Assembly: GCF_023055435.1 (NCBI RefSeq) | Contig: NW_025963779.1 | Location: 16,430,001-16,494,000, forward strand | Origin: Haliotis rufescens | Lineage: Eukaryota | Direction of reading: 5' to 3' | DNA length: 64,000 bases | Shown: positions 1-64,000 of the stretch, piece by piece | Numbering within the stretch: the first letter of the stretch is position 1 | How the letters are laid out: each line of letters starts with the position of its first letter | Notes under the pieces: generated by a model | What the model was told of the DNA's origin: nothing | The model's input: only the letters and a program-made list of their open reading frames with translations | The model's database searches: none | Program-made: the position numbers and the translations under genes

Positions 1-1448
1 AGGCTTGCTCATTCCAAAGTGGTTGTCACCTCGGTGACCTCCAAATCCATATATTCTTCCGACTTTGGTTCCAGTTTCACGCAGATGAAGACGAAGACCA
101 CGGCGACAGGTCTTCAAGACAGGTCTTCTCCTGTGTCCGTGCATTCTTGGACATGGGTGTTTGTGAAATCTGTTAAGGCCTTGGAGGTATCGCAAGCGAC
201 GCACGCGTCTTATAGTACGTCGACGATGAATTCTAAACGTAGGTCCTCTTCTGTGGCTTCTGCACATTTTGCCTCTCTGCATGTCACAGCCCGCTTCATT
301 GCATTTTGGCATCACTTCATTAATTTGACCACGCACTCAATACTTTTGGTTATTTCCGAGGTACATAGAAAGGGACTTCCTGGGAAACCTGTCGAATTCA
401 AAATTTGAAGCTTCATCTTCCGAGGTTTCCCTGTTGTCTCTTCCCTCCATCGTCCTCGACTGGCGACGTCGAATGTGGGGTCCGAATACTCTCTGCCATT
501 TGTTTCCATGCGTGGCTCTGTCATTGCTGTTCTTATCGTGTGACTCTGACACATCATCGCTTAATCTCACGCGACGGTTAGGACAACTCTAATATCTATG
601 GAGATTCTTTACATCACGTTTGTTAAGACATCATCCCTCATTCGAACGCTAACATCCAGGCATGTTTCCCGAGACATTCGTGCAACGTACACGACGACGC
701 TGACAGCTGGCAAAGCTGTTATCAGCGCAGTGGCTCTTGGTGTAATGTTCATCTTCAGTCTTATTATCTCGCCTGGACCATCCTCCAAAACAAGGCTCAT
801 TTGTACGACGCCACCTTTTCCCACTGACCGCATGGTGGCCCATGGTGCGTCTACCTGGTCCCTCTTGACCAGCTCGATCACTACAGGATGCTTGAAATCC
901 TCTGCAGCCAGCAAGGAAGGATTTCCTGGCTCCATGACATCCATAATACCAGAGAGGCATAGTGACACCTTCAGTACCCCTGGCGTATCTTGAAGCCCGG
1001 CCTGCTTGAATTGATCACAAATGTGGGTTCAAACAGAGATCGTCTTGTGAGGAATTACTACACTGATGCTCGAGACCTGTCATCATCCGCCTTCTCCAAG
1101 GTCTTCCACATTTCCTGGTAGTCTCATCACGCTTGAAGCGACCATCTTTTTGTATCACCCGTCTTCTCCAACGTTGCCCACAGGAATTCGAAGGAGACGT
1201 ACCATCACTGACATTCTCCTTCTGCAGGCAGTGACGTTCAACTTGCATCACTCGCCTTCCCCTACGTCCCCTACAATCGCTACCTGGAGACGTACAATCG
1301 CTTTCAGCCCCATCACGCTGACAGAGCCCGCCCAGTTCTCTCAGGCGTCGCGTCCCACAGACTCTCGTTGGGGTCACATGCTCCGTAGCTGTATCTTCAT
1401 CAGCTGTAGGGTTTGACCTGTGCCGACGACGACGATGACGCCAGCCGG
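1..1448 (-). pseudogene. Disabled paralogous copy of the large Arg-rich terminal exon of the minus-strand PB1 gene; runs off the left edge of the window
   Basis: Colinear, high-identity match to about 14369-15819. ORF pieces 1015..1581, 649..960 and 337..570 share one frame but end at stops (1015-1017 TGA, 649-651 TAG, 337-339 TGA) where the intact copy has sense codons. Homology ends abruptly at CCAGCCGG (1448), with no upstream exons. Confidence 0.8.
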
Positions 1449-2160
1449 GCATGATGATTGACACATTGTACAAAAACACGCCAACCCCGCCAGAGCCGCG
1501 CTTAGCTAATTTGTTAATACTTTTTCTGATGTTACCAAACCACTTGTAGTTATCTAAATGAAGTACATTATTCCCACGCAAGAAAGTTTCACATATACTA
1601 GTATATAGCTGTATTTTGTTATATTTTTACGAAAATTACTATTTTCGTGATCTAAAAGGTACCACTACAACACTAACGTAGCTTGTTTCAATTTTTGCCA
1701 ATCTGTCTTCAAACTGTATTAAGTTTGATTTAAATTCTGATCTAATATTGTCCATTTCAACCTCAACCGTGCTACTGATTAAGGAAGCAGTCTTCTCTGA
1801 CAATGATATTTCTAATCGCCTCTCTAAGCTGTCCATCCGATGGACGAAAGACTGATTCAAACTCGCGATCTCGGATTTCACAGTGTCAAACATGCGACGC
1901 ATTAAATCGAGAAGTTCGTCATCTCTTCTCACCTTTTATGTGAATCATTGAAACCTTGTTCTGTGAGAGGTCTCTTTCTTGAGTGTCCATCACAGGATCA
2001 CATCGTGCTAAGGGAGACGACTTGTGTTGTCTGGGCGGGTCACATTTTGAATCTCCGCCATTACGTTCTTCACGAAAGATTGACTTTCGTTCATCTCCAG
2101 GGCCACGTGGCAGAGCCGATCGTGCAGGAAAGGAGAACAAAACGTTGTGTGAGCCTTAAG
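1449..2160 (-). mobile_element. Decayed LINE fragment (ORF1-like coiled coil plus start of an APE-type endonuclease)
   Basis: Minus strand about 1449-1595 reads ETFLRGNNVLHLDNYKWFGNIRKS...RGSGGVGVFL, resembling the LINE endonuclease ETWL...RGGGV motifs. ORF 1639..1932 is a heptad-rich coiled coil typical of LINE ORF1. Confidence 0.6.
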
Positions 2161-2234
2161 AGCAAAGTATCGCAGGGTAAAATTGGGTTAAAACATTTTT
2201 GATATACTTAAATCGGAATGTTTTACCCGTAGCA

Positions 2235-3026
2235 GCATCATATAAAATGCACATGAATGTGTATGCCACTGTACCAAATAAATTAAAAATCAAGAACATA
2301 TTCTTTATCATTATGCTATTTAGACCCGATATTTTTACAAGCACACACATAGTTAATAAATCACTAGACTGGAAGTAATCAATTATCTTTTCCAAAATTA
2401 TTAGATCTATTTATGATTAATTTCATTGTGTAATAAGAAAACAAATGCCAAATAAATAGCTTTTCATATGAATAAAATCCAAGGCCAAATATCAGAACCA
2501 ATGACAGATCCTATTATTAGATACCATTATTACGGAACAAAAGTGTGTTTTTTTATAGTTATTTATACTGGACATACAATAATTCCTCTAAATCCATCAT
2601 TTTACAATGGGAGAAAACGGGACATAATCGGCGACATTTGCGTTATCAGATTTGCTAAAATAAACATGCTAACGGTATTTCATTGACGTGGTCGTTTAAT
2701 TCCATATATCATGTGTACGATTTCGTGACAATAGTGAGCTGACACGAAATATTAATCCCCCCACACTGTTGAAAATCGGATGTGTGTCATTGTTTACATT
2801 TCACAGATGTGACGGCCACTATGGAGTCTCGAAACAGCTTAAATAATGTTTTCCTTCACCAAAAGTAGCAATGGACGTTATTCTCATTGCAACAGCATTG
2901 ATGAAAATGCTAAGAAATTTTTTGACCTCCCGTTCTAGCGTATTTCTATAGTAAATACATGTTGTGTCCGCCATGTTTGTTTGTCTAGTGGAGGCGGCCA
3001 TTGTGCAGTCATTGCATGGGTCAGTG
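2235..3026. repeat. About 800-bp dispersed repeat, copy A (inverted relative to 24796-25578)
   Basis: For example GGAGTCTCGAAACAGCTTAAATAATGTTT near 2823 is the reverse complement of AAACATTATTTAAGCTGTTTCGAGACTCC near 24959. Colinear similarity extends over the whole span. Confidence 0.85.
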
Positions 3027-3224
3027 CATTCGTCACAACTCGCCTCTTTCCGTAATCTCGCTATTCGGCTTGTTCCGGAATAACATGGGTTGGTCACGAA
3101 TGGGGGGTCAGTGTTGCGCCAGCGCAGCATACCCGGGTAACCAGGCTGACGACTTATCTCCCTTTGCTTGAGGCGCCGATGAATCAGAGAGTGACTTGCA
3201 CACTCCGAGTTAAAACAGTGCACC

Positions 3225-6200
3225 ATGAACGGATTCCTGAGCGGCTTCGATTTGCATAAACGACTGTTTTGTGTCGCAGGTGGCGTCACAGCTGTTGCTG
3301 TATCAGTTGTCATCGTCAAGAAACTATGGCCTAGGTATGACTTTTTGTACAGCTTTATGATGAGCAGCTATATATAGAGTCTTTTCGCTGTTGACATTAA
3401 TATCACTATTCATTATAGTGTGCTCAGTCATGCTTGTTGAACATGGCGGTTGGGTGGGCAGGAGGGATGTGGCTGCTTAGCTCTGTGATCTCGACCCCCA
3501 CCCTGTTGTAACGGTTATATAATACGTAGCATGGGCGTATACAGCTGCTTTTTTTAAGGGGGGGGGGGGGGGGGGGGGGTCGAACTGACGAAACGCCCAT
3601 AAAATACTTTGTACGACTTAAGCACATCACCCGAGCATCCTGGTCGAGACCATATGATATTGTCTCTGCCCTAGTGTACTATGCTGAGAGGTGTCTTAGA
3701 CTTGACATATATTAGTGTGTGGTCAGGGAATAAGGGGAAAGTCACTAGAAATAAACTACGGGACACAATTTGCGACTGGTGATGTATTATAGGGGCGGAA
3801 GGGCCGTTTGGGTTGGGGTCTGTATCATGTTTCGCAGACACCACCCCCATTTTATGTAATATGTTTACACCCCCCTGAAAAAACAATAACATGTTAACAT
3901 GCCCCCGTTCCCAAACTAAAACGCACGCACGCACGCACGCACGCACGCACACACGCACGCACACACACGCACACAGACATTGTATTGAATATTCGAAATT
4001 TATTTACGGGGCACGGGTGCCGCGATTCGCTGTGCAGAGTTGCGTCCCTTGGGCACGCTAGAAACCTATGATTGTGGGTTCGAATCCCGGTTCACCCCGA
4101 TTATTTTCTAGGTTTGTCAGCACCATACTCATGCTCGTCGGTTTCACCGAACTGGTAAACGTCTGAGACCTGCATCTCTTCGGGCTTTCCTCCCACACGA
4201 AGCTGACACGCCGTGATATAACTGGAACACTGTTAAAAGCGGCGTTAAACCCAACTCACTCACTCACTCGAAATTTATTTATTGATTTAAAGACCAAATA
4301 TCCATTGTACATGATATCATACGATGTTTATTGCTGTTTCAGAAAGAAGACGACCTACCCCCGTGACACTGTCATTCTCCACCAGATAGGGAGGGGACCC
4401 TACGCCCCAAGTTTATCTCCGTATATCGTCAAACTTGAGACATACCTCAGGATGGCAAAAATACCTTATCAGGTGAGCAATTCCAAAGGCACACTGCAGG
4501 GCTAGCTTAAATGAATATCATAAGATGCTTACATGTGAGACAAATGATGATTGCGCATGCGTGAGTGAAGATTTGAAAAGAGTAAACTAGTTCCACTGTT
4601 GGTTCTCCAAGCAAGTTTAGCGCATTTAGCTTTTAGCGTTTAGGTGCTCGTTTATCTGGACATGAGCCCAGTGCTTGACGGTGAAACTTATTATATCGGT
4701 GTTGTATCGGAGCTTTACTGACGAAACTAACGGAGAGTTTTAAAGATGAAAAGAATCATTAACAGTTGAAGGGGTGTTTGTTTGAGACATATATTGTTTT
4801 CCCTACACACCATAATTTTCAAAACATCAACGATGTGCAGTGAACCACTTTTTTATGTATGTATGTATGTATGTATGTATGTATGTATGTATGTATGTAT
4901 GTATGTATGTATGTGTGTAGGTAGGTGTGAAATCTGTTCAAATGTGGTACCACACAAGTCTCTAAGATCTACCAAACATTGTAGTTTAATCAGCCAGTCA
5001 CTACAATATCTTGTATTCTAGGTTAGTCATGGAATGACTCCATCTCCGAAAGGAAAATGGCCTTGGATCGAATACAACGGGGAAGTTGTGGCCGACTCTG
5101 AACTATGCATTGACTTCCTGAACAAGAAGTTCAGCATAAATTTGAACAATCATCTAACGCCATTTGAGAGAGCCGTGGCCTTGACCGCGAGGATCACGAT
5201 GGAGGAACATGCCATCTTGTAAGTGGACCAGGGAGATCCAGTGATGAATGAGTGAGTGAGTGAGTTTGGTTTTACGTCGCTTTTAGCAATATTCCAGCAA
5301 TATCACGCGTTAACCACTAGGCTACCCGACCACCCCTTACAGTGATGAAGGCACGGATGCGACAGTGTTTAAGTCATATGACGGCGTGTCAGCTCAATGT
5401 TGGTGGAAATCACAAAGTAATGCAGGTTTATCACTTTTGTGAAATCCATTGTCACAAACCAAGAATCATCAGGGCGAATCTGGGATTTGACCCCATGATT
5501 ATATGGAAGCTGGTACCTTTCAAGACCCGTGGAGATCCGGGGTAGAATAGGTCTTCAGAAACCCATGCTTGCGCGTAAGAGGCGACTATGCTTTCCGAAT
5601 CGGGTGGTCAGGCTCGCTGACTTGGTTGATGCATGTTATTTCATCCCAATTGCGTGGATCGATGCATATGATGTCAATCACTGGATTGTATTGTCCAGAC
5701 TCGATTAATTACAGACCGCCGTCATACAGTTGGAATACTGTTGAATGCGGCTTTAGAAAACAACCAAACAAACAAATAGAGAGAAAACTCGATGAACGAA
5801 TGGACCACCCTTGCTTCAACTAAGATGCAGTTTAGAACACCTACAAGTATTACATTCATCATCACAACCTCGTATCCAATGTGGGGCGGTCGGGTAGCCT
5901 AGTGGTTAAAGCCTACGCTCGTCACGCCGAAGACCTGGGTTCGATTCCCGACATGGGTACAACGTGTGAAGCCCATTTCTGGTATCCCCCGCCGTGATAT
6001 TGCTGGAATATTGCTAAAAGCGGCGTAAAACCTCACTCACTCACTCACTCGTATCCAGTGTGTTATGTCTCCATTTTATTTAAGAATTGAACGTCAGTTT
6101 GAACTCGCAAGCTCGGAGTTTCACACAGTTTAACCAGCGCTTTTAAATCGTTCATCAAATGAACCCATCCAAACTGACGTTCAATTCTTATAATTTCATA

Positions 6201-9200
6201 TTTTGTAGTTTACTGGTCTCGCCGAATAATATCGTATCAATGTTTGCTTTTATTTGAAGTCCTCTGGTTTCGCCGAAGAACATTGCAACAATGTTATTTT
6301 GTCGGTATTTGCCGGCTCTCGGTCACATACGTTTCCCCACGCATACTCAGTTACGCAAAGAAAAATAGTTCTTTGAATATATACAATATAACCTAAAAAT
6401 ATGTCAACATAATTTCATTCTCTGAACAAATTAACAAACAATATTTGTGATAAATCAAATCTTAAAAATAGGTTACATGAAAGTGAACAAAAATATAAAC
6501 ATGACCTCGATGCACCGAGGCGATGTCAACCTTCAAGCGCGGGTTTATATATGACGTCACATAAGTTTGTAAAGAGGTGCATTTCGAGTCAAACGGGAGC
6601 ATGAGGATGAATTTATACTTACTGCTGTTGAAAATGAAGTTTAGGGAGCAGTTATGGAAAACACCCCGACGCGTGAACCCTCTTATGGCACTAGCAAATT
6701 TGGAATATCACCGATTTATGAATGTGTTGCTTGTGTTTGGATAATCGCAAACCAACTCGGACGATGTGGAATGGACTGGTGGGGATTGAACGGAGTGCTC
6801 TGAAACTGGTGTGTTTTGTGTTAATTTTAAACAGGGTTAATCAGGGTGTGTTATATTTGGAGTTTTGGATTTGTCGTGTGTGCTGTAATACTTTGCTTAG
6901 CTGGTGTTTCTTGTCACCTGAGATGGACCGACTGTATGACCTGATGCCAGCTTCATTACTGTGCCCCGTCACTCCTCATTTGTGCCACCGCTTCTCGGCC
7001 TAGAATGCACGGAGAAGGTCGGCCAACTCAGAAACCGGAATAGTAGGTTTCTAATTCCGTCTACGGATATTTTCTCGACTCCGATGACCAATCGGTAAAA
7101 CAGGTAGGCAAGTTGTTTTTTTTGTTTTTTTAATTTAAGTTTCTTTACTTACCTTTTTATGTTTTATGGTTTCTCAAAATCTTAGACTTTCTTTCCCGAT
7201 ACGTTAGTGAATCGGGTTTGGGTTTTGGATTGATCAGGAGCAGTCGCTTTGATCTTTGTCAGCGGCCACACCTGAGCAGGGTACAACATTGTTTTCATTG
7301 GTGCTAGATTCCTGTCATTTCCGAAAACAAGACACCAAAGTCAATATCGCTCAATAAATCAATTTCGTTCACCTAATCAATTTTACAGAATTCATTTTCT
7401 TCACGTGCGTTATTGGTATTGCAAGATCGCCATTCCATATCCACATCACCGTAGGGACAATCCATTTGGAACCAAAGCATTTATTTATTTATAAGTCAGA
7501 TGAAATGTTACAAGACCAGGCAAACATACTAAATTAATTATATTGCTAATAAATGCAGGGATTAAAAAGAACATAGGAAATTACGTTGATCGTAAACACC
7601 GATCGAGAATTCGGGGAAACCCCGGAAAGTAGTTCACAGTCACAAATACAACCAGGAACGTCTTCGAGCAAAGAAGCACCCCTCTTAAAACTCAGGAATG
7701 TTTTTTTCAAGCTAATAGCTCAAGTATGTAAAGGCCTTTAGATTCGAGTAAAGTACATCTAGCTCTTACGGCTGCGATTCTGAATGATGACCTATGAAGA
7801 GCTCGCGTTCAGGAGAGGCATTGGTTGTTGATAACAAGTCCATGAACGCGAGAATTTCTAGGACAAGAGAGATGGAGCTGTTGATGTCACTTCCGGGACG
7901 GCGAATGTGTCCAGAGTGTATAAATATCAATAGAATGGAACTATATATATATATATATACTATACAGTCAAGGTTGATATTTTGTTTGCCTCAATGTCTA
8001 CATTTTCAGGTGTCACGCCATGTTTCGTTACGTGTATGATCCCGAGGTTGCAGTCATTAGAAAGGCCTTCAATATCGGTAAACTGTTGTTGTGGATCTAC
8101 AAGAGAAAAGCTCGTGCTGCCTTGTACACTGCAGGGATAGGGCGGCACACCAAAGAGGAGGTTGCTCTCTTTCTGGAGCGTGATCTTCAGGCTGTATCAG
8201 ATATCTTAGGTTCGTAATGATCTTTGTCTCTTTATTTCCCCTACTTTGTTTACCTTGTGTTTGTTTCCGATCTCAGAACAGGTATATGATAACATAAGTT
8301 GTTTGCTAAATATGTGTCGTTGGCAAAATATTTAATTTTGGAGGAATTTCATTATGACATTCGACATACAGTACACATAGTTTTCGCCTTCAATTGTGTG
8401 ATTCGGTATTTCTAGCGTTTCTCAGAACTGTCTGGGTTTATGAAGCTGAAGGTGGTTTGTGTGATTCAAGCAATGGTGTCTCTAAAACCGCTCACCAACT
8501 TCACATCCATTTTTAAACAAGGCCGCTATGGTAATGTTTTTAACTGGTATGCTTGTCATTTATAAAAGGATGGGCAAATTATTGGATGAGAGGCCAAAAA
8601 AAGTATTTTAGCACTCGTATTTGAGCAGGAGTGATGTCCCCTTGATTATATTTATGTATTGATGTCCCCGACAGTAAATCGTCCGGATTAAGGGTTGGTA
8701 CGGAGTACAACTGTATGGTGGCCTCACTACTCGCTAAAGTCATGCTTGAAGTAAACTTTGACCCCAATTCTCTTGTTCCTAAACGCAACAAATCAACACA
8801 ACCTGATGAACACTGTAACATCAACACATTAACATGGTATAACCACCTCTTTCACTCACCGAATGAACATTTGTCCTTGTGATCAAAACTTGAATTCTCA
8901 TGTGATGTTTCCATTCTTATGCGATTCTATTTCCGAAAGGGAGTCTGGTTTAGTTAAAGATAAACTCAGAGGCGGGTTCAGTGGTTTGGGAAAGGGTGGA
9001 GGCACACTATGTCCAAGTCAAAGGGAGGGGAAGAGGGCGTGGTACCCCGCCGCACCCCATCCATCATTGCCACATGTTTCTCAATGTCGGCTCCCGTCTG
9101 ACCAGTGTAATTAATTCCTTGTGTGATCAGATATTGCCCACATGTAGTGCTAGATTAAAATACATCAAGTAAGAGACAAACACAGAAGCTCTTTAATGCC

Positions 9201-10883
9201 TTGAATCATAATGCCTGAGGATGCCAAATGGTCAGAGCCGTTTGCCCCTTAAGGAGTTATTTCCAGAGATGAGATATATATGGAACCCTTATTAATCCGG
9301 ACTGCGTTTTTCCGAAAACCCCGCAATCCGGACAACCTTTTTTATGAACGTCTATGAGTAATCATAATGACACTACTCCGCTCCCACTCGTTAATCCGAA
9401 AAAGTATTAATCCAGACGATTTCCTTCGGAACTGAACCGTCCGGATTGTCGCGGTTTCACTGTATGTGAACCTTTCACTGTGTATCGACTTTCATGTTTC
9501 AGGACAGAAGAAATTCTTGATGGGCGACAAACCATGTGAGGCAGATTGTGCTGTGTTTGGTCAGCTTAGTCAGTTACACTGGCATGCCGTTGGAAACGAA
9601 CTGGAGACCATACTCAAAGGTTGTACTTTTGATTACCACTCAACGACCCAAACCCGTTTGGTAAAGATTTTCAATTTAGCTACAAGAATGCCAGCAGATA
9701 TGTAGATTAGCATAGGAAGATCCGGGATCGGGTGGTCAGGCTCGCTGACCTGATTAGTGCGTGTCATCGTATCCCAATCGCTTGGATCGATGCTCATGAT
9801 GTCAATCACTGGATTGTCTGGCCCAGACTCGATTAAAACGAGTGCGGCGTTAAACAACAAGCAAACAAACAAAACATAGGAACGAAATTATTTTTTTCAC
9901 TTATTGTTCAGAGAAACCATCCACAAATCTGTTTCTTTCATTTTTTCTCTCTGGCTATTCTTGAAAGAGATAACATTTGAAAATAATTAGCAATGTTACT
10001 TCCTTAGGGATTCCGGAAAACATTAGGTCCCTTGTAACCTTCTTGTATGCTTGTCGTACTAGGAGACTAAACGGGTTATTGGTCCGAAGCAGTCAATGCT
10101 GGTCGGAAGAACTGACTTAGTGTGTAGATGGTCAAGCTCTGTGACTTGGTTGGTTGCGTGTCACGATGACGTGAAGGATATTTAAAAAGACATAAAGACA
10201 ATAGTCCTAATTAAAATTACGTTAAAAGCTGTCTTACGAAAAAGTTACGTTTTATTATAAAAAAGAGACTTAGCATTTTCAAGGCCAACGCATCTCAAGC
10301 AAACGTCTAAGACCTCTTTGGTCCTCCTCCAATATTAAGTTGAGACACCGTCATATAACTGAAATAACTATATTCAACTAATCCGCTGCCGAATTTCAGA
10401 TGGTCGATGGTATATTTCATTTCGACGTGATCTTCTGTTGATCCGTAAGGTCACAAAAAGATCATCACTTTGAGCATTCTTTTCTCTCGAAGCTGACTGA
10501 TCAAAGCGTGTTAAAGTTGGCTCATGCCAAATTCCCACAACAAGGCATTCTTTGATATTGTTTGGGTCATAGATTCTTCCACCCGGAAGTCCTTGATTTG
10601 CGAAATGCTTTCAATCAAGATGATATTTTGGTAGTTTTAAGATGGTATATCTTGCAGAAACGGAATTCCGTAATGACACATGCGTGTATGTAGGCCACGT
10701 GTACCAAAGCGTTACAACCTTTGGGTGTCGATCAATGGCTTCCTATATATCCAACTGACACACGTTTCAATTTCAGACAAGTTTCCATCCCTGGCCGCCT
10801 ACTGTGAAAGGGTGAAGGCGGCGTATTGGCCGGACTGGGACGACTGTACGACAAGAGGATTCACTGCCAAAGCCACGAAATAA
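3225..10883 (+). CDS. FAXC: Failed axon connections homolog (metaxin-like GST-fold protein with N-terminal membrane anchor), 6 exons, about 286 aa
   Basis: Exons 3225-3334, 4343-4472, 5022-5218, 8010-8209, 9503-9619 and 10777-10883. All introns are GT-AG with consistent phases (2,0,2,1,1). Start context is CACCATG, followed by the hydrophobic stretch LFCVAGGVTAVAVSVVIV. Family motifs: SLSPYIVKLETYLRMAKIPY, SPKGKWPWIEYNG..VADS, KKFLMGDKPCEADCAVFGQL, YCERVKAAYWPDWD. Confidence 0.92.
4008..4267 (+). mobile_element. tRNA-derived SINE, family C (GGGGCACGGGT head, (CTCA)n tail) with 14-bp target-site duplication
   Basis: B-box GGTTCGAATCC. Flanked by TCGAAATTTATTTA at 3993-4006 and 4268-4281. Homologous to 41379-41662. 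Confidence 0.85.
4855..4914 (+). repeat. (GTAT)n microsatellite in FAXC intron 2
   Basis: Direct reading of the sequence. Confidence 0.95.
5526..5775 (+). mobile_element. Dispersed SINE-like repeat, family D (ATCGGGTGGTCAGGCTCGCTGAC core, (AAAC)n tail)
   Basis: The same core recurs at about 9715-9872 (+), 19285-19510 (+), 30187-30445 (-) and 35725-35862 (+). Partial copies lie at 56875-56990 (+) and 57670-57785 (-). Confidence 0.8.
5883..6047 (+). mobile_element. tRNA-derived SINE, family A (Asp-like GTC anticodon region, (CTCA)n tail)
   Basis: A-box TAGCCTAGTGG and B-box GGTTCGATTCC. Target-site duplication CTCGTATCCA(A/G)TGT at 5869-5882 and 6048-6061. Near-identical to 27703-27877. Confidence 0.9.
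6081..6190. repeat. 110-bp element bounded by perfect 21-bp inverted repeats (MITE-like)
   Basis: TAAGAATTGAACGTCAGTTTG (6081-6101) is the exact reverse complement of 6170-6190. Confidence 0.75.
9715..9872 (+). mobile_element. Family D SINE-like repeat
   Basis: Matches the 5526-5775 core and AAAC tail. Confidence 0.75.
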
Positions 10884-12237
10884 CGGTACAGCAAGGAAAA
10901 CATGTACTTCTGGCCCGAACCTAATAGATCAGGTTTCATAAACATTTGTCCATTGTATAAAGAGCTATGAAAGAAACCCAAAAGAAATATTGGATAACGG
11001 TACTTTCGAATCATTTTCGAATCCGATGTGTGAAAAGCGAACAACTGTTGTAGAAAACTTAATGAAATTCTGTAAAAAAAGTATTATTATTTTTATAAAA
11101 TTAGAGACAAATTGCTCATTTACAGCTGTACTTCCTTTGCCTTTTCATGTTTTTTTGTGTGTTAAAACTGTATGTTGGTCAGTGGCCTTGAATACAATAC
11201 TCATAATTGAATTAAATTAAAAATCATCTGCTCCGACAAATAGTATTACTGACCTAATACTCTAATGAAGATTTTGTGACAGGAGGCATGAGTGGTCTCG
11301 TCATCTATGGTGTGCCTGACATCTGTGATCATGGGTTTGATTCTTAGGTTTACCCTGATTCTGTTTCTAGATTTGTCAGCACCACACCCGTGATCCTCGG
11401 TCCCTCCAAAGTGGTAAACGTCTAAGACCTGCACCACTTCGGATTTTCCTCCCACATCAAGCTGACACGCAAGGTGGTTATTGTAACCGAAACACTGCCC
11501 ATATCGGCGATACATTTTGTGATAAAGTGTTGCGCTATTGCCAAATGATTATGAAAAGGCATGCAATTGTTTCTCCTCTTGTTTGTTTGTTTGTTTGTTG
11601 TTTAACGCAGCACTCGGCAATATATTTACCCTGAAGATTCGGGTTGGAATGGGTTAGTTTTTCAACAGCCCATGCTTGCCGTAAAAAGAGACAATGCTTG
11701 TCGTAACAAACAAACAAACAATCCAATGATTAACATCATGAGCATCGATTCTGCTCTAGAATCTGAAATAAATGATGTATAATAGGCTTTATATCTGAAC
11801 ATGCGCAGTAGATATTTTTGTTTGATGATTTATTGTTGTTGTCACATAAAAAACCAAGTGTTCTACTTTTGTTCCTAATAAGTGATTTAGGACTTTTTGA
11901 GGCATATAATTGTTTTCAAAATCATTGAAACATCTTTTTCGATAACGCTTTCAACGCCTGTGATTAACTAGAGGCATATAATTGGTTTCAAAATCATTTT
12001 CGATAACGCTTTTGACGTTGTTATTTCTTCATCAATAGAAAAATTCATAATAATGTAGTGTTTATGCTATGTTTTTAATATGTGAAGTTCTGATTTTACG
12101 GCAGAATGGGATGTAGCCAGATGCTTATATGTACCTGCTTGTATCCTTTGTCATGTGCATGTTGATTAAAGTAATTTCACGCAAATACCTACTACGTTTA
12201 CCCGATGTCTACCTTCGTGACTTGTGTACGACATCTT

Positions 12238-12420
12238 GTGAGTAAGTGAGTGAGTGAGTGTGAGTGAGTGTGGTTTAACGCCGTTGTCAACACTATTCCA
12301 GCAATAGCACGGTGGAGGACGTCAGCAGAAATGGGCTTCACACAATGTACCCTTGTGAGGAATCGAAACCGGGCCTTCGGTGTGACGAGAGAACGCTTGA
12401 ACCACCAGACTAACCCACCG
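12238..12420 (-). mobile_element. Family A SINE, diverged
   Basis: (TGAG)n tail followed by the reverse complement of the family A body. Confidence 0.75.
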
Positions 12421-13889
12421 TCCTTCATTGTACAAGCCAAGGACATAATTATTCTAATGTTACAACCTCTGGGATTCCAACTTGTAACCTCACTGATTGT
12501 GTGTGTCACTGCAATCCGACAGAGAGGATGGTTGGCTCAGCAGTTCTTCTGGTGACCGGGCAGGGCTGTGCTTTCCTTAAACATGCTATGATCCGATGAT
12601 CGTGGGTTTGAATTCCAGACTTTCCACACCCGTACACTTGGGTTTCCCCAAAGTACATCTAGGGTCTGCATCTCATTGGTCCTCTTCCAACATTAGGTCA
12701 ACAGTGGCGACACTCTAAAAAACCCTGAAACATTGTTCACAGTGGCGTTAACCCCAGCTCACTCACTAACTCCAGACTCATGTATGTAATGGCTGTCGTG
12801 AAATAACTGTATAGTTGATCGCATGCATTTGTAAAACTCGCTCATGTGTGTCAATGCGGTAGGTCCCTTACTTTGATTATGGGTCAGAATAGATCATCAG
12901 CTCCCAATGGTAATCACAATAGTCGAAAATGGGGATTAGGTGATTACAAAATGTTTCACCTGGCCGGTTAAGTGTCATCATGACCCTCCGGCGTGGCTTC
13001 CAGCTCATACTATCAACCACTAGTTTGACTGTGACGTAAACAACAACGGGAACAACTAAGTAAAATTTCTATGTTGACACTCATTTGCTGAATATCAAAA
13101 TGAAACTTGGCTCCCCTATTTCATTAGTGCTTCATTTATACGACTCAAACTAAGGTAAAGAACACCCACAAAGGGAAGGCTGTGTGTTGGAGTACACGCC
13201 AGCCATGACAGATTAACGATAGTCATATGAAAACATCGGATATTCTTTAACATATTTTGAGTAGTATATATAGGCCATCATTGCTGAGTGCTGCTGAGAC
13301 TCCAGAAAAATGCTCAGCTCAGAAAGAAATAAAGTTATACGTTATGACACTTCACAAAATTTTAATAACATGAACAAAAATACTTTCCTATTACAAAAAT
13401 TACGTTTCGACCAACCTAACCTGTATGTATAAATTCTAAACACAGATGATAAAAGGCCTGTCAAAAACATAATATCTTGACACATATGCATCTGTATTAT
13501 CATAATCACTAACTTATATGAAACACATAATGACAAGACGTTAGATAATTTCATTAATATGTAAAACTAGCGGAAACAAATGGGACGAAATAACTCTTAT
13601 TCAAAATGTTCCTTGGTATATTACATGGTAGCACCAAGTTCACATTTTTCACACATACTGTACAGAAAGAAAACAACTTAACCAATCCCGTATATAATGG
13701 ACAACATAAATTATATATTTAATGTAACCAAAACCGTATGCAGTGGATAACATATAAAATAGTAACCAAACCCGTAAATAATGGACAACATAAACTTTCC
13801 ATAGATTCCTCAGCATCTGAAATCATCTGTCATCGACAAGGATTTCATAGTATGTAACTACATTCTGCAACGGATAGTTAGCAAGTGCC

Positions 13890-16800
13890 TTACAAATAGG
13901 CCATTCTCAACACCCTATCGCCACCGTGGGTACAGGTGCTTGCCTTGCCTCCCCACGCCTTCATCACAGGTCTTTTTGACCACTGTCCTTGTCCACAGCG
14001 GCTGGCAAATAGCTGTCTTATGCGGAACTGCCTTTTTCTTTCCTTCTGAAGGATTCTTCTCATCAGACACAGTCTCTTCATTTCATGGAAAGTGAGCTTA
14101 AAAGGGGTGTGTGTCCCAACATCTTCAGGGCCGTCACAGGCGTGCTTCATCTGACAGGTCAATCCCTCTTCATCCTTTCCAGAGAAGATGTGCACCCGTC
14201 TGCCAAACCCTCCAGGACAAGCCATTTGACGACCCCAGGATCTGCCCATGACGCAACGAATACTCTTCCTCTCATTATTTCTGCAGCTTGTTCTATTCTC
14301 ACCCATGTTAAATTTGTCAGGGTTTGAAGCATAACATGATGTAACTTGACGGTTGATTGTCTCTCTCAGATGCTGGCCCATTCCAATGTGGTAGGCACCT
14401 CTTTTACCTCCAAATCCATATATTCTTCCAACTTTAGGTCCAGTTCCACGCAGATGAAGACGAAGACCACGGCGGCAGGTCTTCAAGACAGGTCTTCTTC
14501 TGTGTCCGTGCATTCTTGGACATGGGTGTTTATGAAATCTGTTAAGGCCTTGAAGGTATCGCAAGCGACGCATGCGTCTTACAGTACGAAGACGATGAAT
14601 TCTGAACGTAGGTCCTCTTCTATGGCTCCTGCACATTTTGCCTCTCTGCATGTCACAGCCCGCTTCATTGCAATTTGGTATCACTTCATTAATTTGACGA
14701 CGCATCCCATGCCTTCGGTTATTTCCGAGGTATATTGAAAGGGTCTTCCTGGGAAACCTGTTGAACTCCCAGTTTGAAGCTTCATCTTCCGTGGTTTCCC
14801 TGTTGGCTCTTCCCTCCATCGTCCTCCACTGGCGACGTATGCATCGTCTGATGTGGGGTCCGAATGCTCTCTGCCATTTGTTTCTATGCGTTGTTTCCAC
14901 TCTGTCATTGGTGTTCTTATCGAGTGACTCTGACACATCATTGCTAAACCTCACGCGACGTTTAGGACAACTCTCAATTCTATGGAGATTCTTTACGTCA
15001 CGTTTGTTCAGACATCTTCCCTCATTCGAACGCTTACATCCAGGCATGTTTCCCGAGACACTCGTGCAACGAACACGACGACGCTGACAGCTGGCAAAGC
15101 TGTTATCAGCGCAGTGGCTATTGGTGTAATGTTCATCTTCAGTTTTATCATCTCGCCTGGACCATCTTCCAAAACAAGGCTCATTTGTACGACGCCACCT
15201 TTTCCCACTGACCTCATGGTGGCCCATGGTGCGTCTACCTGGTCCGTCTTGACCAGCGCGATCACTACAGGATGCTTGAAATCCTCTGCAGCCAACAGGG
15301 AAGGATTTCCTGGCTCCATGACATCCATAATACCAGAGAGGCATAGTGACACTTTCAGTACCCCTGGCGTATCTTGAAGCCCGGCCTGCTTGCATTGATC
15401 TCCAATGTGGGTTCAAACAGAGATCGTCTTCTTTGGTATCACTACACTGATGCTCGAGTCCTGTCGTCATCCGCCTTATCCAAGGTCTTCCACATTTCCT
15501 GGTAGTCTCATCACGCTGGAGGCGACCATCTTTTTGTATCACCCGCCTTCTCCAACGTTGCCCACAGGAATTCGAAGGAGACGTACCATCATTAACATTC
15601 TCCTTCTGCGGGCAGGGACGTTCTTCTTGCATCACCCGCCTTCTCCATCGTGCCCCCGGAGACGTACTATCACTTTCAGCCCCATCACGCTGACAGAGCC
15701 CGCCCAGTTCTCTCTGGCGTCGCGTCCCCCAGACTTTCGTTGGGGTCACCTGCTCCGTAGCTGTATCTTCATCGGCTGTAGGGTTTGACATGTGCTGACG
15801 TCGACGATGACGCCAGCCGGTCACAGTGCAAGCTTCAGCACCGTTGTGCCCACAAGATGCTTGCAACTGCCATCGGCGACCATTTCTACAGAACTCTCGT
15901 CTGGATCCGCCTGCATCTGAAATACATAACATGTGACTGACTGTACAACTGAAGTCAGGAAAACAAGATGGCAGCTTACTTGAACAGGTCAATCTGGAAA
16001 ACATGTATTATCCAATTTCAGACTTCAGAAATCATGTTTTTCTGCCTGGTAAGTTGACCACCGTTTTATCATCAGTAATATTAAATGCCATCGAAAATGA
16101 CGTAGTTCAGCCATCATACATTTCTATTTTGAAAATACACGTCAATATAAAACGCCACATGACCAATCCGACAACAGAACTCGTTTACAACTCCTTTCGT
16201 CAATTTACAATGATTGCTTATCTAACAATTCTTTTACAATAATTGCCTATCAAACAATTCATTTTACAATAATTGCCTATCTAACAATTCATTTTACAAT
16301 AATTGCCTGTCTAACAATTCTTTTACAATAGTTGCCTATCAAACAATTCATTTGACAATAATTACCTATCTAACAATTTATTTTACAATAATTGCCTATC
16401 AAACAGTTCGTTTTACAATAATTGCCTATCAAACAATTAATTTTACAATAATTGCCTATCAAACAATTCATTTTACAATAATTGCCTATCAAGCAATTCA
16501 TTTTACAATAATTGCCTATTAAACAATTCATTTTACAATAATTGCCTATCAAACAATTTTTTTTACAATAATTGCCTATCAAACAATTCATTTTACAATA
16601 ATGTATAAACTTGGGAGATGACTTACTGCTGTAGTTTCCCCTGACTTGTCCATCAGCAAGGGATGTCATGGCATCGACGTCGCCATCATCTTCCCGTCCC
16701 TGTTGTGGGATCTTCCTGGCCATTCTCATCAGACGTCTGAAGTGACGGGGTTGAACGTCCTTCTACAAGAAGAACGACGTCTAGGGTTAATTTTAATAAT

Positions 16801-18034
16801 AACTCTGTATGACATTTAGGGTTAATTTAGTACTGACATACAAGTATATGAACAGAACGAGAAAGATCTATAAAATGTTCAGACCTGTTGATGTCAAAGG
16901 ATTAATAGTTGAGCTTATTCAGCCAAGAAAACGTTTTTCTAAAATGGTATATGGTCATTAACTACAAAAGAAATATCTGAACTTACCGTCTCCATCATTC
17001 TGTGTCCTCCAGCGTCTGCTCCTTTATCAAAAACACGAGATCTGCGCCAAGTATTAGCGTCAAGGGAAGTAACTCCTTCGGCTCTGTTTGTCACGTCGTG
17101 CTCTGTCAGGCACAGAAACAAAGTCTCAATACAGGGACACTATTCAGGTCACACTGTGTACACACGTTTTCGGTATGTGGCCCTGTGCAGACGGGCTAGT
17201 TCGTTTTGCCGCTCGCATAATCTACGCATTTATCTTATTCACCGTAAAAGCTCAGAGGCCATATCGCACCCCGACATCATTTCATAGTTACTTGAACATA
17301 TCAAATTCTTTTTAAAGAACAATTTACATTGAACAGTAAAACGGATATTCCTCAGAAGCTAGTAATTGAACACACTAGGCAATATATAAATCTATTTTGT
17401 ACTCTTTATGTTAATTGGAAATTATCTCACCTCTGACGGCGATTTTCATAACGGAATCATTGGCACTGCTAAGAGCTTCTTTGAGCTCTTCCTCTGAGGA
17501 GAAAGTTATTGAATCTCCATCTTCATCTGTTAAGAAAAAACAACCAGTATGTTTTAAAGCATGTACTACTGTCTGTCTGTCTGTTTTATTTTTCAATTCA
17601 TGTGTAAGAAAATATTTGCATGTTTTCATGGCGATGATAACAAAGCGGTTCACAACGTTTTTTTTAAACATTAAGTAGAAAATAAGCCAATATATATTAA
17701 CATATGTCAGTAATGACACGACGAAATACATCCAACCAATGACCAATTGGACATACGTTAAAAAGGTATATATTTTACGAATTATTCCTTAAAGTAGTTA
17801 TTTTTCGCACTTAGTCCAACGACCTCGTTGTATATTCATGTAGTAATAAGGGAAAAGTATACCTGTCCAGCACAGTTTGAATGTGTCCGCATCAAGGTGT
17901 GGAAACACTTGCATCACCTTCTCGTTGATGAAGGTGTAACTAAGGGCGGCGTTATCGGGAACAGGGAAACGTCGGACCTCAGGAGTCGCGTTGCCCTGTG
18001 GCTCATAAATCATCTTTATCACCAAGGATTGCAT
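13890..18034 (-). CDS. SQSTM1/p62-like PB1-domain protein with a very long Arg-rich tail; no ZZ or UBA seen; 5 exons, about 848 aa
   Basis: Exons 18034-17863 (MQSLVIK...PEVRRF...KLCWT), 17526-17431 (DEDGDSITFSSEEELKEAL), 17102-16987, 16762-16627 (KDVQPRHFRRLMRM) and 15916-13890 (2-kb open frame). Introns are GT-AG with phases 1,1,0,1. The PB1 Lys7, EVRRF and acidic OPCA motif match p62. Confidence 0.8.
16186..16601. repeat. 30-bp minisatellite (TTTTACAATAATTGCCTATCAAACAATTCA), about 14 copies, in intron 4 of the minus PB1 gene
   Basis: Direct tandem periodicity. It accounts for the NYCKMNCLIG repeat in ORF 16370..16729. Confidence 0.95.
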
Positions 18035-18235
18035 CTTGGGATTTCTCTGGACAGGAAATGTCGTACAGCAGTGGGAGAACTGAAGGATTCTCACGTGTAG
18101 CAATCTGTATTCGCTATTTAGACCGGTCTTATTTCTTTAGCAGACGACAATTGAGTCTTTGTTCAGCAGCTGCCGTAGTAACTTCAGTATAGCTGTATAG
18201 AGCGTGCCGGCGGAGTGATTTTGTCAGTAAAACTA

Positions 18236-18850
18236 GGGGTTTATATACCAGAAAATGAGTGATGTCAATTACTATTAATAGAATCAAACCGTTCTGAAAC
18301 GTTCTCGTGACCGGTTTAGGGCCGTCTCAAACTATTTCGGACCGGTTGCGTGAGAATCACGGGACCCGGGTCGATTGACAAAGTCACGTGACGTGTGAGC
18401 TCCGTTCCGAATGGTTCTTGGGCCGGACCAGTTCACATTCCTTGGCTCGGAGCCAACACTCAACTTAAATCTACATGAAGTTATATACACAGCTAAAGCA
18501 ACATACATGAACGTTCATTAAATGCAAACGTTTGAAATAATGCTTGTGCGTCAACAGATTGATTAACACGCCTTTAACTGTCTCGGGTTAGGTTTTAATT
18601 GATATTTATAACAAGGCAGTTGTACATCACAACCGGTTGATTTACTTGACACTCAGCCAAGATTGTGACGTCACGTGCACTGTCGTTTTTGATGCGTAGG
18701 TGTCGCGGAAAGTACTATCCACGTGACCATGACTCATCGACGCTCGTGATCCTGATGCAACCGGTCTGAAACGTGCCAGCTCCGTTCTCGGAACGTTTTC
18801 GAACGTTCGATTCTATTTCCAGAAATTACAACATACATCGGGTATAAAAG
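18236..18850. promoter_or_regulatory. Shared divergent promoter region with mirrored TATA, HSE-like and E-box modules
   Basis: TATA on the minus strand at about 18240-18247 and TATAAAAG on the plus strand at 18843-18850. HSE-like GAAcgTTTtcGAAcgTTC at 18791-18808, with a mirror copy at about 18281-18304. GTCACGTGAC at 18383-18392. TGACGTCA overlapping CACGTG at 18666-18677. CACGTGAC plus TGACTCA at 18720-18736. AACCGGTT at 18631-18638. Confidence 0.7.
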
Positions 18851-19017
18851 CCCGGGTTTGGGTTTGCTGACAGAATCAAGCGACTCTACCGCTACCTGCT
18901 GACGTGAAATCAAGACAAAAAGAAGCCTATAGAAGTTCTATCGTCTGCTGAAAAGATATTCCACATTCAAACAACTGTTGAAACTTATCGTCACTGAGAA
19001 TCAGCCCGAACAACACG

Positions 19018-22000
19018 ATGCAGTCTGTGGTTGTCAAAGTGTTTTATGAGCGCGAGGGGAGAGGAAGACCCGAGGTCCGGCGTTTCCCTGGTCCCAAGGA
19101 CGCCGCCCCTACACACACCTTCGTCCACGACAAGGTGACCCAGGTGTTCAAACAACTAGAGGCGGGGACATTCAACATGTACTGGAAAGGTGAGTTTTTC
19201 TTTTTATTTGAAAGTATTTGTGTTAATCGTGTTCATAATAACAACATCTATGATTATAATGAACAGTATAGAGTTACTGATGGATTCAGGGTTAGAATAT
19301 AACCTTAGGCAGCGTATGCTGGTCGTAAGAGGCAACTGAATGAATCGGGTGGTCGGGATCGGCGACTTCACTGATTGATTGTTATCATACCCCGACGGCG
19401 TAGAGCATTGCTCACAATAGTGATCACTGGTTGTCTGGTCCAAACTCGATGATGTACAGGCCGCCGCCATAGCTGGAGTATTGCTGAGTGCGGCGTTAGA
19501 TATCAAACAGTCACTGAACATGAATGTATTTATGAAGTATATCAGGGTTGGTTTCACTGTATTTCATTGAGTCTACACTGAACCATAATGCTTTGGGACG
19601 ACTCATTGCGTTGTGAAACAACATTCACTCACATATTCAGTATAATGTTCAAAGCGATTGTTATTCCTGTATCCTAATGATACCTTTAAAAGGTCAACTT
19701 GGATCTTTGCGTGTCATGTACCCCTACGGAGTGGGGTGTTCATGATATCAATCACTTGTTAGTCTTGTCCAGACCCGATTTTTCACCGAAACCTTCATGT
19801 ATCGGCAATATTCAATTTGTTTCTACTGCGCCGTTAAACATTACTCACGCACCCTCTGTACCTTTCAAATAGACTTAAAGTCATGTATTGATACTAAATA
19901 GTTCAAACATTCTCTTTTCATAGTGTATATAATTTTAAAAACATTTAATCGATATTTCATCAATAATTAGCGTAATGAAAATGGGTTTGAAAATATTGGC
20001 GTAAATTATTCTGCCCAGGACTATCTATTAAATGACGTAGATATACATGTTGGACGTATATGACAAAGCCCCGTTCATCCGCACGGTTCCATTCCTTGTA
20101 GTATCACAATTGTCGGATTAACATGTCATTGAAGTTACATCCTTTGAATATGTGTACACGTAATCCCCGATCTTCCGGAATACGGTTTTCCAGACTAACG
20201 GGGTTTCACTGTATAAAGCGTCAGACAATGTCAAAGTTAATATCATTTCTGGATAGTCAGTCAGCCGTCAGATTTTAATTCTATTTTTAACCATCTCACT
20301 TGTCTTTCGAGTTCGCGACAGTTGTCGCAGCATGTGTGTGTAGTTTCTGTTGCTTATTCGTACTCAAAGTTCACGTTCATTATAAACACGTAAGCTAACA
20401 TAAGCGAGCTATTGTTTCAGATGGTGAAGGCGACTTTGTGACGTGCTCCACGGAACAGGAGATGGACGAGGCCCTCTCTTCCGTCAAGGATTCCGTCCTC
20501 AGAATCTACATCCGAGGTACAAACGAACATTTTCTGTTCAATATAAATATAATACACAGTCGTGATTTACTGCTGATGGCAATCGCAGCCTGGGATACAT
20601 TCAAATTATCTTGATATATTGATATTTATGATCAATACAATCAACAGACTCGCTTGGATAGAGCGTACAAATGAATAACGTTGTGTATGTAGAGATTGTA
20701 TCGGGGCTTCAGTAGCTCTTTATTCAGTTCTACGTGCCCCAGCTTAAACGTTGACCAGATATTTCTTTTTACTTTGATACTGTTGACGACTGTGGTGATT
20801 GTGTGATTGTTGTTGTTGATGATGATAATGATCATGATGGGCATTAGTAGTCCTTTGCAGAATGAGTCAGATGTATATTTTAAGATTCAAGTACTGCCAT
20901 ATCAAACTAATCTTTTGATGAATGATCTTTTTGCCAGATGTCTCTCCTGCCGTATCCGAGGAGGATGAATGGGACTTTGACCGGAGGATGCAGGGGTGGG
21001 GCCGAGGGTGGGGCAGGATTGGTGGCAAGCGAGGTGCAGGCAGAATGGTGAGTTGCTAGTAATCATGACTAATTAAAAAGATAGCTCGAATACCTCTCGA
21101 AAAAAACCCTCGAAGTATCATTTTGACCGAAGTCACCGTACCATCTTCTCGTGTACCTTTATTTATTCAATATGCGCTCTTCTCATGGTATTTGATCAAT
21201 TTACACATTATTTTGTAGCCAATGGAAGGAATGGCCCCTCCTCACTTTCTCCGATGGATGAAGCGCATGAAACGCTGGAAGAAGAAGAATCAGTGCCATG
21301 AGTTAAGGACTGAAGGGGAGGCCACTCCCGGTGAAGAGTCCGACAAAACAGCAGATGGTGGCGCCCAAGCGGAAACTACGAACGATGCACCTGAGGTCAC
21401 AGAGGGCACATCTGATAGTAATGGTAGGTATCCTATCACACTCTCTTACAACAACATACAATCACTAATGTCCACTTTACACAAACAAGTTGATCCATGT
21501 GTGTCTGTGGTCCGTCTCCTACAGTTGGAGGGACAAGGTAGACCGAGTGTGAAGTGATTGAGTGTGGGTTTTTTGCCACTTTGGTAAAGACAGTTATGTC
21601 ACTACACCATAGCAAGAGACACCAACATGGGTGTTGGTCATTTTGCCCATTTAGTACCCTGTTCTTTGACATGGCGAGCAGTTGCTTTAACCAGTAGGCT
21701 ATCCCACTGCCTATTCCCTGTTTGGATATAACCGAGGTTGGCGAGATGATCGTGCACGTGTCCCCTGCATGGGTCTTAGTACCATTGTCCGACGTCCGTT
21801 CACAGTAATGTTGACGGTCAGGCAAATTAGTTCATCAGTGCTACATGGTCGTGGTCCAGTGAGCCATGTCTTCAAAAAAATCGTTTCATTTAGTACTGAC
21901 TAAAGGTTTTGTGTTACTCCCAATGGGTAGCGGCGGAGTAGGCTTGTGGGTTCAGGTACAGCATTCGCCCGTCAAGCCAAGTCCCAGATTCAGTTCCCAA

Positions 22001-22718
22001 CATGGGTCAAATGTCCAAAGCCCATTTCTGGTGTCACCCTCGTGATATTGCGTAAATCCATATACATGATGGTTGTGTCTTCTACCTTGGCCAGTATTGT
22101 TTGACCGTGTTCTTGTACTTGTATTTGACAGATACAGAAATGAAGGCAGATGGCCAAAGAGGAGCGAGAAAGTGTGGCAAAGGAAAGAAGGGAAGCCGAA
22201 AATGTCATAATCACGATCAACACCATGTTGAAGACCCCCAGACCAAAGAGGATGGAATCTTCGGATCCTCGGATGAGGACATGCCTCCGCCATTTCTCGG
22301 CCACCCTGGTATGTTTGCAGGTGGCCCAATGCAGTTCTGGGGCATGATGGGAACGCATCCTTATGCCTGGGGTGAAGGTTGTTGGAAACGAAGAGGATGG
22401 GGGAGACGTGGTGGTCGTGGTGGTCGTGGAGGCTGCAAGAGGAGGGGGGAACACTTCAGTGAGACGGAACCTTGGAACGACATGGGTTTTGCCGGATGGG
22501 AAGATGGACGAGGTGACCCAAGAGAGGGCGACAGAGGTCGATTCAGGGGTCACCCTCGAGGTGAAGGTCATGGTCAGGCACAGTGTCCTCGCAGACGCTG
22601 CCGCCGTCACAATGAGGCTGATGAGCCAATGGAAGCCTGCATAGAAGAAATGCGCAACGTCAAGGCCACTGACGACGTCATCACGCTTGATGTTGGGGAC
22701 GAGGCGCCCAAGATGTAG
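19018..22718 (+). CDS. SQSTM1/p62-like PB1-domain protein with an RGG/Gly-Arg-rich tail; no ZZ or UBA seen; 5 exons, about 389 aa
   Basis: Exons 19018-19189, 20421-20516, 20938-21047, 21219-21423 and 22132-22718. Introns are GT-AG with phases 1,1,0,1. The first two exons have the same lengths (172 and 96 nt) as in the minus-strand paralog. Motifs MQSVVVK..PEVRRF and YWK/DGEGDFVTCSTEQEMDEAL. AATAAA at 23122. Confidence 0.85.
19285..19510 (+). mobile_element. Family D SINE-like repeat, diverged
   Basis: GTCGTAAGAGGCAACT...GCTGGAGTATTGCTGAGTGCGGCGTT matches the other family D copies. Confidence 0.7.
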
Positions 22719-23814
22719 ACAGCTGAAGCTTGAAAGAGACGGACATGTGCAGCATATCATTTGGTTGCAATTTGAATATCTAAGACCCTGTCATGAAGAA
22801 CTATGTTTATAATTCCTTCAATCAGACACGGACTACGAAAAGTCCATAGTTCAATATATTTTGTACAGGACATAGCTTATATTAAAATATTGATTCTGAT
22901 GAATTTATCAGTGGTGCATAACAAAGTATTCTCATTATGTGTTGCTTGAACGTAAATGTACATATGACCATGACTTTGATGTTGTCGCTATGGCAACTGT
23001 ACTGCAATATACTTTTTGTAAATACAACATTCATGGTTTCATTCAGTATTGTGTCATATATGTGCTTTTACTGATACTGTTATTTTGTTTGTTATTTGAA
23101 TTAATTTTTTTCCAAGAGATGAATAAAATGTGTATATTGTAAAACATATACATTATTTTGTACTTGTTCACCACACACATGGAGAGTTCATGCTGTAACA
23201 GTCCACGTAGAAATGGACTGATGGTGGTGGATTGTCTGACGTCTTAGAAACATATCAAACTTATGTTCTCAGTAAATGCAGAGTTACGCTACAGATCACA
23301 TTCTAATGTCCCCTAAAGCTCATACAAAGGAATCACATAAAACATATATATATATTAAACAGGGCATTATATTTTAAACAGGGCATACCATACATACCTC
23401 ATGGACGCACACAGTCCACATTAATGACATGACATGCAAGTCGAGCATATGAGTGGGTGAGTGACTACGTATGGTTTATCAAAGCTTAAACAATATCACA
23501 TCACATCATTTATTTCTCAAAAAAGAACCACCCACGGTGGTACAGGAGAAAAAAGTTAAACATGATAATAATTCATATTAAACAAGATGTTGGTTATACT
23601 GTACAAATATTTGGAGATAAACGTTTTGCTTGAACATTTGTACGAACATTTAAACAGAAACCCTAACATAAGCAAACACATATACACAGTTACACTCAAA
23701 GGTACCTCTATGCTGTCTGTAAAAGGAACGTATCTACAACTAACACATGTACATCATCAATGCTGCAAGGTGTCGTGTACACTGTACGGTTCTCTATCAC
23801 CTGTGAATACAGGC

Positions 23815-24066
23815 TGTTGATTTGCGGTGTAGTCACTCATTTTAACCACGTATAAGGGCACAGCCTGGTTCAAGCGAGAAGGAAACTTAGTGAGGGAACG
23901 GTAAACCACAATTCAGAGTTTCGAGTTGGTTATTATCTTTCTTAACTTTCATATAATATGTTGATTTGCGGTGTAGTCATTCATTTTAACCAAGTATCAA
24001 GGCACAGCCTGGTTCAAGCGAGAAGGAAATTTAGTGAGGGAAAGATAAGCCACAATTCCGAGTTCT
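23815..24066 (+). repeat. Local direct duplication of about 110 bp
   Basis: TGTTGATTTGCGGTGTAGTCA...GGCACAGCCTGGTTCAAGCGAGAAGGAAA occurs near 23815 and near 23959. Confidence 0.85.
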
Positions 24067-24795
24067 TACCTTTAATCAAATATTCTGTACACGTCTTTAG
24101 ATCTCACCTCAAACCACCCACATTTCTAGCGGCTGTGACCTCAAAGTGTATCTCTAATCAACAGTAAACAAGCGACCTTTTCACGACACATCGGACTGCG
24201 TAACATAAATCGTCATTGCCATTCAAACTTAGTATATTGTGTGACTTACAATTCTTCAAAAACAACATGCAAAACGTAATAAACGTGTTGTTGCATTTAA
24301 TTAATCAAATTTATCAAAATTAACAATTGTGTCAGTCAACAAAGGCGAGTGCGAGAATGTCATTTGAAGTGGGTCACACGTGTTGACGTACGGCGGCTCA
24401 GTAAGTTTTCAAACATTAGCATTGACATTGCCAGACATGCACACCTTCACTGAGTGGATATATATTTGATCAAGTTGCAGTTAATTATTCGGAACCAGTT
24501 TCCAGAATTATGCGACTTCTCTTCGCAAGTTTAACTTTGGTTGTCAGCGGAAGTGGCGTTGTTGATGGGAATGTGGATTGTACTACCGTACACTGGACCA
24601 GCAAAACATTGTCTGCATCGGAGTTGACATCATCAGAGTGCGAGAATGGGGAGGAAGTGACAGACATGTCAGCTGACTTGAGGATTTTGTTACATGAATT
24701 TGTTTTTGACGGTATGATCTTACAAGTCACATCAGTGCTTGACAAAATATTTCTTGCTGGAAAGTTTACGTCCAGATAAAATTGCGCTAGCGCTA

Positions 24796-25578
24796 CACTG
24801 ACCCAGGCAATGACTGCACAATGGCGGCTCGCGACCTGTATTTACTATAGCAAAACGCTAGAACGGTTGTTTTAATTTTGTTTTCTTCGCATTTTCATTA
24901 CTGCTGTTGCAATGTATTCGTCACGGGAATATCGTCCATTGTGACTTTAAGTGAAGGGAAACATTATTTAAGCTGTTTCGAGACTCCAAAGTGGTCGTCA
25001 CATCGGTGACATGTAAACAATGACACACACACCATTTTCAACAGTGATATGGGGGTTAATAGTTCGTGTCAGCTCACTGTTGTCACGAAATCGTACACAT
25101 AATGCATGGAATTAAACGACCATGTCAATGACATACCGTTAGCATCTTTATTTTAGCAAATTTGATTACGCAAATGTCGCCGATTATGCCCCCTTTTCTC
25201 CCATTGTAAAATGGTGGTTTAGCGGAGTTATTGAACGCCCAGTATAAATAACTATAAAACAAACATTTTTGATGCGTAATAATGATATTTAATTATAGGG
25301 TCTGTCATTGGTTCCGATATTTGGCCTCTGGATTTTATTTACATGAAAAGCCGTTTATTTGGCATTTGTTTTCTTATTACACAATCAAATAAATCATAAA
25401 TACTCGTAGATCTTATAATAAAATAATTGATTAATTTCAATCTAGTGTTTCTTAACCATGTGTGTGCTTGTAAAATGTCAGGACTAAATGGCATAATAAT
25501 AATAAAGAATATGTTCCTAATTTTTAAATAATTTGCTACAGTGGCATACACATCCATGTGTATTCTATATGATACAAT
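24796..25578. repeat. About 800-bp dispersed repeat, copy B (inverted relative to 2235-3026)
   Basis: Reverse-complement colinear similarity to copy A. Confidence 0.85.
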
Positions 25579-27702
25579 ATAACCACTGGGGGATCCATTT
25601 ACAGAACAAGATAAAGAAGTGTGCATACCATTGTTATTGAAAAATAGTTATGATTATAATCATCATGTAAGATGAAATATCGGTGTACGAAATTATCTGC
25701 AAATAGATTACTCAATAAAAAAGTTACATTAGTGTTCAGGCATAGGGAAAAAAATAATATGATCATGATGGTTATATATAACATTAAAAGTGCACAGAAA
25801 GTGTAATATTTCGGGATGAAAGCTTGAGACACATGTGTACTTTCAACTATTTATTTGTGAACTGTTGAATTAAGGGTGGTGATTACCAACAGAACATGTC
25901 TTGATTATGCGTACTACATTTTTTGTGGCTTAAAGGCTGTATCAAAGCATATACTGAAATCATTTAGAGCATGATAATATGTAATATATGATGTCATCAT
26001 ATATTCAGCCAGTGGGTAAAATAATGCATTTGAATCTGTTTGCTTCACACTCTTATGCTTTAACAGTTCTGCTCCCAACACACAATCAGTGATTTTCCTT
26101 TGAATTCAGGAAAATTTGTACTGAACCCATTGACCAATTTTGCATCGTAATTTACGTACTAACAAGTTCCAAAACTGATTATATTAATTTTTGTTATTGC
26201 TTTTATTCAGGACATTATGTTCATCAGCTATGCATGTTTTTAGATTGTTCAATTTGTAGTGAAAAACACTACATGGAATTTTCTCAGATGTCTGATTGTT
26301 GAAACCCCTTTGGAGTTAATGTAGATGAGTCAATAGATACATTTTAAATTACAATTATCTTTAATTTGCTTGAAGGTTATGGTTATTTGTTTCTTACATG
26401 TGTGGTCCTTAGAATGCATTATTTGAATTTTGATAATAAATAATATGCATCATAATAACTTGGTGACCACCCCACCTCCCCCACCCGAAATATACCCACC
26501 CTCTTTCTTTTCATGTTAAGAGTGATCTTCATTTGTCATGCTGAGTTGATGGAAAAAACATGTACGGCGCCGTTAAATATTGTTTGAAAATAAATAGTCA
26601 GAAAGCCCTATCACTTGGGGCTGGAGTTCGTCAAGGATGCATCTTCAGTCTGCTATTATTTATTGTTATAAATGCATTGGTAACATAATTGTATACATCT
26701 TGTAGTCATGTCATATAATAACCTTTTTTATCATATATCATAAAATGTATCCGTTCATAAAACATCAATAAATTCAGTGTTTATGCGTGCAACAGTTGCG
26801 AGTATCACAAGTTGCCGACCGAAACCAATAGCTTCATCTTGCCGTCCATTTTCGTGACGTGTTCTTGTTTTCATTTTGTACACAAAACCTTCCGTGTCCG
26901 TTTCGCCTTTACACCTGTCCCCAGTTAACATCTAGCTCCATAATTCAAATTGCATAATGCATTTTTACCTTGTTTGGAAGAAATTGTCAAGGGAAAGCTT
27001 GCCTAGCAGACGAGCAGATGACGTACTAAGGGACGTAACTCCAATTTCTTATCACCCGGACTGATATCAATCGCCCATTCAAAATGCATCGACAAACCAT
27101 ATCAGCCGTCAGGGGGTGTAACACGGGTCTGGTTCTTACACCACCTGTAATATAACTGTCTCTATGTCGGCTCTATCGCACATGCAAAATGGCTAATATC
27201 ATTGTTAGGTATTTGATTAAATACACTAAATGAACAAAATGATCGTCTGCATTTTCATCCTATTGGGGGAGTAAGGTCATGTAATGATGCCTATTGCTCG
27301 TGAGATGTCCTGTAACATTTGGAGCAGCCACTTCACCGCCATTTCCCTCAAAGCTCCCAGTCTGACAACATTACTCCGGTGAACAACTGACTTGCCTTGG
27401 CATGTGTTTGTGACTTGTTCCACTGGTGGGGCGGGACACTCCCACCTTTTCGCGAACACCTGGTATCATCAGTATTTGATTGAGATTCATAAACACATGG
27501 AATAGTCGAATCGTACAATCGACTCTGCTTTCAGCACAGATGTATTATGAATATGGTTTTGTCGCTTTTATTTCCATACCTTGACCTTAATCAAGACAAC
27601 TTCCCATTCAACATACATTCAAGTTTCAGCATTGTACAAACAAAAAGTGCAACAGGTGCAGCTGACAATGAATGATGCAAGCAGGTTTCACAATAACGTC
27701 AA

Positions 27703-27877
27703 GGGGCGGTCGGGTAGCCTAGTGGTTAAAGCGTTAGCTCGTCACGCCGAAGACCCGGGTTCGATTCCCGACATGGGTACAATGTGTGAAGCCCATTTCT
27801 AGTTTTCCCTGCCGTGATATTGCTGGAATATTGCTAAAAGCGGCGTAAAACCTAACTCACTCACTCACTCACTCACT
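27703..27877 (+). mobile_element. Family A SINE, young, with 14-bp target-site duplication
   Basis: CACAATAACGTCAA at 27689-27702 and 27878-27891. The paralogous site near 43604 has a single copy (empty site). Confidence 0.93.
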
Positions 27878-29859
27878 CACAATAACGTCAAAGTAGTATT
27901 TGTTTAGAAAAATGTAAATATATAGTTACATGCTTGTAGAAAAATTCATGCATATGGAGCAATGACAAAACCAACGATTTCAAAAACCTGAAAGATGACA
28001 TTGAACTTTCACTAATCTTATCCCAAACCTTTTTAAACAAGGGTCCCGCCCTAGAGAAAGTATATACGAAGTTTCATGGCATACACACATGTAAGATTAT
28101 ACAGGTATGACATCCATGAATAATAATCATCATTTGCACTACATCATTTCAGGTATTGGGATCTCGAAATATGTGTTGTATTCTAATTGAAGCCGTGAAT
28201 AGAGAGTCGATGTATGCTTCGGGCCAAACCGTAGATTAAACAACTGCCGTCAGTGATATATACGTCTGGCGGTCATTGCTGTGCAGTGTCATCTCATTCT
28301 TTGTTAGAGAATTAGTGACCCGAGTATTTCATTCTCTTGTGATTCAATGGCACACTTTTAATGTTTTGACTTGAATGTCATCTCATTTATGTTTGCTGTC
28401 TCATTCATTGTTGAAAATAGTTCGGTGACTATGATTGTCAAACATTAGAGGGATTATCGATTATCGATTATTGGGGGTGGGGAGGCAGGGGGATTTTTTA
28501 TAGGAAACATTATTCCTTGTGAAAGTTAACTTGAATAAGAATGAATAATCTTATTTACCCCGACCCCCACCCCCCACCCCTATAAAAAAGGTTAACTACG
28601 GCCTTGATTGTACCTAAAGTCTACACCGTCCGCACCCTCATATACCTCGTATGATATATGTGTAACCCACGTATGCCGTGGTTCACTGCCAGAGTGTAAA
28701 TATAGTTCTGTCTTGTTCTGTTATGTTCCGTTCTGAGAATAGCAGAACCAGTAAACAAAAACCGTGGGTGCAAGATGCCAGACTGAGATTCTTTGATTTG
28801 TAAGGACCGCTCCCGTGCTCGTGGCTATCACCTGCATCACTTCGGACTTTTCTCCAGTATCAAACTGGCTCGTCGTAATATAGACTGTTCAAATCGGTGG
28901 GCGAATCCACAGACATTGGCTTTAATGTCATTTGTTTGTTTTGATTTATTTAGAAACATACATGTAAACAACAATATGTCAAAAATAGACACATAGAGGA
29001 AGATGACACACGAAAACACATCGGAAAAAACCCGTTCGTTGCGCCCAATCTCGACGAAGACGAGTTTTATGACATGCACCCATGATGGATTGGTGACTAC
29101 ATAATGCCCGAGGCTGCGGCTAGGCTACAACACCCTTACCTGTTCGAGAAATGCTTGTGACAAAATAATTAATGCGTAGAATGAACTACTTTCAGTACAG
29201 AGTGCCAATGATCTCGCTCGGAAACATATTGTTGAATTGTATATAAATATCCTCGGCGACTAAAACAGGAAAGATATATGAGCCGTCGGATGTTATTATC
29301 TAATGTCCACAGGAAATATACAACGTCTCTATCATGGTATTGCAAACATTAAACCGATTGTACATTTTCAGTGTGAGACATTCGTATGTATGTTTTTAAT
29401 TCGTAAAAGTGTTTTACAAGGTGATCGACTACTTGACCCCGAAGACATGACGTACACTGATAGGAGCGCTAAAAGATGAAAAGGCATATTTTTATTTAAT
29501 CGTTTTTTTAATGTCAACTGTCTTCATTGACCGATCTGAGTACGAGTTCACAGCAATAACAGATTAACGTCACAATGCTTGCATGCTTCTACACATGTAT
29601 CGAAATATTTTCACAAAATGGTTCAATAACTCAAATGGCTGAGGTTCGTATGTATATTGTTCAAGCAAATTGTGTATGTTTTGTAAACACGATGTTATGG
29701 TCAATTTTATTCTAATTTGACATCCAGTATCTAGATAAAGCAAATGTAAATCGTTGGAGATCAGATCTGATAGTATATGTACTTGAATGAACAATTTTGA
29801 CAATGAAGAGTGTGGTCCAATCGAAATTGATGTCAAATATCGAAAATAACTCGCAAGAT

Positions 29860-30140
29860 ACTTTTCTGATTAGCAAGATACTTTAAGCCTCAAAGGATGC
29901 ATCCATGCCGCATAAGATACGTTAAAGACCTGTACGTTCAAGCTTCATGAGATACGTTCAATCTCTGAAACTCTAGGTACAATATGTTCAAGCTGTATAA
30001 GATACCACTAAGCTTATAGAATGCACTCGAACTTCATGCAATTCGTTCAAGCTTCATAACATACGTACAAGCCTCATGAGATATGTCTAAATTTCAAAAT
30101 ATGCATCCAAGCTGCACACAGATACATTCAAGCTTCACTA
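29860..30140 (+). repeat. Degenerate minisatellite of about 20-21 bp (AAGCTTCATGAGATACGTTC-like)
   Basis: Recurrent AAGCTTCA/GATAC/GTTC units. Absent from duplication unit 2 (near 45490). Confidence 0.65.
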
Positions 30141-30186
30141 GGAGCAAGGTACATATATAAATGCGCAATATATGCAGCTTTGCATT

Positions 30187-30445
30187 TTGTTTGTTTGTTG
30201 TTTAGTGCCGCACTCAGCAATATTCCAGCTTTATGTCGGCGGTCTGTAAATAATCGAGTCTGGATCAGATCATTCAGTGATTGACATCATGATCATCGAT
30301 CCACGTAATGGATACCGATGACATGCATCAACCAAGTCAGCGAGTCTGACCACCCGATCCCGTTAGTCGCCTTTTACGACAAGCATAGTCGCCTCTTACG
30401 ACAAGCATGGGTTGCTGAAGACCTATTCTTCCCCCATTCCCTCGC
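30187..30445 (-). mobile_element. Family D SINE-like repeat
   Basis: Reverse complement of the 5526-5775 element, including the (GTTT)n tail. Confidence 0.8.
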
Positions 30446-32348
30446 GGAGTATCGGATACTCTAAGTTGCACATCCGGGTGCTTCATGTATGATCCACGTA
30501 CCAAATAATAACAGGACTGTAGCCCAATTCAGTTGGACAGTTTCTATTAGCTTTTTCACAGTCTTCACAATATTCTCGGCCAAATAATGAATGAGTCATA
30601 CATTAGGATATTTTCAGTTCCTTAATGGCATGCCACGAAAAATAAGTCACGGGATCACGTCAATTATGGAAGTAGCTTTAAAAACTTAATGGGTGTGTGC
30701 ATAATCTTTCATGGGTCCGTTATTCTTGACACAATGACTTTGTGTGTTAAACTTTAACATGAAGTACCTGCATAAGAACAATGTAAAATATAATATAAAT
30801 CTAAATTGGGAGAATGATGCTTTAAAACGCTATGCTTTACGATCTATATAAATACAATACATGCCATCTGCTTTCTCTAAGTATATTTTTTTTAAATATT
30901 TAAAAAACAGCAATTCATAATTGTTGTCACTTCATCGCGTCCATTCATTAAAAATGAATCGATCACTTCTGTTAAAAACATCAGCAGTAAAGTTGTGTGA
31001 TTCATGAAGATTAGTGACTGTTTAAAGTCGAAACTTATCTTAGTGTTGTTCATTGAGGCCAGCGACAACCCCGGCTACGAGAAGTCATCGCAGGATAGTC
31101 ATAAGACCCCACAGAGCCATTTTCGTGAGTATTTGGAATCTATTACACTGGACTTGAAGAAATGTGGACCGTTACTTACTTGTACATGCCAAACTGATTG
31201 TTGTATATGGCATTTACAAGCCTAAACGTGTATTTACACATATTTATGTAGATATACATTATATATATTTTGTTCAAAATGAACAACCTTGTTAATTTAA
31301 AAGGTAATACTAGGATATCTAGAGAATTGTGTGACGATAAAAGAAAAGTGAGTTATACACATGCTGCTGCATAGCATCATTATATTTTCACGTGACTGTT
31401 TTTAATATAAAATATTTTGAATATGCTATGTCTGATATCGTGACATTATGACAATATGCACAGTTTTAAATGTACACCGTACAATGCATGGCTTATTGTA
31501 CCATTTTGACAACACTGGTAGTATTTGATGATAAAACATATTGTTATCAGACGGATGATTATGCTTAACAATATTCTTGAAATTTAGAGTGTACAATAAG
31601 GAGTTACAGTGTTACAATAATGTTACGGTGTTGTAATTGTCGTGGATGGGAGTCCTTCAAATCCAATGCGAAAATGAACACGTTCAGTGGGAAGTGAAGG
31701 TGAACTGCCTCACAAACACAATCGGCATCCTATTTGCCCAGACCAGTACAGGAAACTGAGCTCAGGAGGTTGTGATACTGATTGGAAGGTTCTGGTTGAT
31801 TTAATAGAATAGTTTCCAAAATAAAGATGGATTATAATCAGTTATGCTTCTGTAAATATAAGCGACAAACCTCATTTCGTCATCATAAGAAATCTCTAGA
31901 GTCCATTCTACGACTATAAATGTATAAATCAGCATGTGTTTATCAACCACTGCCTAACAGTGATGATACCAGGTGTTCGCGAAAAGGGCAGCCTATCTTG
32001 GTGGTACATTTGCTGGACCACGCAATATACCTCTCATTATACCTCCTCTTGAAAAGAATCCATAAATCCCTGATAATTGAACATATGTTTTCTTATCTTG
32101 GAAGTTCAAATAATCCAAAAAGAAATTACAATGTATAAAGTGCTTGGTGAAATAGCCTATTACCTTTCTATAGGGATGTCCAAGCAAGAGAAGCATTCTA
32201 GTTATCACAACAAGTGTCTAGATAAGTGGGTTTCGACTGTACATACTAAAAGTAGTTTTGCACTGATCAACACAAACCATTAGTCTAAACATTTTCACAT
32301 TACGTACGGCAGCAAAACATTCCTTGTTTGTAATTTCAGACTGTGAAA

Positions 32349-33578
32349 ATGGGATTGATGGGTTTTCGGTTCTTGTTGGCAATGCTAACAACAGCTGCAG
32401 TTGCTGACGCATATCAACCAAAAGGGAAGGGTTATAGCATTCCACGGGTTCACCCAAAGGGATCACATCCAGTTCACCCGAAAGGAAATTTCGTCGCACC
32501 CGATACTCCCAACGTGAAAGAGCCTTTACTTCCTCAACTTCCACTGTATTTAAACCCAAAGGGTTCATTTCTCCATGACCACAGACGTTTAAGACCTGTA
32601 AATCCTAAAGGAGCTATTTTACCTTCAAGACCCTACTTTCCACGTTACAACCTGCGAGGATCCTACCTTCCTGCCCGCCCTAAAGGTCAGCTGGAACCAC
32701 ACACTTCAATAGGATTACATCGACCCTTAAATCCTAAAGGTTCACTAGCTCAGCCGACACAACCCTTGCATCCAAAAGGTACCCTAGACATGCCGAAATG
32801 GAAACAAACTTCATCGACACAGACGAAAAAGTCCTCCTCTGCAGAATACAAAGAAGAAACTTGGACCAAAAAGAAAGACACAAATACTGTTTACCCCAAT
32901 TATCCCTCTGACCCATCGGCCAACAAGCCAACCGTTTCTCCTGCGGACAAGAAGAAGCAAACGCACCCTTCCAACCAACACAATCCATGGGTCAATAGCA
33001 AAACTAACCCCACTAAATCCAATCAACAAACAAATGAACCTGCTGGACAAGTGAAGGATCTTAATAGCCAAGATCAACGTCAAAACCCATCTGTAGACCC
33101 GACTAACCATGGTCAACAAGGAAACAGTATTGATACAATTGGACAAAACTCAAACAACCAAGACCAAGGTCTGCCGCCAAGTCAACCTGGAAGTTGGCAA
33201 CATACAAACCCATCCACCAATGACCACATCCCTCGTGACACGTGGCAAGTGGTAGACCCATCAACTCAAGGCCAAAATCCATCTGACCCTTGGCAGACTC
33301 AAGGTCAGCCTCAAAATCCATCTGACCCTTGGCAGACACAAGTTCAGCCTCAAAATCCATCTGACCCTTGGCAGACACAAAACCAACCTGACACGTGGCA
33401 AGTGGTAGACCCAACAACCCATGGCCATAATCCATCTGACCCTTGGCAGACACAAAGCCAACCTGACACATGGCAAGGGGTAGACCCATCAACCCATGGT
33501 CAACCTCAAAATCCATCTGACCCTTGGTCACCAAGTGGTCGCCAACAGACCGAAATACACAATGCAATAGCTGGTTAA
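32349..33578 (+). CDS. Secreted Pro/Gln-rich repeat protein, paralog 1 (8 PKG motifs, 5 NPSDPW repeats), 409 aa
   Basis: Acceptor TTTCAG ends at 32339 and the first ATG is at 32349 (the ORF track start at 32343 is GTG). Signal peptide MGLMGFRFLLAMLTTAAVADA. A conserved paralog starts at 47222. AATAAA near 34007. Confidence 0.85.
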   Translation: MGLMGFRFLLAMLTTAAVADAYQPKGKGYSIPRVHPKGSHPVHPKGNFVAPDTPNVKEPLLPQLPLYLNPKGSFLHDHRRLRPVNPKGAILPSRPYFPRYNLRGSYLPARPKGQLEPHTSIGLHRPLNPKGSLAQPTQPLHPKGTLDMPKWKQTSSTQTKKSSSAEYKEETWTKKKDTNTVYPNYPSDPSANKPTVSPADKKKQTHPSNQHNPWVNSKTNPTKSNQQTNEPAGQVKDLNSQDQRQNPSVDPTNHGQQGNSIDTIGQNSNNQDQGLPPSQPGSWQHTNPSTNDHIPRDTWQVVDPSTQGQNPSDPWQTQGQPQNPSDPWQTQVQPQNPSDPWQTQNQPDTWQVVDPTTHGHNPSDPWQTQSQPDTWQGVDPSTHGQPQNPSDPWSPSGRQQTEIHNAIAG

Positions 33579-34204
33579 CAAACATCGTGACGGTGCTTCC
33601 AATGAAATAAGTAAGTATATAAGTAAATCCACACAAACAGTAAAAGCTTCAAATGGCGTAGACGTTTGTTCATGTGTGTATATGGTAATGCCTGAAATAT
33701 GATGTTTCGTATTTACGTTTATTATCGGAACTGTCTTTGTACCAATTAATATTTATATGATTAAGAGTTTATGTATTAACCCATTTTACCATGTTATGAC
33801 AGGTACAAAGATCCTCCTTTTCCCGTGCTATTGGTCACAAACTCAGAACAATCGCAGGGACGTACAACACGAAACTGGTCGATTCAAAGTCTATTCACTT
33901 GTGAGAGTTCCGCTAACAATACACAACATAAGCCGCCCAATTCAACTATATCACTATCTCATCTATGTGTTTCTACAATGAATATAGTTCCGCCGAGATC
34001 GAGATGAATAAATGAAAGAAGTTGTCGTCTTTGTATATGTTTTTTGTATGCTTCGGTTGTTCCCTTTCGTGACCCTTACAATTCCAGTGCCAAAGTGATA
34101 TACGCTTTCATTTTCGTCCTATATTATAACGAATATATGTTAACACAGCTGACAACTGATTTATAGTATTTTAGTAATATCACGGGAGACAGATTGACGA
34201 AGGA

Positions 34205-34365
34205 GTGAGTGAGTACGGTTTTACGCCGCTTTTAGCAATATTCCAGCAATATCACGGCGGGGGACACCAGAAATGGGCTTCACACATTGTACCCATGTCG
34301 GGAATCGAACCCGGGTCTTCGGCGTGACGAGCGAACGCTTTAAACACTGGGATACCCGACCGCCC
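34205..34365 (-). mobile_element. Family A SINE with target-site duplication TTGACGAAGGA
   Basis: Duplication at 34194-34204 and 34366-34376. The body is the reverse complement of 27703-27877. Confidence 0.9.
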
Positions 34366-34410
34366 TTGACGAAGGAGGAAAGCCCGAAGTCTTAGACGTT
34401 AATACTTTTG

Positions 34411-34477
34411 TGAGGTGAGGTGAAATGGGGTTTAACGTGGCGTCCAAGATTATTGCACTTATATAGCGACGTTCATG

Positions 34478-34563
<86 letters not shown>

Positions 34564-34808
34564 TGTACTAGTCCGGACTGATGCCGAGTTATAGTGCTAG
34601 CCGCAGTTTAACGTGATTACCTCACTCAGACACAGTATACTAGCTCCGGACCAAACATTCCTTGTTTTAGCCCCTTAATACCGAGTGCAAAACAGGGTAA
34701 CAACGAGTACTATCTTTTAACGTCTTTTGGTATGACGCGGCCGGGGATCAAACCCCGGACCTTCCGCTCTCCGGGCGGACGCTCTACCACAAGACCACGG
34801 AGGCGGTC
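34411..34808 (-). mobile_element. tRNA-derived SINE, family B (GACCGCCTCCGTGGTCT head, CACCT tail) with an expanded internal (GT)n at 34480-34561
   Basis: Reverse-complement match to 49671-49998 and 55408-55760. Confidence 0.85.
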
Positions 34809-35102
34809 TACACGGATATGGGACTGAGAAACCTAGAAACACAATCAGGGCAAACCAAGATTCCAACCAGCGACCATAGATTTCGGACGCCAAAAAGGGA
34901 CGCAACATTGTACAGTGAAGTGCGGTACCTTTGACGACTGGACAACCTGTGCCCCTTTGAAACATTAAATCCAGAACTCACAGGTAGACAGTGACGTAAC
35001 TCAACTTGTTTTGATATAAAAAAAAATAATAGACACCATTGTGTTTGAATGCTCACACACGCTTCATATTCTTACGGAATGTTTCCACTGCACATGTCTG
35101 GT

Positions 35103-35277
35103 TGTGTGAGTGAGTTGGGTTTAACAACGCCAGTTATATCACGGCGTGTCAGTTTAATGTAGGAGGGAAGCCCGTAGTGATGCAGGTCTCAGACGTTTAC
35201 CTTTCGGTGAAACCTACGAGCACGGGTATGGTGCTGACAAACCTAGAAACATATACGACTGGCCCACCCGTGCCCCC
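35103..35277 (-). mobile_element. Family C SINE, internally deleted
   Basis: Reverse-complement match to the head and tail of 4008-4267. Confidence 0.75.
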
Positions 35278-36329
35278 ATGTCTGGTTGACGTTGACGTTG
35301 AATGTTAAGGTCAATCCTCATCACCCACAGACAAACGTTTTATTCAGTAGTGAAGGCCCACAGTACAGATGAAGTGACAGAATAATGTGTCACATAAAAA
35401 TAGTTGCAACAACAATCAAACTATATTTTGTATAAAAGTAACACATGCTTTAGAAACAAAGCTAAAGAGTGGATATGGTTAACATGTTTTGAATTTAGTA
35501 TATTGATAATTGTCTGTTGACATTTGCACATCTGGAATAGACATTGATTGGTGCAAGCTTTAAATATAAATATTTTTTATCTCTTTGCCCATATATACAC
35601 AGAAACAGCAAGACAGCAAGACGTACATGAGCAAGGAGCACATTGTCTCTATGTCTCACATCACTTATAGTTAATAAAAACATTCTCGCATTCAGCAGAC
35701 ATGTATAAACGGTTCAACACCGTCTTTAGAAACCCATGTTTGTTGTAAGAGGCGACTAACAGGATCGGATGGTCAGGCTCGCTGACTTGGTTGATGCAAT
35801 TCATCGTATCCCGATTGCGTAGTTCGGTGCTCATGATGTCAATCCCTGGATTGTCTGGTTCAGGAACGTTGTTTCACGATGTTTCAGCAACATTATACTC
35901 ATGAAGTCATCCTAGAATTTAATATTTGATATGCACCACTTCAGAAACTCTGGAAAACAAAAACAAAAGATAAGTGACATTGTTAAAACGTTACATCGAG
36001 TAGAGAGGGAGTTTTACGAAATACAACAACCAACTTCAGCATGTCACAATTAACAGGTTCTTGGCTGAAGTACTTTAAGTTCTAAATGCCGCTTCTCGGA
36101 TGTTATCAAGCAAATCCTGTTCTGGCTGACATTCTTGCGTGTACGCCCACCCAATTCCGTAATTTTATTCCATGACAGATGGAGCTTTCTTACTTGCCTG
36201 AACAAGTGATATAAGATACAAAGCAACTTGAAACGGATGAGCAGGCAAACATGTAATCTCCTTAAATTTTGAACACCATTGTTTCCACCTATTAAAAGAC
36301 CTGTCATACTAAGACTAAAGCTGAGGCCT

Positions 36330-36770
36330 TAGACTTGAGAACTAAATCTGGCATATGTCCTTGGTTATTGCCAACTAGGCACTACTAATGATAGTAATGC
36401 TAGCTTTATGTTGTAGAGTGTATCTAATAACCTTTGTCGTCACCAAATGCATATGGGGGACAACCCAGTTGTTTGAACATTTACTGGTTCTGTGCCAGGG
36501 CACCAAGATCTGGAATTGAATCTGCCCAACTTAGCATTAGGCTAGCAAATCTATCAACAGTGTGTGGACCCCACAACATAAGTAACAATCCATTCAGAAT
36601 CTCCAAATTTACTTGACGCATCTGCTCTGAACGTAGAATCCAGTTAAAATTTATCCTTGTGTTAGATATCCTAGCTATGGTGAACACTGACATAGCAAGA
36701 TACTGTAAAGATGAGCGATACTAAGAGGAGCGATTTTACAGCAAGCCTTGCTATCTGAGAACCACTTTTA
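36330..36770 (-). mobile_element. Decayed DIRS/Ngaro-like retroelement fragment (RNase H to methyltransferase-like region)
   Basis: Motif LWGPHTVDRFAS in ORF 36481..36693 and a downstream VPSW; frameshifted. Confidence 0.6.
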
Positions 36771-36849
36771 CAGTGTGAATATACAAAACCTCTCTGAAAA
36801 CGATACAGTTGTGTAGCATGATACACTGGATAGGACTGCTGATGAGCCT

Positions 36850-37035
36850 AACCAGCCTCCACCTTGTCATACAGTATTCTGGAGAGTATTTTGTCACTCT
36901 GAATCTTTATGCATATACCTAAATATTTAACAGATGAGGCGGTTTTACTGGTCACTTTTATTTCAGTGCAGTTGGGTTCAGTGGAAGGGAATATGCTATC
37001 TGACCACTGAACGATATCGTAATTCAGTTTCATCC
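36850..37035 (-). mobile_element. Penelope-like reverse transcriptase remnant (paralog near 50120-50280)
   Basis: EIKVTSKTASSVKYLGICI...ILYDK resembles the PLE RT segment ELEIKDTT..SASYLD...LYDK. Confidence 0.45.
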
Positions 37036-37485
37036 AAGGAGTAGTTCAACAGTACTTGAAGATGGAATCCTCGACATAAATTTATCACTGAATAACTGAA
37101 GTACAGAACAGAGAACCCGAAACTTGCAGAACAGTGCAACAACTTTGGATGGCATGGTTTACAAAATAAATTGTTCGCTTATTTCTTTCTTAATTTGGTT
37201 CTTGTTTTCGAAAGAATGGAGCGCGTATACTAGCAAATACAACGGAATTCGAAATCTTTTGATACAGATTGCTTCAGGCGGTTATGGCAAGGTAACTGCC
37301 ATTGGCTAAAGAACAACAAACTTCAGTTGGCTTTTTCGATTGAATCACATATAATGTAAGAAATCCTTATCCACCCAATAGGGTTTTGGAAATAGACTCA
37401 AAGCAGTGTTGACACTACTCACTACAGTCTCACGGGACTGTAAGACAAAGGAATCAATAAGTACTCATTACAAAACCCACCGCCA

Positions 37486-37676
37486 TATAAATAGCCACAA
37501 CCGACACTTCGTGGAGGACGGTTGTGGAAATTACTACACCTCGTCTATCAAAATATGTCAGGTGTCGACCATGTATGACATATGTTTTCCGTGTCCAGAT
37601 TAACTTTGACAAGCCAACGTCCAACTATCATTACATTCTTCATGTGGATATCAGTCGGATCACCAGATGTACACAG
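37486..37676 (+). promoter_or_regulatory. Duplicated TATA plus putative non-coding first exon, with no cognate coding exon
   Basis: TATAAATA at 37486 and donor CAG|GTAAGT at 37677. Highly similar to 50723-50904. Confidence 0.5.
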
Positions 37677-40199
37677 GTAAGTAATTACTGAAACTAACTT
37701 GAAATAATGCTGAACAACATGTCTACATGACTGATTTCTGTTGACATTAACAGAGATAACGTCAATTAATTACCTGTGGAAAGTGGAAATTTGTTTAAAG
37801 GTTTAGAAGGTATTTTATTGCGTAATATTTCCTTTCATTGGTTATCTGATGGGGTGCATATATGAACTTAGGAGCTGTAAATGATGTCTAAAGAATTGGA
37901 CTGCTGCAGGTCAGCAGCTTGTTCTTGAAGCTGATTTACATGTGAATATGTGTTTCACATTTCAAAATGTTAAAAGCTTGCTTAATAAGATACATACAAT
38001 GAATAAAAGGACCATTTTAAAATTCACAATTTTCTGAAAAACATAATAAACAGAACGTCAATATCCATAAAAGTTAAGAAGTTGAAGATACCGCCTGATG
38101 GATAAAGGGTAGGGGAATACAGGTTTGTAAATAATGCATTTGCATCATGACATGTTGGGTGACACTAAAGTACAATGTGGGATTGAAAACGCAATATTTA
38201 CTTGATGTAATCACATTGGTATTATATTATGTCATTATTAAAATTTAGATATATCTTTCTGCACTTAGGTCTCGCTTCGTGACAGTTTAGTATCAATGCC
38301 AGTATGTCTAATGATTGGTAAACTGCTGGAATAAAATAATTTTTCTTCAGGTTTTACAAAAATTCAAATGTCGTTCATTACATATGGATGATGCTCTGAC
38401 AGTTGATATGTTGTGGGAACAGGCATCGTGGTTTGAAAAATATCTCAAACAAACATCCCACTTACTGTCAGTGCTTAATTATTTCCATCTTTTAAACTCT
38501 CCGTAGGTTTCGATAGAAACCTCAAAACACCGATAAAATAACAGTTTTACTATCAAGCACTGGTCTCATGTCTAGATAAACGAAGAGGGCGAGAGAGGGC
38601 ATGTTAAATTGTTACATGTATTTTTTTTAAATGAGGTTAGAGGGTGTCAGTGAAATGTGATACAGTTCAAAGGCCAATGCCACCGGCCCTAATCCCCTAT
38701 AATAAAATACAAGTCAATTTCAAATCGAGATTCGCAAATTGCTTCCCGTAGTCGCGACAGGATCCGCTGATCGGGGATTCTAATCGCAGATTTGTACAGA
38801 TGTTGATCCTTTGTTTGTCAGCACAAAACTCGAAGCTGGCTCACACGCCGTGATGTAAAAACAACTTGGTATCTGTGTAAGACTTGGTGTCTGTGTATCG
38901 GCTTAAACTATAATCCCCAGGAACCTTGCTTGCAGAGATCGATATAGCCTTATGAAACATTAAAAAAGGCAATCTAATATTTATGTCTACATGCACCAAG
39001 TACATGTAAACAATAGATTTGTGTCTGACTATCCCTTTAGGTTCTTAACAAAATGGAACTTTGAACACCCTCAATACCTCTAAAGTTTATTTATCATATT
39101 ACATCACTTATCCATGAGTTAATCTGTTATGCTTCATGTGGGTACTTCAAGATAATGTTCACATGTTCCAATCAGGTTTTACAAAATTGCGTCATTAATT
39201 TATGTGACACTGGCAGCAGACCAGCAAATGTTCCACTTTGCTAAATTTTTGGGACCACGGTGCAACCTGGTTTGTTTTTTGTTGTTGTTGTTGTTGTTTT
39301 GTGTTGTTTTTTGGTGTTTTTTTGTTTTGTTTTGGGGGTTTGTTTGTTTGTTGTTGTTTTTTTTTGGGGGGGGCATCCTGCTTTTCATATCAACATGCAA
39401 CTGGTGCTTTAACTAGGGTGTGGGCAAATCGCTCTCTGGACAGGAAATATCGATATCAATTTTCTGCAGTGCGATCGACAAACTTCGCCCCTTTCCTTAG
39501 TGGTCGGTCGTGTTCAGAGTGGTTTTCATTGGTCATGCTGTGTATTTATTCACCCAAATCGCAAGATCATTATTTTAACACGGATGGCAAGGAAGAATCT
39601 AGCTAGTCCATGAATTAGTTGTCCATAATTTTACTTGACATCTTGGCCACGCAAGACAACCGTCAACTTCCCTCGGGGTCCTTTCATTTCACAATTTACA
39701 CATACCATTTCACAGATAGACATGTCATCAAAGCACCTTTCCTGAAAGGCTAAAGATTATTTTGAAGTTTATTTTCGACCTCCTTTTGTTATATCACCTG
39801 TAAGTGGCAACAGGAAGGTAATCGAAAATTTATATTGTTGCAATTGCAACTCGCCCTGACTAAGGTTCCAGGTTTGTCAGTACCAGTGGGTTTTCACAAA
39901 AGTGGAAAGCTTCTAAGACCTGCATCACCTCGGGCTTTCACCCCGCATCAAGCAGACACGACGTGATATCCAGTATAAACAAATACTGTTCAAATCAGAT
40001 ATTGTCAAACTCAAGCATAGGTAGAGTGTAATGACAGTACCAAATGTTGAGAAACTGTGAAGTATTTATGTTCCAACTTACCAAGCATTCTTCTGCTGTG
40101 GTTCCGTGTTTGTTTTATAACTTTTTCAAGACTCTATTAAATCAAGAATCAACAGATGAATTATTAGATTTTGAAGGGAATGACTTTGTTAATTACCAC

Positions 40200-41000
40200 A
40201 ATTGTGATGCAGGTGATTATTGCTAAATACAGATGTGGTGTTATCGAAGATAACTGATGCAGAGATTACCAAATTGAAAATATGAAGAATGGGAAAGCAC
40301 CGAGGGCAGATGGCATTCCTGCAGAATTCCTTAAGATGATTCCTAGAATTCGACATTTCTTTTTTGCTCTATATCTAAAACTCCTATTTAAAAAACACTC
40401 TGGATCAAGGAGTTTTGCCCGTAGCAAGGGATATTTGCATGATGTTACCTTTGTTTAAATTAGGTAGTAAAGCTGATCCTAATATTTACCGTGGAAAATC
40501 CCTATTAATCCCTGGAAATTTGTTCAATGCTTTTATTGAAAGGAGACTAAGAACATGGATTGAATCAAATGACCTATTATCAGTGAGTGAGTGAGTGAGT
40601 GAGTTTGGTTTTACGCCGCTTTTAGCAATATTCCAGCAATATTCCAGCAATATCACGGCGGGGGACACCAGAAATGGACTTCACACATTCTACCCATGTC
40701 GGGAATCGAACCCGGGTCTTCGGAGTGACGAGCGAAGGCTTTATAACCACTAGGCTACCCGACCGCCCCCCTATTATCAGAGTCACAAGCTGGTTTCCGA
40801 GAACAGTATTCCACACAACAGACAACGTATTCACTTTACACGCATTATGCAGTAAATATATGTGCTGACAAATAGAACGTTTCATTTGTGCTTTTATAGA
40901 TTTTAAAAAAGTATTTGGCCTTGTATCAAGAAAGAGTCTTTTATAGCTATTGTTACAGAAAGGATTTCATGGAGGGTTTCACAGTATTCTTAAAAACATG
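40200..41000 (+). mobile_element. Decayed LINE reverse transcriptase fragment, interrupted by a family A SINE
   Basis: Reads MKNGKAPRADGIPAEFLK, then YRGKSL, then SESQAGFR across the SINE, then CAFIDFKK. These are canonical non-LTR RT motifs with frameshifts. Confidence 0.75.
40584..40769 (-). mobile_element. Family A SINE with target-site duplication CCTATTATCAG
   Basis: Duplication at 40573-40583 and 40770-40780. Confidence 0.9.
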
Positions 41001-41378
41001 TACGGCCACGTTAAATATTGTTTGAAAATCTACAGTGAAATAACCCCATAACTACATGCATACATTTATATTTCACAAAGTATTGAGGATTTGGTGCTCC
41101 TTTTGTTTTCTGACGTTGTTGTGATATTTTCATATATTGACATTCGCCTACAGAGACAACTTGATTTTGATACTTTATTTTGTAAGTAGTGGGGGGAAAA
41201 CAGTGTAATTGTTTTTTCGGAATGGTGGTTGCATCGCTGGAAATAAAGCATGATAAACCCGTGAAACCTACGACCAACTATCCAAATCTTGGAGGTATAT
41301 TTTCATTGACATTGATGTAAGGGTGATATATCAAGAAAGCAATGAAGGAAATCCAAATAGCTTACTTCAAGAATCCTC

Positions 41379-41662
41379 GGGGGCACGGGTGGCTCAGTCG
41401 TCTAAGGCGACGTGATTCGCCTTGCAGAGTTGCGTCCCTTGGGCTCACCAAAAACCTATGATTGTGGGTTCGAATCCCGGTTCGCCCCGATTATGTTTCT
41501 CGGTTTATCAGCACCATACCCGTGCTCGTGGGTTTCACCGAAGTGGTAAACGTCCGAGACCTGCATCCACTCGGGCTTTCCTCTCACATTAAGCTGATAC
41601 GCAGTGATATAACTGGAATACTGTTAAACGCGGTGTTAAACCCAACTCACTCAGTCACTCAC
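41379..41662 (+). mobile_element. Family C tRNA-derived SINE, full length
   Basis: A-box TGGCTCAGTCG, B-box GGTTCGAATCC and CTCA tail. Matches 4008-4267. Confidence 0.85.
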
Positions 41663-42419
41663 ATTCTCTGGGAAATTCAAAGCTACCCTTGCAATTGGTG
41701 AGACAGGACGTCATCGTCTACATATATCTACACAGATGAGTTGTAGTGCTGGTGTTGGGAAATAAGGAGTTTGATTGCCATCCCCTTGACGACCTTGTCA
41801 CTGGTAAGTGTCTCACCTTGGCGTGGTGGCAGCGGTAATACCCACAACTCCTTACGGACCACTATATCTTCGACATGTGTTGACTTTTCACTTAAATATT
41901 TGACTGGTTAGGCATTCAAATATTGGGTAATGTGGCAAGTGTCATAACCATCGTGCCCCTTAGCAATTGTGAACACTTTCGATAACTGGAGACAGAAATT
42001 GATATATACCCTCTCGCTCTACCCGAACTGTGCACCATTTCTAGTGGACGGCGTCACGTGGTTGAAACGTTGTAGAAACGAGCCAATGACGGGGAGAACG
42101 TTCCCCCGGGAGCAGCCGGTCTGTGCCCAACAGAAAGTAAACATGCTTGAATAACCATTGGGTCAAATCACAAATTGTTGCACTGTAATTTCTAGAAAAA
42201 CCGTAGTTAAAAACAGCATTTTTATTCTTAACGTTTGGCAGGTAATCCGACTTCACTTCGGATTTCTATCCACAGGGGTATTCTCTTGACTTGTGTGATT
42301 TTGCCTCCAGTCCGATGAGCATCCAGAAGATCTGTATCAGCAATTGTCAGCAGTCACAGATGACAATCTTCTCCGCCAAAATGGCGGAATATCTCATCAT
42401 GGCGTAGACACTGGAGAGG

Positions 42420-42800
42420 AAATTGATCATTATCACGGACGTAACAAAAGCCTATTACCACATCCCTCTTGACGGGAGGTCTATGAAGTACTGCCGAGTC
42501 GTCTCTCCGTTCAAGGTAGTTAGAGCATTCGCAAGATGTGCTATGGGAATGCCCGGATGGGAATCTTCCTTTGAAGAGTTAATGTGTCGTGTTTTTGGGC
42601 GATCAGTTGCAGGGTGACAACGTAGCTAAGCTAGCTGATGATCTTCATAATTTCGGGAATGACTTGGACAATCTCCATTCAAACTTCACCGATGTGTTTG
42701 CCGCTTCGTCTTTCACCCTCCAAAACAATACTTGGTCCTGAGTTGGAAATGGAGGCAAGGGAGTATTCAGGTAGATCCTCACAGAGGGTTGTCAACAATC
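42420..42800 (+). mobile_element. Decayed LTR-retrotransposon (Gypsy-like) reverse transcriptase fragment
   Basis: [14 protein letters not shown]...VVSPFK...AMGMPG, then frameshifted VAKLADDL (catalytic xDD). Confidence 0.65.
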
Positions 42801-45779
42801 GGAGAGTTCAGGCTTAAGACGCACTCATGCTCACCTTTCAAAAGGCACGGCCTTCAAAGAAGCATAGATACTAGTATAAATAATATCAAACGGCATTTTA
42901 ACGATGCTAAGACCTCAACTTATGGCTTGTTGGTTGTTCCTCAGTGTGATCCATTGTCAAAGTCTAGAGAATGTATGATTGTACAAAGAAACTTTCCAGA
43001 AACTTTCAATTGGATCATCCCTCCCGTTATCAAGACATTTCTATGCCCTGGTTATGGACAAGGCTCAAGATCGTCATGCAAAATGCCTCATCTCATTGAT
43101 AGGTACATTATTAAAAAGTACCATATGAACAAAATGATTGTCTGCTTTTTTATATTGGAGGTGTAAGGTCATTTGATACTTTTTGCTCGTGAGATGTCTT
43201 GAGACAGAAGGGGATGTGTAGTGACTAGAGATGTGTTGGCAAGTATAAATTAAATTTGGAGCCGCCACTTTACCACCATTTCATCAAAATTGAAATTTCA
43301 GATTACTCAGGTGAACAATTGGCTTGCCTTGAGTTTGCATGTGTTTGTGGTGGGTGCCACCGGTGAGGCAGGATACTCTCGCCACTATCGTCACTATTTG
43401 ATAGTGATTCATAAACACATACTCATGACATATTGGAATCGTAAATCAACTCTGTTCTCGGCAGAGATTTATTATGAATGTAAAACGAGTTTTGTTTTCG
43501 AATTAATCAAGACAACTTTCCACTCAAAACCATTCAAGTTTCATCATTGTACAAGCCATATGTGCAACAATTGTAGCTGACAATGAATGATGCAAGCAGG
43601 TTCACAATAACGTCAAAGTAATATATGTTTAGAAAAATGTAAACATAAAGTTTGATCTCTGTAGAAGTAAGCATGCATTGGAAACAATGATTAGAACCAT
43701 CATTTTCAAAAACCTGAAAGATGACAATCACATTGATTTTTCACTAATCTTATCCCAAACCTTTTTAAACAAGGGTCCCGCCCTAGAGAAAGTATATACG
43801 AATTTTCATGGCATACACACATGTAAGAATATACAGGTATGACATCCATGAATAATAATCATCATTTGCACTACATCAATGCAGGTATTGGGATCTCGAA
43901 ATATGTGTTGTATACTAATTACTGAAGCCGTCAAAAGAGAGTCGATGTTTGTTTCTGGCCCAACTGTAGATTAAATAGCTTCCGTTAGTAATATATATTA
44001 TTACTCACTCAGTCTGTGATAATAGTGATAACAAATACTACTTTAGTTCAGTATGTGCAACACTAAATATATAAAATCATATAAAATTAATACATAACTG
44101 TTATGAATTGTTATCCTAGTATTTCTATTGCTTAGTCTTCAAATTCCTCTATCATATTCAAAGTAGACTTACGTATTCTAAAGGGTGATCTCAAGTACTA
44201 AGTGCTTTTGGTCTGCTGCATTAGGATTATGCTGCAGCCTTGATAGCTATATATCTTCTTGAAATAAAACAAAATAAATATATATAAGAGACCATTGCTA
44301 GAACATTATTTGTAAGTTGGAATTAGGGACATATGGATGTAGATTCCAATAACATTTTATGCTAAATACATTAAACTCATTATAGAGAAATGCAAAACTT
44401 ATGATTATGTGTCAGATCGTCTCTTGGACTCAAAACACTTGTGGCACAATCAGAATCATCGGTTGTGTTTGTTTGTTTGTGTATTGTTTACACTGCATTC
44501 AGCAATGTTCAAAGACAGCGACCTCTAAAAATCTAACGTTTACGTTTCTTTGTTTTGTCGGGACCGCACTGTGCTCGTGGCTTTCGCCTGCATCACTTCG
44601 GGCTTTCCTCCCATATCAAACTGTCTCGCCGTGATATAACTGAATGTAGACTTTCAAAGCGGCGCTAGACCAAACGCACTCACTCACTCATGACTAAGGC
44701 TGCGGCTCAGATACAATACCCATACCTGTTCGGGAAACGCTCGTGACAAAATAATTATGCGTAGAATGGACCACTTTCAATGCAGAGCGCCAACAGATCT
44801 CGCTCGGAAAAATATTGTGGAATTGTATACAAATATGCTTGGCGTCTAAAGCAGGAAAGATATATGGACCGTCGCATGCTATTTTCTAATTTCCACAAGA
44901 AATATACGACGACTTTATCATTGTATTGCAAACATCAAACCGATAGTACATTTTCAGTATTAGACACACCTATGTATGTGTTATAATTGGATTTCGTATA
45001 AGTGCATTTCAAGGTGATCGACTACTTGACCCCAAAGACATGACGAGGACAGATAGGAGCGCTGAAAGATAAAAGGAAATTATTATTATTAATCGTTTCA
45101 GTTATGTCAAATGTCTTGATCGACCGATCTGAGAAAGTATCCACGTCAATACCAGAGTAACGTCACAATGCTTGCATGCTTCTACACATGTGTCGTAATT
45201 ATTTTTATAACACGGTTCTATAACCCAGATGGCTAAGGTTCCATTTTCAATTGTATTGCTCAAGCAAATTGTGTATGTTTTGTAAATCCCAGGCACACAC
45301 CATATGTCAATACAATGTTATGGTACAAATTGATTCAAATTTGACATCTAGTATAACGCTAAAGCAAATGTACTCGTATATATGTATATGCATCGTCGGA
45401 GATCTGATCTGATAGTATATGTACTTGAATGAACATTTTGACAATGAAGAGTATGGTCCAATCGAAATTCATGTCAAACTTCGAAAATAAGTTTCAAACT
45501 TGTCATTTTTACGACATTCCATGGGTGTGTGCATATTCTTTCATGGGTCCGTTATTCTTGATAGAATGACTTCGTGTTTTAAACTGTAACATTAACTTAC
45601 TCGTACCTGCATAAAAACAATGTATAATATAATAAAAATCAGAATTGGGAGAATGCTACTTTTAAAACGCTATGCTTTACGATATATATGAAATGAAATT
45701 TACATCTGCGTTCTCTAACTATATTTGAAATATATTTAAAACCCAGCAATTCATAATTGTTGTCACTTCATCGTGCCGT

Positions 45780-46620
45780 TCAGGAAGACTCCATGTATCC
45801 AACGGCATGTGTTTATAAATCACTCTCAAACATGTACAATGATACCAGGTGCTGGCGAAGAGGGCAGCCTTTCCTGTCCCAAAGGCATATGCAAGTTCAT
45901 TTCAACGAACGCGGGGACATATTGCGCAAATCAAATAAAGCGACAAAACCCTTTCCATATCCAACAGAAATCTCTACAAGAGCAGAGTCGATTGTACGAT
46001 TCCGTATTTATCATGAGCATGTGTTTATGACTCACTATCAAATAGTAATGATACCAGGTGTTCGCAAAAAGGTGAGAGTATCCTGTCCCACCGGTGGCAA
46101 CCGTCACAAACACACGCAAAGGCAAGTCAATACTTCACCTGAAAAATAACACGGGAACATATGGGACATAAGTCGAAATACAGAATTGCATCAGACATAA
46201 ATTTTGTCACAAATGCGTTTTGTCCACTTGCGCATGATCATAAGAAATGTCTGCTAAAAGAGGATCCAAACACTATCGTAAGCATGTTTTCATTAATCAC
46301 CATCAAATATCTGTACCAGAAAAAGGTGATAAAAATGTCTTCCTTTTGAAATGTTGAATGTTGTAAGCCTGATCAAACTACATTGTGAAATGTAGACACC
46401 AAAGGCTGTAGCTGCTAGAATATTGATCGACATAAAAAGTCATCCCTCTTGTCTTGTCTTGTTGGGAGATTTTAGTTTGTTGCCACTCTGAGTCTCATCG
46501 ATCTAAATATGAAATAGATGAGGCCTTTTTACTGGCCTAATTTATTTCTAGTCGAGGTGGGTAAATCAGAGAAAGGGAATTGGCTATATGACCAATATAG
46601 GACAATATTCAGTTCATTGA
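45780..46620 (+). repeat. Unclassified dispersed repeat (GATACCAGGTGTTCGC / GCGACAAAACC core)
   Basis: Related segments at about 27390-27605 (-), 31860-32000 (+), 43300-43525 (-), 57000-57610 (+) and 61640-61715 (-). Confidence 0.65.
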
Positions 46621-47221
46621 TATACCTAAAGCTTATAATAATAGTTAAACGTCTTGGCGAAATTCCCTTGTTTTCATTTTGCCTTTACAGAAATTCCGAT
46701 TTTTATGCATAAGAAAAGGTCCTGAACTGTTTTGACATAATTGAAAATGGTTCTTTTCTGTGATTGCAGATTCAAGCAGATCCTTTGATGTTCTTAGAAT
46801 CCACATGGTATTGCTTGCACTTGTCTCAAACATTTTCTCTGAATATATAAAAAAAACTTCCTTTTTGTATTCGTCACTTACTGTTGACTCCTTGAGACAG
46901 GTACATTTCCTGGACCAAACAATATCCCTCTCATTATACCTTGAAAATAATCCATAAATCCATGATAATTTAACATATGTTGGATTTTGACATAATCCAA
47001 AAAGAAATTTCAATTTATTAACTGCTTGGCTAAAGAGACTACTACTTCTGTCCTAGCAAGTGTAGTATTCTAGTTAGCATATTAATTGTCCGGATAAGCG
47101 AGGTTCGACTGTAGATACTAAAAGTAGTTTTACTCTGATCAACCACAAGCCATTAGTCTATAAATTTTAACATTACGTACGGCAGCAAACCATTCTTTGT
47201 TTGTAATTTCAGTTCGTGAAA

Positions 47222-48247
47222 ATGGGATTGATGGGTTTTCGATTATTGTTGGCAATGCTAACAACAGCTGCAGTTGCTGACGCATATCAACCAAAAGGAA
47301 AGGGTTATAGCATTCTACGGGTTCACCCAAAGGGATCACTTCCAGTTCACCCAAAGGGAGATATCGTCGCAATTAACAATACTCGTCACTTGGAGAAGCC
47401 CTTACTTCCTCAGCTTCCACTGCATTTAAACCCAAAGGGTTCATTTCTCCATGGTCACAGACGTTTAACACCTGTCAACCCAACAGGAGCTATATTACCT
47501 TCAAGACCTTACTCACCACGTTACAATCTGCGAGGGTCCTACCCGCCTGTGCGTCCTAAAGGTCAGCTAGAACCAAACACCCCACTAGGATTACATCAAC
47601 CTTTGTACCCTAATGGTCCCCGAGCTCTGCCAACTCAACATTTGCATCCTAAAAGTACCCCAGCCCAGCCGCTTCAAGATACCCGAGACATGTCGATATT
47701 GAAACAAACCTCATCGACACAGATGAAAACTGCCTACTCTACAGAAAACAAAAACAAAACTTGGAATAAAAAGAAAGAAACAAATATTGTTTACCCCAAT
47801 TATCCTTCTGACCCATCGGCAAACAAATCAACCGTTTCTCCTTGGGACCAGAAGAAGCAAACGCACCCGTCCAACCAACACAATCCATTGGTCAATAGCC
47901 AAAATATCCCCACAGCGCCAAATCAACAAACAAATCCGTCTGAACCTGCTGGACAAGTGAAGGATCTTAATAGCCAAGATCAACGTCAAAGCCGTTATGT
48001 ACAACGTGTTAATCTGAATAACCATGGCCAACAAGGAAACCGTATTGTTCCCCGGCTTGCGGTTGGACAAAACCCAAACTATCAAGACCAAGGTGTGCCT
48101 CCAAGTCGACCTGGAGGTTGGCAATTGACAAACCCTTCCACCTATGACCAGTTCCCTTCTGACACGTGGCAAGTGGTGGAGCCATCACCTCAAGGCCAAA
48201 ATCCATCTGACCCTTGGTTATCAAGCCCAAAACACGCAATCCAATAG
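47222..48247 (+). CDS. Secreted Pro/Gln-rich repeat protein, paralog 2 (5 PKG motifs, 1 NPSDPW), 341 aa
   Basis: Acceptor TTTCAG ends at 47212 and ATG is at 47222. The signal peptide is nearly identical to paralog 1. The ORF is intact. AATAAA near 48665. Confidence 0.85.
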   Translation: MGLMGFRLLLAMLTTAAVADAYQPKGKGYSILRVHPKGSLPVHPKGDIVAINNTRHLEKPLLPQLPLHLNPKGSFLHGHRRLTPVNPTGAILPSRPYSPRYNLRGSYPPVRPKGQLEPNTPLGLHQPLYPNGPRALPTQHLHPKSTPAQPLQDTRDMSILKQTSSTQMKTAYSTENKNKTWNKKKETNIVYPNYPSDPSANKSTVSPWDQKKQTHPSNQHNPLVNSQNIPTAPNQQTNPSEPAGQVKDLNSQDQRQSRYVQRVNLNNHGQQGNRIVPRLAVGQNPNYQDQGVPPSRPGGWQLTNPSTYDQFPSDTWQVVEPSPQGQNPSDPWLSSPKHAIQ

Positions 48248-48879
48248 CTGGTTAACAAACACCATGACAGTGCATCCAATGATATCAGTAAGTATGTGAG
48301 TAAATCTACACAAACAGTAAAAGCCTCAAGTGTTTTTTTTCATATATATTTATATATATATTAAATATTAAATGTCTGAAATATGATTCTTTATCTTTAC
48401 CTTTCTTATCGACATTGTCTTTGCAAAATATAATATTTAAATGATTACGATTTATTATATGGTCCGATTCTCTCATTTTATGACTCCAGATACTTGATTC
48501 CTCAACAGGTACAAAGATCCTCCAACCCCGTGCTATTGGTAAAAAATTCAGAACAATCGCAGGGACGTACAACACGAAACTATCAATACACAACATGAGC
48601 CCAGTTCAACTATATTACTATCTTATATTTGTGTTTCTACAATGAATATAGTTCCGCCAAGATAAATAAATGAAAGAAATTGTCATCATTGTGTATGTTT
48701 TTGTGCGTTTTGGATTAAACCTTAGTGACCCTTACACTACCAGTGCCACCGTGGTATAAGCTTTCATTTTCGTCACATATTGTACCGCTGTAAATAATCC
48801 CCTCTCCGTATGGTTTTGTCTCGATACATGGGAATGCAGGGGCAGATCGGATGGTTATTGCTGAAGTCGATCATGTGTA

Positions 48880-49560
48880 ACCTTAGTTGACAGATTGCAC
48901 AATGATTGACTCAGGTTTTCAAGAGAGGCTATCTGAACGACCACTGCATCGAGTCTATGTGCAGTCTGATGAGAACATCAGCAACCTTGTGGAGTCCTTC
49001 GCCTGGATGAAGTCGGCTGGCCTGAACAGTGAAATAAAAGGCTTTCTGTTTGCTGCTCGGGACCAGTCACTTCCCACTCGAAACTGTCAATGTGTTGTTT
49101 TGCATCAAAATGTAAAGATGTAGATAATGCAATGAATGCAATGACACTGTCCAACACATTGTCAGTGGATGCCCGACTTTGGAACAAACTCAATATCTTA
49201 AGCGACATGATTGAGTGATTCGATCCTTTTATTACCGTCTCCGCCATGCTTGACTCAGAGGCCCATCCATGGTAGGACCCACAATATGTAGAGGGCGTCA
49301 TGGAAAATGATCAATACAAAATTCTTTGGAATAGGCCCGTATGCAGTCTCAGACCTATCCAGGCCAACAAACCTGATCATGTCCTTTTTGATAATTCCAA
49401 TGAAATCATTTATGTCATTGGATTTTCTGTCCCTTTTGACACACATGTGATTGACAAGATTCAGGGAAAACATGGCAAATATGCGGACCTCACTTTCGAA
49501 ATGTCACGCTTGCTTCCCAAGTACTAAGTTGTCCGACTCCCCACTGTAGGCCAACCAGCC
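48880..49560 (+). mobile_element. Decayed R4/Dong-like non-LTR retrotransposon 3' fragment (CCHC knuckle plus restriction-like endonuclease)
   Basis: GFLFAARDQSLPT...HIVSGC...RHD...KILW...NKPDHVL...KYADL, with stops and frameshifts. Confidence 0.75.
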
Positions 49561-49670
49561 TGACTGTCTTATAAGTCGTGAGTGAGTTTCAGTTACGATC
49601 ATATCTGCAGTTCAGTTATCTCCCATTAACCAAGAAGTTATTCAGCAGCAGGAGTACGCCATTAACAAGA

Positions 49671-49998
49671 GACCGCCTCCGTGGTCTAGTGGTAGAGCAT
49701 CCGCCCGGAGAGAGGAAGGTCCGGGGTTCATAGCAAAAGTCGTTAAAAGATGGTACTTGTTGTTACCCTGTCTGGCGCTCGGCATTAGGGGGCTAAAACA
49801 AGGACTGGTCGGCTCGGAGTCAGTATAATGTGTCTGAGTGGGGGATTCATGTTAAACTGCAGCATGGTATCTCAGTGAGCTAGCACTATAAATCGGCATC
49901 AGTCCGGACTAGTACAAGCAGCCACACACACGTACATACACGTCGCTATATAAGTACAATAATCTTGGACGCGACGTTAAAGCCCATTTCACCTCACC
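49671..49998 (+). mobile_element. Family B SINE
   Basis: Near-identical to 55408-55760. Confidence 0.85.
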
Positions 49999-50722
49999 AT
50001 TTTCAAAAAGTGATACCTTTGCAGCCCTTGGAATCAACCTGTATTAAAAAGGGATAATTTGGCAGCCCTTGAAGTAATTCACTTTTAAAGTTGGAGCTGC
50101 TGTATTATTGCTCGACAAAAGGGAAAGTATTTTGTCACTCTGTATCTTTATAATTATATCTAAATATGAAACATATTAGGTAACTGGTAACTTTTATTTC
50201 AAGTTCAGATGGATTCCATGGAATGGAATTGGCTATCTGAACATTGAACGATATCGTAATTCAGTTTTAACCAAAGAGTTGTTCAACAGTCCTTGAAGAT
50301 GGAATCTTCGACATAAATTGTTCACTGAATTACTGAAGTACAGAACAGAGAATCCTAAACAGTCAATACACTTTTATGGATGACCACTTTTTTTAAACAA
50401 ATGGTTCGCTCATTTCTTTCTTAACTTGGTTCTAGCTTTGTTGAAAGAATGAAGCGCATATGACCAGCAAATACAGCTGAATGTGAAACAATTTGCAAGA
50501 AATGCCTTTGGTTGGTTATGGCAAGGTAACTGTCATGGGCTACATAACAGCAAACTTCAGCTGTCTTTTTCGATTAAATCACATACAATGTAAGAATACG
50601 ATTCAAATCAATAGGGTTTGGGAAATAGAAGCAAAAGAATTTAGATACTACTCACAACACAGGATTGTAAGACAAAGGAATCAATAACTATACAAAACCA
50701 AGTATGCATGTTCTCCCCGCCA

Positions 50723-50904
50723 TATAAATCACCACTTCGTGGAGGACGGTTGTGGAACTCACTACATCTCATCTATCAAGATATGTCAGGTGTCGACCAT
50801 GTATGACATATGTTTTACGTGTCCAGATTGACTTGGACAAATCAACGTCCAAATACCATTACCTTCTTCAGGTGGATATCAGTTGGATCACCAGATGTAC
50901 AAAG
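50723..50904 (+). promoter_or_regulatory. TATA box and putative non-coding exon 1 of the 833-aa secreted protein gene
   Basis: TATAAAT at 50723 and donor AAG|GTAAGT at 50905, 1.2 kb upstream of the acceptor at 52117. Conserved in the duplicate at 37486. Confidence 0.5.
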
Positions 50905-52122
50905 GTAAGTAATTAGTAAAACTAACTTGAAATAATGCCGAAAAACATGTCTACGTAACTGTTTTCCTTTGACATTGACAGCGACATCAATGAATTACCT
51001 GTAGAAAGTGTGGAAATTTGTCAAAAGGGTTTATTAACTTATATTTCTTTTCAATTGTTATCTGATACATTTATGAGCTTACGAGCTGTAAATTGATGAC
51101 TAAAGAATTCGACAGGTTAATGGCTTGTTCTGAAAGCTGATTGAAATGTGTATTTCACATTTCAAAGTTTTAAAGACTTGCCTCAATAAGATTCATACGA
51201 TGAATAAAGTTACCATGAATTATTAAACATTTCCAAATTTACAATTTTCTGAAAAACATAACAGTAAGACAATTTTCATTTTAATACTTGAAGATAACGC
51301 CTGATTGATATAGGGTAGGGGAATACAGGTTTGTAAGTATATATTTACATCATGACATTGAAGTACAATGTAGGTTTGAAAACAAGAAATATACTTGATG
51401 TAATCGTATTATTTGTGTATGTCATTATTTATATTCAAAATATATCTTACTGCACTTAGGTCTCGTTTCTTGACAGTATTGTATATTAAATGATTGGTTA
51501 GATATGCTTCAGAACTATTTGAAAGTATGGATGAAATTACATATTATAGTCCTCTCCATTTGACAAAGAACACGAAATAACGCGATTATTGAACAAGTCA
51601 TTCCGGCTCTCAGGAAGACTTACTTACAGAAATGACAAATCTTGGACAGTGCGCTTTTCAAGTTATATCCATTTTGCTGGTAATAAACATCATCATACAA
51701 TTTTGATCACGTGGGTACAATCCGAGTACGGTCACGTTTTTCCTATAATTCGTGCTAGTACGTACAACGCGAATGTATGTGTGTGCGTGCGTATTTTTGC
51801 CTTTGCTTATGTTGTATTTGCGTAAGATGTAAATTATGTAGTAAACGTGTTATCACATTTCAGAAATGCTGATGCACCTTCTCAACATTTAAAACTGCCT
51901 AATTTATATCCAACGAAGTATAGAGTCCATCCCAGTTTAGAGGATGTTGGGGTGACTGGATAGGGTTGTTTCAGAAGACTGTGTTGCATTATCTTTCTTC
52001 GTTTTTTAAATTAATTGTTCACACCATTCCAAAACAACCGATATTGGTGCCAAATTCAGATGTATTTAAAATAGCTTTCCAAATTTATATCGAATTTGTA
52101 CATTTCTTTAATTTCAGCCGAG

Positions 52123-54624
52123 ATGAGCAGAATGGTAAACCGTTTCCTCGTTCTTGCAGTACTGGTTTCGAGTGCCTGTGCAACACGAATCGTTAGTCTG
52201 CCTAAAGGAGTCTTATTTCGGACTGGGACAACTGGAAATGGTAGAATGATGGCATTACCCACCGTAGGACCAATACATCAAGACCACCTAGCTCCAATTC
52301 AAAGAGCTGGAGACACTGTTCCTTCTACTCCGACTGGATCAATGATGGTATCACCAAGCAGAGAATCACGTGTGGTGAGGACAGGAGGTCCAGGGGCAGT
52401 TTCTTCCATTCCCTCCCAGTCTCCTTTACCAACATATTCTACTGGCGCCATTCAACCAATGACCGCAGTACCTTCCACAATGAGTTTCTCTCAGTTATTT
52501 GCTTCTCAACATACTGCCACCAGACCGTCTTTCTTTCATCAAGCTGCAAGTGGTTCATTTCAACCAAGACTATTTCAGCCTCCTGTAACAGGTCCGTATC
52601 AACCACCTGCCTTCCCACCACCTGTAACCGCTTCGTTTCATCCAACATTCTTTCAACCATCAGTATCTGGTTCGATTCAACCAGCGGCCTTCAAACAACC
52701 TGCGTCCGGTTCTTTTCAACCAGATTTTTTTCCATTTGTATTTGGTTCCTTTCAACCAACCATCTACCAACCAGCAGTACCTGGCTTATTGCAACTAGCT
52801 ACTCAACCAACTGGGACTGGCTTGTTTCAACCATTTACTGAACCAAATACAACCCCAAACATGTTTCAGCCTGTGACTCCGGCACTAACCTTAAGTGGAT
52901 CGTTACCTCAAACCAGTATTTGGCCCTGGAATCCTGCACCAAATCTACCTCTATCACCTGTCACTGGAATCGAGTTTCCGAAACAAACGCTTCTGACGAG
53001 CCTTAATCCACGCACTGGACGACTAGATATGACCCAACAACTCGGCCTATTCCCGCAACCGATCAAGATGGATCAGTTTCAACTGCAACATCCATATGTC
53101 CTGCTGCAACCAATGAACTCAGTACAAAATATTCAGACCAAGTTAACAAATCCTACCAAACAGCTAATCCTACCTGAACCTAGTTTTCCCCTAACCACAG
53201 CTGATCTATTTGAACCGAAAACCCCATCTGATTCAACACTGACAGTAGTCAATGCAACAGCACTTACCCCTTCTAACCCTGTACACCCTTCTTTAACTAA
53301 CCCATTTCAACCTGACACTGTATTAATCAATTCGTTGCAAACACAGACCCAACTTGGTCAAGTGCAACCAATTAACCCAAACGACAAAGGTCATACAAGA
53401 CTAGCATCTGACCCCAGGCCGACAATGAACACACCAAATCCTAGTAAACCGCAGGCCCCACTTGACAGTGTAATGCCCTCCCCGACAGAAAGTCAGTTTC
53501 AGCCAGCAAACCCGCCTTACCAAGGCTTTACGACGGTCAAAGAAGGCAAATTGCAATCCCAAACTACAAATGGCCAAAGAGGAACTGTTCAACCAAAAAC
53601 TACACTTGACGCTAATGTGCAATGGACGCCATTCGACCCAGTGTACGCACAAACCAAATCAGATTCTTTGCCACCAATAAGTCAGGATCATATCTCATCT
53701 GATCCATTATTGTCACACAACGCTATAGACCTTAGTCATCCACCAAGCCCATCTCTCAAGGGGAAACCTATAATGCAAGAAAACAAAATTCCGTTGCCAC
53801 ACTATAAGGAAAGTATGACTACCGTGGACAGTTTGATACATCAGATCACGTTAAATCAAATTGAGCCATTACATCCTCAATTACATTCTGACCCATTATT
53901 ACATCTAACTAAGGCTGCCCCAAGTCAAATACAAGAGGCATCAGGGCGGCCGCAGCCTAGTTCTTCAAAAGAAGGTCAGTCGCAAATCATTTCTGACTCC
54001 AGACAGATGTTGACTACAAATCAGCTGCAACCACAAAACCCTTTTGATAGTTTGTCTGGCATGTCCATAGCGGACCCAAGTCTACCACAAAGTCCATCTG
54101 ATTCAATCATGTCCATACCCCCATTAAATCAACTTCAACGGCTAGACCCATCTGACCCCTGGTTGACTATCACATATGAAGCACAAAACCCAGCAAAACG
54201 CAAGCAACAGCTCAATTATTTGGACCCTACGCTCCCTGTGACCAATTTAGAACCACTAAAGCCTATTATCACATCTGACCCTGGACCACTAGCAACCATG
54301 GCAGGATCACACCAGCCATCAAACACGTCTGACACGTCTTCATCTATGAACTCAATCAACCAAGCTCTTACGCAAATCGCATCTGAACCTGGACCAAATA
54401 TGACTACGTCGAACACACAAGATCCCCTTTCACCTGTGCCAGACTTGACCATAACATATCCGAGCCAAGTACAAAACCCGTCAGCACCTACGAACTCGAA
54501 CAATCCACAAATCCCCGGTGACTGGCTAACTGCACTTAATAGACGAACACCACAATATTGGATCAATCAAATACCAACTACACACTCTAATGCTCCACAA
54601 GGAATCCAGAGCGGCCCTGTATAG
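52123..54624 (+). CDS. Secreted Pro/Gln/Thr/Ser-rich (mucin- or matrix-like) protein, 833 aa
   Basis: Acceptor TTTCAG ends at 52117 and ATG is at 52123. Signal peptide MSRMVNRFLVLAVLVSSACA. The open frame is 2.5 kb, with 13-aa GSFQP repeats and SDP motifs. AATAAA at 55045. Confidence 0.88.
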   Translation: MSRMVNRFLVLAVLVSSACATRIVSLPKGVLFRTGTTGNGRMMALPTVGPIHQDHLAPIQRAGDTVPSTPTGSMMVSPSRESRVVRTGGPGAVSSIPSQSPLPTYSTGAIQPMTAVPSTMSFSQLFASQHTATRPSFFHQAASGSFQPRLFQPPVTGPYQPPAFPPPVTASFHPTFFQPSVSGSIQPAAFKQPASGSFQPDFFPFVFGSFQPTIYQPAVPGLLQLATQPTGTGLFQPFTEPNTTPNMFQPVTPALTLSGSLPQTSIWPWNPAPNLPLSPVTGIEFPKQTLLTSLNPRTGRLDMTQQLGLFPQPIKMDQFQLQHPYVLLQPMNSVQNIQTKLTNPTKQLILPEPSFPLTTADLFEPKTPSDSTLTVVNATALTPSNPVHPSLTNPFQPDTVLINSLQTQTQLGQVQPINPNDKGHTRLASDPRPTMNTPNPSKPQAPLDSVMPSPTESQFQPANPPYQGFTTVKEGKLQSQTTNGQRGTVQPKTTLDANVQWTPFDPVYAQTKSDSLPPISQDHISSDPLLSHNAIDLSHPPSPSLKGKPIMQENKIPLPHYKESMTTVDSLIHQITLNQIEPLHPQLHSDPLLHLTKAAPSQIQEASGRPQPSSSKEGQSQIISDSRQMLTTNQLQPQNPFDSLSGMSIADPSLPQSPSDSIMSIPPLNQLQRLDPSDPWLTITYEAQNPAKRKQQLNYLDPTLPVTNLEPLKPIITSDPGPLATMAGSHQPSNTSDTSSSMNSINQALTQIASEPGPNMTTSNTQDPLSPVPDLTITYPSQVQNPSAPTNSNNPQIPGDWLTALNRRTPQYWINQIPTTHSNAPQGIQSGPV

Positions 54625-55407
54625 TCAAACTCTGTAAGTTTCAGTTGTCTCACAATCTTAAAAATATATCAGATCAAAACTTAAAAACAAGAATAATTCG
54701 ACCCATGAAAGGGTATCTTTACATAATCAATCCCAGGAACTGGGCGTACTGGATGTTTAAAAAAATAATGTGTTTTGGGTCAGAAAGAAATTGTTTGACC
54801 CTTGGTATGCCTTGGTGCGCTGACTAAACAAATATACTGTCTCAAACAAACAAACAAACAAAATCCAAGCCAGAATATGAAATGTCTTGTTCCTCATTCA
54901 TTGTTCTTAAATTTTATTTTTTTCTCTGCAGATTACATTGATGGGAAACAAGTGGAAGAACCTTTGCATAATCCCACAACCGTTCATTACCATAAGTATG
55001 TACTGTTCAATAGTGTATTGTGGATTATCGTCAATCTGGGCAGTAATAAATACGTGTAATAAATGTGTAATGTATTGGCATATCCCTATTTGTAAAACAA
55101 ATCTAATTTTCAGTGTAATAAAACTTGTTTGTCTTAATACATTATATTTGTATTATTTGTTTATTTTTTCTACAAACACTATCTTTGAGTGGCATTGATA
55201 AGCTACACTGGTATCAAATTGAATGATGAAAGGGTCGATTTTAGATGTCCATTGTTTTCTTCTCGGCTCTATAGGCTTCTGTTGTCTGTGTCAGGTCATG
55301 CATTTCATAAGATAAACAAGACTCGAAAGCTGTCATATCATACCACATAGAGCAACAGCTGTGTCACAAGTTCCAGTGGACCAGTCCTACCATCTTCATC
55401 TAAACCT

Positions 55408-55760
55408 GGACCGCCTCCGTGGTCTAGTGGTAGAGCGTCCGCCATGAGAGAGGAAGGTCCGGGGTTCGATCCCCGACCACGTCAAACCAAAAGACGTTAA
55501 AAGATGGTACTTGTTGTTACCCTGTCCGGCGCTCGGCATTAAGGGGCTCAAACAAGGACTGGTCGGCTCGGAGTCAGTATACTGTGTCTGAGTGGGGTAT
55601 TCATGTTAAACTGCGGTATGGTATCTCAGTGAGCTAGCACTATAAATCGGCATCAGTCCGGACTAGTACAAGCAGACACACAAACACACACACGTACATG
55701 CACGTCGATATAAGAGTGCAATAACCTTGGACGCGACGTTAAACCCAATTGCACCTCACC
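55408..55760 (+). mobile_element. Family B SINE, full length
   Basis: A-box TGGTCTAGTGG and B-box GGTTCGATCCC. Imperfect target-site duplication TCATCT(T)AAACCT on both sides. Confidence 0.88.
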
Positions 55761-58700
55761 TCATCTTAAACCTCACACTGCGAGTAGACTAACAAAACCT
55801 GTTCACATCAAATTAGCAATGACATGCATCATCGAGACCAGGTACTTCACCCACCGGCCTACGATCAGTGGAGACGATAGTTCGACGCATCGGTGACATA
55901 AATTATGGCTTACACAATTTCTTATTTTGGCTTGCACCATATGTTCCCGTTTCTTGTGTTTCAGACGAACAATTGACTTGCCTTTACGTGTGTTTGGACG
56001 GGTGCCACTTGTGGGGCAGATACGCTTACTGGTATCAGCACGTTTCGATAGTGATTCATGAACAAATTTGTATGATACAGTCGGAATCCTACAATGGACT
56101 TTGTTTAATCTTTTGATCGTAGAAGGTCTTCTGTCGCTTTTATTTAAAGCATATTTCCGGGCCCTAACAATGTCCATGCGGGCCCCGTCCATTCGGTTGA
56201 TTGAGAAGACTGATTGCCCTGATTTTCAGAATATTCTTTGATTCTCTGTCAAACTTCGTTGTCGATCATCAGCTTGCTTATTCTCGCTTGGGATCGTTTT
56301 ACTTTTATTTATGATGATTATCCGAATGCCGTTGGCCACACCACTGACTCATGTCCGCAAGATGTAGTTTCTTTACCAACGGTTGATGTATTATGGCTCG
56401 TTATCAAGGGTTCAATCACATCGTGATAGTGAATGGTTATTTACAGAAATCACGAATGTAGTACTTGTTTGGTTTGTTGAAATTAATCGTTTGGTTGTTG
56501 AGAATTAAGTATTAATTTGCTCTGACGGACATAACCCTTAACAGTTCGGTATTGTAGCAGATAACAGAGCAAAATGCAATTGATATCTATATCTAATTTT
56601 TATGTATTAAATATGAAGGTGATAGGAATAATTATGAAGTTAATTTGAATCTGTTCGGGTTCTAAGTTCTGTTCATGTAGAACGCAGTAACAGAGTACTG
56701 ATACATGGAACATGCACCTTTCATATATATTATCAACTTAAAATATACAAACAATTGAAAAGGGATTGTATATGATAGAATCTTTTCCATTTTCAACAAG
56801 GAAGCCTTGACGAGTTACTCTTGTCAGAGGGGTACACAAAGTACGTGACTCTAGTCTACAAGTCGGACTTTTTGTTGATCGATGCTCATGATGTCAATCA
56901 CTGAATTATCTGGTTCATACTCGATTATTCACAGACTGCCGTCATATAGCTGGAATATTGCTGAGTGATGTGTTAAAAAACAAACAAACAATCATAACTC
57001 ATTGAACGATTCCGATTATATCCCCGTTGTTTATTATCATGAATCAATATCAAAAAGTGATTAAACCATGTGTTTACGAAAAGGTGAGCTGTCCCATCAG
57101 TGGCACCCATCGCACACACATTAAAAGATATGTCAATTGTACATCTGAATAAAACACGGAGACATAGCGTCGAATTCATCGGACATCATTTTAGTCACTG
57201 ATGCATCAAGTTGTAAACATCCTCCACGTGTCTATCATAACACTTTTTAATAGCTTTTTTATTATATTACTGAGACTTTGAAACCCTAATCAAACATCTT
57301 TTGAGCAAGAGTGGTACCACGCTCTTGAAATTTTAGTAGAAAGAACATGCTCGAGTTTACCTTAAAACGTTGTGAAATGCAGATACCAAAGGCTGTAGCT
57401 GCTGGATTATTACAGCAGGGGAAAGTTGACTATTGGAAAGCTAGGGTCATCCCTCTTGTTACACAGACAGGTAGATAGTTTGTTGTCACTCTATGCACAG
57501 ATCTTCATATGAAACAGATGAGGCGGTCTCATTTTTCTCTTGTATTTCTAGTTCACGTTGGTAAATCAGTGCATGGGAATGAGCTATATGACCATTGCCG
57601 ACACCAATATATCCTAATTCTTATCTGAACGTCCTATCCCCAAATTTAACTTAGATGTTATCTATGATTCGGTTGGTTGGTTTGTTGTTTTACGCCGCAC
57701 TCAGCAATGTTCCAGCTATATTACGGCGGTCGCCTTTTACAGCATTGGTTGCTGAAGACCTATTCTTCCCCGGATCTTTACGGCGAATTCAAGTTTGAAA
57801 AAACTGTTTTAGTGTGAAAAAACTATTTTAGGGTCTCAATGAAAGGGTTTGTATATGACTGAACAGGTTTAGTGTTTATTTATGTTATCTCATTGTGAGG
57901 TAAGGCGTGCATATGCATCACATAATACAACGCATCAGTATCAAAATACAAGCAAATTAGGAAAGAAGCTTAAGCAGGATACATTTGTCCAAAACTAAAA
58001 AAGAGTTCCCCTACTTTTGATGTTGTGTCATGCCTTGAGGGTCATACCAGGACCCTATTTACTGTATGTATCTATTGTATTGTAGAAATGACAGGTATAT
58101 TGAACACTTTGTCTTAAAGTAGGCTATCGTTTATCGCCATATAATGAAAGGTTATTGCTTACTATGTCGCTTCCACATGATGTGACACTACCTTTTCAAT
58201 CATGCCTTGAGCTACAAAGTGCTCACACAATAAGTTTATGTTATATTTAATCATCATGAATCATGTAAGCACATAACAACTGTCACGCACACATATTTTT
58301 CCATTATGTTTCAAATGGAAGACTGACGTAAGGTAAGGTTTACTGCTGAGTGTACTTCATGAAGTATTCTTTATGTTGCTATTTAGAACAGTACTGGAGA
58401 AACCATTCTCATTTGCTTCTCCCACTCTTTTGAACTCACTACCTCTCTTCATCATATAGTCAACTAACTCTGACACCTTCCGTTCTTTAAAGATTTGCAA
58501 TAGACTCCTCACAGCGCCGCTGTGCTGCTTTTTAAGTTGAAAGTCAATTTAATTAAATTATGTATTTATTCACTGCATACAGATTAATAAATGCAGCAAA
58601 GAGGGTTTGAGTGATCCGGCCACAATCGGGCTGGTTTTGCTCATCATCAGCTCAGGGTCATTGGCCCCTCTACACGCAGCCCAGACGGCGAAGTGGACAT

Positions 58701-58859
58701 CTCACAGGACGCGCTGCCTTGTCGAACACATCCAGAACTTTCCGGAGAATGTGTGAAGAGACACAAACACTTCAGCCTTCTGCATTACCGTGATTGTCAG
58801 AAGGGCTCTATTCCTGGCAGCAAACCCGGGTACTTTCCCAATGTCAATCAACAGTTCGT

Positions 58860-59540
58860 ACCAATCCAAAGGAACCGAAAAGAATGGGGAATCGGACAAC
58901 TTGGTACTTGGGATCAAGCGTGACATTTCGAAAGTGAGGTCCGCATGTTTGCCATGTTTATCCTGAATCTTGTCAATCACAATTAATGTCAACAAGGACA
59001 GACAATTCAATGATATAATTGATTTCGTTGGATTCACCAAAAAGGACAAGATCAGGTTTGTTGGCCTGTTTTATCTGAGGCTGCATCCAAAGAATTTTAT
59101 TTTTATCATTTTTCATGACGCCCTCCACATATTCTTGGTCGTACCACGGATGGACCTCTGTGTCAAAACCACAAGTATGGCGAAGACGGTAATAAAAGGA
59201 TCGAGCCACTCCACGCTTAAGATACTGTGTTTGTGCCAAAGCTGGGCATCCACTGACAATGTGTTAGGCAGTCTCATTCAATTCATTGCATAATCTACAT
59301 TTAATATTTACATTCTGATGCAAAATCACACACTGACAGTTTCGAGCGGGAAGTGACCGGTCCTGCGCAACAAACAGAAAGCCTTCTGTTTCACTTTTAG
59401 GCCAACCGATTTCATCCAAGCGACTCTGCGGAGTTGCTGATCCTCTCAACACACTGCACATATATGCGATGCAGTGGTCGTTCAGATAGCCTCTGCTTGA
59501 AAAACGGAGTCTGGCCATATTTCAACATAATCCCCTCCGA
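58860..59540 (-). mobile_element. Second R4/Dong-like 3' fragment, inverted relative to 48880-49560
   Basis: SETEGFLFVAQDRSLP..CRLCNE; KILW..ANKPDLVL..IIELSV; KHADLTFEMSRL. Confidence 0.75.
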
Positions 59541-60723
59541 GGTCAACACGCTTTTGCCAACGATGTCAAAGTGGATCCCATTGGTGTAAAAAGAAGGCTT
59601 CCAGCCCAGCCTCCGAAACTCCTGACTGTTCACTTCACTATGTATACTGGTTAATTTTTTAAACGTACCGCATTCACATGACATCCCAGGCAGACTTGGT
59701 TGAAATCGGGTTGCAAATGAAAGACAATCCTTACGCATAGATACGTAAAATTGCGCAATAACATTTTGGCACTGGACCTTCTGTTATGCAAGTAAATGAT
59801 AAATAGAATCAGGAAATCTGCATCTGTGGACAGGAACATTCATAGCTGTCGTTGATCAGAAATTATTCATATGTCGCTTTGTCACAATCCCGATGTTTGG
59901 ATTCAAGGACTTTTTTCTCTTGTTGTAAAGTGCAATAATAAGTAGTATATAATTTAAACAAGGTTATTTACAGTCCATTTGGCTCCTAATGAGAACGATG
60001 AATTTCAAACTAATTAAAAATCGGGAATAGTCTATTAAATGTCAACGTACATGGCAATGAATACCCTGTACCCAACAATATCTGCTTCTTGTTATTTTTA
60101 TTGTTTCAGAAACTATCATGTTGTTATGTGAACAAGTTGAACGGAGGGGGACACATTAGTGGGAGGAACAGCACAAACACACACGTGCTAAACAACGGTA
60201 CAGGGAGTGACAACATTAAAGGGGTCCGTTCATGATAATTTTAATCGCGATCTGACTCGCTCATGTCACGGCCCTTGTCGGAATTACTTGTGTCACTGCT
60301 AATGGTCACAACTATAGGTGGGACTGTTGCTTGCTGAAGTCCATCACGTGACCAGTATCTTGACTCTATCTCATTGACGACTTTGGTAACACAACGGGTT
60401 ATAGAGAAAACGGCCGCTGGTCAATTTGAGAGAACGACCGCTGCGTTAGAGAAAACTTCTGGCTTCAATTAAATTGCCTTGATCTTTATTCAGAAATATT
60501 TTAATCCTTCATTAATTGAGATCTCATCTTGATTATCTCCTTTCATAAAACAACAAGTATTTATACATTGATTGGAAACCATTTTGTAGTGAGTCTTTTC
60601 TATAAAGATCCTGTTTTATTCAGTCTCTCAAAACAACATTGAAACAACATTAAAACAACATCAAAGCCCAGTGTACAAATCATTAAGTGTCATATCATTC
60701 ACTTAATGTTACTTCATCATATT

Positions 60724-61510
60724 TCAGCAAAAATCTACAAGAAATAAAGACAAGAGAATGTTTTCTCTAAATATATAGGACGTTTTCTCTAATTGACCAG
60801 CGGGCGTTTTCACGGGCGGACGTTTTCTACAGTTCCCAACGCAACGTTGCCATGTCTGCCATGTTACCCGGCCAAAGGATTCATTTATTAGCTTTTCAAC
60901 ACCCCGCAATTTAAACGTTGTGTTCAATCGTCCAACGTCACCTTTGGCGATACCCCACATCAACTCTTTTGGGTTCAGATCGCAGTGGAAATGGGGAAGT
61001 CGTAAGACGGCGTTACCTTGACCTTTGATGTGATTGTCAACCATATATACGGGCTCAGATTTGATGATTTCATAGAGTTGTTGTTTTGTAGCCTTGGAAG
61101 GAAAGGTCATATTAATCCGTTGCAGCCACGTCACCAAATCTCCTTTAAGGCTATTAGACATTGGGGCATTGCTGTCTGGATCCTGCATACTGTGATACGG
61201 TTCATTGTCCATGATACTAAGGGACTTGGCAGGAAAATCAGGGACCAATTTATTTTTCACCCACTCCAGAAACACCTTGCCGTTCATTTCTGTGTGGTAG
61301 TCCCTGTTGTCCTTGGCCTTGTCTCGAAAGACGAGGTCACAACCTGGGAGGAAAGCCTGACTAGCACAGCCAGCATGGAGAACGATAAGTTTTTCACCTT
61401 TTGCCATTGGTAACTTTCTCCCAGACTAATTACAGTCCCCACTGGGTACCCACCGACTGCTGGCTGTGTGAGAGGCATTGACCCACGTCTAATCTAGGAA
61501 AACGGACTCC
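60724..61510 (-). mobile_element. Decayed IS630-Tc1-mariner transposase with a long D-to-E spacer (DD80E, Sailor-like)
   Basis: LD*TWVN near 61475-61498 (DETWVN with a stop), then LIVLHAG, DYHTEMNG, IMDNEPYHS and VLRLPHFHCDLNPKELMW. Manual count gives 80 residues between the second D and the E. Confidence 0.8.
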
Positions 61511-62019
61511 TGTCATTCTTAACGTCTCCGCTTGATGGTTCGAGGATCTTTTGGTATCTACATTCAAATGTATGTGAAAGTCGCCATAGCTTGTATTTTG
61601 AAACAATTCATATTCATGTTCATATTCAAGGTATTTCTTGAAATCATACAATCGACTCTGCTGTTAGCTGATTTTTCCTGTGAATATGGAAAGGGTTTTG
61701 TCGCTTTTATTTTATTCAAGAGTCTTAGAGGCATATACATATATCATTTTCTGAATGCAGTTTACCAATTGCACGTCTGACGTGATTTTTGTTTCTCAAA
61801 AACTGTCTAAGTTATCCCCTCTACATGGTTTTGATATGTTCCCGTCGATGGACAACAGTTTCTGCCACGTTGTAACTTAATGGTCCAGTGATTTTAGTGT
61901 TTACAGTCGCTTTCGTAATTAACCTATCACTGAAATCAATTTATCGATGTCAGAACTTTTATCAAGTTGAACCAGATCTTAACCATTAACCTTTTTCCGT
62001 TTAGGACAAACATTTCACA

Positions 62020-63141
62020 ATGGGTCCTGTCCTCTTTACTCTATGGCTCTTTCTGATGACGTTGTTGCCATGCCCCATGACCATGTTTCATGCAACTGAT
62101 CAACAAAGAAACTGCACATTTTGCGCTCCCCTTCCACCTCAGGAATGGTTAGGTATTGAGGATAACAGAGGACTGATGAGAAGCAACATATTACCAAGAC
62201 AAACTCAATGGGTTCAATATGTAAACAGAGCCAACCAGAAACCCCGACGTGTGCACCGTCAAACTGGATTTATAAGAGGAACAGAAATACCGAAAGTCCA
62301 GAAGAGACCCTTTGTTACCAATGGGAAATTTGTTTCCAGACTGGTCAACCCTTCGCGTTCTGTATCCAGTGGTATCGTAAATAGTATCACAAATCCAAGG
62401 AATCGTTTTAGTTTTAGAAACCAAGCCCGATCTAAAACTCAAAAGAAGGCAGTGCCAAAAAATATTCTGAACCGAATTTCAGATCTTATCAATCCCCGCA
62501 GAAGACAGTCAATACATTCTCAGCCATCAAACCGTCGAGGTATTCAACGCAAGACCAAATCCCAAAACATCCGTACCTCAATTTCAGACCTTATCAATCC
62601 CCGCAGAAGACAGTCAAGACCTTCTCAGCCACCAAACCTTCGAGGTATTCAACGCAAGACCAAATCCCAAAACATCCTAAACTCAATTTCAGACCTTATC
62701 AATCCCCGCAGAAGACTGCTAAGACCTTCTCAGCCACCAAACCTTCGTGGTATTCAACGCAAGACCGAATCTAAACACAATCGAAAATCAATTTCAAATC
62801 GTGCTAATCAATACAGAGGGCAGTCGATGCCTTCTCTGCCAGGATACGTTCGTGGTATTCAACGCAAAACCGGGTCCAATAACATCCGACAACCAATTCC
62901 AAATCGTGCTAATCCACGCAGAAGACAGTCAAGACCTTCTCAACCAGCATACCTCCGTAGTATTCAACGCAAGACTAAGTCCAAAAACATCCGGAAGCCA
63001 ATATCAGATCGTGATTATCCACACAGAGGAGAGTCGATGCCTTCTCTGCAAGGATACGTTCGTGCTATACAAAGTATATCCGTATCCCCAAACAACCGAA
63101 ACTCAATTCAGACCTGTACAATCCACGCCTGGGACATATAA
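62020..63141 (+). CDS. Secreted highly basic Arg/Ser/Asn/Gln-rich protein with about 6 tandem 35-aa repeats, 373 aa
   Basis: Acceptor TTTAG ends at 62004, and the start context is ACAATGG. Hydrophobic leader MGPVLFTLWLFLMTLLPCP. A 105-bp repeat period (62476, 62581, 62686, 62791, 62896, 63001) stays in frame. Confidence 0.85.
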   Translation: MGPVLFTLWLFLMTLLPCPMTMFHATDQQRNCTFCAPLPPQEWLGIEDNRGLMRSNILPRQTQWVQYVNRANQKPRRVHRQTGFIRGTEIPKVQKRPFVTNGKFVSRLVNPSRSVSSGIVNSITNPRNRFSFRNQARSKTQKKAVPKNILNRISDLINPRRRQSIHSQPSNRRGIQRKTKSQNIRTSISDLINPRRRQSRPSQPPNLRGIQRKTKSQNILNSISDLINPRRRLLRPSQPPNLRGIQRKTESKHNRKSISNRANQYRGQSMPSLPGYVRGIQRKTGSNNIRQPIPNRANPRRRQSRPSQPAYLRSIQRKTKSKNIRKPISDRDYPHRGESMPSLQGYVRAIQSISVSPNNRNSIQTCTIHAWDI

Positions 63142-64000
63142 GACCCCAAACAGGACATCCTCATACAAGTCAGCCCAGAGCTGCTTTACCTTGGTGAGCA
63201 TGTTAAATATTACATCTTATGTTGACTCCATTAGATAGAGCTATCACAACATGTTGTTGGCGTAAGTATTTACAGAATAGCCGTTCCACAAAGCGACTGT
63301 AGCGCTAGAATGATCGTAACTCCCATTTTTTTTACGATAGACGTGGCGTCACGATCGCTCTGCGGAACTAGGCCCAGGAGTAACTTCCGAGTCCCAAGAC
63401 ATCTTCCAAGTCAATCTATCGTTAAGGCGACATCACATAAAATTTGCCGTCATGTACAATGGATGACGTCAACGTCAACTATTTGCGAAACTGATTTCAT
63501 ATGACATCACGTTTGGGCTTCTTCGCACACAATGAAAACAATATAACATTATTTACGAACTAGGCAAATTTACTCCATGGACATGAGAAATGGCAATGTT
63601 GTTGTCTCTTTTAGAACGTTCCGTGTTAAACTTCTGTATTTTATTTCTAGTGCAGTGTGGAGATGACCAACTGACCCCGAGAGTCACCCTTGGCGTTATA
63701 GCACTTTCACGGCATAATAACCAGAGTGTAAGTTGGTCAGTTCTATTGTTCACATATCAAATGAGCGGCCTTCATGCTGAGCATTACTGGAAAATTTCAT
63801 TAAGATCTTCACCGTGCCTTACTTCTAGTGGATTGATCAAGCGAAAATTTTAACCTTCTTATCAACTAACATTTGTATCAGCGAGATCCTGCCTGTACAG
63901 ACACGAGGGAAAAAGACAACTCAGCCAAGTCAAGTGATGATCGGAGATAAACGTGTTATTTGACTACAAAAGCCAAGTGATTTTAACAATTGAAAGACAT

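Follow-up and report, generated by a model that had tools for sequence, protein, structure and literature searches.

The 64,000 nt stretch of the Haliotis rufescens genome analysed here (contig NW_025963779.1; hereafter the window) contains two divergent genes, one long and one short, that very probably descend from abalone SQSTM1/p62 as offshoots specific to the genus. The p62 protein combines PB1-driven polymerisation with binding of cargo and ATG8 by its ZZ, LIR and UBA modules. The abalone family keeps only the polymerisation half of this design, joined to new disordered tails. Our best explanation overall, in which we place somewhat better than even confidence, is that this Haliotis-restricted, p62-derived pair would form PB1 oligomers displaying tails for RNA or other polyanions.

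The two genes occupy positions 13890-22718 and consist of five exons each, with GT-AG boundaries at every intron and stop-free translations (Table 1). They encode products of 848 aa (long) and 389 aa (short), and have in common intron phases 1,1,0,1 as well as the lengths of exons 1 and 2. These models bear out the divergent five-exon arrangement described in a first-pass annotation made from the DNA letters. They also contain every motif it listed (K7 and EVRRF, with R21/R22, in PB1; DEDGD or DGEGD; PRHFRRLMRM or PPHFLRWMKRM), and the terminal exons it called unalignable are indeed so, since the alignment of the long with the short protein covers PB1 alone, at 52% identity. Exon 1 of the long gene is 100% identical in translation to residues 1-57 of an ortholog from H. 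cracherodii (P0001), and exon 2 taken alone matches the Pfam PB1 model with an E value of 7.4e-5. In the intergenic region, inverted-repeat pairs I1-I4 have one common centre, with an axis near position 18545.

Table 1. Positions of the exons, the intergenic region and a partial pseudogene in the window.
Feature	Positions	Strand	Length	Content
Long gene, exon 1	17863..18034	-	172 nt	Start codon and first half of PB1 with K7, R21/R22
Long gene, exon 2	17431..17526	-	96 nt	Second half of PB1, acidic OPCA motif DEDGD
Long gene, exon 3	16987..17102	-	116 nt	Occupies slot and phase of the canonical ZZ exon; ZZ finger absent
Long gene, exon 4	16627..16762	-	136 nt	Basic motif PRHFRRLMRM, homologous to canonical SQSTM1 exon 4
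Long gene, exon 5	13890..15916	-	2027 nt including stop, 675 aa	Arg/Cys/Trp-rich, net +82, predicted disordered except C-terminal helix
Intergenic region	18035..19017	.	983 bp between both start codons	Presumed bidirectional promoter; nested inverted repeats
Short gene (LOC124149601), exon 1	19018..19189	+	172 nt	First half of PB1 with K7, R21/R22
Short gene, exon 2	20421..20516	+	96 nt	Second half of PB1, OPCA motif DGEGD
Short gene, exon 3	20938..21047	+	110 nt	GW/RG-rich remnant of the ZZ exon; GRM end as in the canonical exon
Short gene, exon 4	21219..21423	+	205 nt	Basic motif PPHFLRWMKRM, predicted helical, then acidic stretch
Short gene, exon 5	22132..22718	+	587 nt including stop, 195 aa	Conserved net-neutral disordered tail: tri-RGG box, GW dipeptides, acidic C-terminus
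Third long-tail exon copy (pseudogene, partial)	1..1461	-		5 in-frame stops; extends about 270 bases beyond the window start

Our model of the short gene is exactly RefSeq XP_046377252.2 (LOC124149601 isoform X1, 389 aa), which bears the name 'uncharacterized protein'; isoform X2 of the same locus begins at M72. A record matching the long gene of the window was not found in our protein collection, where family members all come from NCBI or UniRef annotation and none from assembled sequencing runs. The 705-codon open frame of this gene is, by our own estimate, far beyond chance, and four species have retained it. The exon layout recurs in LOC124149577, a paralogue of the long gene situated 37 kb upstream, for which RefSeq gives exon lengths of 172, 96, 116, 136 and 1928 nt. 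The pair had been put forward as undescribed. This holds for the literature, in which our search found no paper mentioning these abalone genes, but RefSeq already lists them as uncharacterized proteins.

Derivation from SQSTM1, as first proposed, is supported by the agreement of collinear alignment, intron positions and phases, best structural matches and tree placement. Specifically, three canonical SQSTM1 copies that contain PB1, ZZ and UBA_5 domains lie on another contig of this genome (C583); their introns have phases 1,1,0,1 at the same positions as those of the gene pair, and exon 4 encodes PPHFRRWMKR. BLASTP gives a collinear alignment of the short protein with a canonical Haliotis sequestosome-1-like protein (P0007; E 8e-30), with ZZ falling in an alignment gap. 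When the PDB was searched with phmmer, the best nine matches were all SQSTM1 PB1 domains (best E 4.6e-6), and the top 10 Foldseek matches to the predicted fold were p62 PB1 (TM 0.69-0.84 by target). Furthermore, within a library of 1.84 billion proteins, every one of the closest PB1 relatives bears the name sequestosome-1 or sequestosome-1-like. A tree of PB1 domains recovers the derived clade (100/97), with the long and the short lineage each at 100/99, and groups it with the Haliotis SQSTM1 copies (82/84).

The ZZ and UBA modules of p62 are missing from both lineages, as the first reading of the DNA had indicated: Pfam returns PB1 and neither ZZ nor UBA for their proteins. ZZ (PF00569) has no match in the short protein (P0155), in the long-family proteins (P0001-P0005) or in the exons of the window, and the canonical relatives all match. 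Judging from the exon alignments, ZZ is lost from both genes through an apparent deletion inside exon 3. For UBA (PF16577, UBA_5), there is likewise no match in proteins of either lineage, and a scan of the whole genome places this domain at the three canonical loci only. The short tail does contain an MGF..GW string, but its similarity to UBA is not significant (BLAST E 24). A regular expression for the LIR (acidic residues plus W/F/Y-x-x-L/I/V), a type of pattern that atypical LIRs can escape, finds none in either protein; the LIR of the canonical copies reads GEWTLL or GWTLL.

In contrast to these losses, the PB1 head has been kept. The short protein scores 25.7 bits against Pfam PF00564 (cut-off 23.6) and the long-family proteins score 40.6-45.9 bits, while single exons of the window are below threshold because the domain is split over two of them. 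Residues 1-90 alone fold in AF2 models, and they do so as PB1. Filaments of p62 need the double arginine finger R21/R22, the type-B lysine K7 and the OPCA residues D69/D71/D73/E82 (PMC6978347). The residues K7, R21, R22, D58, D62 and E71 are invariant in the long and short lineages, in accord with the claim that both PB1 faces are retained. By the phmmer alignment, D58, D62 and E71 correspond to p62 D69, D73 and E82, and the position of p62 D71 remains acidic (always D60 in long proteins, E60 in short ones). Both domains thus have the residues expected of a p62-like type-AB PB1, and polymerisation itself is predicted.

We also modelled the long PB1 together with the short PB1. This complex scored 0.36, compared with 0.01 for the best control, although the value may reflect memory of solved PB1 complexes; three runs share at least 86% of contacts, with partner pLDDT of at least 75. 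Of 78 solved complexes, 51 attained the mark set for the test, as did 2 of 108 mismatched pairs; passes at a score of 0.60 or below numbered just 5 among the 78 and included all 4 of the passing mismatches. Hetero-oligomers of the kind first envisaged are therefore placed above controls, but the score favours them only weakly.

An alternative role that draws on the same observations is regulation of p62. The PB1 heads would co-polymerise with SQSTM1 and dilute or cap its filaments with subunits free of UBA and LIR, thereby lowering ubiquitin/ATG8 valency, and the tails would be secondary. Conserved PB1 faces, three canonical SQSTM1 copies in the same genome, the binding of p62 filaments by other PB1 domains (PMC6978347) and, weakly, the complex prediction are consistent with such a role. 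Yet a 675-aa tail is superfluous for a pure capper, and its open frame is kept genus-wide. Conservation of the short tail (73-80% identity across the genus) also exceeds that of the middle exons in canonical SQSTM1, which hold the disordered linker (51-71%). Finally, a long branch (0.65) separates the derived PB1 domains from the canonical ones in the tree, and they may therefore be self-specific. We consider it unlikely that p62 regulation explains the family.

The tails differ sharply in composition. Of the cationic, Arg-rich tails announced for both genes, only that of the long gene proved to be so (114 arginines in 675 aa, or 17%, and net +82). For the short gene, net charge is +1 in the tail and -3 in the whole protein, and the sequence is RGG/GW-rich. 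The broader proposal, that ubiquitin-cargo modules were swapped for polycationic disordered tails, is consequently correct for the loss of ZZ and UBA and for predicted disorder, but not for the charge of the short tail. Outside PB1, AF2 assigns pLDDT values <50 except at a C-terminal helix of the long protein and the exon-4 helix of the short one. Neither internal repeats nor known motifs were detected in the long tail. In the short protein, a tri-RGG motif (defined as three RGG units, 0-4 residues apart, inside a disordered region) is present as RGGRGGRGG at residues 287-295; of the two H. cracherodii orthologs, one retains all three units, whereas the other has two, as do H. rubra and H. asinina. 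At the C-terminus, four of the five short orthologs carry DDVITLD, varied to DDIITLD in a single copy, and H. asinina has DDVNIMG; for SUMO-interacting motifs, our definition was a hydrophobic (V/I)(V/I)x(V/I/L) core flanked by acidic residues and retained among orthologs.

In the short protein, 11 tryptophans follow PB1, and nine of them adjoin glycine. Together with the RGG run, and with the fact that GW and RGG features are largely conserved across Haliotis, this suggests a putative adaptor for small-RNA or RNA-granule machinery, in which Gly-flanked tryptophans would serve as Argonaute hooks, tri-RGG would bind RNA and PB1 would give multivalency. However, GW and RG runs are also present in the linker of canonical Haliotis SQSTM1 and are therefore inherited in the short protein, not new. 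That the RGG run has shrunk in both H. rubra and H. asinina, where two units are left, likewise argues against this function, which we hold to be very improbable.

Members of the family were found in Haliotis only, as expected for the lineage-specific family first suggested, and come from four species: this genome, H. cracherodii, H. rubra and H. asinina. The pair is kept head-to-head across these sampled species, and the latter three have intact orthologs of both lineages. This genome carries a second, mirror-image copy of the head-to-head unit upstream, and the intergenic regions of the two pairs are 95.8% identical. Long-tail orthologs are 57-87% identical. Selection differs along the proteins, with omega at 0.09 for the short PB1 and 0.68-0.76 in the tails. 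Between the two intact long-tail copies omega is 0.76, compared with 0.77-0.80 against the pseudogene copy, which indicates weak constraint. Nevertheless, intact long tails have no stops, whereas the truncated third copy has gained five at similar divergence.

Turnover at this locus might also reflect an offshoot of p62 with an antiviral role or one shaped by some other conflict, for which Drosophila ref(2)P and sigma virus offer a comparison case. By this analogy, foreign nucleic acid or proteins would be the ligands of the polycationic tail, and duplication and loss would keep renewing the locus. Mirror-image duplication with a dead third copy, the presence of two long and two short genes in H. 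cracherodii as well, and a long-tail omega of 0.7-0.8 with one 135-codon block at 1.5 are in keeping with such a history. On the other hand, overall omega is <1, the genus-wide identity of the long tail (57%) is inside the range of the canonical middle, linker-bearing exons, and a search for infection-response data found none, leaving this origin quite unlikely. We give slightly less credence still to the notion that the genes are functionless or decaying duplicates, annotated because their frames remain open and lacking a role of their own. Relaxed omega in the tails, the existing pseudogene and the missing protein record for the long gene of the window could be read in this way. Decay is difficult to reconcile, however, with both lineages being intact in three further species, every splice site being preserved, PB1 interface residues being invariant, the low omega of the short PB1, and 675 codons without a stop in intact tails.

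The history that we prefer, and consider very probable, begins with an abalone SQSTM1/p62 duplicate that founded the family and was then copied in inverted orientation, promoter included. This inverted copying generated the long and short lineages, both older than the divergence of the four species. Each gene keeps the type-AB PB1 (exons 1-2) and the basic helix motif of exon 4 and has lost ZZ; neither has a UBA or a LIR-like motif, and a single long terminal exon encodes the predicted disordered tail. The PB1 heads may assemble front-to-back into oligomers or filaments that are homotypic, composed of long and short subunits, or mixed with canonical SQSTM1. Such assemblies would present many copies of a polycationic long tail and an RGG/GW-rich polyampholyte short tail, which may bind RNA or other polyanions. 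The outcome would be p62-like assemblies uncoupled from ubiquitin and ATG8. We offer this mechanism, PB1 oligomers displaying predicted RNA- or polyanion-binding tails and possibly residing within p62 assemblies, as a tentative model. A narrower version, which we think doubtful, is a private, co-regulated two-component scaffold: polycationic and RGG/GW-rich subunits would co-polymerise via PB1, alone or in p62 bodies, and bring RNA or polyanions (possibly viral) into p62-like condensates without ubiquitin or ATG8. If true, it would represent a natural separation of the polymerising function of p62 from its receptor function.

More generally, the family shows a receptor gene rebuilt via inverted duplication and then domain loss. 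If expressed, it is a natural experiment on a p62-type polymer freed from ubiquitin and autophagy; if unexpressed or redundant, it is an ordinary lineage-specific duplicate family. For abalone stress, disease and aquaculture, this genome holds four unstudied relatives of a key stress gene.

Among known systems, RGG boxes of the FUS/hnRNP type typify disordered, RGG- or Arg-rich RNA-binding proteins. Three consecutive RGG units in the short tail, 17% arginine in the long tail and predicted disorder in both are reminiscent of these proteins, but the abalone pair lacks an RRM or any other RNA-binding fold and shares no sequence homology with them; RNA binding by the tails is putative. NBR1, MEK5, PKC iota/zeta, Par6 and TFG have the same PB1 beta-grasp fold and electrostatic front-to-back pairing, and in TFG, too, the PB1 precedes a long disordered stretch. 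Nevertheless, the PB1 partners of p62 match clearly less well than p62 itself by sequence (MEK5 E 0.02, NBR1 E ~1) and by fold, and are unrelated outside PB1. Human p62-H2 is an isoform without part of PB1; it is a splice or start variant of a full receptor, in which ZZ, LIR and UBA are retained (PMC8227998). Isoform X2 of LOC124149601 would similarly be without PB1 faces but, unlike p62-H2, would be a tail-only protein. Compared with SQSTM1/p62 proper (Drosophila ref(2)P, the three canonical copies and Haliotis sequestosome-1-like proteins), the pair has ZZ deleted in exon 3, no LIR-like motif, no UBA exon, no canonical linker block (…NVGE.VAA…PFGIDV…) and new sequence of 195 or 675 aa in the terminal exon, and cannot serve as ubiquitin-to-ATG8 receptors in the canonical way. 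What it has in common with p62 is the type-AB PB1 with K7, R21/R22 and acidic OPCA residues, the positions and phases (1,1,0,1) of the first four introns, the PPHF-RRWMKR-type motif of exon 4 and a disordered linker rich in Gly, Trp and Arg.

In this eukaryotic window, models of the head-to-head long and short genes were built from ORF lists, frame translations and splice-site context. Each gene has five exons, with GT-AG at every intron and phases of 1, 1, 0 and 1, and 983 bp separate the two start codons. Most of the structural interpretation in the first-pass annotation holds: the models reproduce the two divergent five-exon genes that it described, with identical phases and exons 1 and 2 of equal length, and they contain every motif that it listed (K7, EVRRF, DEDGD or DGEGD, and the exon-4 motifs). 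The tail encoded by exon 5 spans 675 aa in the long gene and 195 aa in the short gene, and the two proteins can be aligned in PB1 only, where they share 52% identity.

The short model agrees at every residue with RefSeq XP_046377252.2 (isoform X1 of LOC124149601). No protein record belonging to the window's long gene itself emerged when the long terminal exon was used as query, although the gene's ORF and splice sites are both intact. Its exon layout is that of the RefSeq model of P0002, the long paralogue LOC124149577 (172, 96, 116, 136 and 1928 nt), which matches the upstream paralogous gene, 37 kb away, at up to 100% by tblastn. The long-gene searches used single exons, P0001 (the H. cracherodii ortholog) and P0002 as queries, and the short-gene searches used exons and P0155, a database protein identical to that of the short gene; joined exon sequences were used locally for translation, composition, dN/dS and trees. 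The proposal that this system is undescribed stands in that no mention of LOC124149601 or LOC124149577 was found in the literature, but RefSeq already holds family genes as uncharacterized proteins. The long terminal exon retrieved solely Haliotis proteins with that title, all carrying PF00564.

Positions of genes and other features at the locus (window coordinates; negative values precede the window start) and of the canonical SQSTM1 loci (contig C583)
Feature	Position	Strand	Remarks
Upstream short gene	about -24232 to -28040	-	intact, 393 aa
Upstream long gene	-23255 to -18994	+	
Truncated long-tail copy	1461 to -272	-	window 1-1461 and ~270 bases beyond the start
ORF through 5' end of truncated copy	1015-1581		
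Long gene, exons 1 to 5	18034-17863, 17526-17431, 17102-16987, 16762-16627, 15916-13890	-	172, 96, 116, 136, 2027 nt; 848 aa
Minisatellite, intron 4 of long gene	16200-16602		30 bp, 13.5 copies, 90% matches
Intergenic region	18035-19017		
Short gene, exons 1 to 5	19018-19189, 20421-20516, 20938-21047, 21219-21423, 22132-22718	+	172, 96, 110, 205, 587 nt; 389 aa
Antisense ORF	21990-22760	-	256 aa
Single-exon ORF	32343-33578	+	411 aa
Single-exon ORF	47216-48247	+	343 aa
Pro/Gln/Ser/Thr-rich ORF	52096-54624	+	842 aa
Basic-repeat ORF	62020-63141	+	373 aa
Canonical SQSTM1, L001	C583:6931001-6941000		
Canonical SQSTM1, L002	C583:6917001-6927000		
Canonical SQSTM1, L003	C583:32481001-32491000		

Several lines of evidence trace this family to SQSTM1. 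The same genome holds three canonical SQSTM1 loci, two of them in tandem, that encode PB1, ZZ and a p62-type UBA. In the two of these three loci examined, the first four introns match those of the long and short genes in codon position and in phase (1,1,0,1). The canonical exon 3 contains ZZ and terminates in GRM, and exon 4 starts with a PPHFRRWMKR-type motif. The short protein is collinear with a canonical Haliotis sequestosome-1-like protein (E 8e-30) through PB1, a gap at the ZZ region and the exon-4 motif. The p62 PB1 is also the top match in a PDB sequence search (E 4.6e-6) and fills the top 10 places in a PDB fold comparison (TM 0.69-0.84 by target). One canonical copy, L002, carries a long Pro/His-rich repeat insertion preceding its UBA.

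When a profile made from five long proteins was run against 1.84 billion representatives, a single cluster, from Haliotis, covered the long tail and one cluster stood for the short family; the remaining matches, among those listed, were to PB1 only. Fifteen of the 19 PB1-only matches that were looked up are titled sequestosome-1, sequestosome-1-like or ref(2)P and come from molluscs and echinoderms, and among those put through Pfam, all eight carry ZZ, UBA_5 or, in six cases, both. A phylogeny (ultrafast bootstrap / SH-aLRT) recovers the derived genes as a clade (100/97) composed of a long lineage (100/99) and a short lineage (100/99), both of which include orthologs from H. rubra and H. asinina, and joins the whole clade to copies A and C of Haliotis SQSTM1 (82/84). 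From the introns, the collinear alignment, the p62 PB1 matches, the profile search and the tree, we conclude that the family is an offshoot of SQSTM1, as had been proposed, and that it arose before the sampled Haliotis species diverged. The expectation of a lineage-specific family was likewise borne out, as no members outside Haliotis were seen, including in the profile search.

The derived proteins lack the cargo-binding portions of their ancestor. Pfam finds PB1 alone in both, with neither ZZ nor UBA, as the initial reading had indicated, and a pattern scan reveals no LIR-like pattern in either protein. These genes are thus SQSTM1-derived and encode PB1-only proteins. In AF2 models, residues 1-90 fold as PB1 (pLDDT 50-75) and the remainder has pLDDT below 50; the long protein has an additional C-terminal helix (781-811), and the short protein a weakly supported helix across the exon-4 motif. 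At about residues 312-317, within exon 5, the short protein reads MGF and then GW, resembling the p62 UBA loop MGF..GGW. This string is not a significant BLAST match to UBA (E 24) and yields no Pfam UBA, and it could be a vestige or a chance occurrence.

The tails differ in character. The long tail contains 114 Arg, 34 Cys and 16 Trp, has a net charge of +82 and shows no recognised motif. The short tail contains 23 Arg, 7 Cys and 6 Trp, with a tri-RGG run, Gly-flanked Trp and an acidic C-terminus, and its net charge is +1 (-3 for the whole protein). The description of both tails as cationic and Arg-rich therefore fits the long gene only. ESM Atlas returned no usable feature match for the long tail (structural rows TM 0.25 or lower). 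The idea that this tail consists of repeats of the exon-4 motif was dropped after self-BLAST detected no internal repeats. An antisense ORF overlying the last exon of the short gene is most likely a by-product of that exon's skewed composition.

A six-frame genome search and tblastn established the layout of the locus, in which the upstream unit, the window unit and a truncated long-tail copy lie in mirror-image arrangement. Introns and intergenic regions of the two units differ by 4-11%; intron 4, which carries a minisatellite in the window's long gene, is 710 nt there versus 918 nt in the upstream paralogue. The first exons of the long and short genes are inverted repeats of each other, and three more segments of the intergenic region are mirrored about the same axis, near 18545. 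This common symmetry points to an inverted duplication that took in the promoter as the origin of the pair. No perfect three-unit heat-shock element occurs in the intergenic region or elsewhere in the 64-kb window.

The truncated copy retains 91.5% DNA identity to the intact long tail exon, and every indel is a multiple of three, although it carries five in-frame stops. Unrelated sequence, through which an open frame runs on, substitutes for its 5' end, where we suspect a mobile-element insertion. Elsewhere in the window, the paralogous 411- and 343-aa ORFs, which each combine an apparent signal peptide with repeats of the NPSDPWQTQ type and PKG-spaced repeats, resemble secreted low-complexity proteins. 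The 842-aa ORF, with a hydrophobic N-terminus, and the 373-aa ORF, with basic repeats of ~33 aa (…NPRRRQS.PSQP…GIQRKTKS…), may also encode secreted repeat proteins.

Comparison of the two units gave omega (dN/dS) values, based on small substitution counts, of 0.70 for the long gene (PB1 0.44, tail 0.76) and 0.55 for the short gene (PB1 0.09, rest 0.68). Since omega between the truncated copy and the intact long copies is similar (0.77-0.80) despite the five stops, the long tail is under weak residue-level constraint. Nevertheless, intact long tails have no stop over 675 codons, and the ORF is maintained in four species. Across Haliotis, identity is 57% for the long tail and 73-80% for the short tail. 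The possibility that the long tail evolves unusually fast was set aside because canonical SQSTM1 shows equal divergence between the same species in its middle exons, where the disordered linker is encoded (51-71% identity); by this standard the short tail shows good conservation.

These data show that the genes descend from SQSTM1, that they have lost its cargo and ATG8 modules but kept a p62-type AB PB1, and that their tails are predicted to be disordered. By inference, the PB1 heads would form oligomers that display the tails, which might then bind RNA or other polyanions, and the oligomers could perhaps co-assemble with p62. Modelling of the long and short PB1 domains as a complex scored 0.36 (best control 0.01), with at least 86% contact agreement among runs and partner pLDDT of at least 75, which lends weak support to pairing; the score could also arise from memorisation of solved PB1 complexes. 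Of 78 solved complexes, 51 reached the mark for this test, as did 2 of 108 mismatched pairs; at 0.60 or below, only five of those 78 did so, along with all four mismatches that passed.

In both lineages, each residue of the PB1 interface is either invariant or still acidic, and these residues are those needed for p62 filaments (PMC6978347). Isoform X2 of LOC124149601 (P0157) begins at M72 and is without PB1, and thus would be a tail-only product devoid of PB1 faces, a parallel to the human p62 isoform missing part of PB1.

Follow-up and report, generated by a model that had tools for sequence, protein, structure and literature searches.

Divergent heat-shock gene pairs have a head-to-head, inverted layout. 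Classical bidirectional promoters are TATA-poor, coincide with CpG islands and lie between non-homologous genes. Heat-shock elements (HSEs) follow a consensus of three or more alternating nGAAn units near a TATA box, AP-1 and CRE sites have the consensus sequences TGACTCA and TGACGTCA, and the core of CLEAR elements is also bound by other bHLH-zip factors.

Among the described systems, the autophagy receptor SQSTM1/p62 (Ref(2)P) is closest to the genes reported here. Human SQSTM1 is described as having a promoter HSE and being upregulated by HSF1 (PMC9179435); a further source links HSF1 to p62 phosphorylation, in passages that show no SQSTM1 promoter element (PMC5240838). CLEAR-type GTCACGTGAC elements are reported within about 200 bp of the start in promoters of the MiT/TFE network (PMC10626434), and the Grainyhead consensus is given as AACCGGTT (PMC5829564). 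In molluscs, sqstm1 is reported to be induced by copper or niclosamide (PMC8696127, PMC4599737), heated mussels are cited as having lower p62 levels (in PMC12838483), and the abalone Haliotis diversicolor has a functional HSF1/HSE system (PMC7685655, PMC6337134), in which HSF1 was knocked down in haemocytes to study hsp genes (PMC7685655). None of these stress papers concerns the genes L and R described below. In their arrangement, these genes resemble the hsp-16.1/hsp-16.48 pair of C. elegans and the hsp70 87A pair of Drosophila, head-to-head paralogs with HSE and TATA boxes in which the pair itself is duplicated. In C. elegans, the second pair is hsp-16.11/hsp-16.49 (PMC4788107).

We analyzed 64,000 nucleotides of the Haliotis rufescens genome (contig NW_025963779.1, positions 16,430,001 to 16,494,000; hereafter the window, whose own numbering we use). 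It contains two divergent genes, L on the minus strand and R on the plus strand, whose ATGs are 983 bp apart and which are spliced p62/SQSTM1 paralogs that keep the PB1 domain and lack the ZZ domain, the LIR motif and the UBA domain. In gene L, the coding part of exon 1 (17863..18034, ATG at 18034) encodes the N-terminal half of PB1 and exon 2 (17431..17526) its C-terminal half with the acidic motif DEDGD, as judged by Pfam (PB1, E 8.4e-06), contig joints and PDB matches of the ortholog P0174. Exon 3 (16987..17102, 116 nt) is the counterpart of the 230-nt ZZ exon of the canonical gene p62-B, its zinc ligands absent, and exon 4 (16627..16762) retains a remnant of the p62 post-ZZ helix, according to contig joints and alignment. 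The terminal exon 5 (13890..15916; open reading frame, contig joint 15916/16627) contributes a long Arg/Cys-rich tail, so that the protein of 848 residues carries after its PB1 domain a basic region of about 700 residues with a pI of 10.9. Intron 4 of this gene contains a tandem array with a unit of about 30 bp (16200-16600).

Gene R encodes 389 residues, starting in exon 1 (19018..19189, ATG at 19018). Exon 2 (20421..20516; Pfam, joints, PDB) encodes the C-terminal half of PB1, with the acidic motif altered to DGEGD. Contig joints and alignment define exon 3 (20938..21047), which measures 110 nt and has the ZZ core deleted, and exon 4 (21219..21423), which encodes the post-ZZ helix PPHF-RWMKR as in p62-B. 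The terminal exon 5 (22132..22718; joints, Pfam) is Gly/Arg-rich with three RGG motifs, and has neither LIR nor UBA. The protein is identical to P0153, the product of LOC124149601 of H. rufescens, which is annotated as 'uncharacterized'. All eight predicted introns of L and R were seen as contig joints, each in at least two of four sequencing runs; the RNA nature of these runs was guessed, not being on record, and depth was not used for ranking genes.

The relationship to p62 is apparent at several levels. PB1 scores above the Pfam cut-off in R and L orthologs, all nine PDB matches of R are p62, and the best matches of the L ortholog are likewise p62 PB1 domains. Within PB1, Lys7 and Arg21-Arg22 are invariant, and the acidic motif of L is that of p62. 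Exons 1 and 2 of both genes equal those of p62-B in length and phase, and the first four exons follow its phases. What follows PB1 in p62 is missing: Pfam detects no ZZ domain in the L and R proteins or their orthologs P0001-P0004, and neither Pfam nor alignment reveals a C-terminal UBA in L or R, the UBA exon being absent. The LIR consensus pattern, acidic-[WFY]xx[LIV], is present in p62-B and without a match in L or R. The tails of L and R belong to no Pfam family, and the ESM Atlas gave no usable match for that of L. The two proteins are derived from p62 but do not qualify as p62 receptors, from which they also differ in their head-to-head arrangement and in the long basic tail of L.

Among the 38 proteins scanned, the best of 152, six had neither ZZ nor UBA, namely four Haliotis L/R orthologs, a PB1-MBD protein and one short unnamed record. 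Orthologs of both genes occur in H. asinina, in H. rubra (with adjacent locus numbers) and in H. cracherodii (two of each). Among the relatives searched, they were found only in Haliotis, where the gene L protein is 53-68% identical between species, and the pair is apparently specific to abalones. Literature searches, including with four locus identifiers, turned up no account of these genes, although supplementary tables of abalone heat-stress studies may list them.

Elsewhere in the window, two paralogous open reading frames (32334-33578 and 47207-48247) with a hydrophobic N-terminus, HPKG-type and QNPSDPW repeats and no Pfam family look by eye like secreted matrix-like proteins. Two long frames with Pro/Gln/Ser/Thr-rich and Arg-rich repeats and hydrophobic N-termini (52075-54624 and 62005-63141) likewise belong to no Pfam family, and 60724-61425 has a weak, below cut-off match to a DDE_3 transposase.

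Genome-wide, we found seven p62-type first exons: those of A, B and C (contig C583), which carry ZZ and UBA, those of L and R, and those of a sibling pair, L' and R'. Two of the canonical genes, A and C, lie in tandem at C583:6919828-6939886; the promoter of p62-A has a CCGGAAG site and lacks the module described below, and that of p62-C has two E-boxes, AP-1 and CRE sites and no strict HSE. The sibling pair lies 42 kb upstream of L and R, in a segment of about 22 kb that is an inverted duplicate with 87-96% identity (G000:C1:16401319-16426235, corresponding to window 1471-23377). Its reading frames are apparently intact, and its exons keep their splice edges and in-frame lengths, allowing for offsets of 1-2 nt in the mapped edges. 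The two spacer versions in the DNA-type runs X15 and X17 and the two gene copies in H. cracherodii speak for a real duplication. Near the inversion center, window 1-1450 together with G000:C1:16429727-16430000 contains a third, broken copy of the last exon of L with in-frame stops. A PB1 tree of 36 rows unites L and R in one clade (support 97/87), whose long branches lie near A and B; the wider group of A, B, L and R has weak support (77/97) and takes in two unrelated long rows. The initial annotation had proposed that the pair arose by inverted duplication, and the shared exon layout and phases, the common clade and a promoter module traceable to p62-B (see below) support this for a p62-type gene together with its promoter.

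The promoters of L and R are mirror images of each other. Aligning the reverse complement of 18150-18550 with 18550-18950 gives a local score of 106, compared with a maximum of 47 among 1000 composition-matched resampled controls and with 31 for the same segments in direct orientation. The homology covers about 175 bp per arm, with 113 of 148 paired bases identical, and runs unbroken from the E-box to just past the TATA box; it is a single stretch and not two islands. By contrast, no significant L-R alignment was obtained for any of the four introns, the 5' UTR, the spacer halves or exon 5. The mirror symmetry itself is thus real, and the initial observation is borne out in part. All six motif strings that it quoted are found where it placed them; its block at 18791 and the reverse complement of 18278-18304 share 23 of 26 bases, allowing one gap, and 18757-18771 shares 14 of 15 with that of 18335-18349. 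It is also correct that both blocks lie at similar distances from a TATA box, the HSE-like block at -52 (right) and -57 (left) and ACCGGT at -83 and -99, with an additional left copy at -68. Its view that the surrounding sequence had diverged does not hold, given the continuous homology, and the quoted blocks are not significantly more conserved than the bases between them, as they match the third paralog at 42 of 58 positions, against 21 of 39 in between (p=0.08).

In the left arm, on the minus strand, the module begins upstream with a perfect CLEAR-type palindrome, GTCACGTGAC (18383..18392), at its distal edge, 143 bp above the TATA box and unchanged in the sibling copy. It is followed by a CGTGATTCT element (18353..18361), which the initial annotation had not mentioned and which L, R and p62-B all retain, and by two Grainyhead/CP2-like ACCGGT sites (18310 and 18341, within 18309..18349). 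The proximal one occupies the same position as in p62-B, and the distal one is altered in run X15 (18344 G>A). The HSE-like array of this arm (18278..18305) is degenerate, reading GAA-TTT-GAA, and is followed by the TATA box TATATAAA (18240..18247), whose GGTATATAAACC context is identical at p62-B. In the right arm, on the plus strand, an E-box and an AP-1 site form the composite CACGTG-N4-TGACTCA (18720..18736), common to p62-B, with the E-box 123 bp above TATA. This E-box is the right-arm counterpart of the CLEAR element; it reads CCACGTGAC and is altered in the sibling copy (18725 G>T). String and module comparison identifies a CGTGATCCT element and a CAACCGGTC site (18745..18766), upstream of an HSE-like array of four alternating units with one mismatch (18790..18809) and a TATAAAA box (18843..18849). 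Of the motifs said to be preserved on both arms, the E-box, ACCGGT and the HSE-like frame occur on both, whereas AP-1 and CRE are confined to the right, neither TGACTCA nor TGACGTCA being found on the left arm. The conserved Grainyhead-like sites read AACCGGTC, matching the consensus at seven of eight positions.

The same module precedes canonical p62-B (PB1-ZZ-UBA), which lies on another contig. Its order there is TCACGTG, CCATGACTCA, CGTGATTCT, CAACCGGTC, a four-unit HSE-like array and GGTATATAAACC, so that E-box, AP-1 (in the pair on the right arm), CGTGAT, ACCGGT, HSE-like array and TATA are common to p62-B and the pair. Alignment to the p62-B promoter scores 66 for R and 49 for L, and none of 500 resampled controls exceeded either, whereas the p62-A promoter shows no significant homology (13 and 26 of 500 controls as high). 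A genome search with the right module returned two matches, itself and its sibling, at a stringency too high to detect p62-B. L, R and p62-B all preserve the frame GAAC..T..GAAC, and neither sibling copy shows a change in it. The combination of ACCGGT and HSE occurs six times in 1.33 Gb, at L, R, L', R', p62-B and a sestrin gene, and the control gave one match. As its pattern was loosened, and a pattern for the HSE of R and p62-B written, after p62-B had been seen, p62-B matches partly by construction and the result shows rarity, not an independent prediction. The sestrin site (L068, G000:C246:2159495), the sole composite match outside p62 genes, is separated by about 700 bp from an exon of sestrin (Pfam PA26, E 4.8e-23); sestrin is a stress gene, and the match may be due to chance. 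The fourth genome-wide match of the R/p62-B HSE pattern (L059) has no recognizable gene within 3 kb. The E-box/AP-1 composite alone is common, with 74 genome matches against 39 in the control, and is informative only because of where it stands at R, p62-B and p62-C.

A module shared by inverted repeats need not reflect selection: gene conversion could have homogenized the arms irrespective of their binding sites. Compared with the sibling pair, the modules carry 8 substitutions in 327 positions (2.4%), the introns 308 in 3354 (9.2%; p=4e-6 against the modules) and the spacer 26 in 321 (8.1%; p=0.001). This low divergence, together with an L-R homology that outlasts that of introns and spacer, speaks for the constraint that had been proposed. 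However, the 5' UTRs and exon 1 diverge by 2.1-4.1%, as little as the modules, so that local conversion could mimic selection, and X15 and X17 contain a single contig for the left proximal region and two versions of the spacer. Against this, the L-R similarity ends at the module edges, and p62-B also retains the module on its other contig. L and R moreover share different features with unlinked p62-B, R the AP-1 site and the fourth HSE unit, L the proximal ACCGGT and the TATA context; recent conversion between L and R would have erased these differences, which fit a separate descent of each arm from a single ancestral promoter. PB1 identity among L, R and B is only 48-52%, and fourfold-degenerate sites agree at 13 of 24 positions between L and R and at 6 of 22 and 8 of 23 in the remaining pairs. 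We consider conversion a highly improbable explanation. As far as sequence comparison can tell, the region is an ancestral p62 promoter inherited twice, giving two back-to-back TATA promoters and not one shared element.

The central spacer (18393..18719), whose halves do not align to each other, bears on the idea of a single true bidirectional promoter, in which palindromes in the middle (CLEAR, CRE, E-box) would serve both genes and one set of factors would fire both starts. The predicted starts (near 18217 on the minus strand and 18873 on the plus strand) are about 650 bp apart, within the 1 kb typical of classical bidirectional promoters, the TATA boxes about 600 bp, CLEAR and CRE are palindromic, and the spacer is crossed by contigs of run X1, in one case over its whole length, and by low-depth contigs of X2. 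Yet each arm has a complete module with its own TATA box, and the spacer diverges like the introns. Of its motifs, the CRE TGACGTCA at 18666 is kept in the sibling copy, but two others, which the initial annotation had quoted, are not. The perfect Grainyhead site AACCGGTT at 18631 lacks a counterpart on the other arm and does not survive in the sibling, and in TGACGTCACGTG the E-box half corresponds to a private stretch of 6 bp at 18672 that is missing from the sibling and from all four covering runs (X1, X2, X15, X17). Unlike classical bidirectional promoters, the locus combines two TATA boxes, homologous genes, a symmetry derived from duplication and a neutral-looking spacer. The earlier interpretation is supported as to inverted duplication and constraint, and several of the motifs that it quoted are not conserved. 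The arms look like separate promoters, each with its TATA box; we regard a single bidirectional element as very unlikely. The X1 and X2 contigs spanning 18377-18777, from runs guessed to be RNA, possibly reflect upstream antisense transcription or DNA carry-over. One contig of X2, an RNA-type run, has its first base at 18873, which lies 30 nt downstream of the right TATA box, and others start at 18904 (X10) and 18917 (X13). As contigs cannot show transcription starts, these positions hint only weakly at that of R, and the left contig ends at 18149, 18171 and 18306 do not fix that of L.

For the regulation of the two genes, we compared their HSEs with those of intronless hsp70 genes in a strict scan, which requires four units with at most one mismatch or three perfect units. 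It is passed by R, by p62-B and by three of four hsp70 promoters, against a background of three four-unit and three three-unit matches in 173,333 bases. The left arm fails, so that the HSE claimed for both arms is substantiated on the right only. ACCGGT and E-box are absent from all four hsp70 promoters. Three of them have the CRE TGACGTCA in TGTGACGTCAC context upstream of TATA (L060-L062); it precedes the hsp70 match by about 270-330 bp and in two cases adjoins an HSE; at 18666, the CRE may therefore matter more than the E-box reading. We favor, with a probability of about 65%, the interpretation that each module copy drives its own gene under heat or protein-damage stress, as two inherited p62 promoters. 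Co-induction of L and R by heat or lysosomal stress appears plausible, on asymmetric evidence: a strong HSE-like array on the right and a perfect CLEAR element on the left.

Alternatively, the module could be functional but tissue-specific or constitutive, for instance epithelial through Grainyhead and E-box factors, with the HSE a decaying carry-over at least on the left and no co-induction. The failing left HSE and the lack of AP-1 and CRE on that arm agree with this, as does the prominence of ACCGGT, the most repeated element of the region (four in 615 bp against 0.06 expected) and one foreign to the hsp70 promoters. Spliced L and R contigs also occur in runs of several studies with unstated treatment, and gene L evolves fast. 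The conserved GAAC..T..GAAC frame and a right array that passes the same scan as hsp70 promoters argue against it, and we deem it unlikely, if still worth considering.

Under the favored interpretation of two inherited stress promoters, a p62-B-type gene would have been copied with about 250 bp of promoter and would then have lost ZZ and UBA. Before the sampled Haliotis species diverged, an inverted duplication would have doubled the truncated gene; the module would have been retained by selection, and the whole pair would later have been duplicated again. Judging by motif shape, HSF would act on the array of GAA/TTC units 50-60 bp upstream of TATA, and the E-box would be bound by a MiT/TFE or USF-type factor, the right-arm AP-1 site by a bZIP factor and ACCGGT by a Grainyhead/CP2-type factor. 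The arms are predicted to differ, R being more heat-driven and L more E-box-driven. By analogy, the locus would work like a duplicated divergent stress-gene pair. It differs from the known pairs in that L and R are truncated autophagy-receptor paralogs with a full, separate module per arm, and its heat response is a prediction.

The L and R proteins would work through PB1 contacts and not as cargo receptors. More speculatively, and with low confidence, they could be stress-switched p62 decoys: PB1-only proteins that are induced via the parental promoter module and co-polymerize with p62 filaments, their Arg/Gly- or Arg/Cys-rich tails replacing the ubiquitin- and LC3-binding ends, so that damaged proteins or RNA would be held in condensates and not passed to autophagy. 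If so, abalones would possess a built-in tuner of p62 bodies that is undescribed in other animals. Together, the five copies provide a natural footprint of an invertebrate p62 promoter, with the conserved CGTGAT element and the pairing of ACCGGT with the HSE, and so mark sites for mutation. It also exposes an uncharacterized abalone gene pair that has the polymerizing domain and the control region of p62 and none of its receptor parts. If induced by heat, these genes would be heat-tolerance candidates for abalones, farmed as well as threatened, and would offer a natural experiment on the role of a PB1-only p62.

What the first reader, a model, noticed from the sequence alone, without database searches (positions are those of the whole stretch)
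32339..63660. Cluster of four orphan secreted repeat-protein genes with one shared architecture, including an intron just after the stop codon
Seen: each CDS is a single exon starting 5-15 nt after a strong acceptor (32339, 47212, 52117, 62004). Each is followed by a donor shortly after the stop: GTAAGT at 33611 (+32 nt), 48288 (+40) and 54634 (+9), and GTGAG at 63194 (+52). Candidate acceptors follow at about 33802, 48508, 54931 and 63649. Between paralogs 1 and 2, most of the predicted 3'UTR intron diverges while the last exon is conserved. Known: exon junctions less than about 50-55 nt after a stop escape nonsense-mediated decay. Inference: despite little protein similarity, these are one rapidly diverging family. 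They could be co-secreted components of an extracellular material such as shell matrix, periostracum, mucus/adhesive or egg coat.
Basis: partly seen in the sequence, partly recalled or inferred. Interest (0 to 1): 0.72.

Follow-up and report, generated by a model that had tools for sequence, protein, structure and literature searches.

The report
Abalone gene duplicate borrows neighbour's start
Four abalone genes for predicted secreted, low-complexity proteins sit side by side with a similar exon layout, but only the first two are clear relatives, and the duplication that made gene 2 also copied the likely first exon of neighbouring gene 3 in front of it, which would let an old protein be made under a new gene's control.

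Summary
All four ORFs (409, 341, 833, 373 aa), their acceptors and the post-stop donors are at the stated places. Spliced contigs confirm the 3'UTR intron 48288-48508 exactly, in two studies; one of these contigs carries gene-1-type letters. A third study's contig leaves gene 3 exactly at its donor. Gene 4's junction is unverified.

The 'one family of four' reading is not supported. Genes 1 and 2 are an ordinary tandem duplicate (72% identical). Gene 3 resembles them only weakly, probably through composition. Gene 4 shows no homology and is absent from the protein collection searched.

The duplicated block ends about 600 nt past a TATA-plus-donor exon that lies 1.2 kb upstream of gene 3 (50738-50904). 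Its 90%-identical copy (37510-37676) precedes gene 2, and database proteins from two Haliotis species begin in that copy and join gene 2 in frame. Gene 2 is therefore likely a chimera: gene-1 coding sequence behind gene-3-type 5' control.

This is a known mechanism (Drosophila chimeras, quail ITCH-ASIP) in a known protein class (mollusc secreted low-complexity proteins). Tissue and function are untested.

The parts
27181..38293 (+). Copy 1 of the tandem-duplicated block (may begin by 26554): upstream sequence, gene 1 coding exon and UTR exon, then the gene-3-type first exon and about 600 nt of its intron
   Evidence: collinear self-BLAST hits to 43075-51484, 68-87% per block
28007..28156 (+). 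Most conserved non-coding stretch of the duplicated block (copy at about 43739-43888): GC box, TATATA, possible donors at 28105 and 28154; candidate native promoter/first exon of genes 1/2, or a gene-conversion tract; its left part derives from a dispersed repeat
   Evidence: 128 of 130 identical against about 85% in flanks; 5 weaker genomic matches to the left part; role inferred
32349..33578 (+). Gene 1 CDS, 409 aa: signal-peptide-like N-terminus, basic block with 8 PKG, K/T linker, Q-rich part, Trp repeats (D[PTI]W x8)
   Evidence: in protein collection as P0001; Atlas model pLDDT 0.34
33611..33802 (+). Gene 1 3'UTR intron, 32 nt after the stop; last exon from 33803 with AATAAA at 34007
   Evidence: homologous to the spliced gene 2 intron; the X9 junction contig has gene-1-type letters on both flanks
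37510..37676 (+). First exon E1b (5' end approximate; TATA at 37486, donor CAG|GTAAGT at 37677), a copy of the exon upstream of gene 3, joined to gene 2 in database models
   Evidence: P0002 = translation of 37575-37676 plus 47213-48244 exactly; H. cracherodii P0003 starts the same way; 90% identical to 50738-50904; 2 copies in the genome search
43075..51484 (+). Copy 2 of the duplicated block (may begin by 40992)
47222..48247 (+). Gene 2 CDS, 341 aa from the Met after the acceptor (378 aa in the database model)
   Evidence: contig of X1 covers 47212-48287; dN/dS 0.48 against gene 1
48288..48508 (+). Gene 2 3'UTR intron, 40 nt after the stop; last exon 48509-48685
   Evidence: GT..AG joint 48287>48509 in X1 and X9
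50738..50904 (+). First exon E1c (5' end approximate; TATA at 50723, donor AAG|GTAAGT at 50905), the likely first exon of gene 3
   Evidence: homology to E1b and position 1.2 kb before acceptor 52117; junction not seen in reads
52123..54624 (+). Gene 3 CDS, 833 aa, P/S/T/Q-rich, signal-peptide-like N-terminus, 9 FQP motifs
   Evidence: full-length 840-aa relative P0006 with 749 identities; contigs in X1, X5, X9, X10; single copy
54634..54931 (+). Gene 3 3'UTR intron, 9 nt after the stop; last exon from 54932 with AATAAA at 55045, 55058 and 55117
   Evidence: X5 contig matches to 54633 with 54 further letters; an X9 contig reads through to 54720; acceptor inferred
62020..63141 (+). Gene 4 CDS, 373 aa, pI about 12, hydrophobic N-terminus, six 35-aa Arg-rich repeats; not in the protein collection
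   Evidence: contigs at 62009-62248 and 62688-63008 (X9) and 62687-62890 (X5)
63194..63650 (+). Predicted gene 4 3'UTR intron (donor 63194 or 63262); the last exon would run past the window end to AATAAA at about 64051
   Evidence: sequence only; an X5 contig covers 63754-64000; junction not seen

Best explanation
This is a local group of three apparently separate kinds of Haliotis-restricted genes for predicted secreted, likely disordered proteins, in which a tandem duplication copied gene 1's coding exon together with the likely promoter and first exon of gene 3, so that gene 2 is likely a gene-1-type protein transcribed, at least in part, from gene-3-type 5' control. The ancestral order would have been gene 1, gene 3, gene 4. 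The duplicated block ran from upstream of gene 1's coding exon to about 600 nt into gene 3's first intron. The stranded first exon (37510-37676) has no gene 3 acceptor behind it and splices 9.5 kb onward to gene 2's acceptor at 47212. Because each whole CDS lies on one exon between non-coding exons, such a swap leaves the mature protein intact. The proteins would most likely be structural components of an unmineralised extracellular material (periostracum, mucus or adhesive). They would assemble through basic Lys/Arg blocks and Trp/Gln repeats; this step is inferred from composition only. The intron after the stop is a real inherited feature of genes 1/2 and likely of gene 3, not proof of common ancestry.
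For: SHOWN
- Collinear duplication 27181-38293 against 43075-51484.
- E1b and E1c are 151 of 167 identical, with flanks 83-84%. This is the same depth as other non-coding blocks of the duplication (77-90%), so one event explains both.
- Only 2 copies of this exon were found in the genome search.
- Both copies keep a TATA box and the two best-scoring donors I scored (9.2 and 8.5 bits).
- H. rufescens XP_046378422.2 equals E1b plus gene 2 letter for letter. H. cracherodii XP_071098157.1 starts with the same E1b-type peptide.
- The X1 contig of gene 2 has 200 further 5' letters that lie on nothing in 44100-64000.
- Purifying selection between genes 1 and 2: dN/dS 0.34 over residues 22-150 (Fisher p 0.0002) and 0.48 overall.
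- Relatives were found only in Haliotis: 3 hits among 1.84 billion representatives, the most distant H. asinina XP_067664543.1 at 41%. No Pfam family at cut-off for any of the 4.

KNOWN BACKGROUND
- Lineage-specific low-complexity secreted proteins dominate mollusc mantle secretomes (PMC5400390, passages).
- Tandem duplications with both ends in genes make chimeras (PMC4069613, passages).
Against: - The E1b-to-gene-2 junction rests on annotation-derived proteins, not on reads I saw.
- The 200 extra letters of the X1 contig did not lay on the 90%-alike E1c (mean depth 0.59 in that bin, threshold 88%). They are also about 38 nt longer than a TATA-started E1b, so they could come from the 43.7-43.9 kb block, just outside the stretch laid.
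- That block is 128 of 130 identical to 28007-28136 and looks like a promoter. Gene 2 may have kept its native promoter, with E1b a minor start.
- The E1c-to-gene-3 junction was not seen. The named database proteins for gene 3 start at Met247 without the signal peptide, which a model holding that junction would not do.
- E1b and E1c carry 6 and 5 upstream ATGs, which is odd for an abundant secreted protein.
- A weak gene 1/gene 3 similarity (z about 5) and a shared AATAAATGAAA in genes 1, 2 and 4 (3 of 796 AATAAA) leave older kinship open.
- The acidic C-terminal block of gene 1 is not net acidic in the H. asinina relative.
- No tissue data.
Confidence: 0.6

Rival explanations
1. All four genes descend from one ancient cassette (non-coding first exon, single coding exon, intron just after the stop), and their coding exons have turned over beyond recognition.
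For: Same strand, same layout, adjacent. Gene 1 against gene 3 beats 300 of 300 shuffles, as does gene 2 against gene 3. DP[SWLT] motifs occur 10 times in gene 1 and 7 times in gene 3. AATAAATGAAA occurs 3 times on the two strands of 464 kb, in the last exons of genes 1, 2 and 4 (noticed after the fact).
Against: The alignments fall in several registers, with composition-adjusted E 0.008-0.05 in a 4-sequence database. The H. asinina relative against gene 3 is matched by 13 of 300 shuffles, and against gene 4 by 227 of 300. Whole-genome searches with gene 3 pieces or P0007 do not cross-hit. The 15 DNA comparisons involving gene 3 or gene 4 were each matched by 8-197 of 200 shuffles. No copy of E1 lies upstream of gene 1 or gene 4.
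Confidence: 0.2
2. Gene 2 is a plain whole-gene duplicate that kept its own promoter (43.7-43.9 kb block). E1b is a leftover of gene 3's start that yields only minor or read-through transcripts, picked by annotation because it gives the longest ORF.
For: The 128-of-130 block with GC box, TATATA and donors lies inside the duplicated unit. The X1 contig's 200 extra letters did not lay on E1c.
Against: E1b stays more conserved (90%) than its flanks (83-84%), with intact TATA and donor. The same junction appears in models of two species. The left part of the conserved block belongs to a dispersed repeat, and conversion could explain its identity.
Confidence: 0.3
3. Gene 4 is not a protein gene but a 105-nt tandem repeat that keeps a frame open, with chance splice-like sites.
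For: No match among 1033 candidates in the protein collection. No Atlas hit. A transposase remnant lies just upstream. Overlapping frames of 112 and 171 aa are also open. No junction was seen.
Against: About 150 non-repetitive codons with a hydrophobic N-terminus follow an acceptor. An X9 contig begins 4 nt after that acceptor, and X5 and X9 contigs cover parts of the ORF. dN/dS is 0.68 among repeat units (pairs not independent).
Confidence: 0.2

Closest known systems
Lineage-specific secreted proteins with repetitive low-complexity domains (RLCDs) of mollusc mantle secretomes (PMC5400390, passages read)
   Same: Signal-peptide-like start, P/Q/S/T- or R-rich repeats that expand and contract, no Pfam domain, relatives only within the genus
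   Different: Mantle expression is not shown. No probe peptide was found in the H. laevigata shell-proteome supplements, apart from one hit in an unrelated Lys-rich protein. The database names ('sporozoite surface protein 2-like', 'basic salivary proline-rich protein 2-like') look like composition-driven automatic labels (my inference).
Quail fawn-2/beige ITCH-ASIP fusion made by a 71-kb tandem duplication (PMC6466734, abstract read)
   Same: A tandem duplication leaves one unchanged gene plus a copy whose intact CDS is transcribed from the neighbour's 5' region
   Different: That is a mutation within one species with a measured expression effect. Here the arrangement appears in models of two abalone species, has diverged (dS about 0.26) under purifying selection, and no expression shift has been measured.
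Chimeric genes from tandem duplications in Drosophila (PMC4069613, passages read)
   Same: Duplication ends in two parallel neighbouring genes; about 10% of gene-capturing duplications there form such chimeras
   Different: Those join coding sequences. Here only a non-coding first exon is joined, though one of its ATGs falls in frame and would add 37 residues ahead of the signal peptide.
Genes with stop-proximal 3'UTR introns (10.1101/677666, abstract read)
   Same: Exon junction less than 50 nt after the stop (32, 40 and 9 nt in genes 1-3)
   Different: Described in vertebrates, where some are still NMD targets; whether junction-dependent NMD acts in molluscs was not found.

Membership tests
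Mollusc lineage-specific secreted RLCD proteins | N-terminal signal peptide | tested here: inconclusive
   Hydrophobic 10-mers score 2.15, 2.15, 2.7 and 2.53; A-x-A sites seen by eye in genes 1-3; SignalP not available; database gene 3 lacks the signal peptide, while P0006 has it
Mollusc lineage-specific secreted RLCD proteins | Repetitive, low-complexity, disordered sequence | tested here: met
   Tandem repeats in genes 1 and 4; biased composition in all four; Atlas model of gene 1 pLDDT 0.34; genes 2-4 not modelled
Mollusc lineage-specific secreted RLCD proteins | No known domain, restricted to the lineage | tested here: met
   0 of 4 reach a Pfam cut-off; named hits only in Haliotis; none for gene 4; searches were limited in length range
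Mollusc lineage-specific secreted RLCD proteins | Expressed in mantle | not testable with these tools
   Runs are coded and give no tissue
Shell matrix proteins | Peptides found in shell organic matrix | tested here: inconclusive
   PMC6003135 supplements: 6 probes in files 1-12 gave one unrelated hit, 6 probes in files 1-24 gave none, 6 probes in all 27 files gave none; H. laevigata sequences may differ from the probes
   Met for genes 1/2, weak for gene 3, absent for gene 4
   Only genes 1/2 align at the 3' end; the first exon is shared only by genes 2 and 3
   Seen for gene 2 and a gene-1-type contig, half seen for gene 3, not seen for gene 4
Chimeric duplicate by 5' exon/promoter capture | Duplicated block ends inside the neighbouring parallel gene | tested here: met
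   Homology stops at 38293/51484, after the E1 donor and about 630 nt before gene 3's acceptor; that E1c belongs to gene 3 is inferred
Chimeric duplicate by 5' exon/promoter capture | Transcript joins the captured exon to the recipient CDS | tested here: inconclusive
   Exact in database proteins of two species; junction not seen in reads
Chimeric duplicate by 5' exon/promoter capture | Recipient takes on the donor gene's expression pattern | not testable with these tools
   Contig depths cannot rank genes, and tissues are not given

The most novel reading that the evidence does not exclude
Gene 2 is a fixed, selected chimera in which a secreted matrix-type protein was moved into another gene's tissue programme by capturing that gene's promoter and first exon. 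The 'whole CDS on one exon between non-coding exons' layout of this cluster makes coding exons swappable cassettes. This would be a concrete mechanism for how mollusc secretomes keep recruiting new low-complexity proteins.
Probability: 0.35. Interest if true: 0.65.

Novelty: new member of a known kind. Interest (0 to 1): 0.4.

Why it matters
Mollusc secretomes are known to gain and lose lineage-specific low-complexity proteins quickly, and small cis-regulatory changes have been proposed as the cause (PMC5400390, passage), but worked cases are needed. This locus offers a ready three-way test: gene 1 (original control), gene 2 (same protein type behind gene 3's exon) and gene 3 (donor of the exon). 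It also points to annotation gaps: gene 3 is truncated at Met247 in the named database proteins, and gene 4 is missing from the collection searched.

Tried and rejected
SEARCHES THAT FOUND NOTHING USABLE
- Run search: no RNA holder listed. All four runs laid are guessed RNA contigs. Depths were not used to rank genes, and parts without cover were not read as silence.
- Pfam, PDB sequences for gene 4's first 160 aa and the Atlas: no usable family; best Atlas feature score 0.82.
- Gene 4's two weak genomic hits (E 0.002, 0.007) are unrelated simple tandem arrays. The C594 hits of P0007 are a stop-ridden tandem array.
- Mapping the H. asinina 13-residue N-terminal extension onto a candidate first exon gave nothing: best ranks 107-1770 in the window.
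- Earlier scan findings: nothing shown in 3 answered look-ups.

PAPERS
- Peptide probes matched 0 papers in full text.
- Peptide and accession probes matched 1 paper, through a guessed LOC prefix, for a different accession.
- Topic searches listed no paper on this locus. I judged that from listings and abstract starts only.
- The H. iris preprint gave no relevant passage; its supplements could not be seen.

REJECTED
- NMD escape as the explanation for the layout: it would only explain why such introns are tolerated.
- The automatic database names as evidence of function.

LEFT OPEN
Gene 1's own junctions and the E1b junction have no direct read evidence from the stretch upstream of 44100.


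Full report
1. OBSERVATION. The four ORFs are real: 32349-33578 (409 aa), 47222-48247 (341 aa), 52123-54624 (833 aa) and 62020-63141 (373 aa), all on +. In random positions of the surrounding 464 kb, my acceptor pattern occurs 3.8% of the time, GTAAGT within 55 nt 1.3% and GT[AG]AG 8.6%. Among ATG-started ORFs of 170 aa or more in those 464 kb, I judged by eye that only these four combine a hydrophobic start, an acceptor and a donor. The gene 2 protein is 100% identical to a record named Haliotis rufescens, so this is abalone DNA.

2. TRANSCRIPT EVIDENCE. I laid 4 of the 24 listed runs on 44100-64000; all are contigs guessed to be RNA. The joint 48287>48509 (GT..AG) stands in X1 and X9, from two studies, exactly as predicted. 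The X9 junction contig has loose ends at 48237 and 48581. The 3' one matches gene 1's last exon at 33877 in 12 of 13 letters, in a stretch that gene 2 lacks, so I read it as a gene-1-type transcript of a related organism. An X5 contig matches gene 3 up to 54633, the base before the donor, and has 54 more letters; an X9 contig reads through the same place. Gene 4 is covered in pieces (62009-62248, 62687-63008, 63754-64000) with no junction seen. A rival donor at 63262 would put its intron 120 nt after the stop.

3. ONE FAMILY? Genes 1 and 2 are 72% identical, with dN/dS 0.48 overall and 0.34 over residues 22-150. Their H. asinina relative (41%) keeps the signal-peptide-like start, the PKG block, the K/T linker and the Trp repeats. 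Gene 3 beats 300 of 300 shuffles against gene 1 and against gene 2. However, it aligns in several registers, with composition-adjusted E of only 0.008-0.05 in a 4-sequence database, and 13 of 300 shuffles match it against the H. asinina protein. Gene 4 shows nothing convincing. Of 18 DNA comparisons of UTR introns, last exons and acceptor regions, only the 3 between genes 1 and 2 beat all 200 shuffles; the best other was matched by 8 of 200. Genome searches found genes 3 and 4 as single copies. One loose thread: AATAAATGAAA occurs 3 times among 796 AATAAA, in the last exons of genes 1, 2 and 4. I noticed this after the fact.

4. Self-alignment shows a tandem duplication, 27181-38293 against 43075-51484. 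It extends well past gene 1's poly(A) signal and ends about 600 nt after an exon with a TATA box and a strong donor. Copy E1c (50738-50904) lies 1.2 kb before gene 3's acceptor. Copy E1b (37510-37676) has no gene 3 acceptor behind it. The two are 151 of 167 identical against 83-84% in their flanks, and no third copy was found. The database protein for gene 2 is exactly the translation of 37575-37676 followed by 47213-48244, and the H. cracherodii model begins with the same peptide. In the single-copy ancestor this exon lay downstream of the gene-1-type coding exon, so it cannot have been that gene's first exon. It most likely belonged to gene 3. Gene 2 is therefore likely a gene-1-type CDS fed by a gene-3-type first exon. 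A full duplication of genes 1 and 3 followed by loss of the second gene 3 CDS would give the same result.

5. WHAT SPEAKS AGAINST IT. I did not see the E1b or E1c junctions in reads. X1's gene 2 contig has 200 unlaid 5' letters, but they did not lay on the 90%-alike E1c and are longer than a TATA-started E1b. A block at 28007-28156 / 43739-43888 is 128 of 130 identical (binomial p about 1e-6 for one window). It has a GC box, TATATA and possible donors, and partly derives from a dispersed repeat. It could be the native promoter of both genes, or a conversion tract. The named database proteins for gene 3 start at Met247, although an 840-aa relative keeps the full frame and signal peptide. E1b and E1c hold 6 and 5 upstream ATGs. 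The one at 37575 is in frame with gene 2, whereas its counterpart would open a 36-codon frame ending over gene 3's start. A TCAGT[CT] initiator-like motif (consensus recalled, not from a call) about 25 nt before each donor could mean a much shorter exon.

6. LIKELY FUNCTION (inferred). All four start with a hydrophobic segment, lack Pfam domains and are low-complexity. Gene 1 is modelled at pLDDT 0.34. Gene 1 has a basic N-terminal block (20 K+R against 5 D+E in residues 22-150; 8 PKG in the protein) and a C-terminal block rich in Gln and Trp (22 Q, 7 W, 11 D+E, 1 R). Gene 4 is strongly basic. This fits structural proteins of an extracellular organic material that assemble by charge and aromatic contacts and may be cross-linked. 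I put about 0.5 on such a role and cannot choose the tissue. Probe peptides were not found in the H. laevigata shell-proteome supplements (PMC6003135, supplements searched only). That weakly favours an unmineralised material, but the species may be too diverged for the probes.

7. COMPARISON. The proteins fit the known class of lineage-specific secreted low-complexity proteins of molluscs (PMC5400390, passages). The duplication works like the quail ITCH-ASIP fusion (PMC6466734, abstract) and the Drosophila duplication chimeras (PMC4069613, passages). The NMD argument is weak. Stop-proximal introns can be NMD targets in vertebrates (10.1101/677666, abstract), and my one search found nothing relevant on molluscs. 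No paper on this locus turned up; subscription papers and bioRxiv supplements were not searchable.

8. VERDICT. Observation partly confirmed; interpretation partly supported. New members of a known kind, with a probable first-exon capture as the point of interest. Interest 0.4. The boldest reading has probability 0.35 and interest 0.65.

Noticed in passing
window 17411-17788 (-) and 13890-16004 (-): A PB1-domain exon (Pfam PF00564, E 8e-6, above cut-off) upstream of a 704-aa Arg/Gly/Cys-rich ORF without Pfam match, possibly one gene; related copies at 1-1450 and upstream of the window
   Followed up: partly
window about 1470-23380 and about 3.8-28.7 kb upstream of the window (L040-L042): Large inverted duplication, mostly 87-95% identical, carrying the PB1/Arg-rich gene, a GST-like exon and a 192-aa Gly/Arg-rich exon (22140-22718), with a partial third copy at the window start
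   Followed up: partly
window 4167-4505 (+): Exon with a GST N-terminal match (PF17172, E 8e-5, below cut-off)
   Followed up: no
window 60724-61407 (-): DDE-type transposase remnant (PF13358, E 9e-4, below cut-off) about 600 nt before gene 4's acceptor
   Followed up: no
L003:8308-9153 (-) and L005:4135-4797 (-): Polysaccharide lyase family 14 ORF downstream of the cluster (PF21294, E 1.5e-76); the second copy judged by sight
   Followed up: partly
L023:3822-6587 (-), L025:4559-7771 (-), L028:7038 to L029:158 (-): Three Toll-like-receptor-like ORFs (label by sight, recalled) with long N-terminal RDAS- or SQGA-type repeats; the third is split between two frames
   Followed up: no
window 52123-52860: The named database proteins for gene 3 omit the first 246 codons, including the signal peptide; an unnamed 840-aa cluster member keeps them
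   Followed up: yes
window about 47600-47780: The H. cracherodii gene 2 model is 58 residues shorter than the H. rufescens one and lacks the K/T-rich linker; real deletion or model intron unknown
   Followed up: no
window 33560-33578 and 48237-48247: Genes 1 and 2 read the same few bases before the donor in different frames, so the stop has moved while the intron stayed
   Followed up: partly
window 34007, 48665 and about 64051: The 11-mer AATAAATGAAA appears only at the three putative poly(A) sites of genes 1, 2 and 4 in 464 kb
   Followed up: partly
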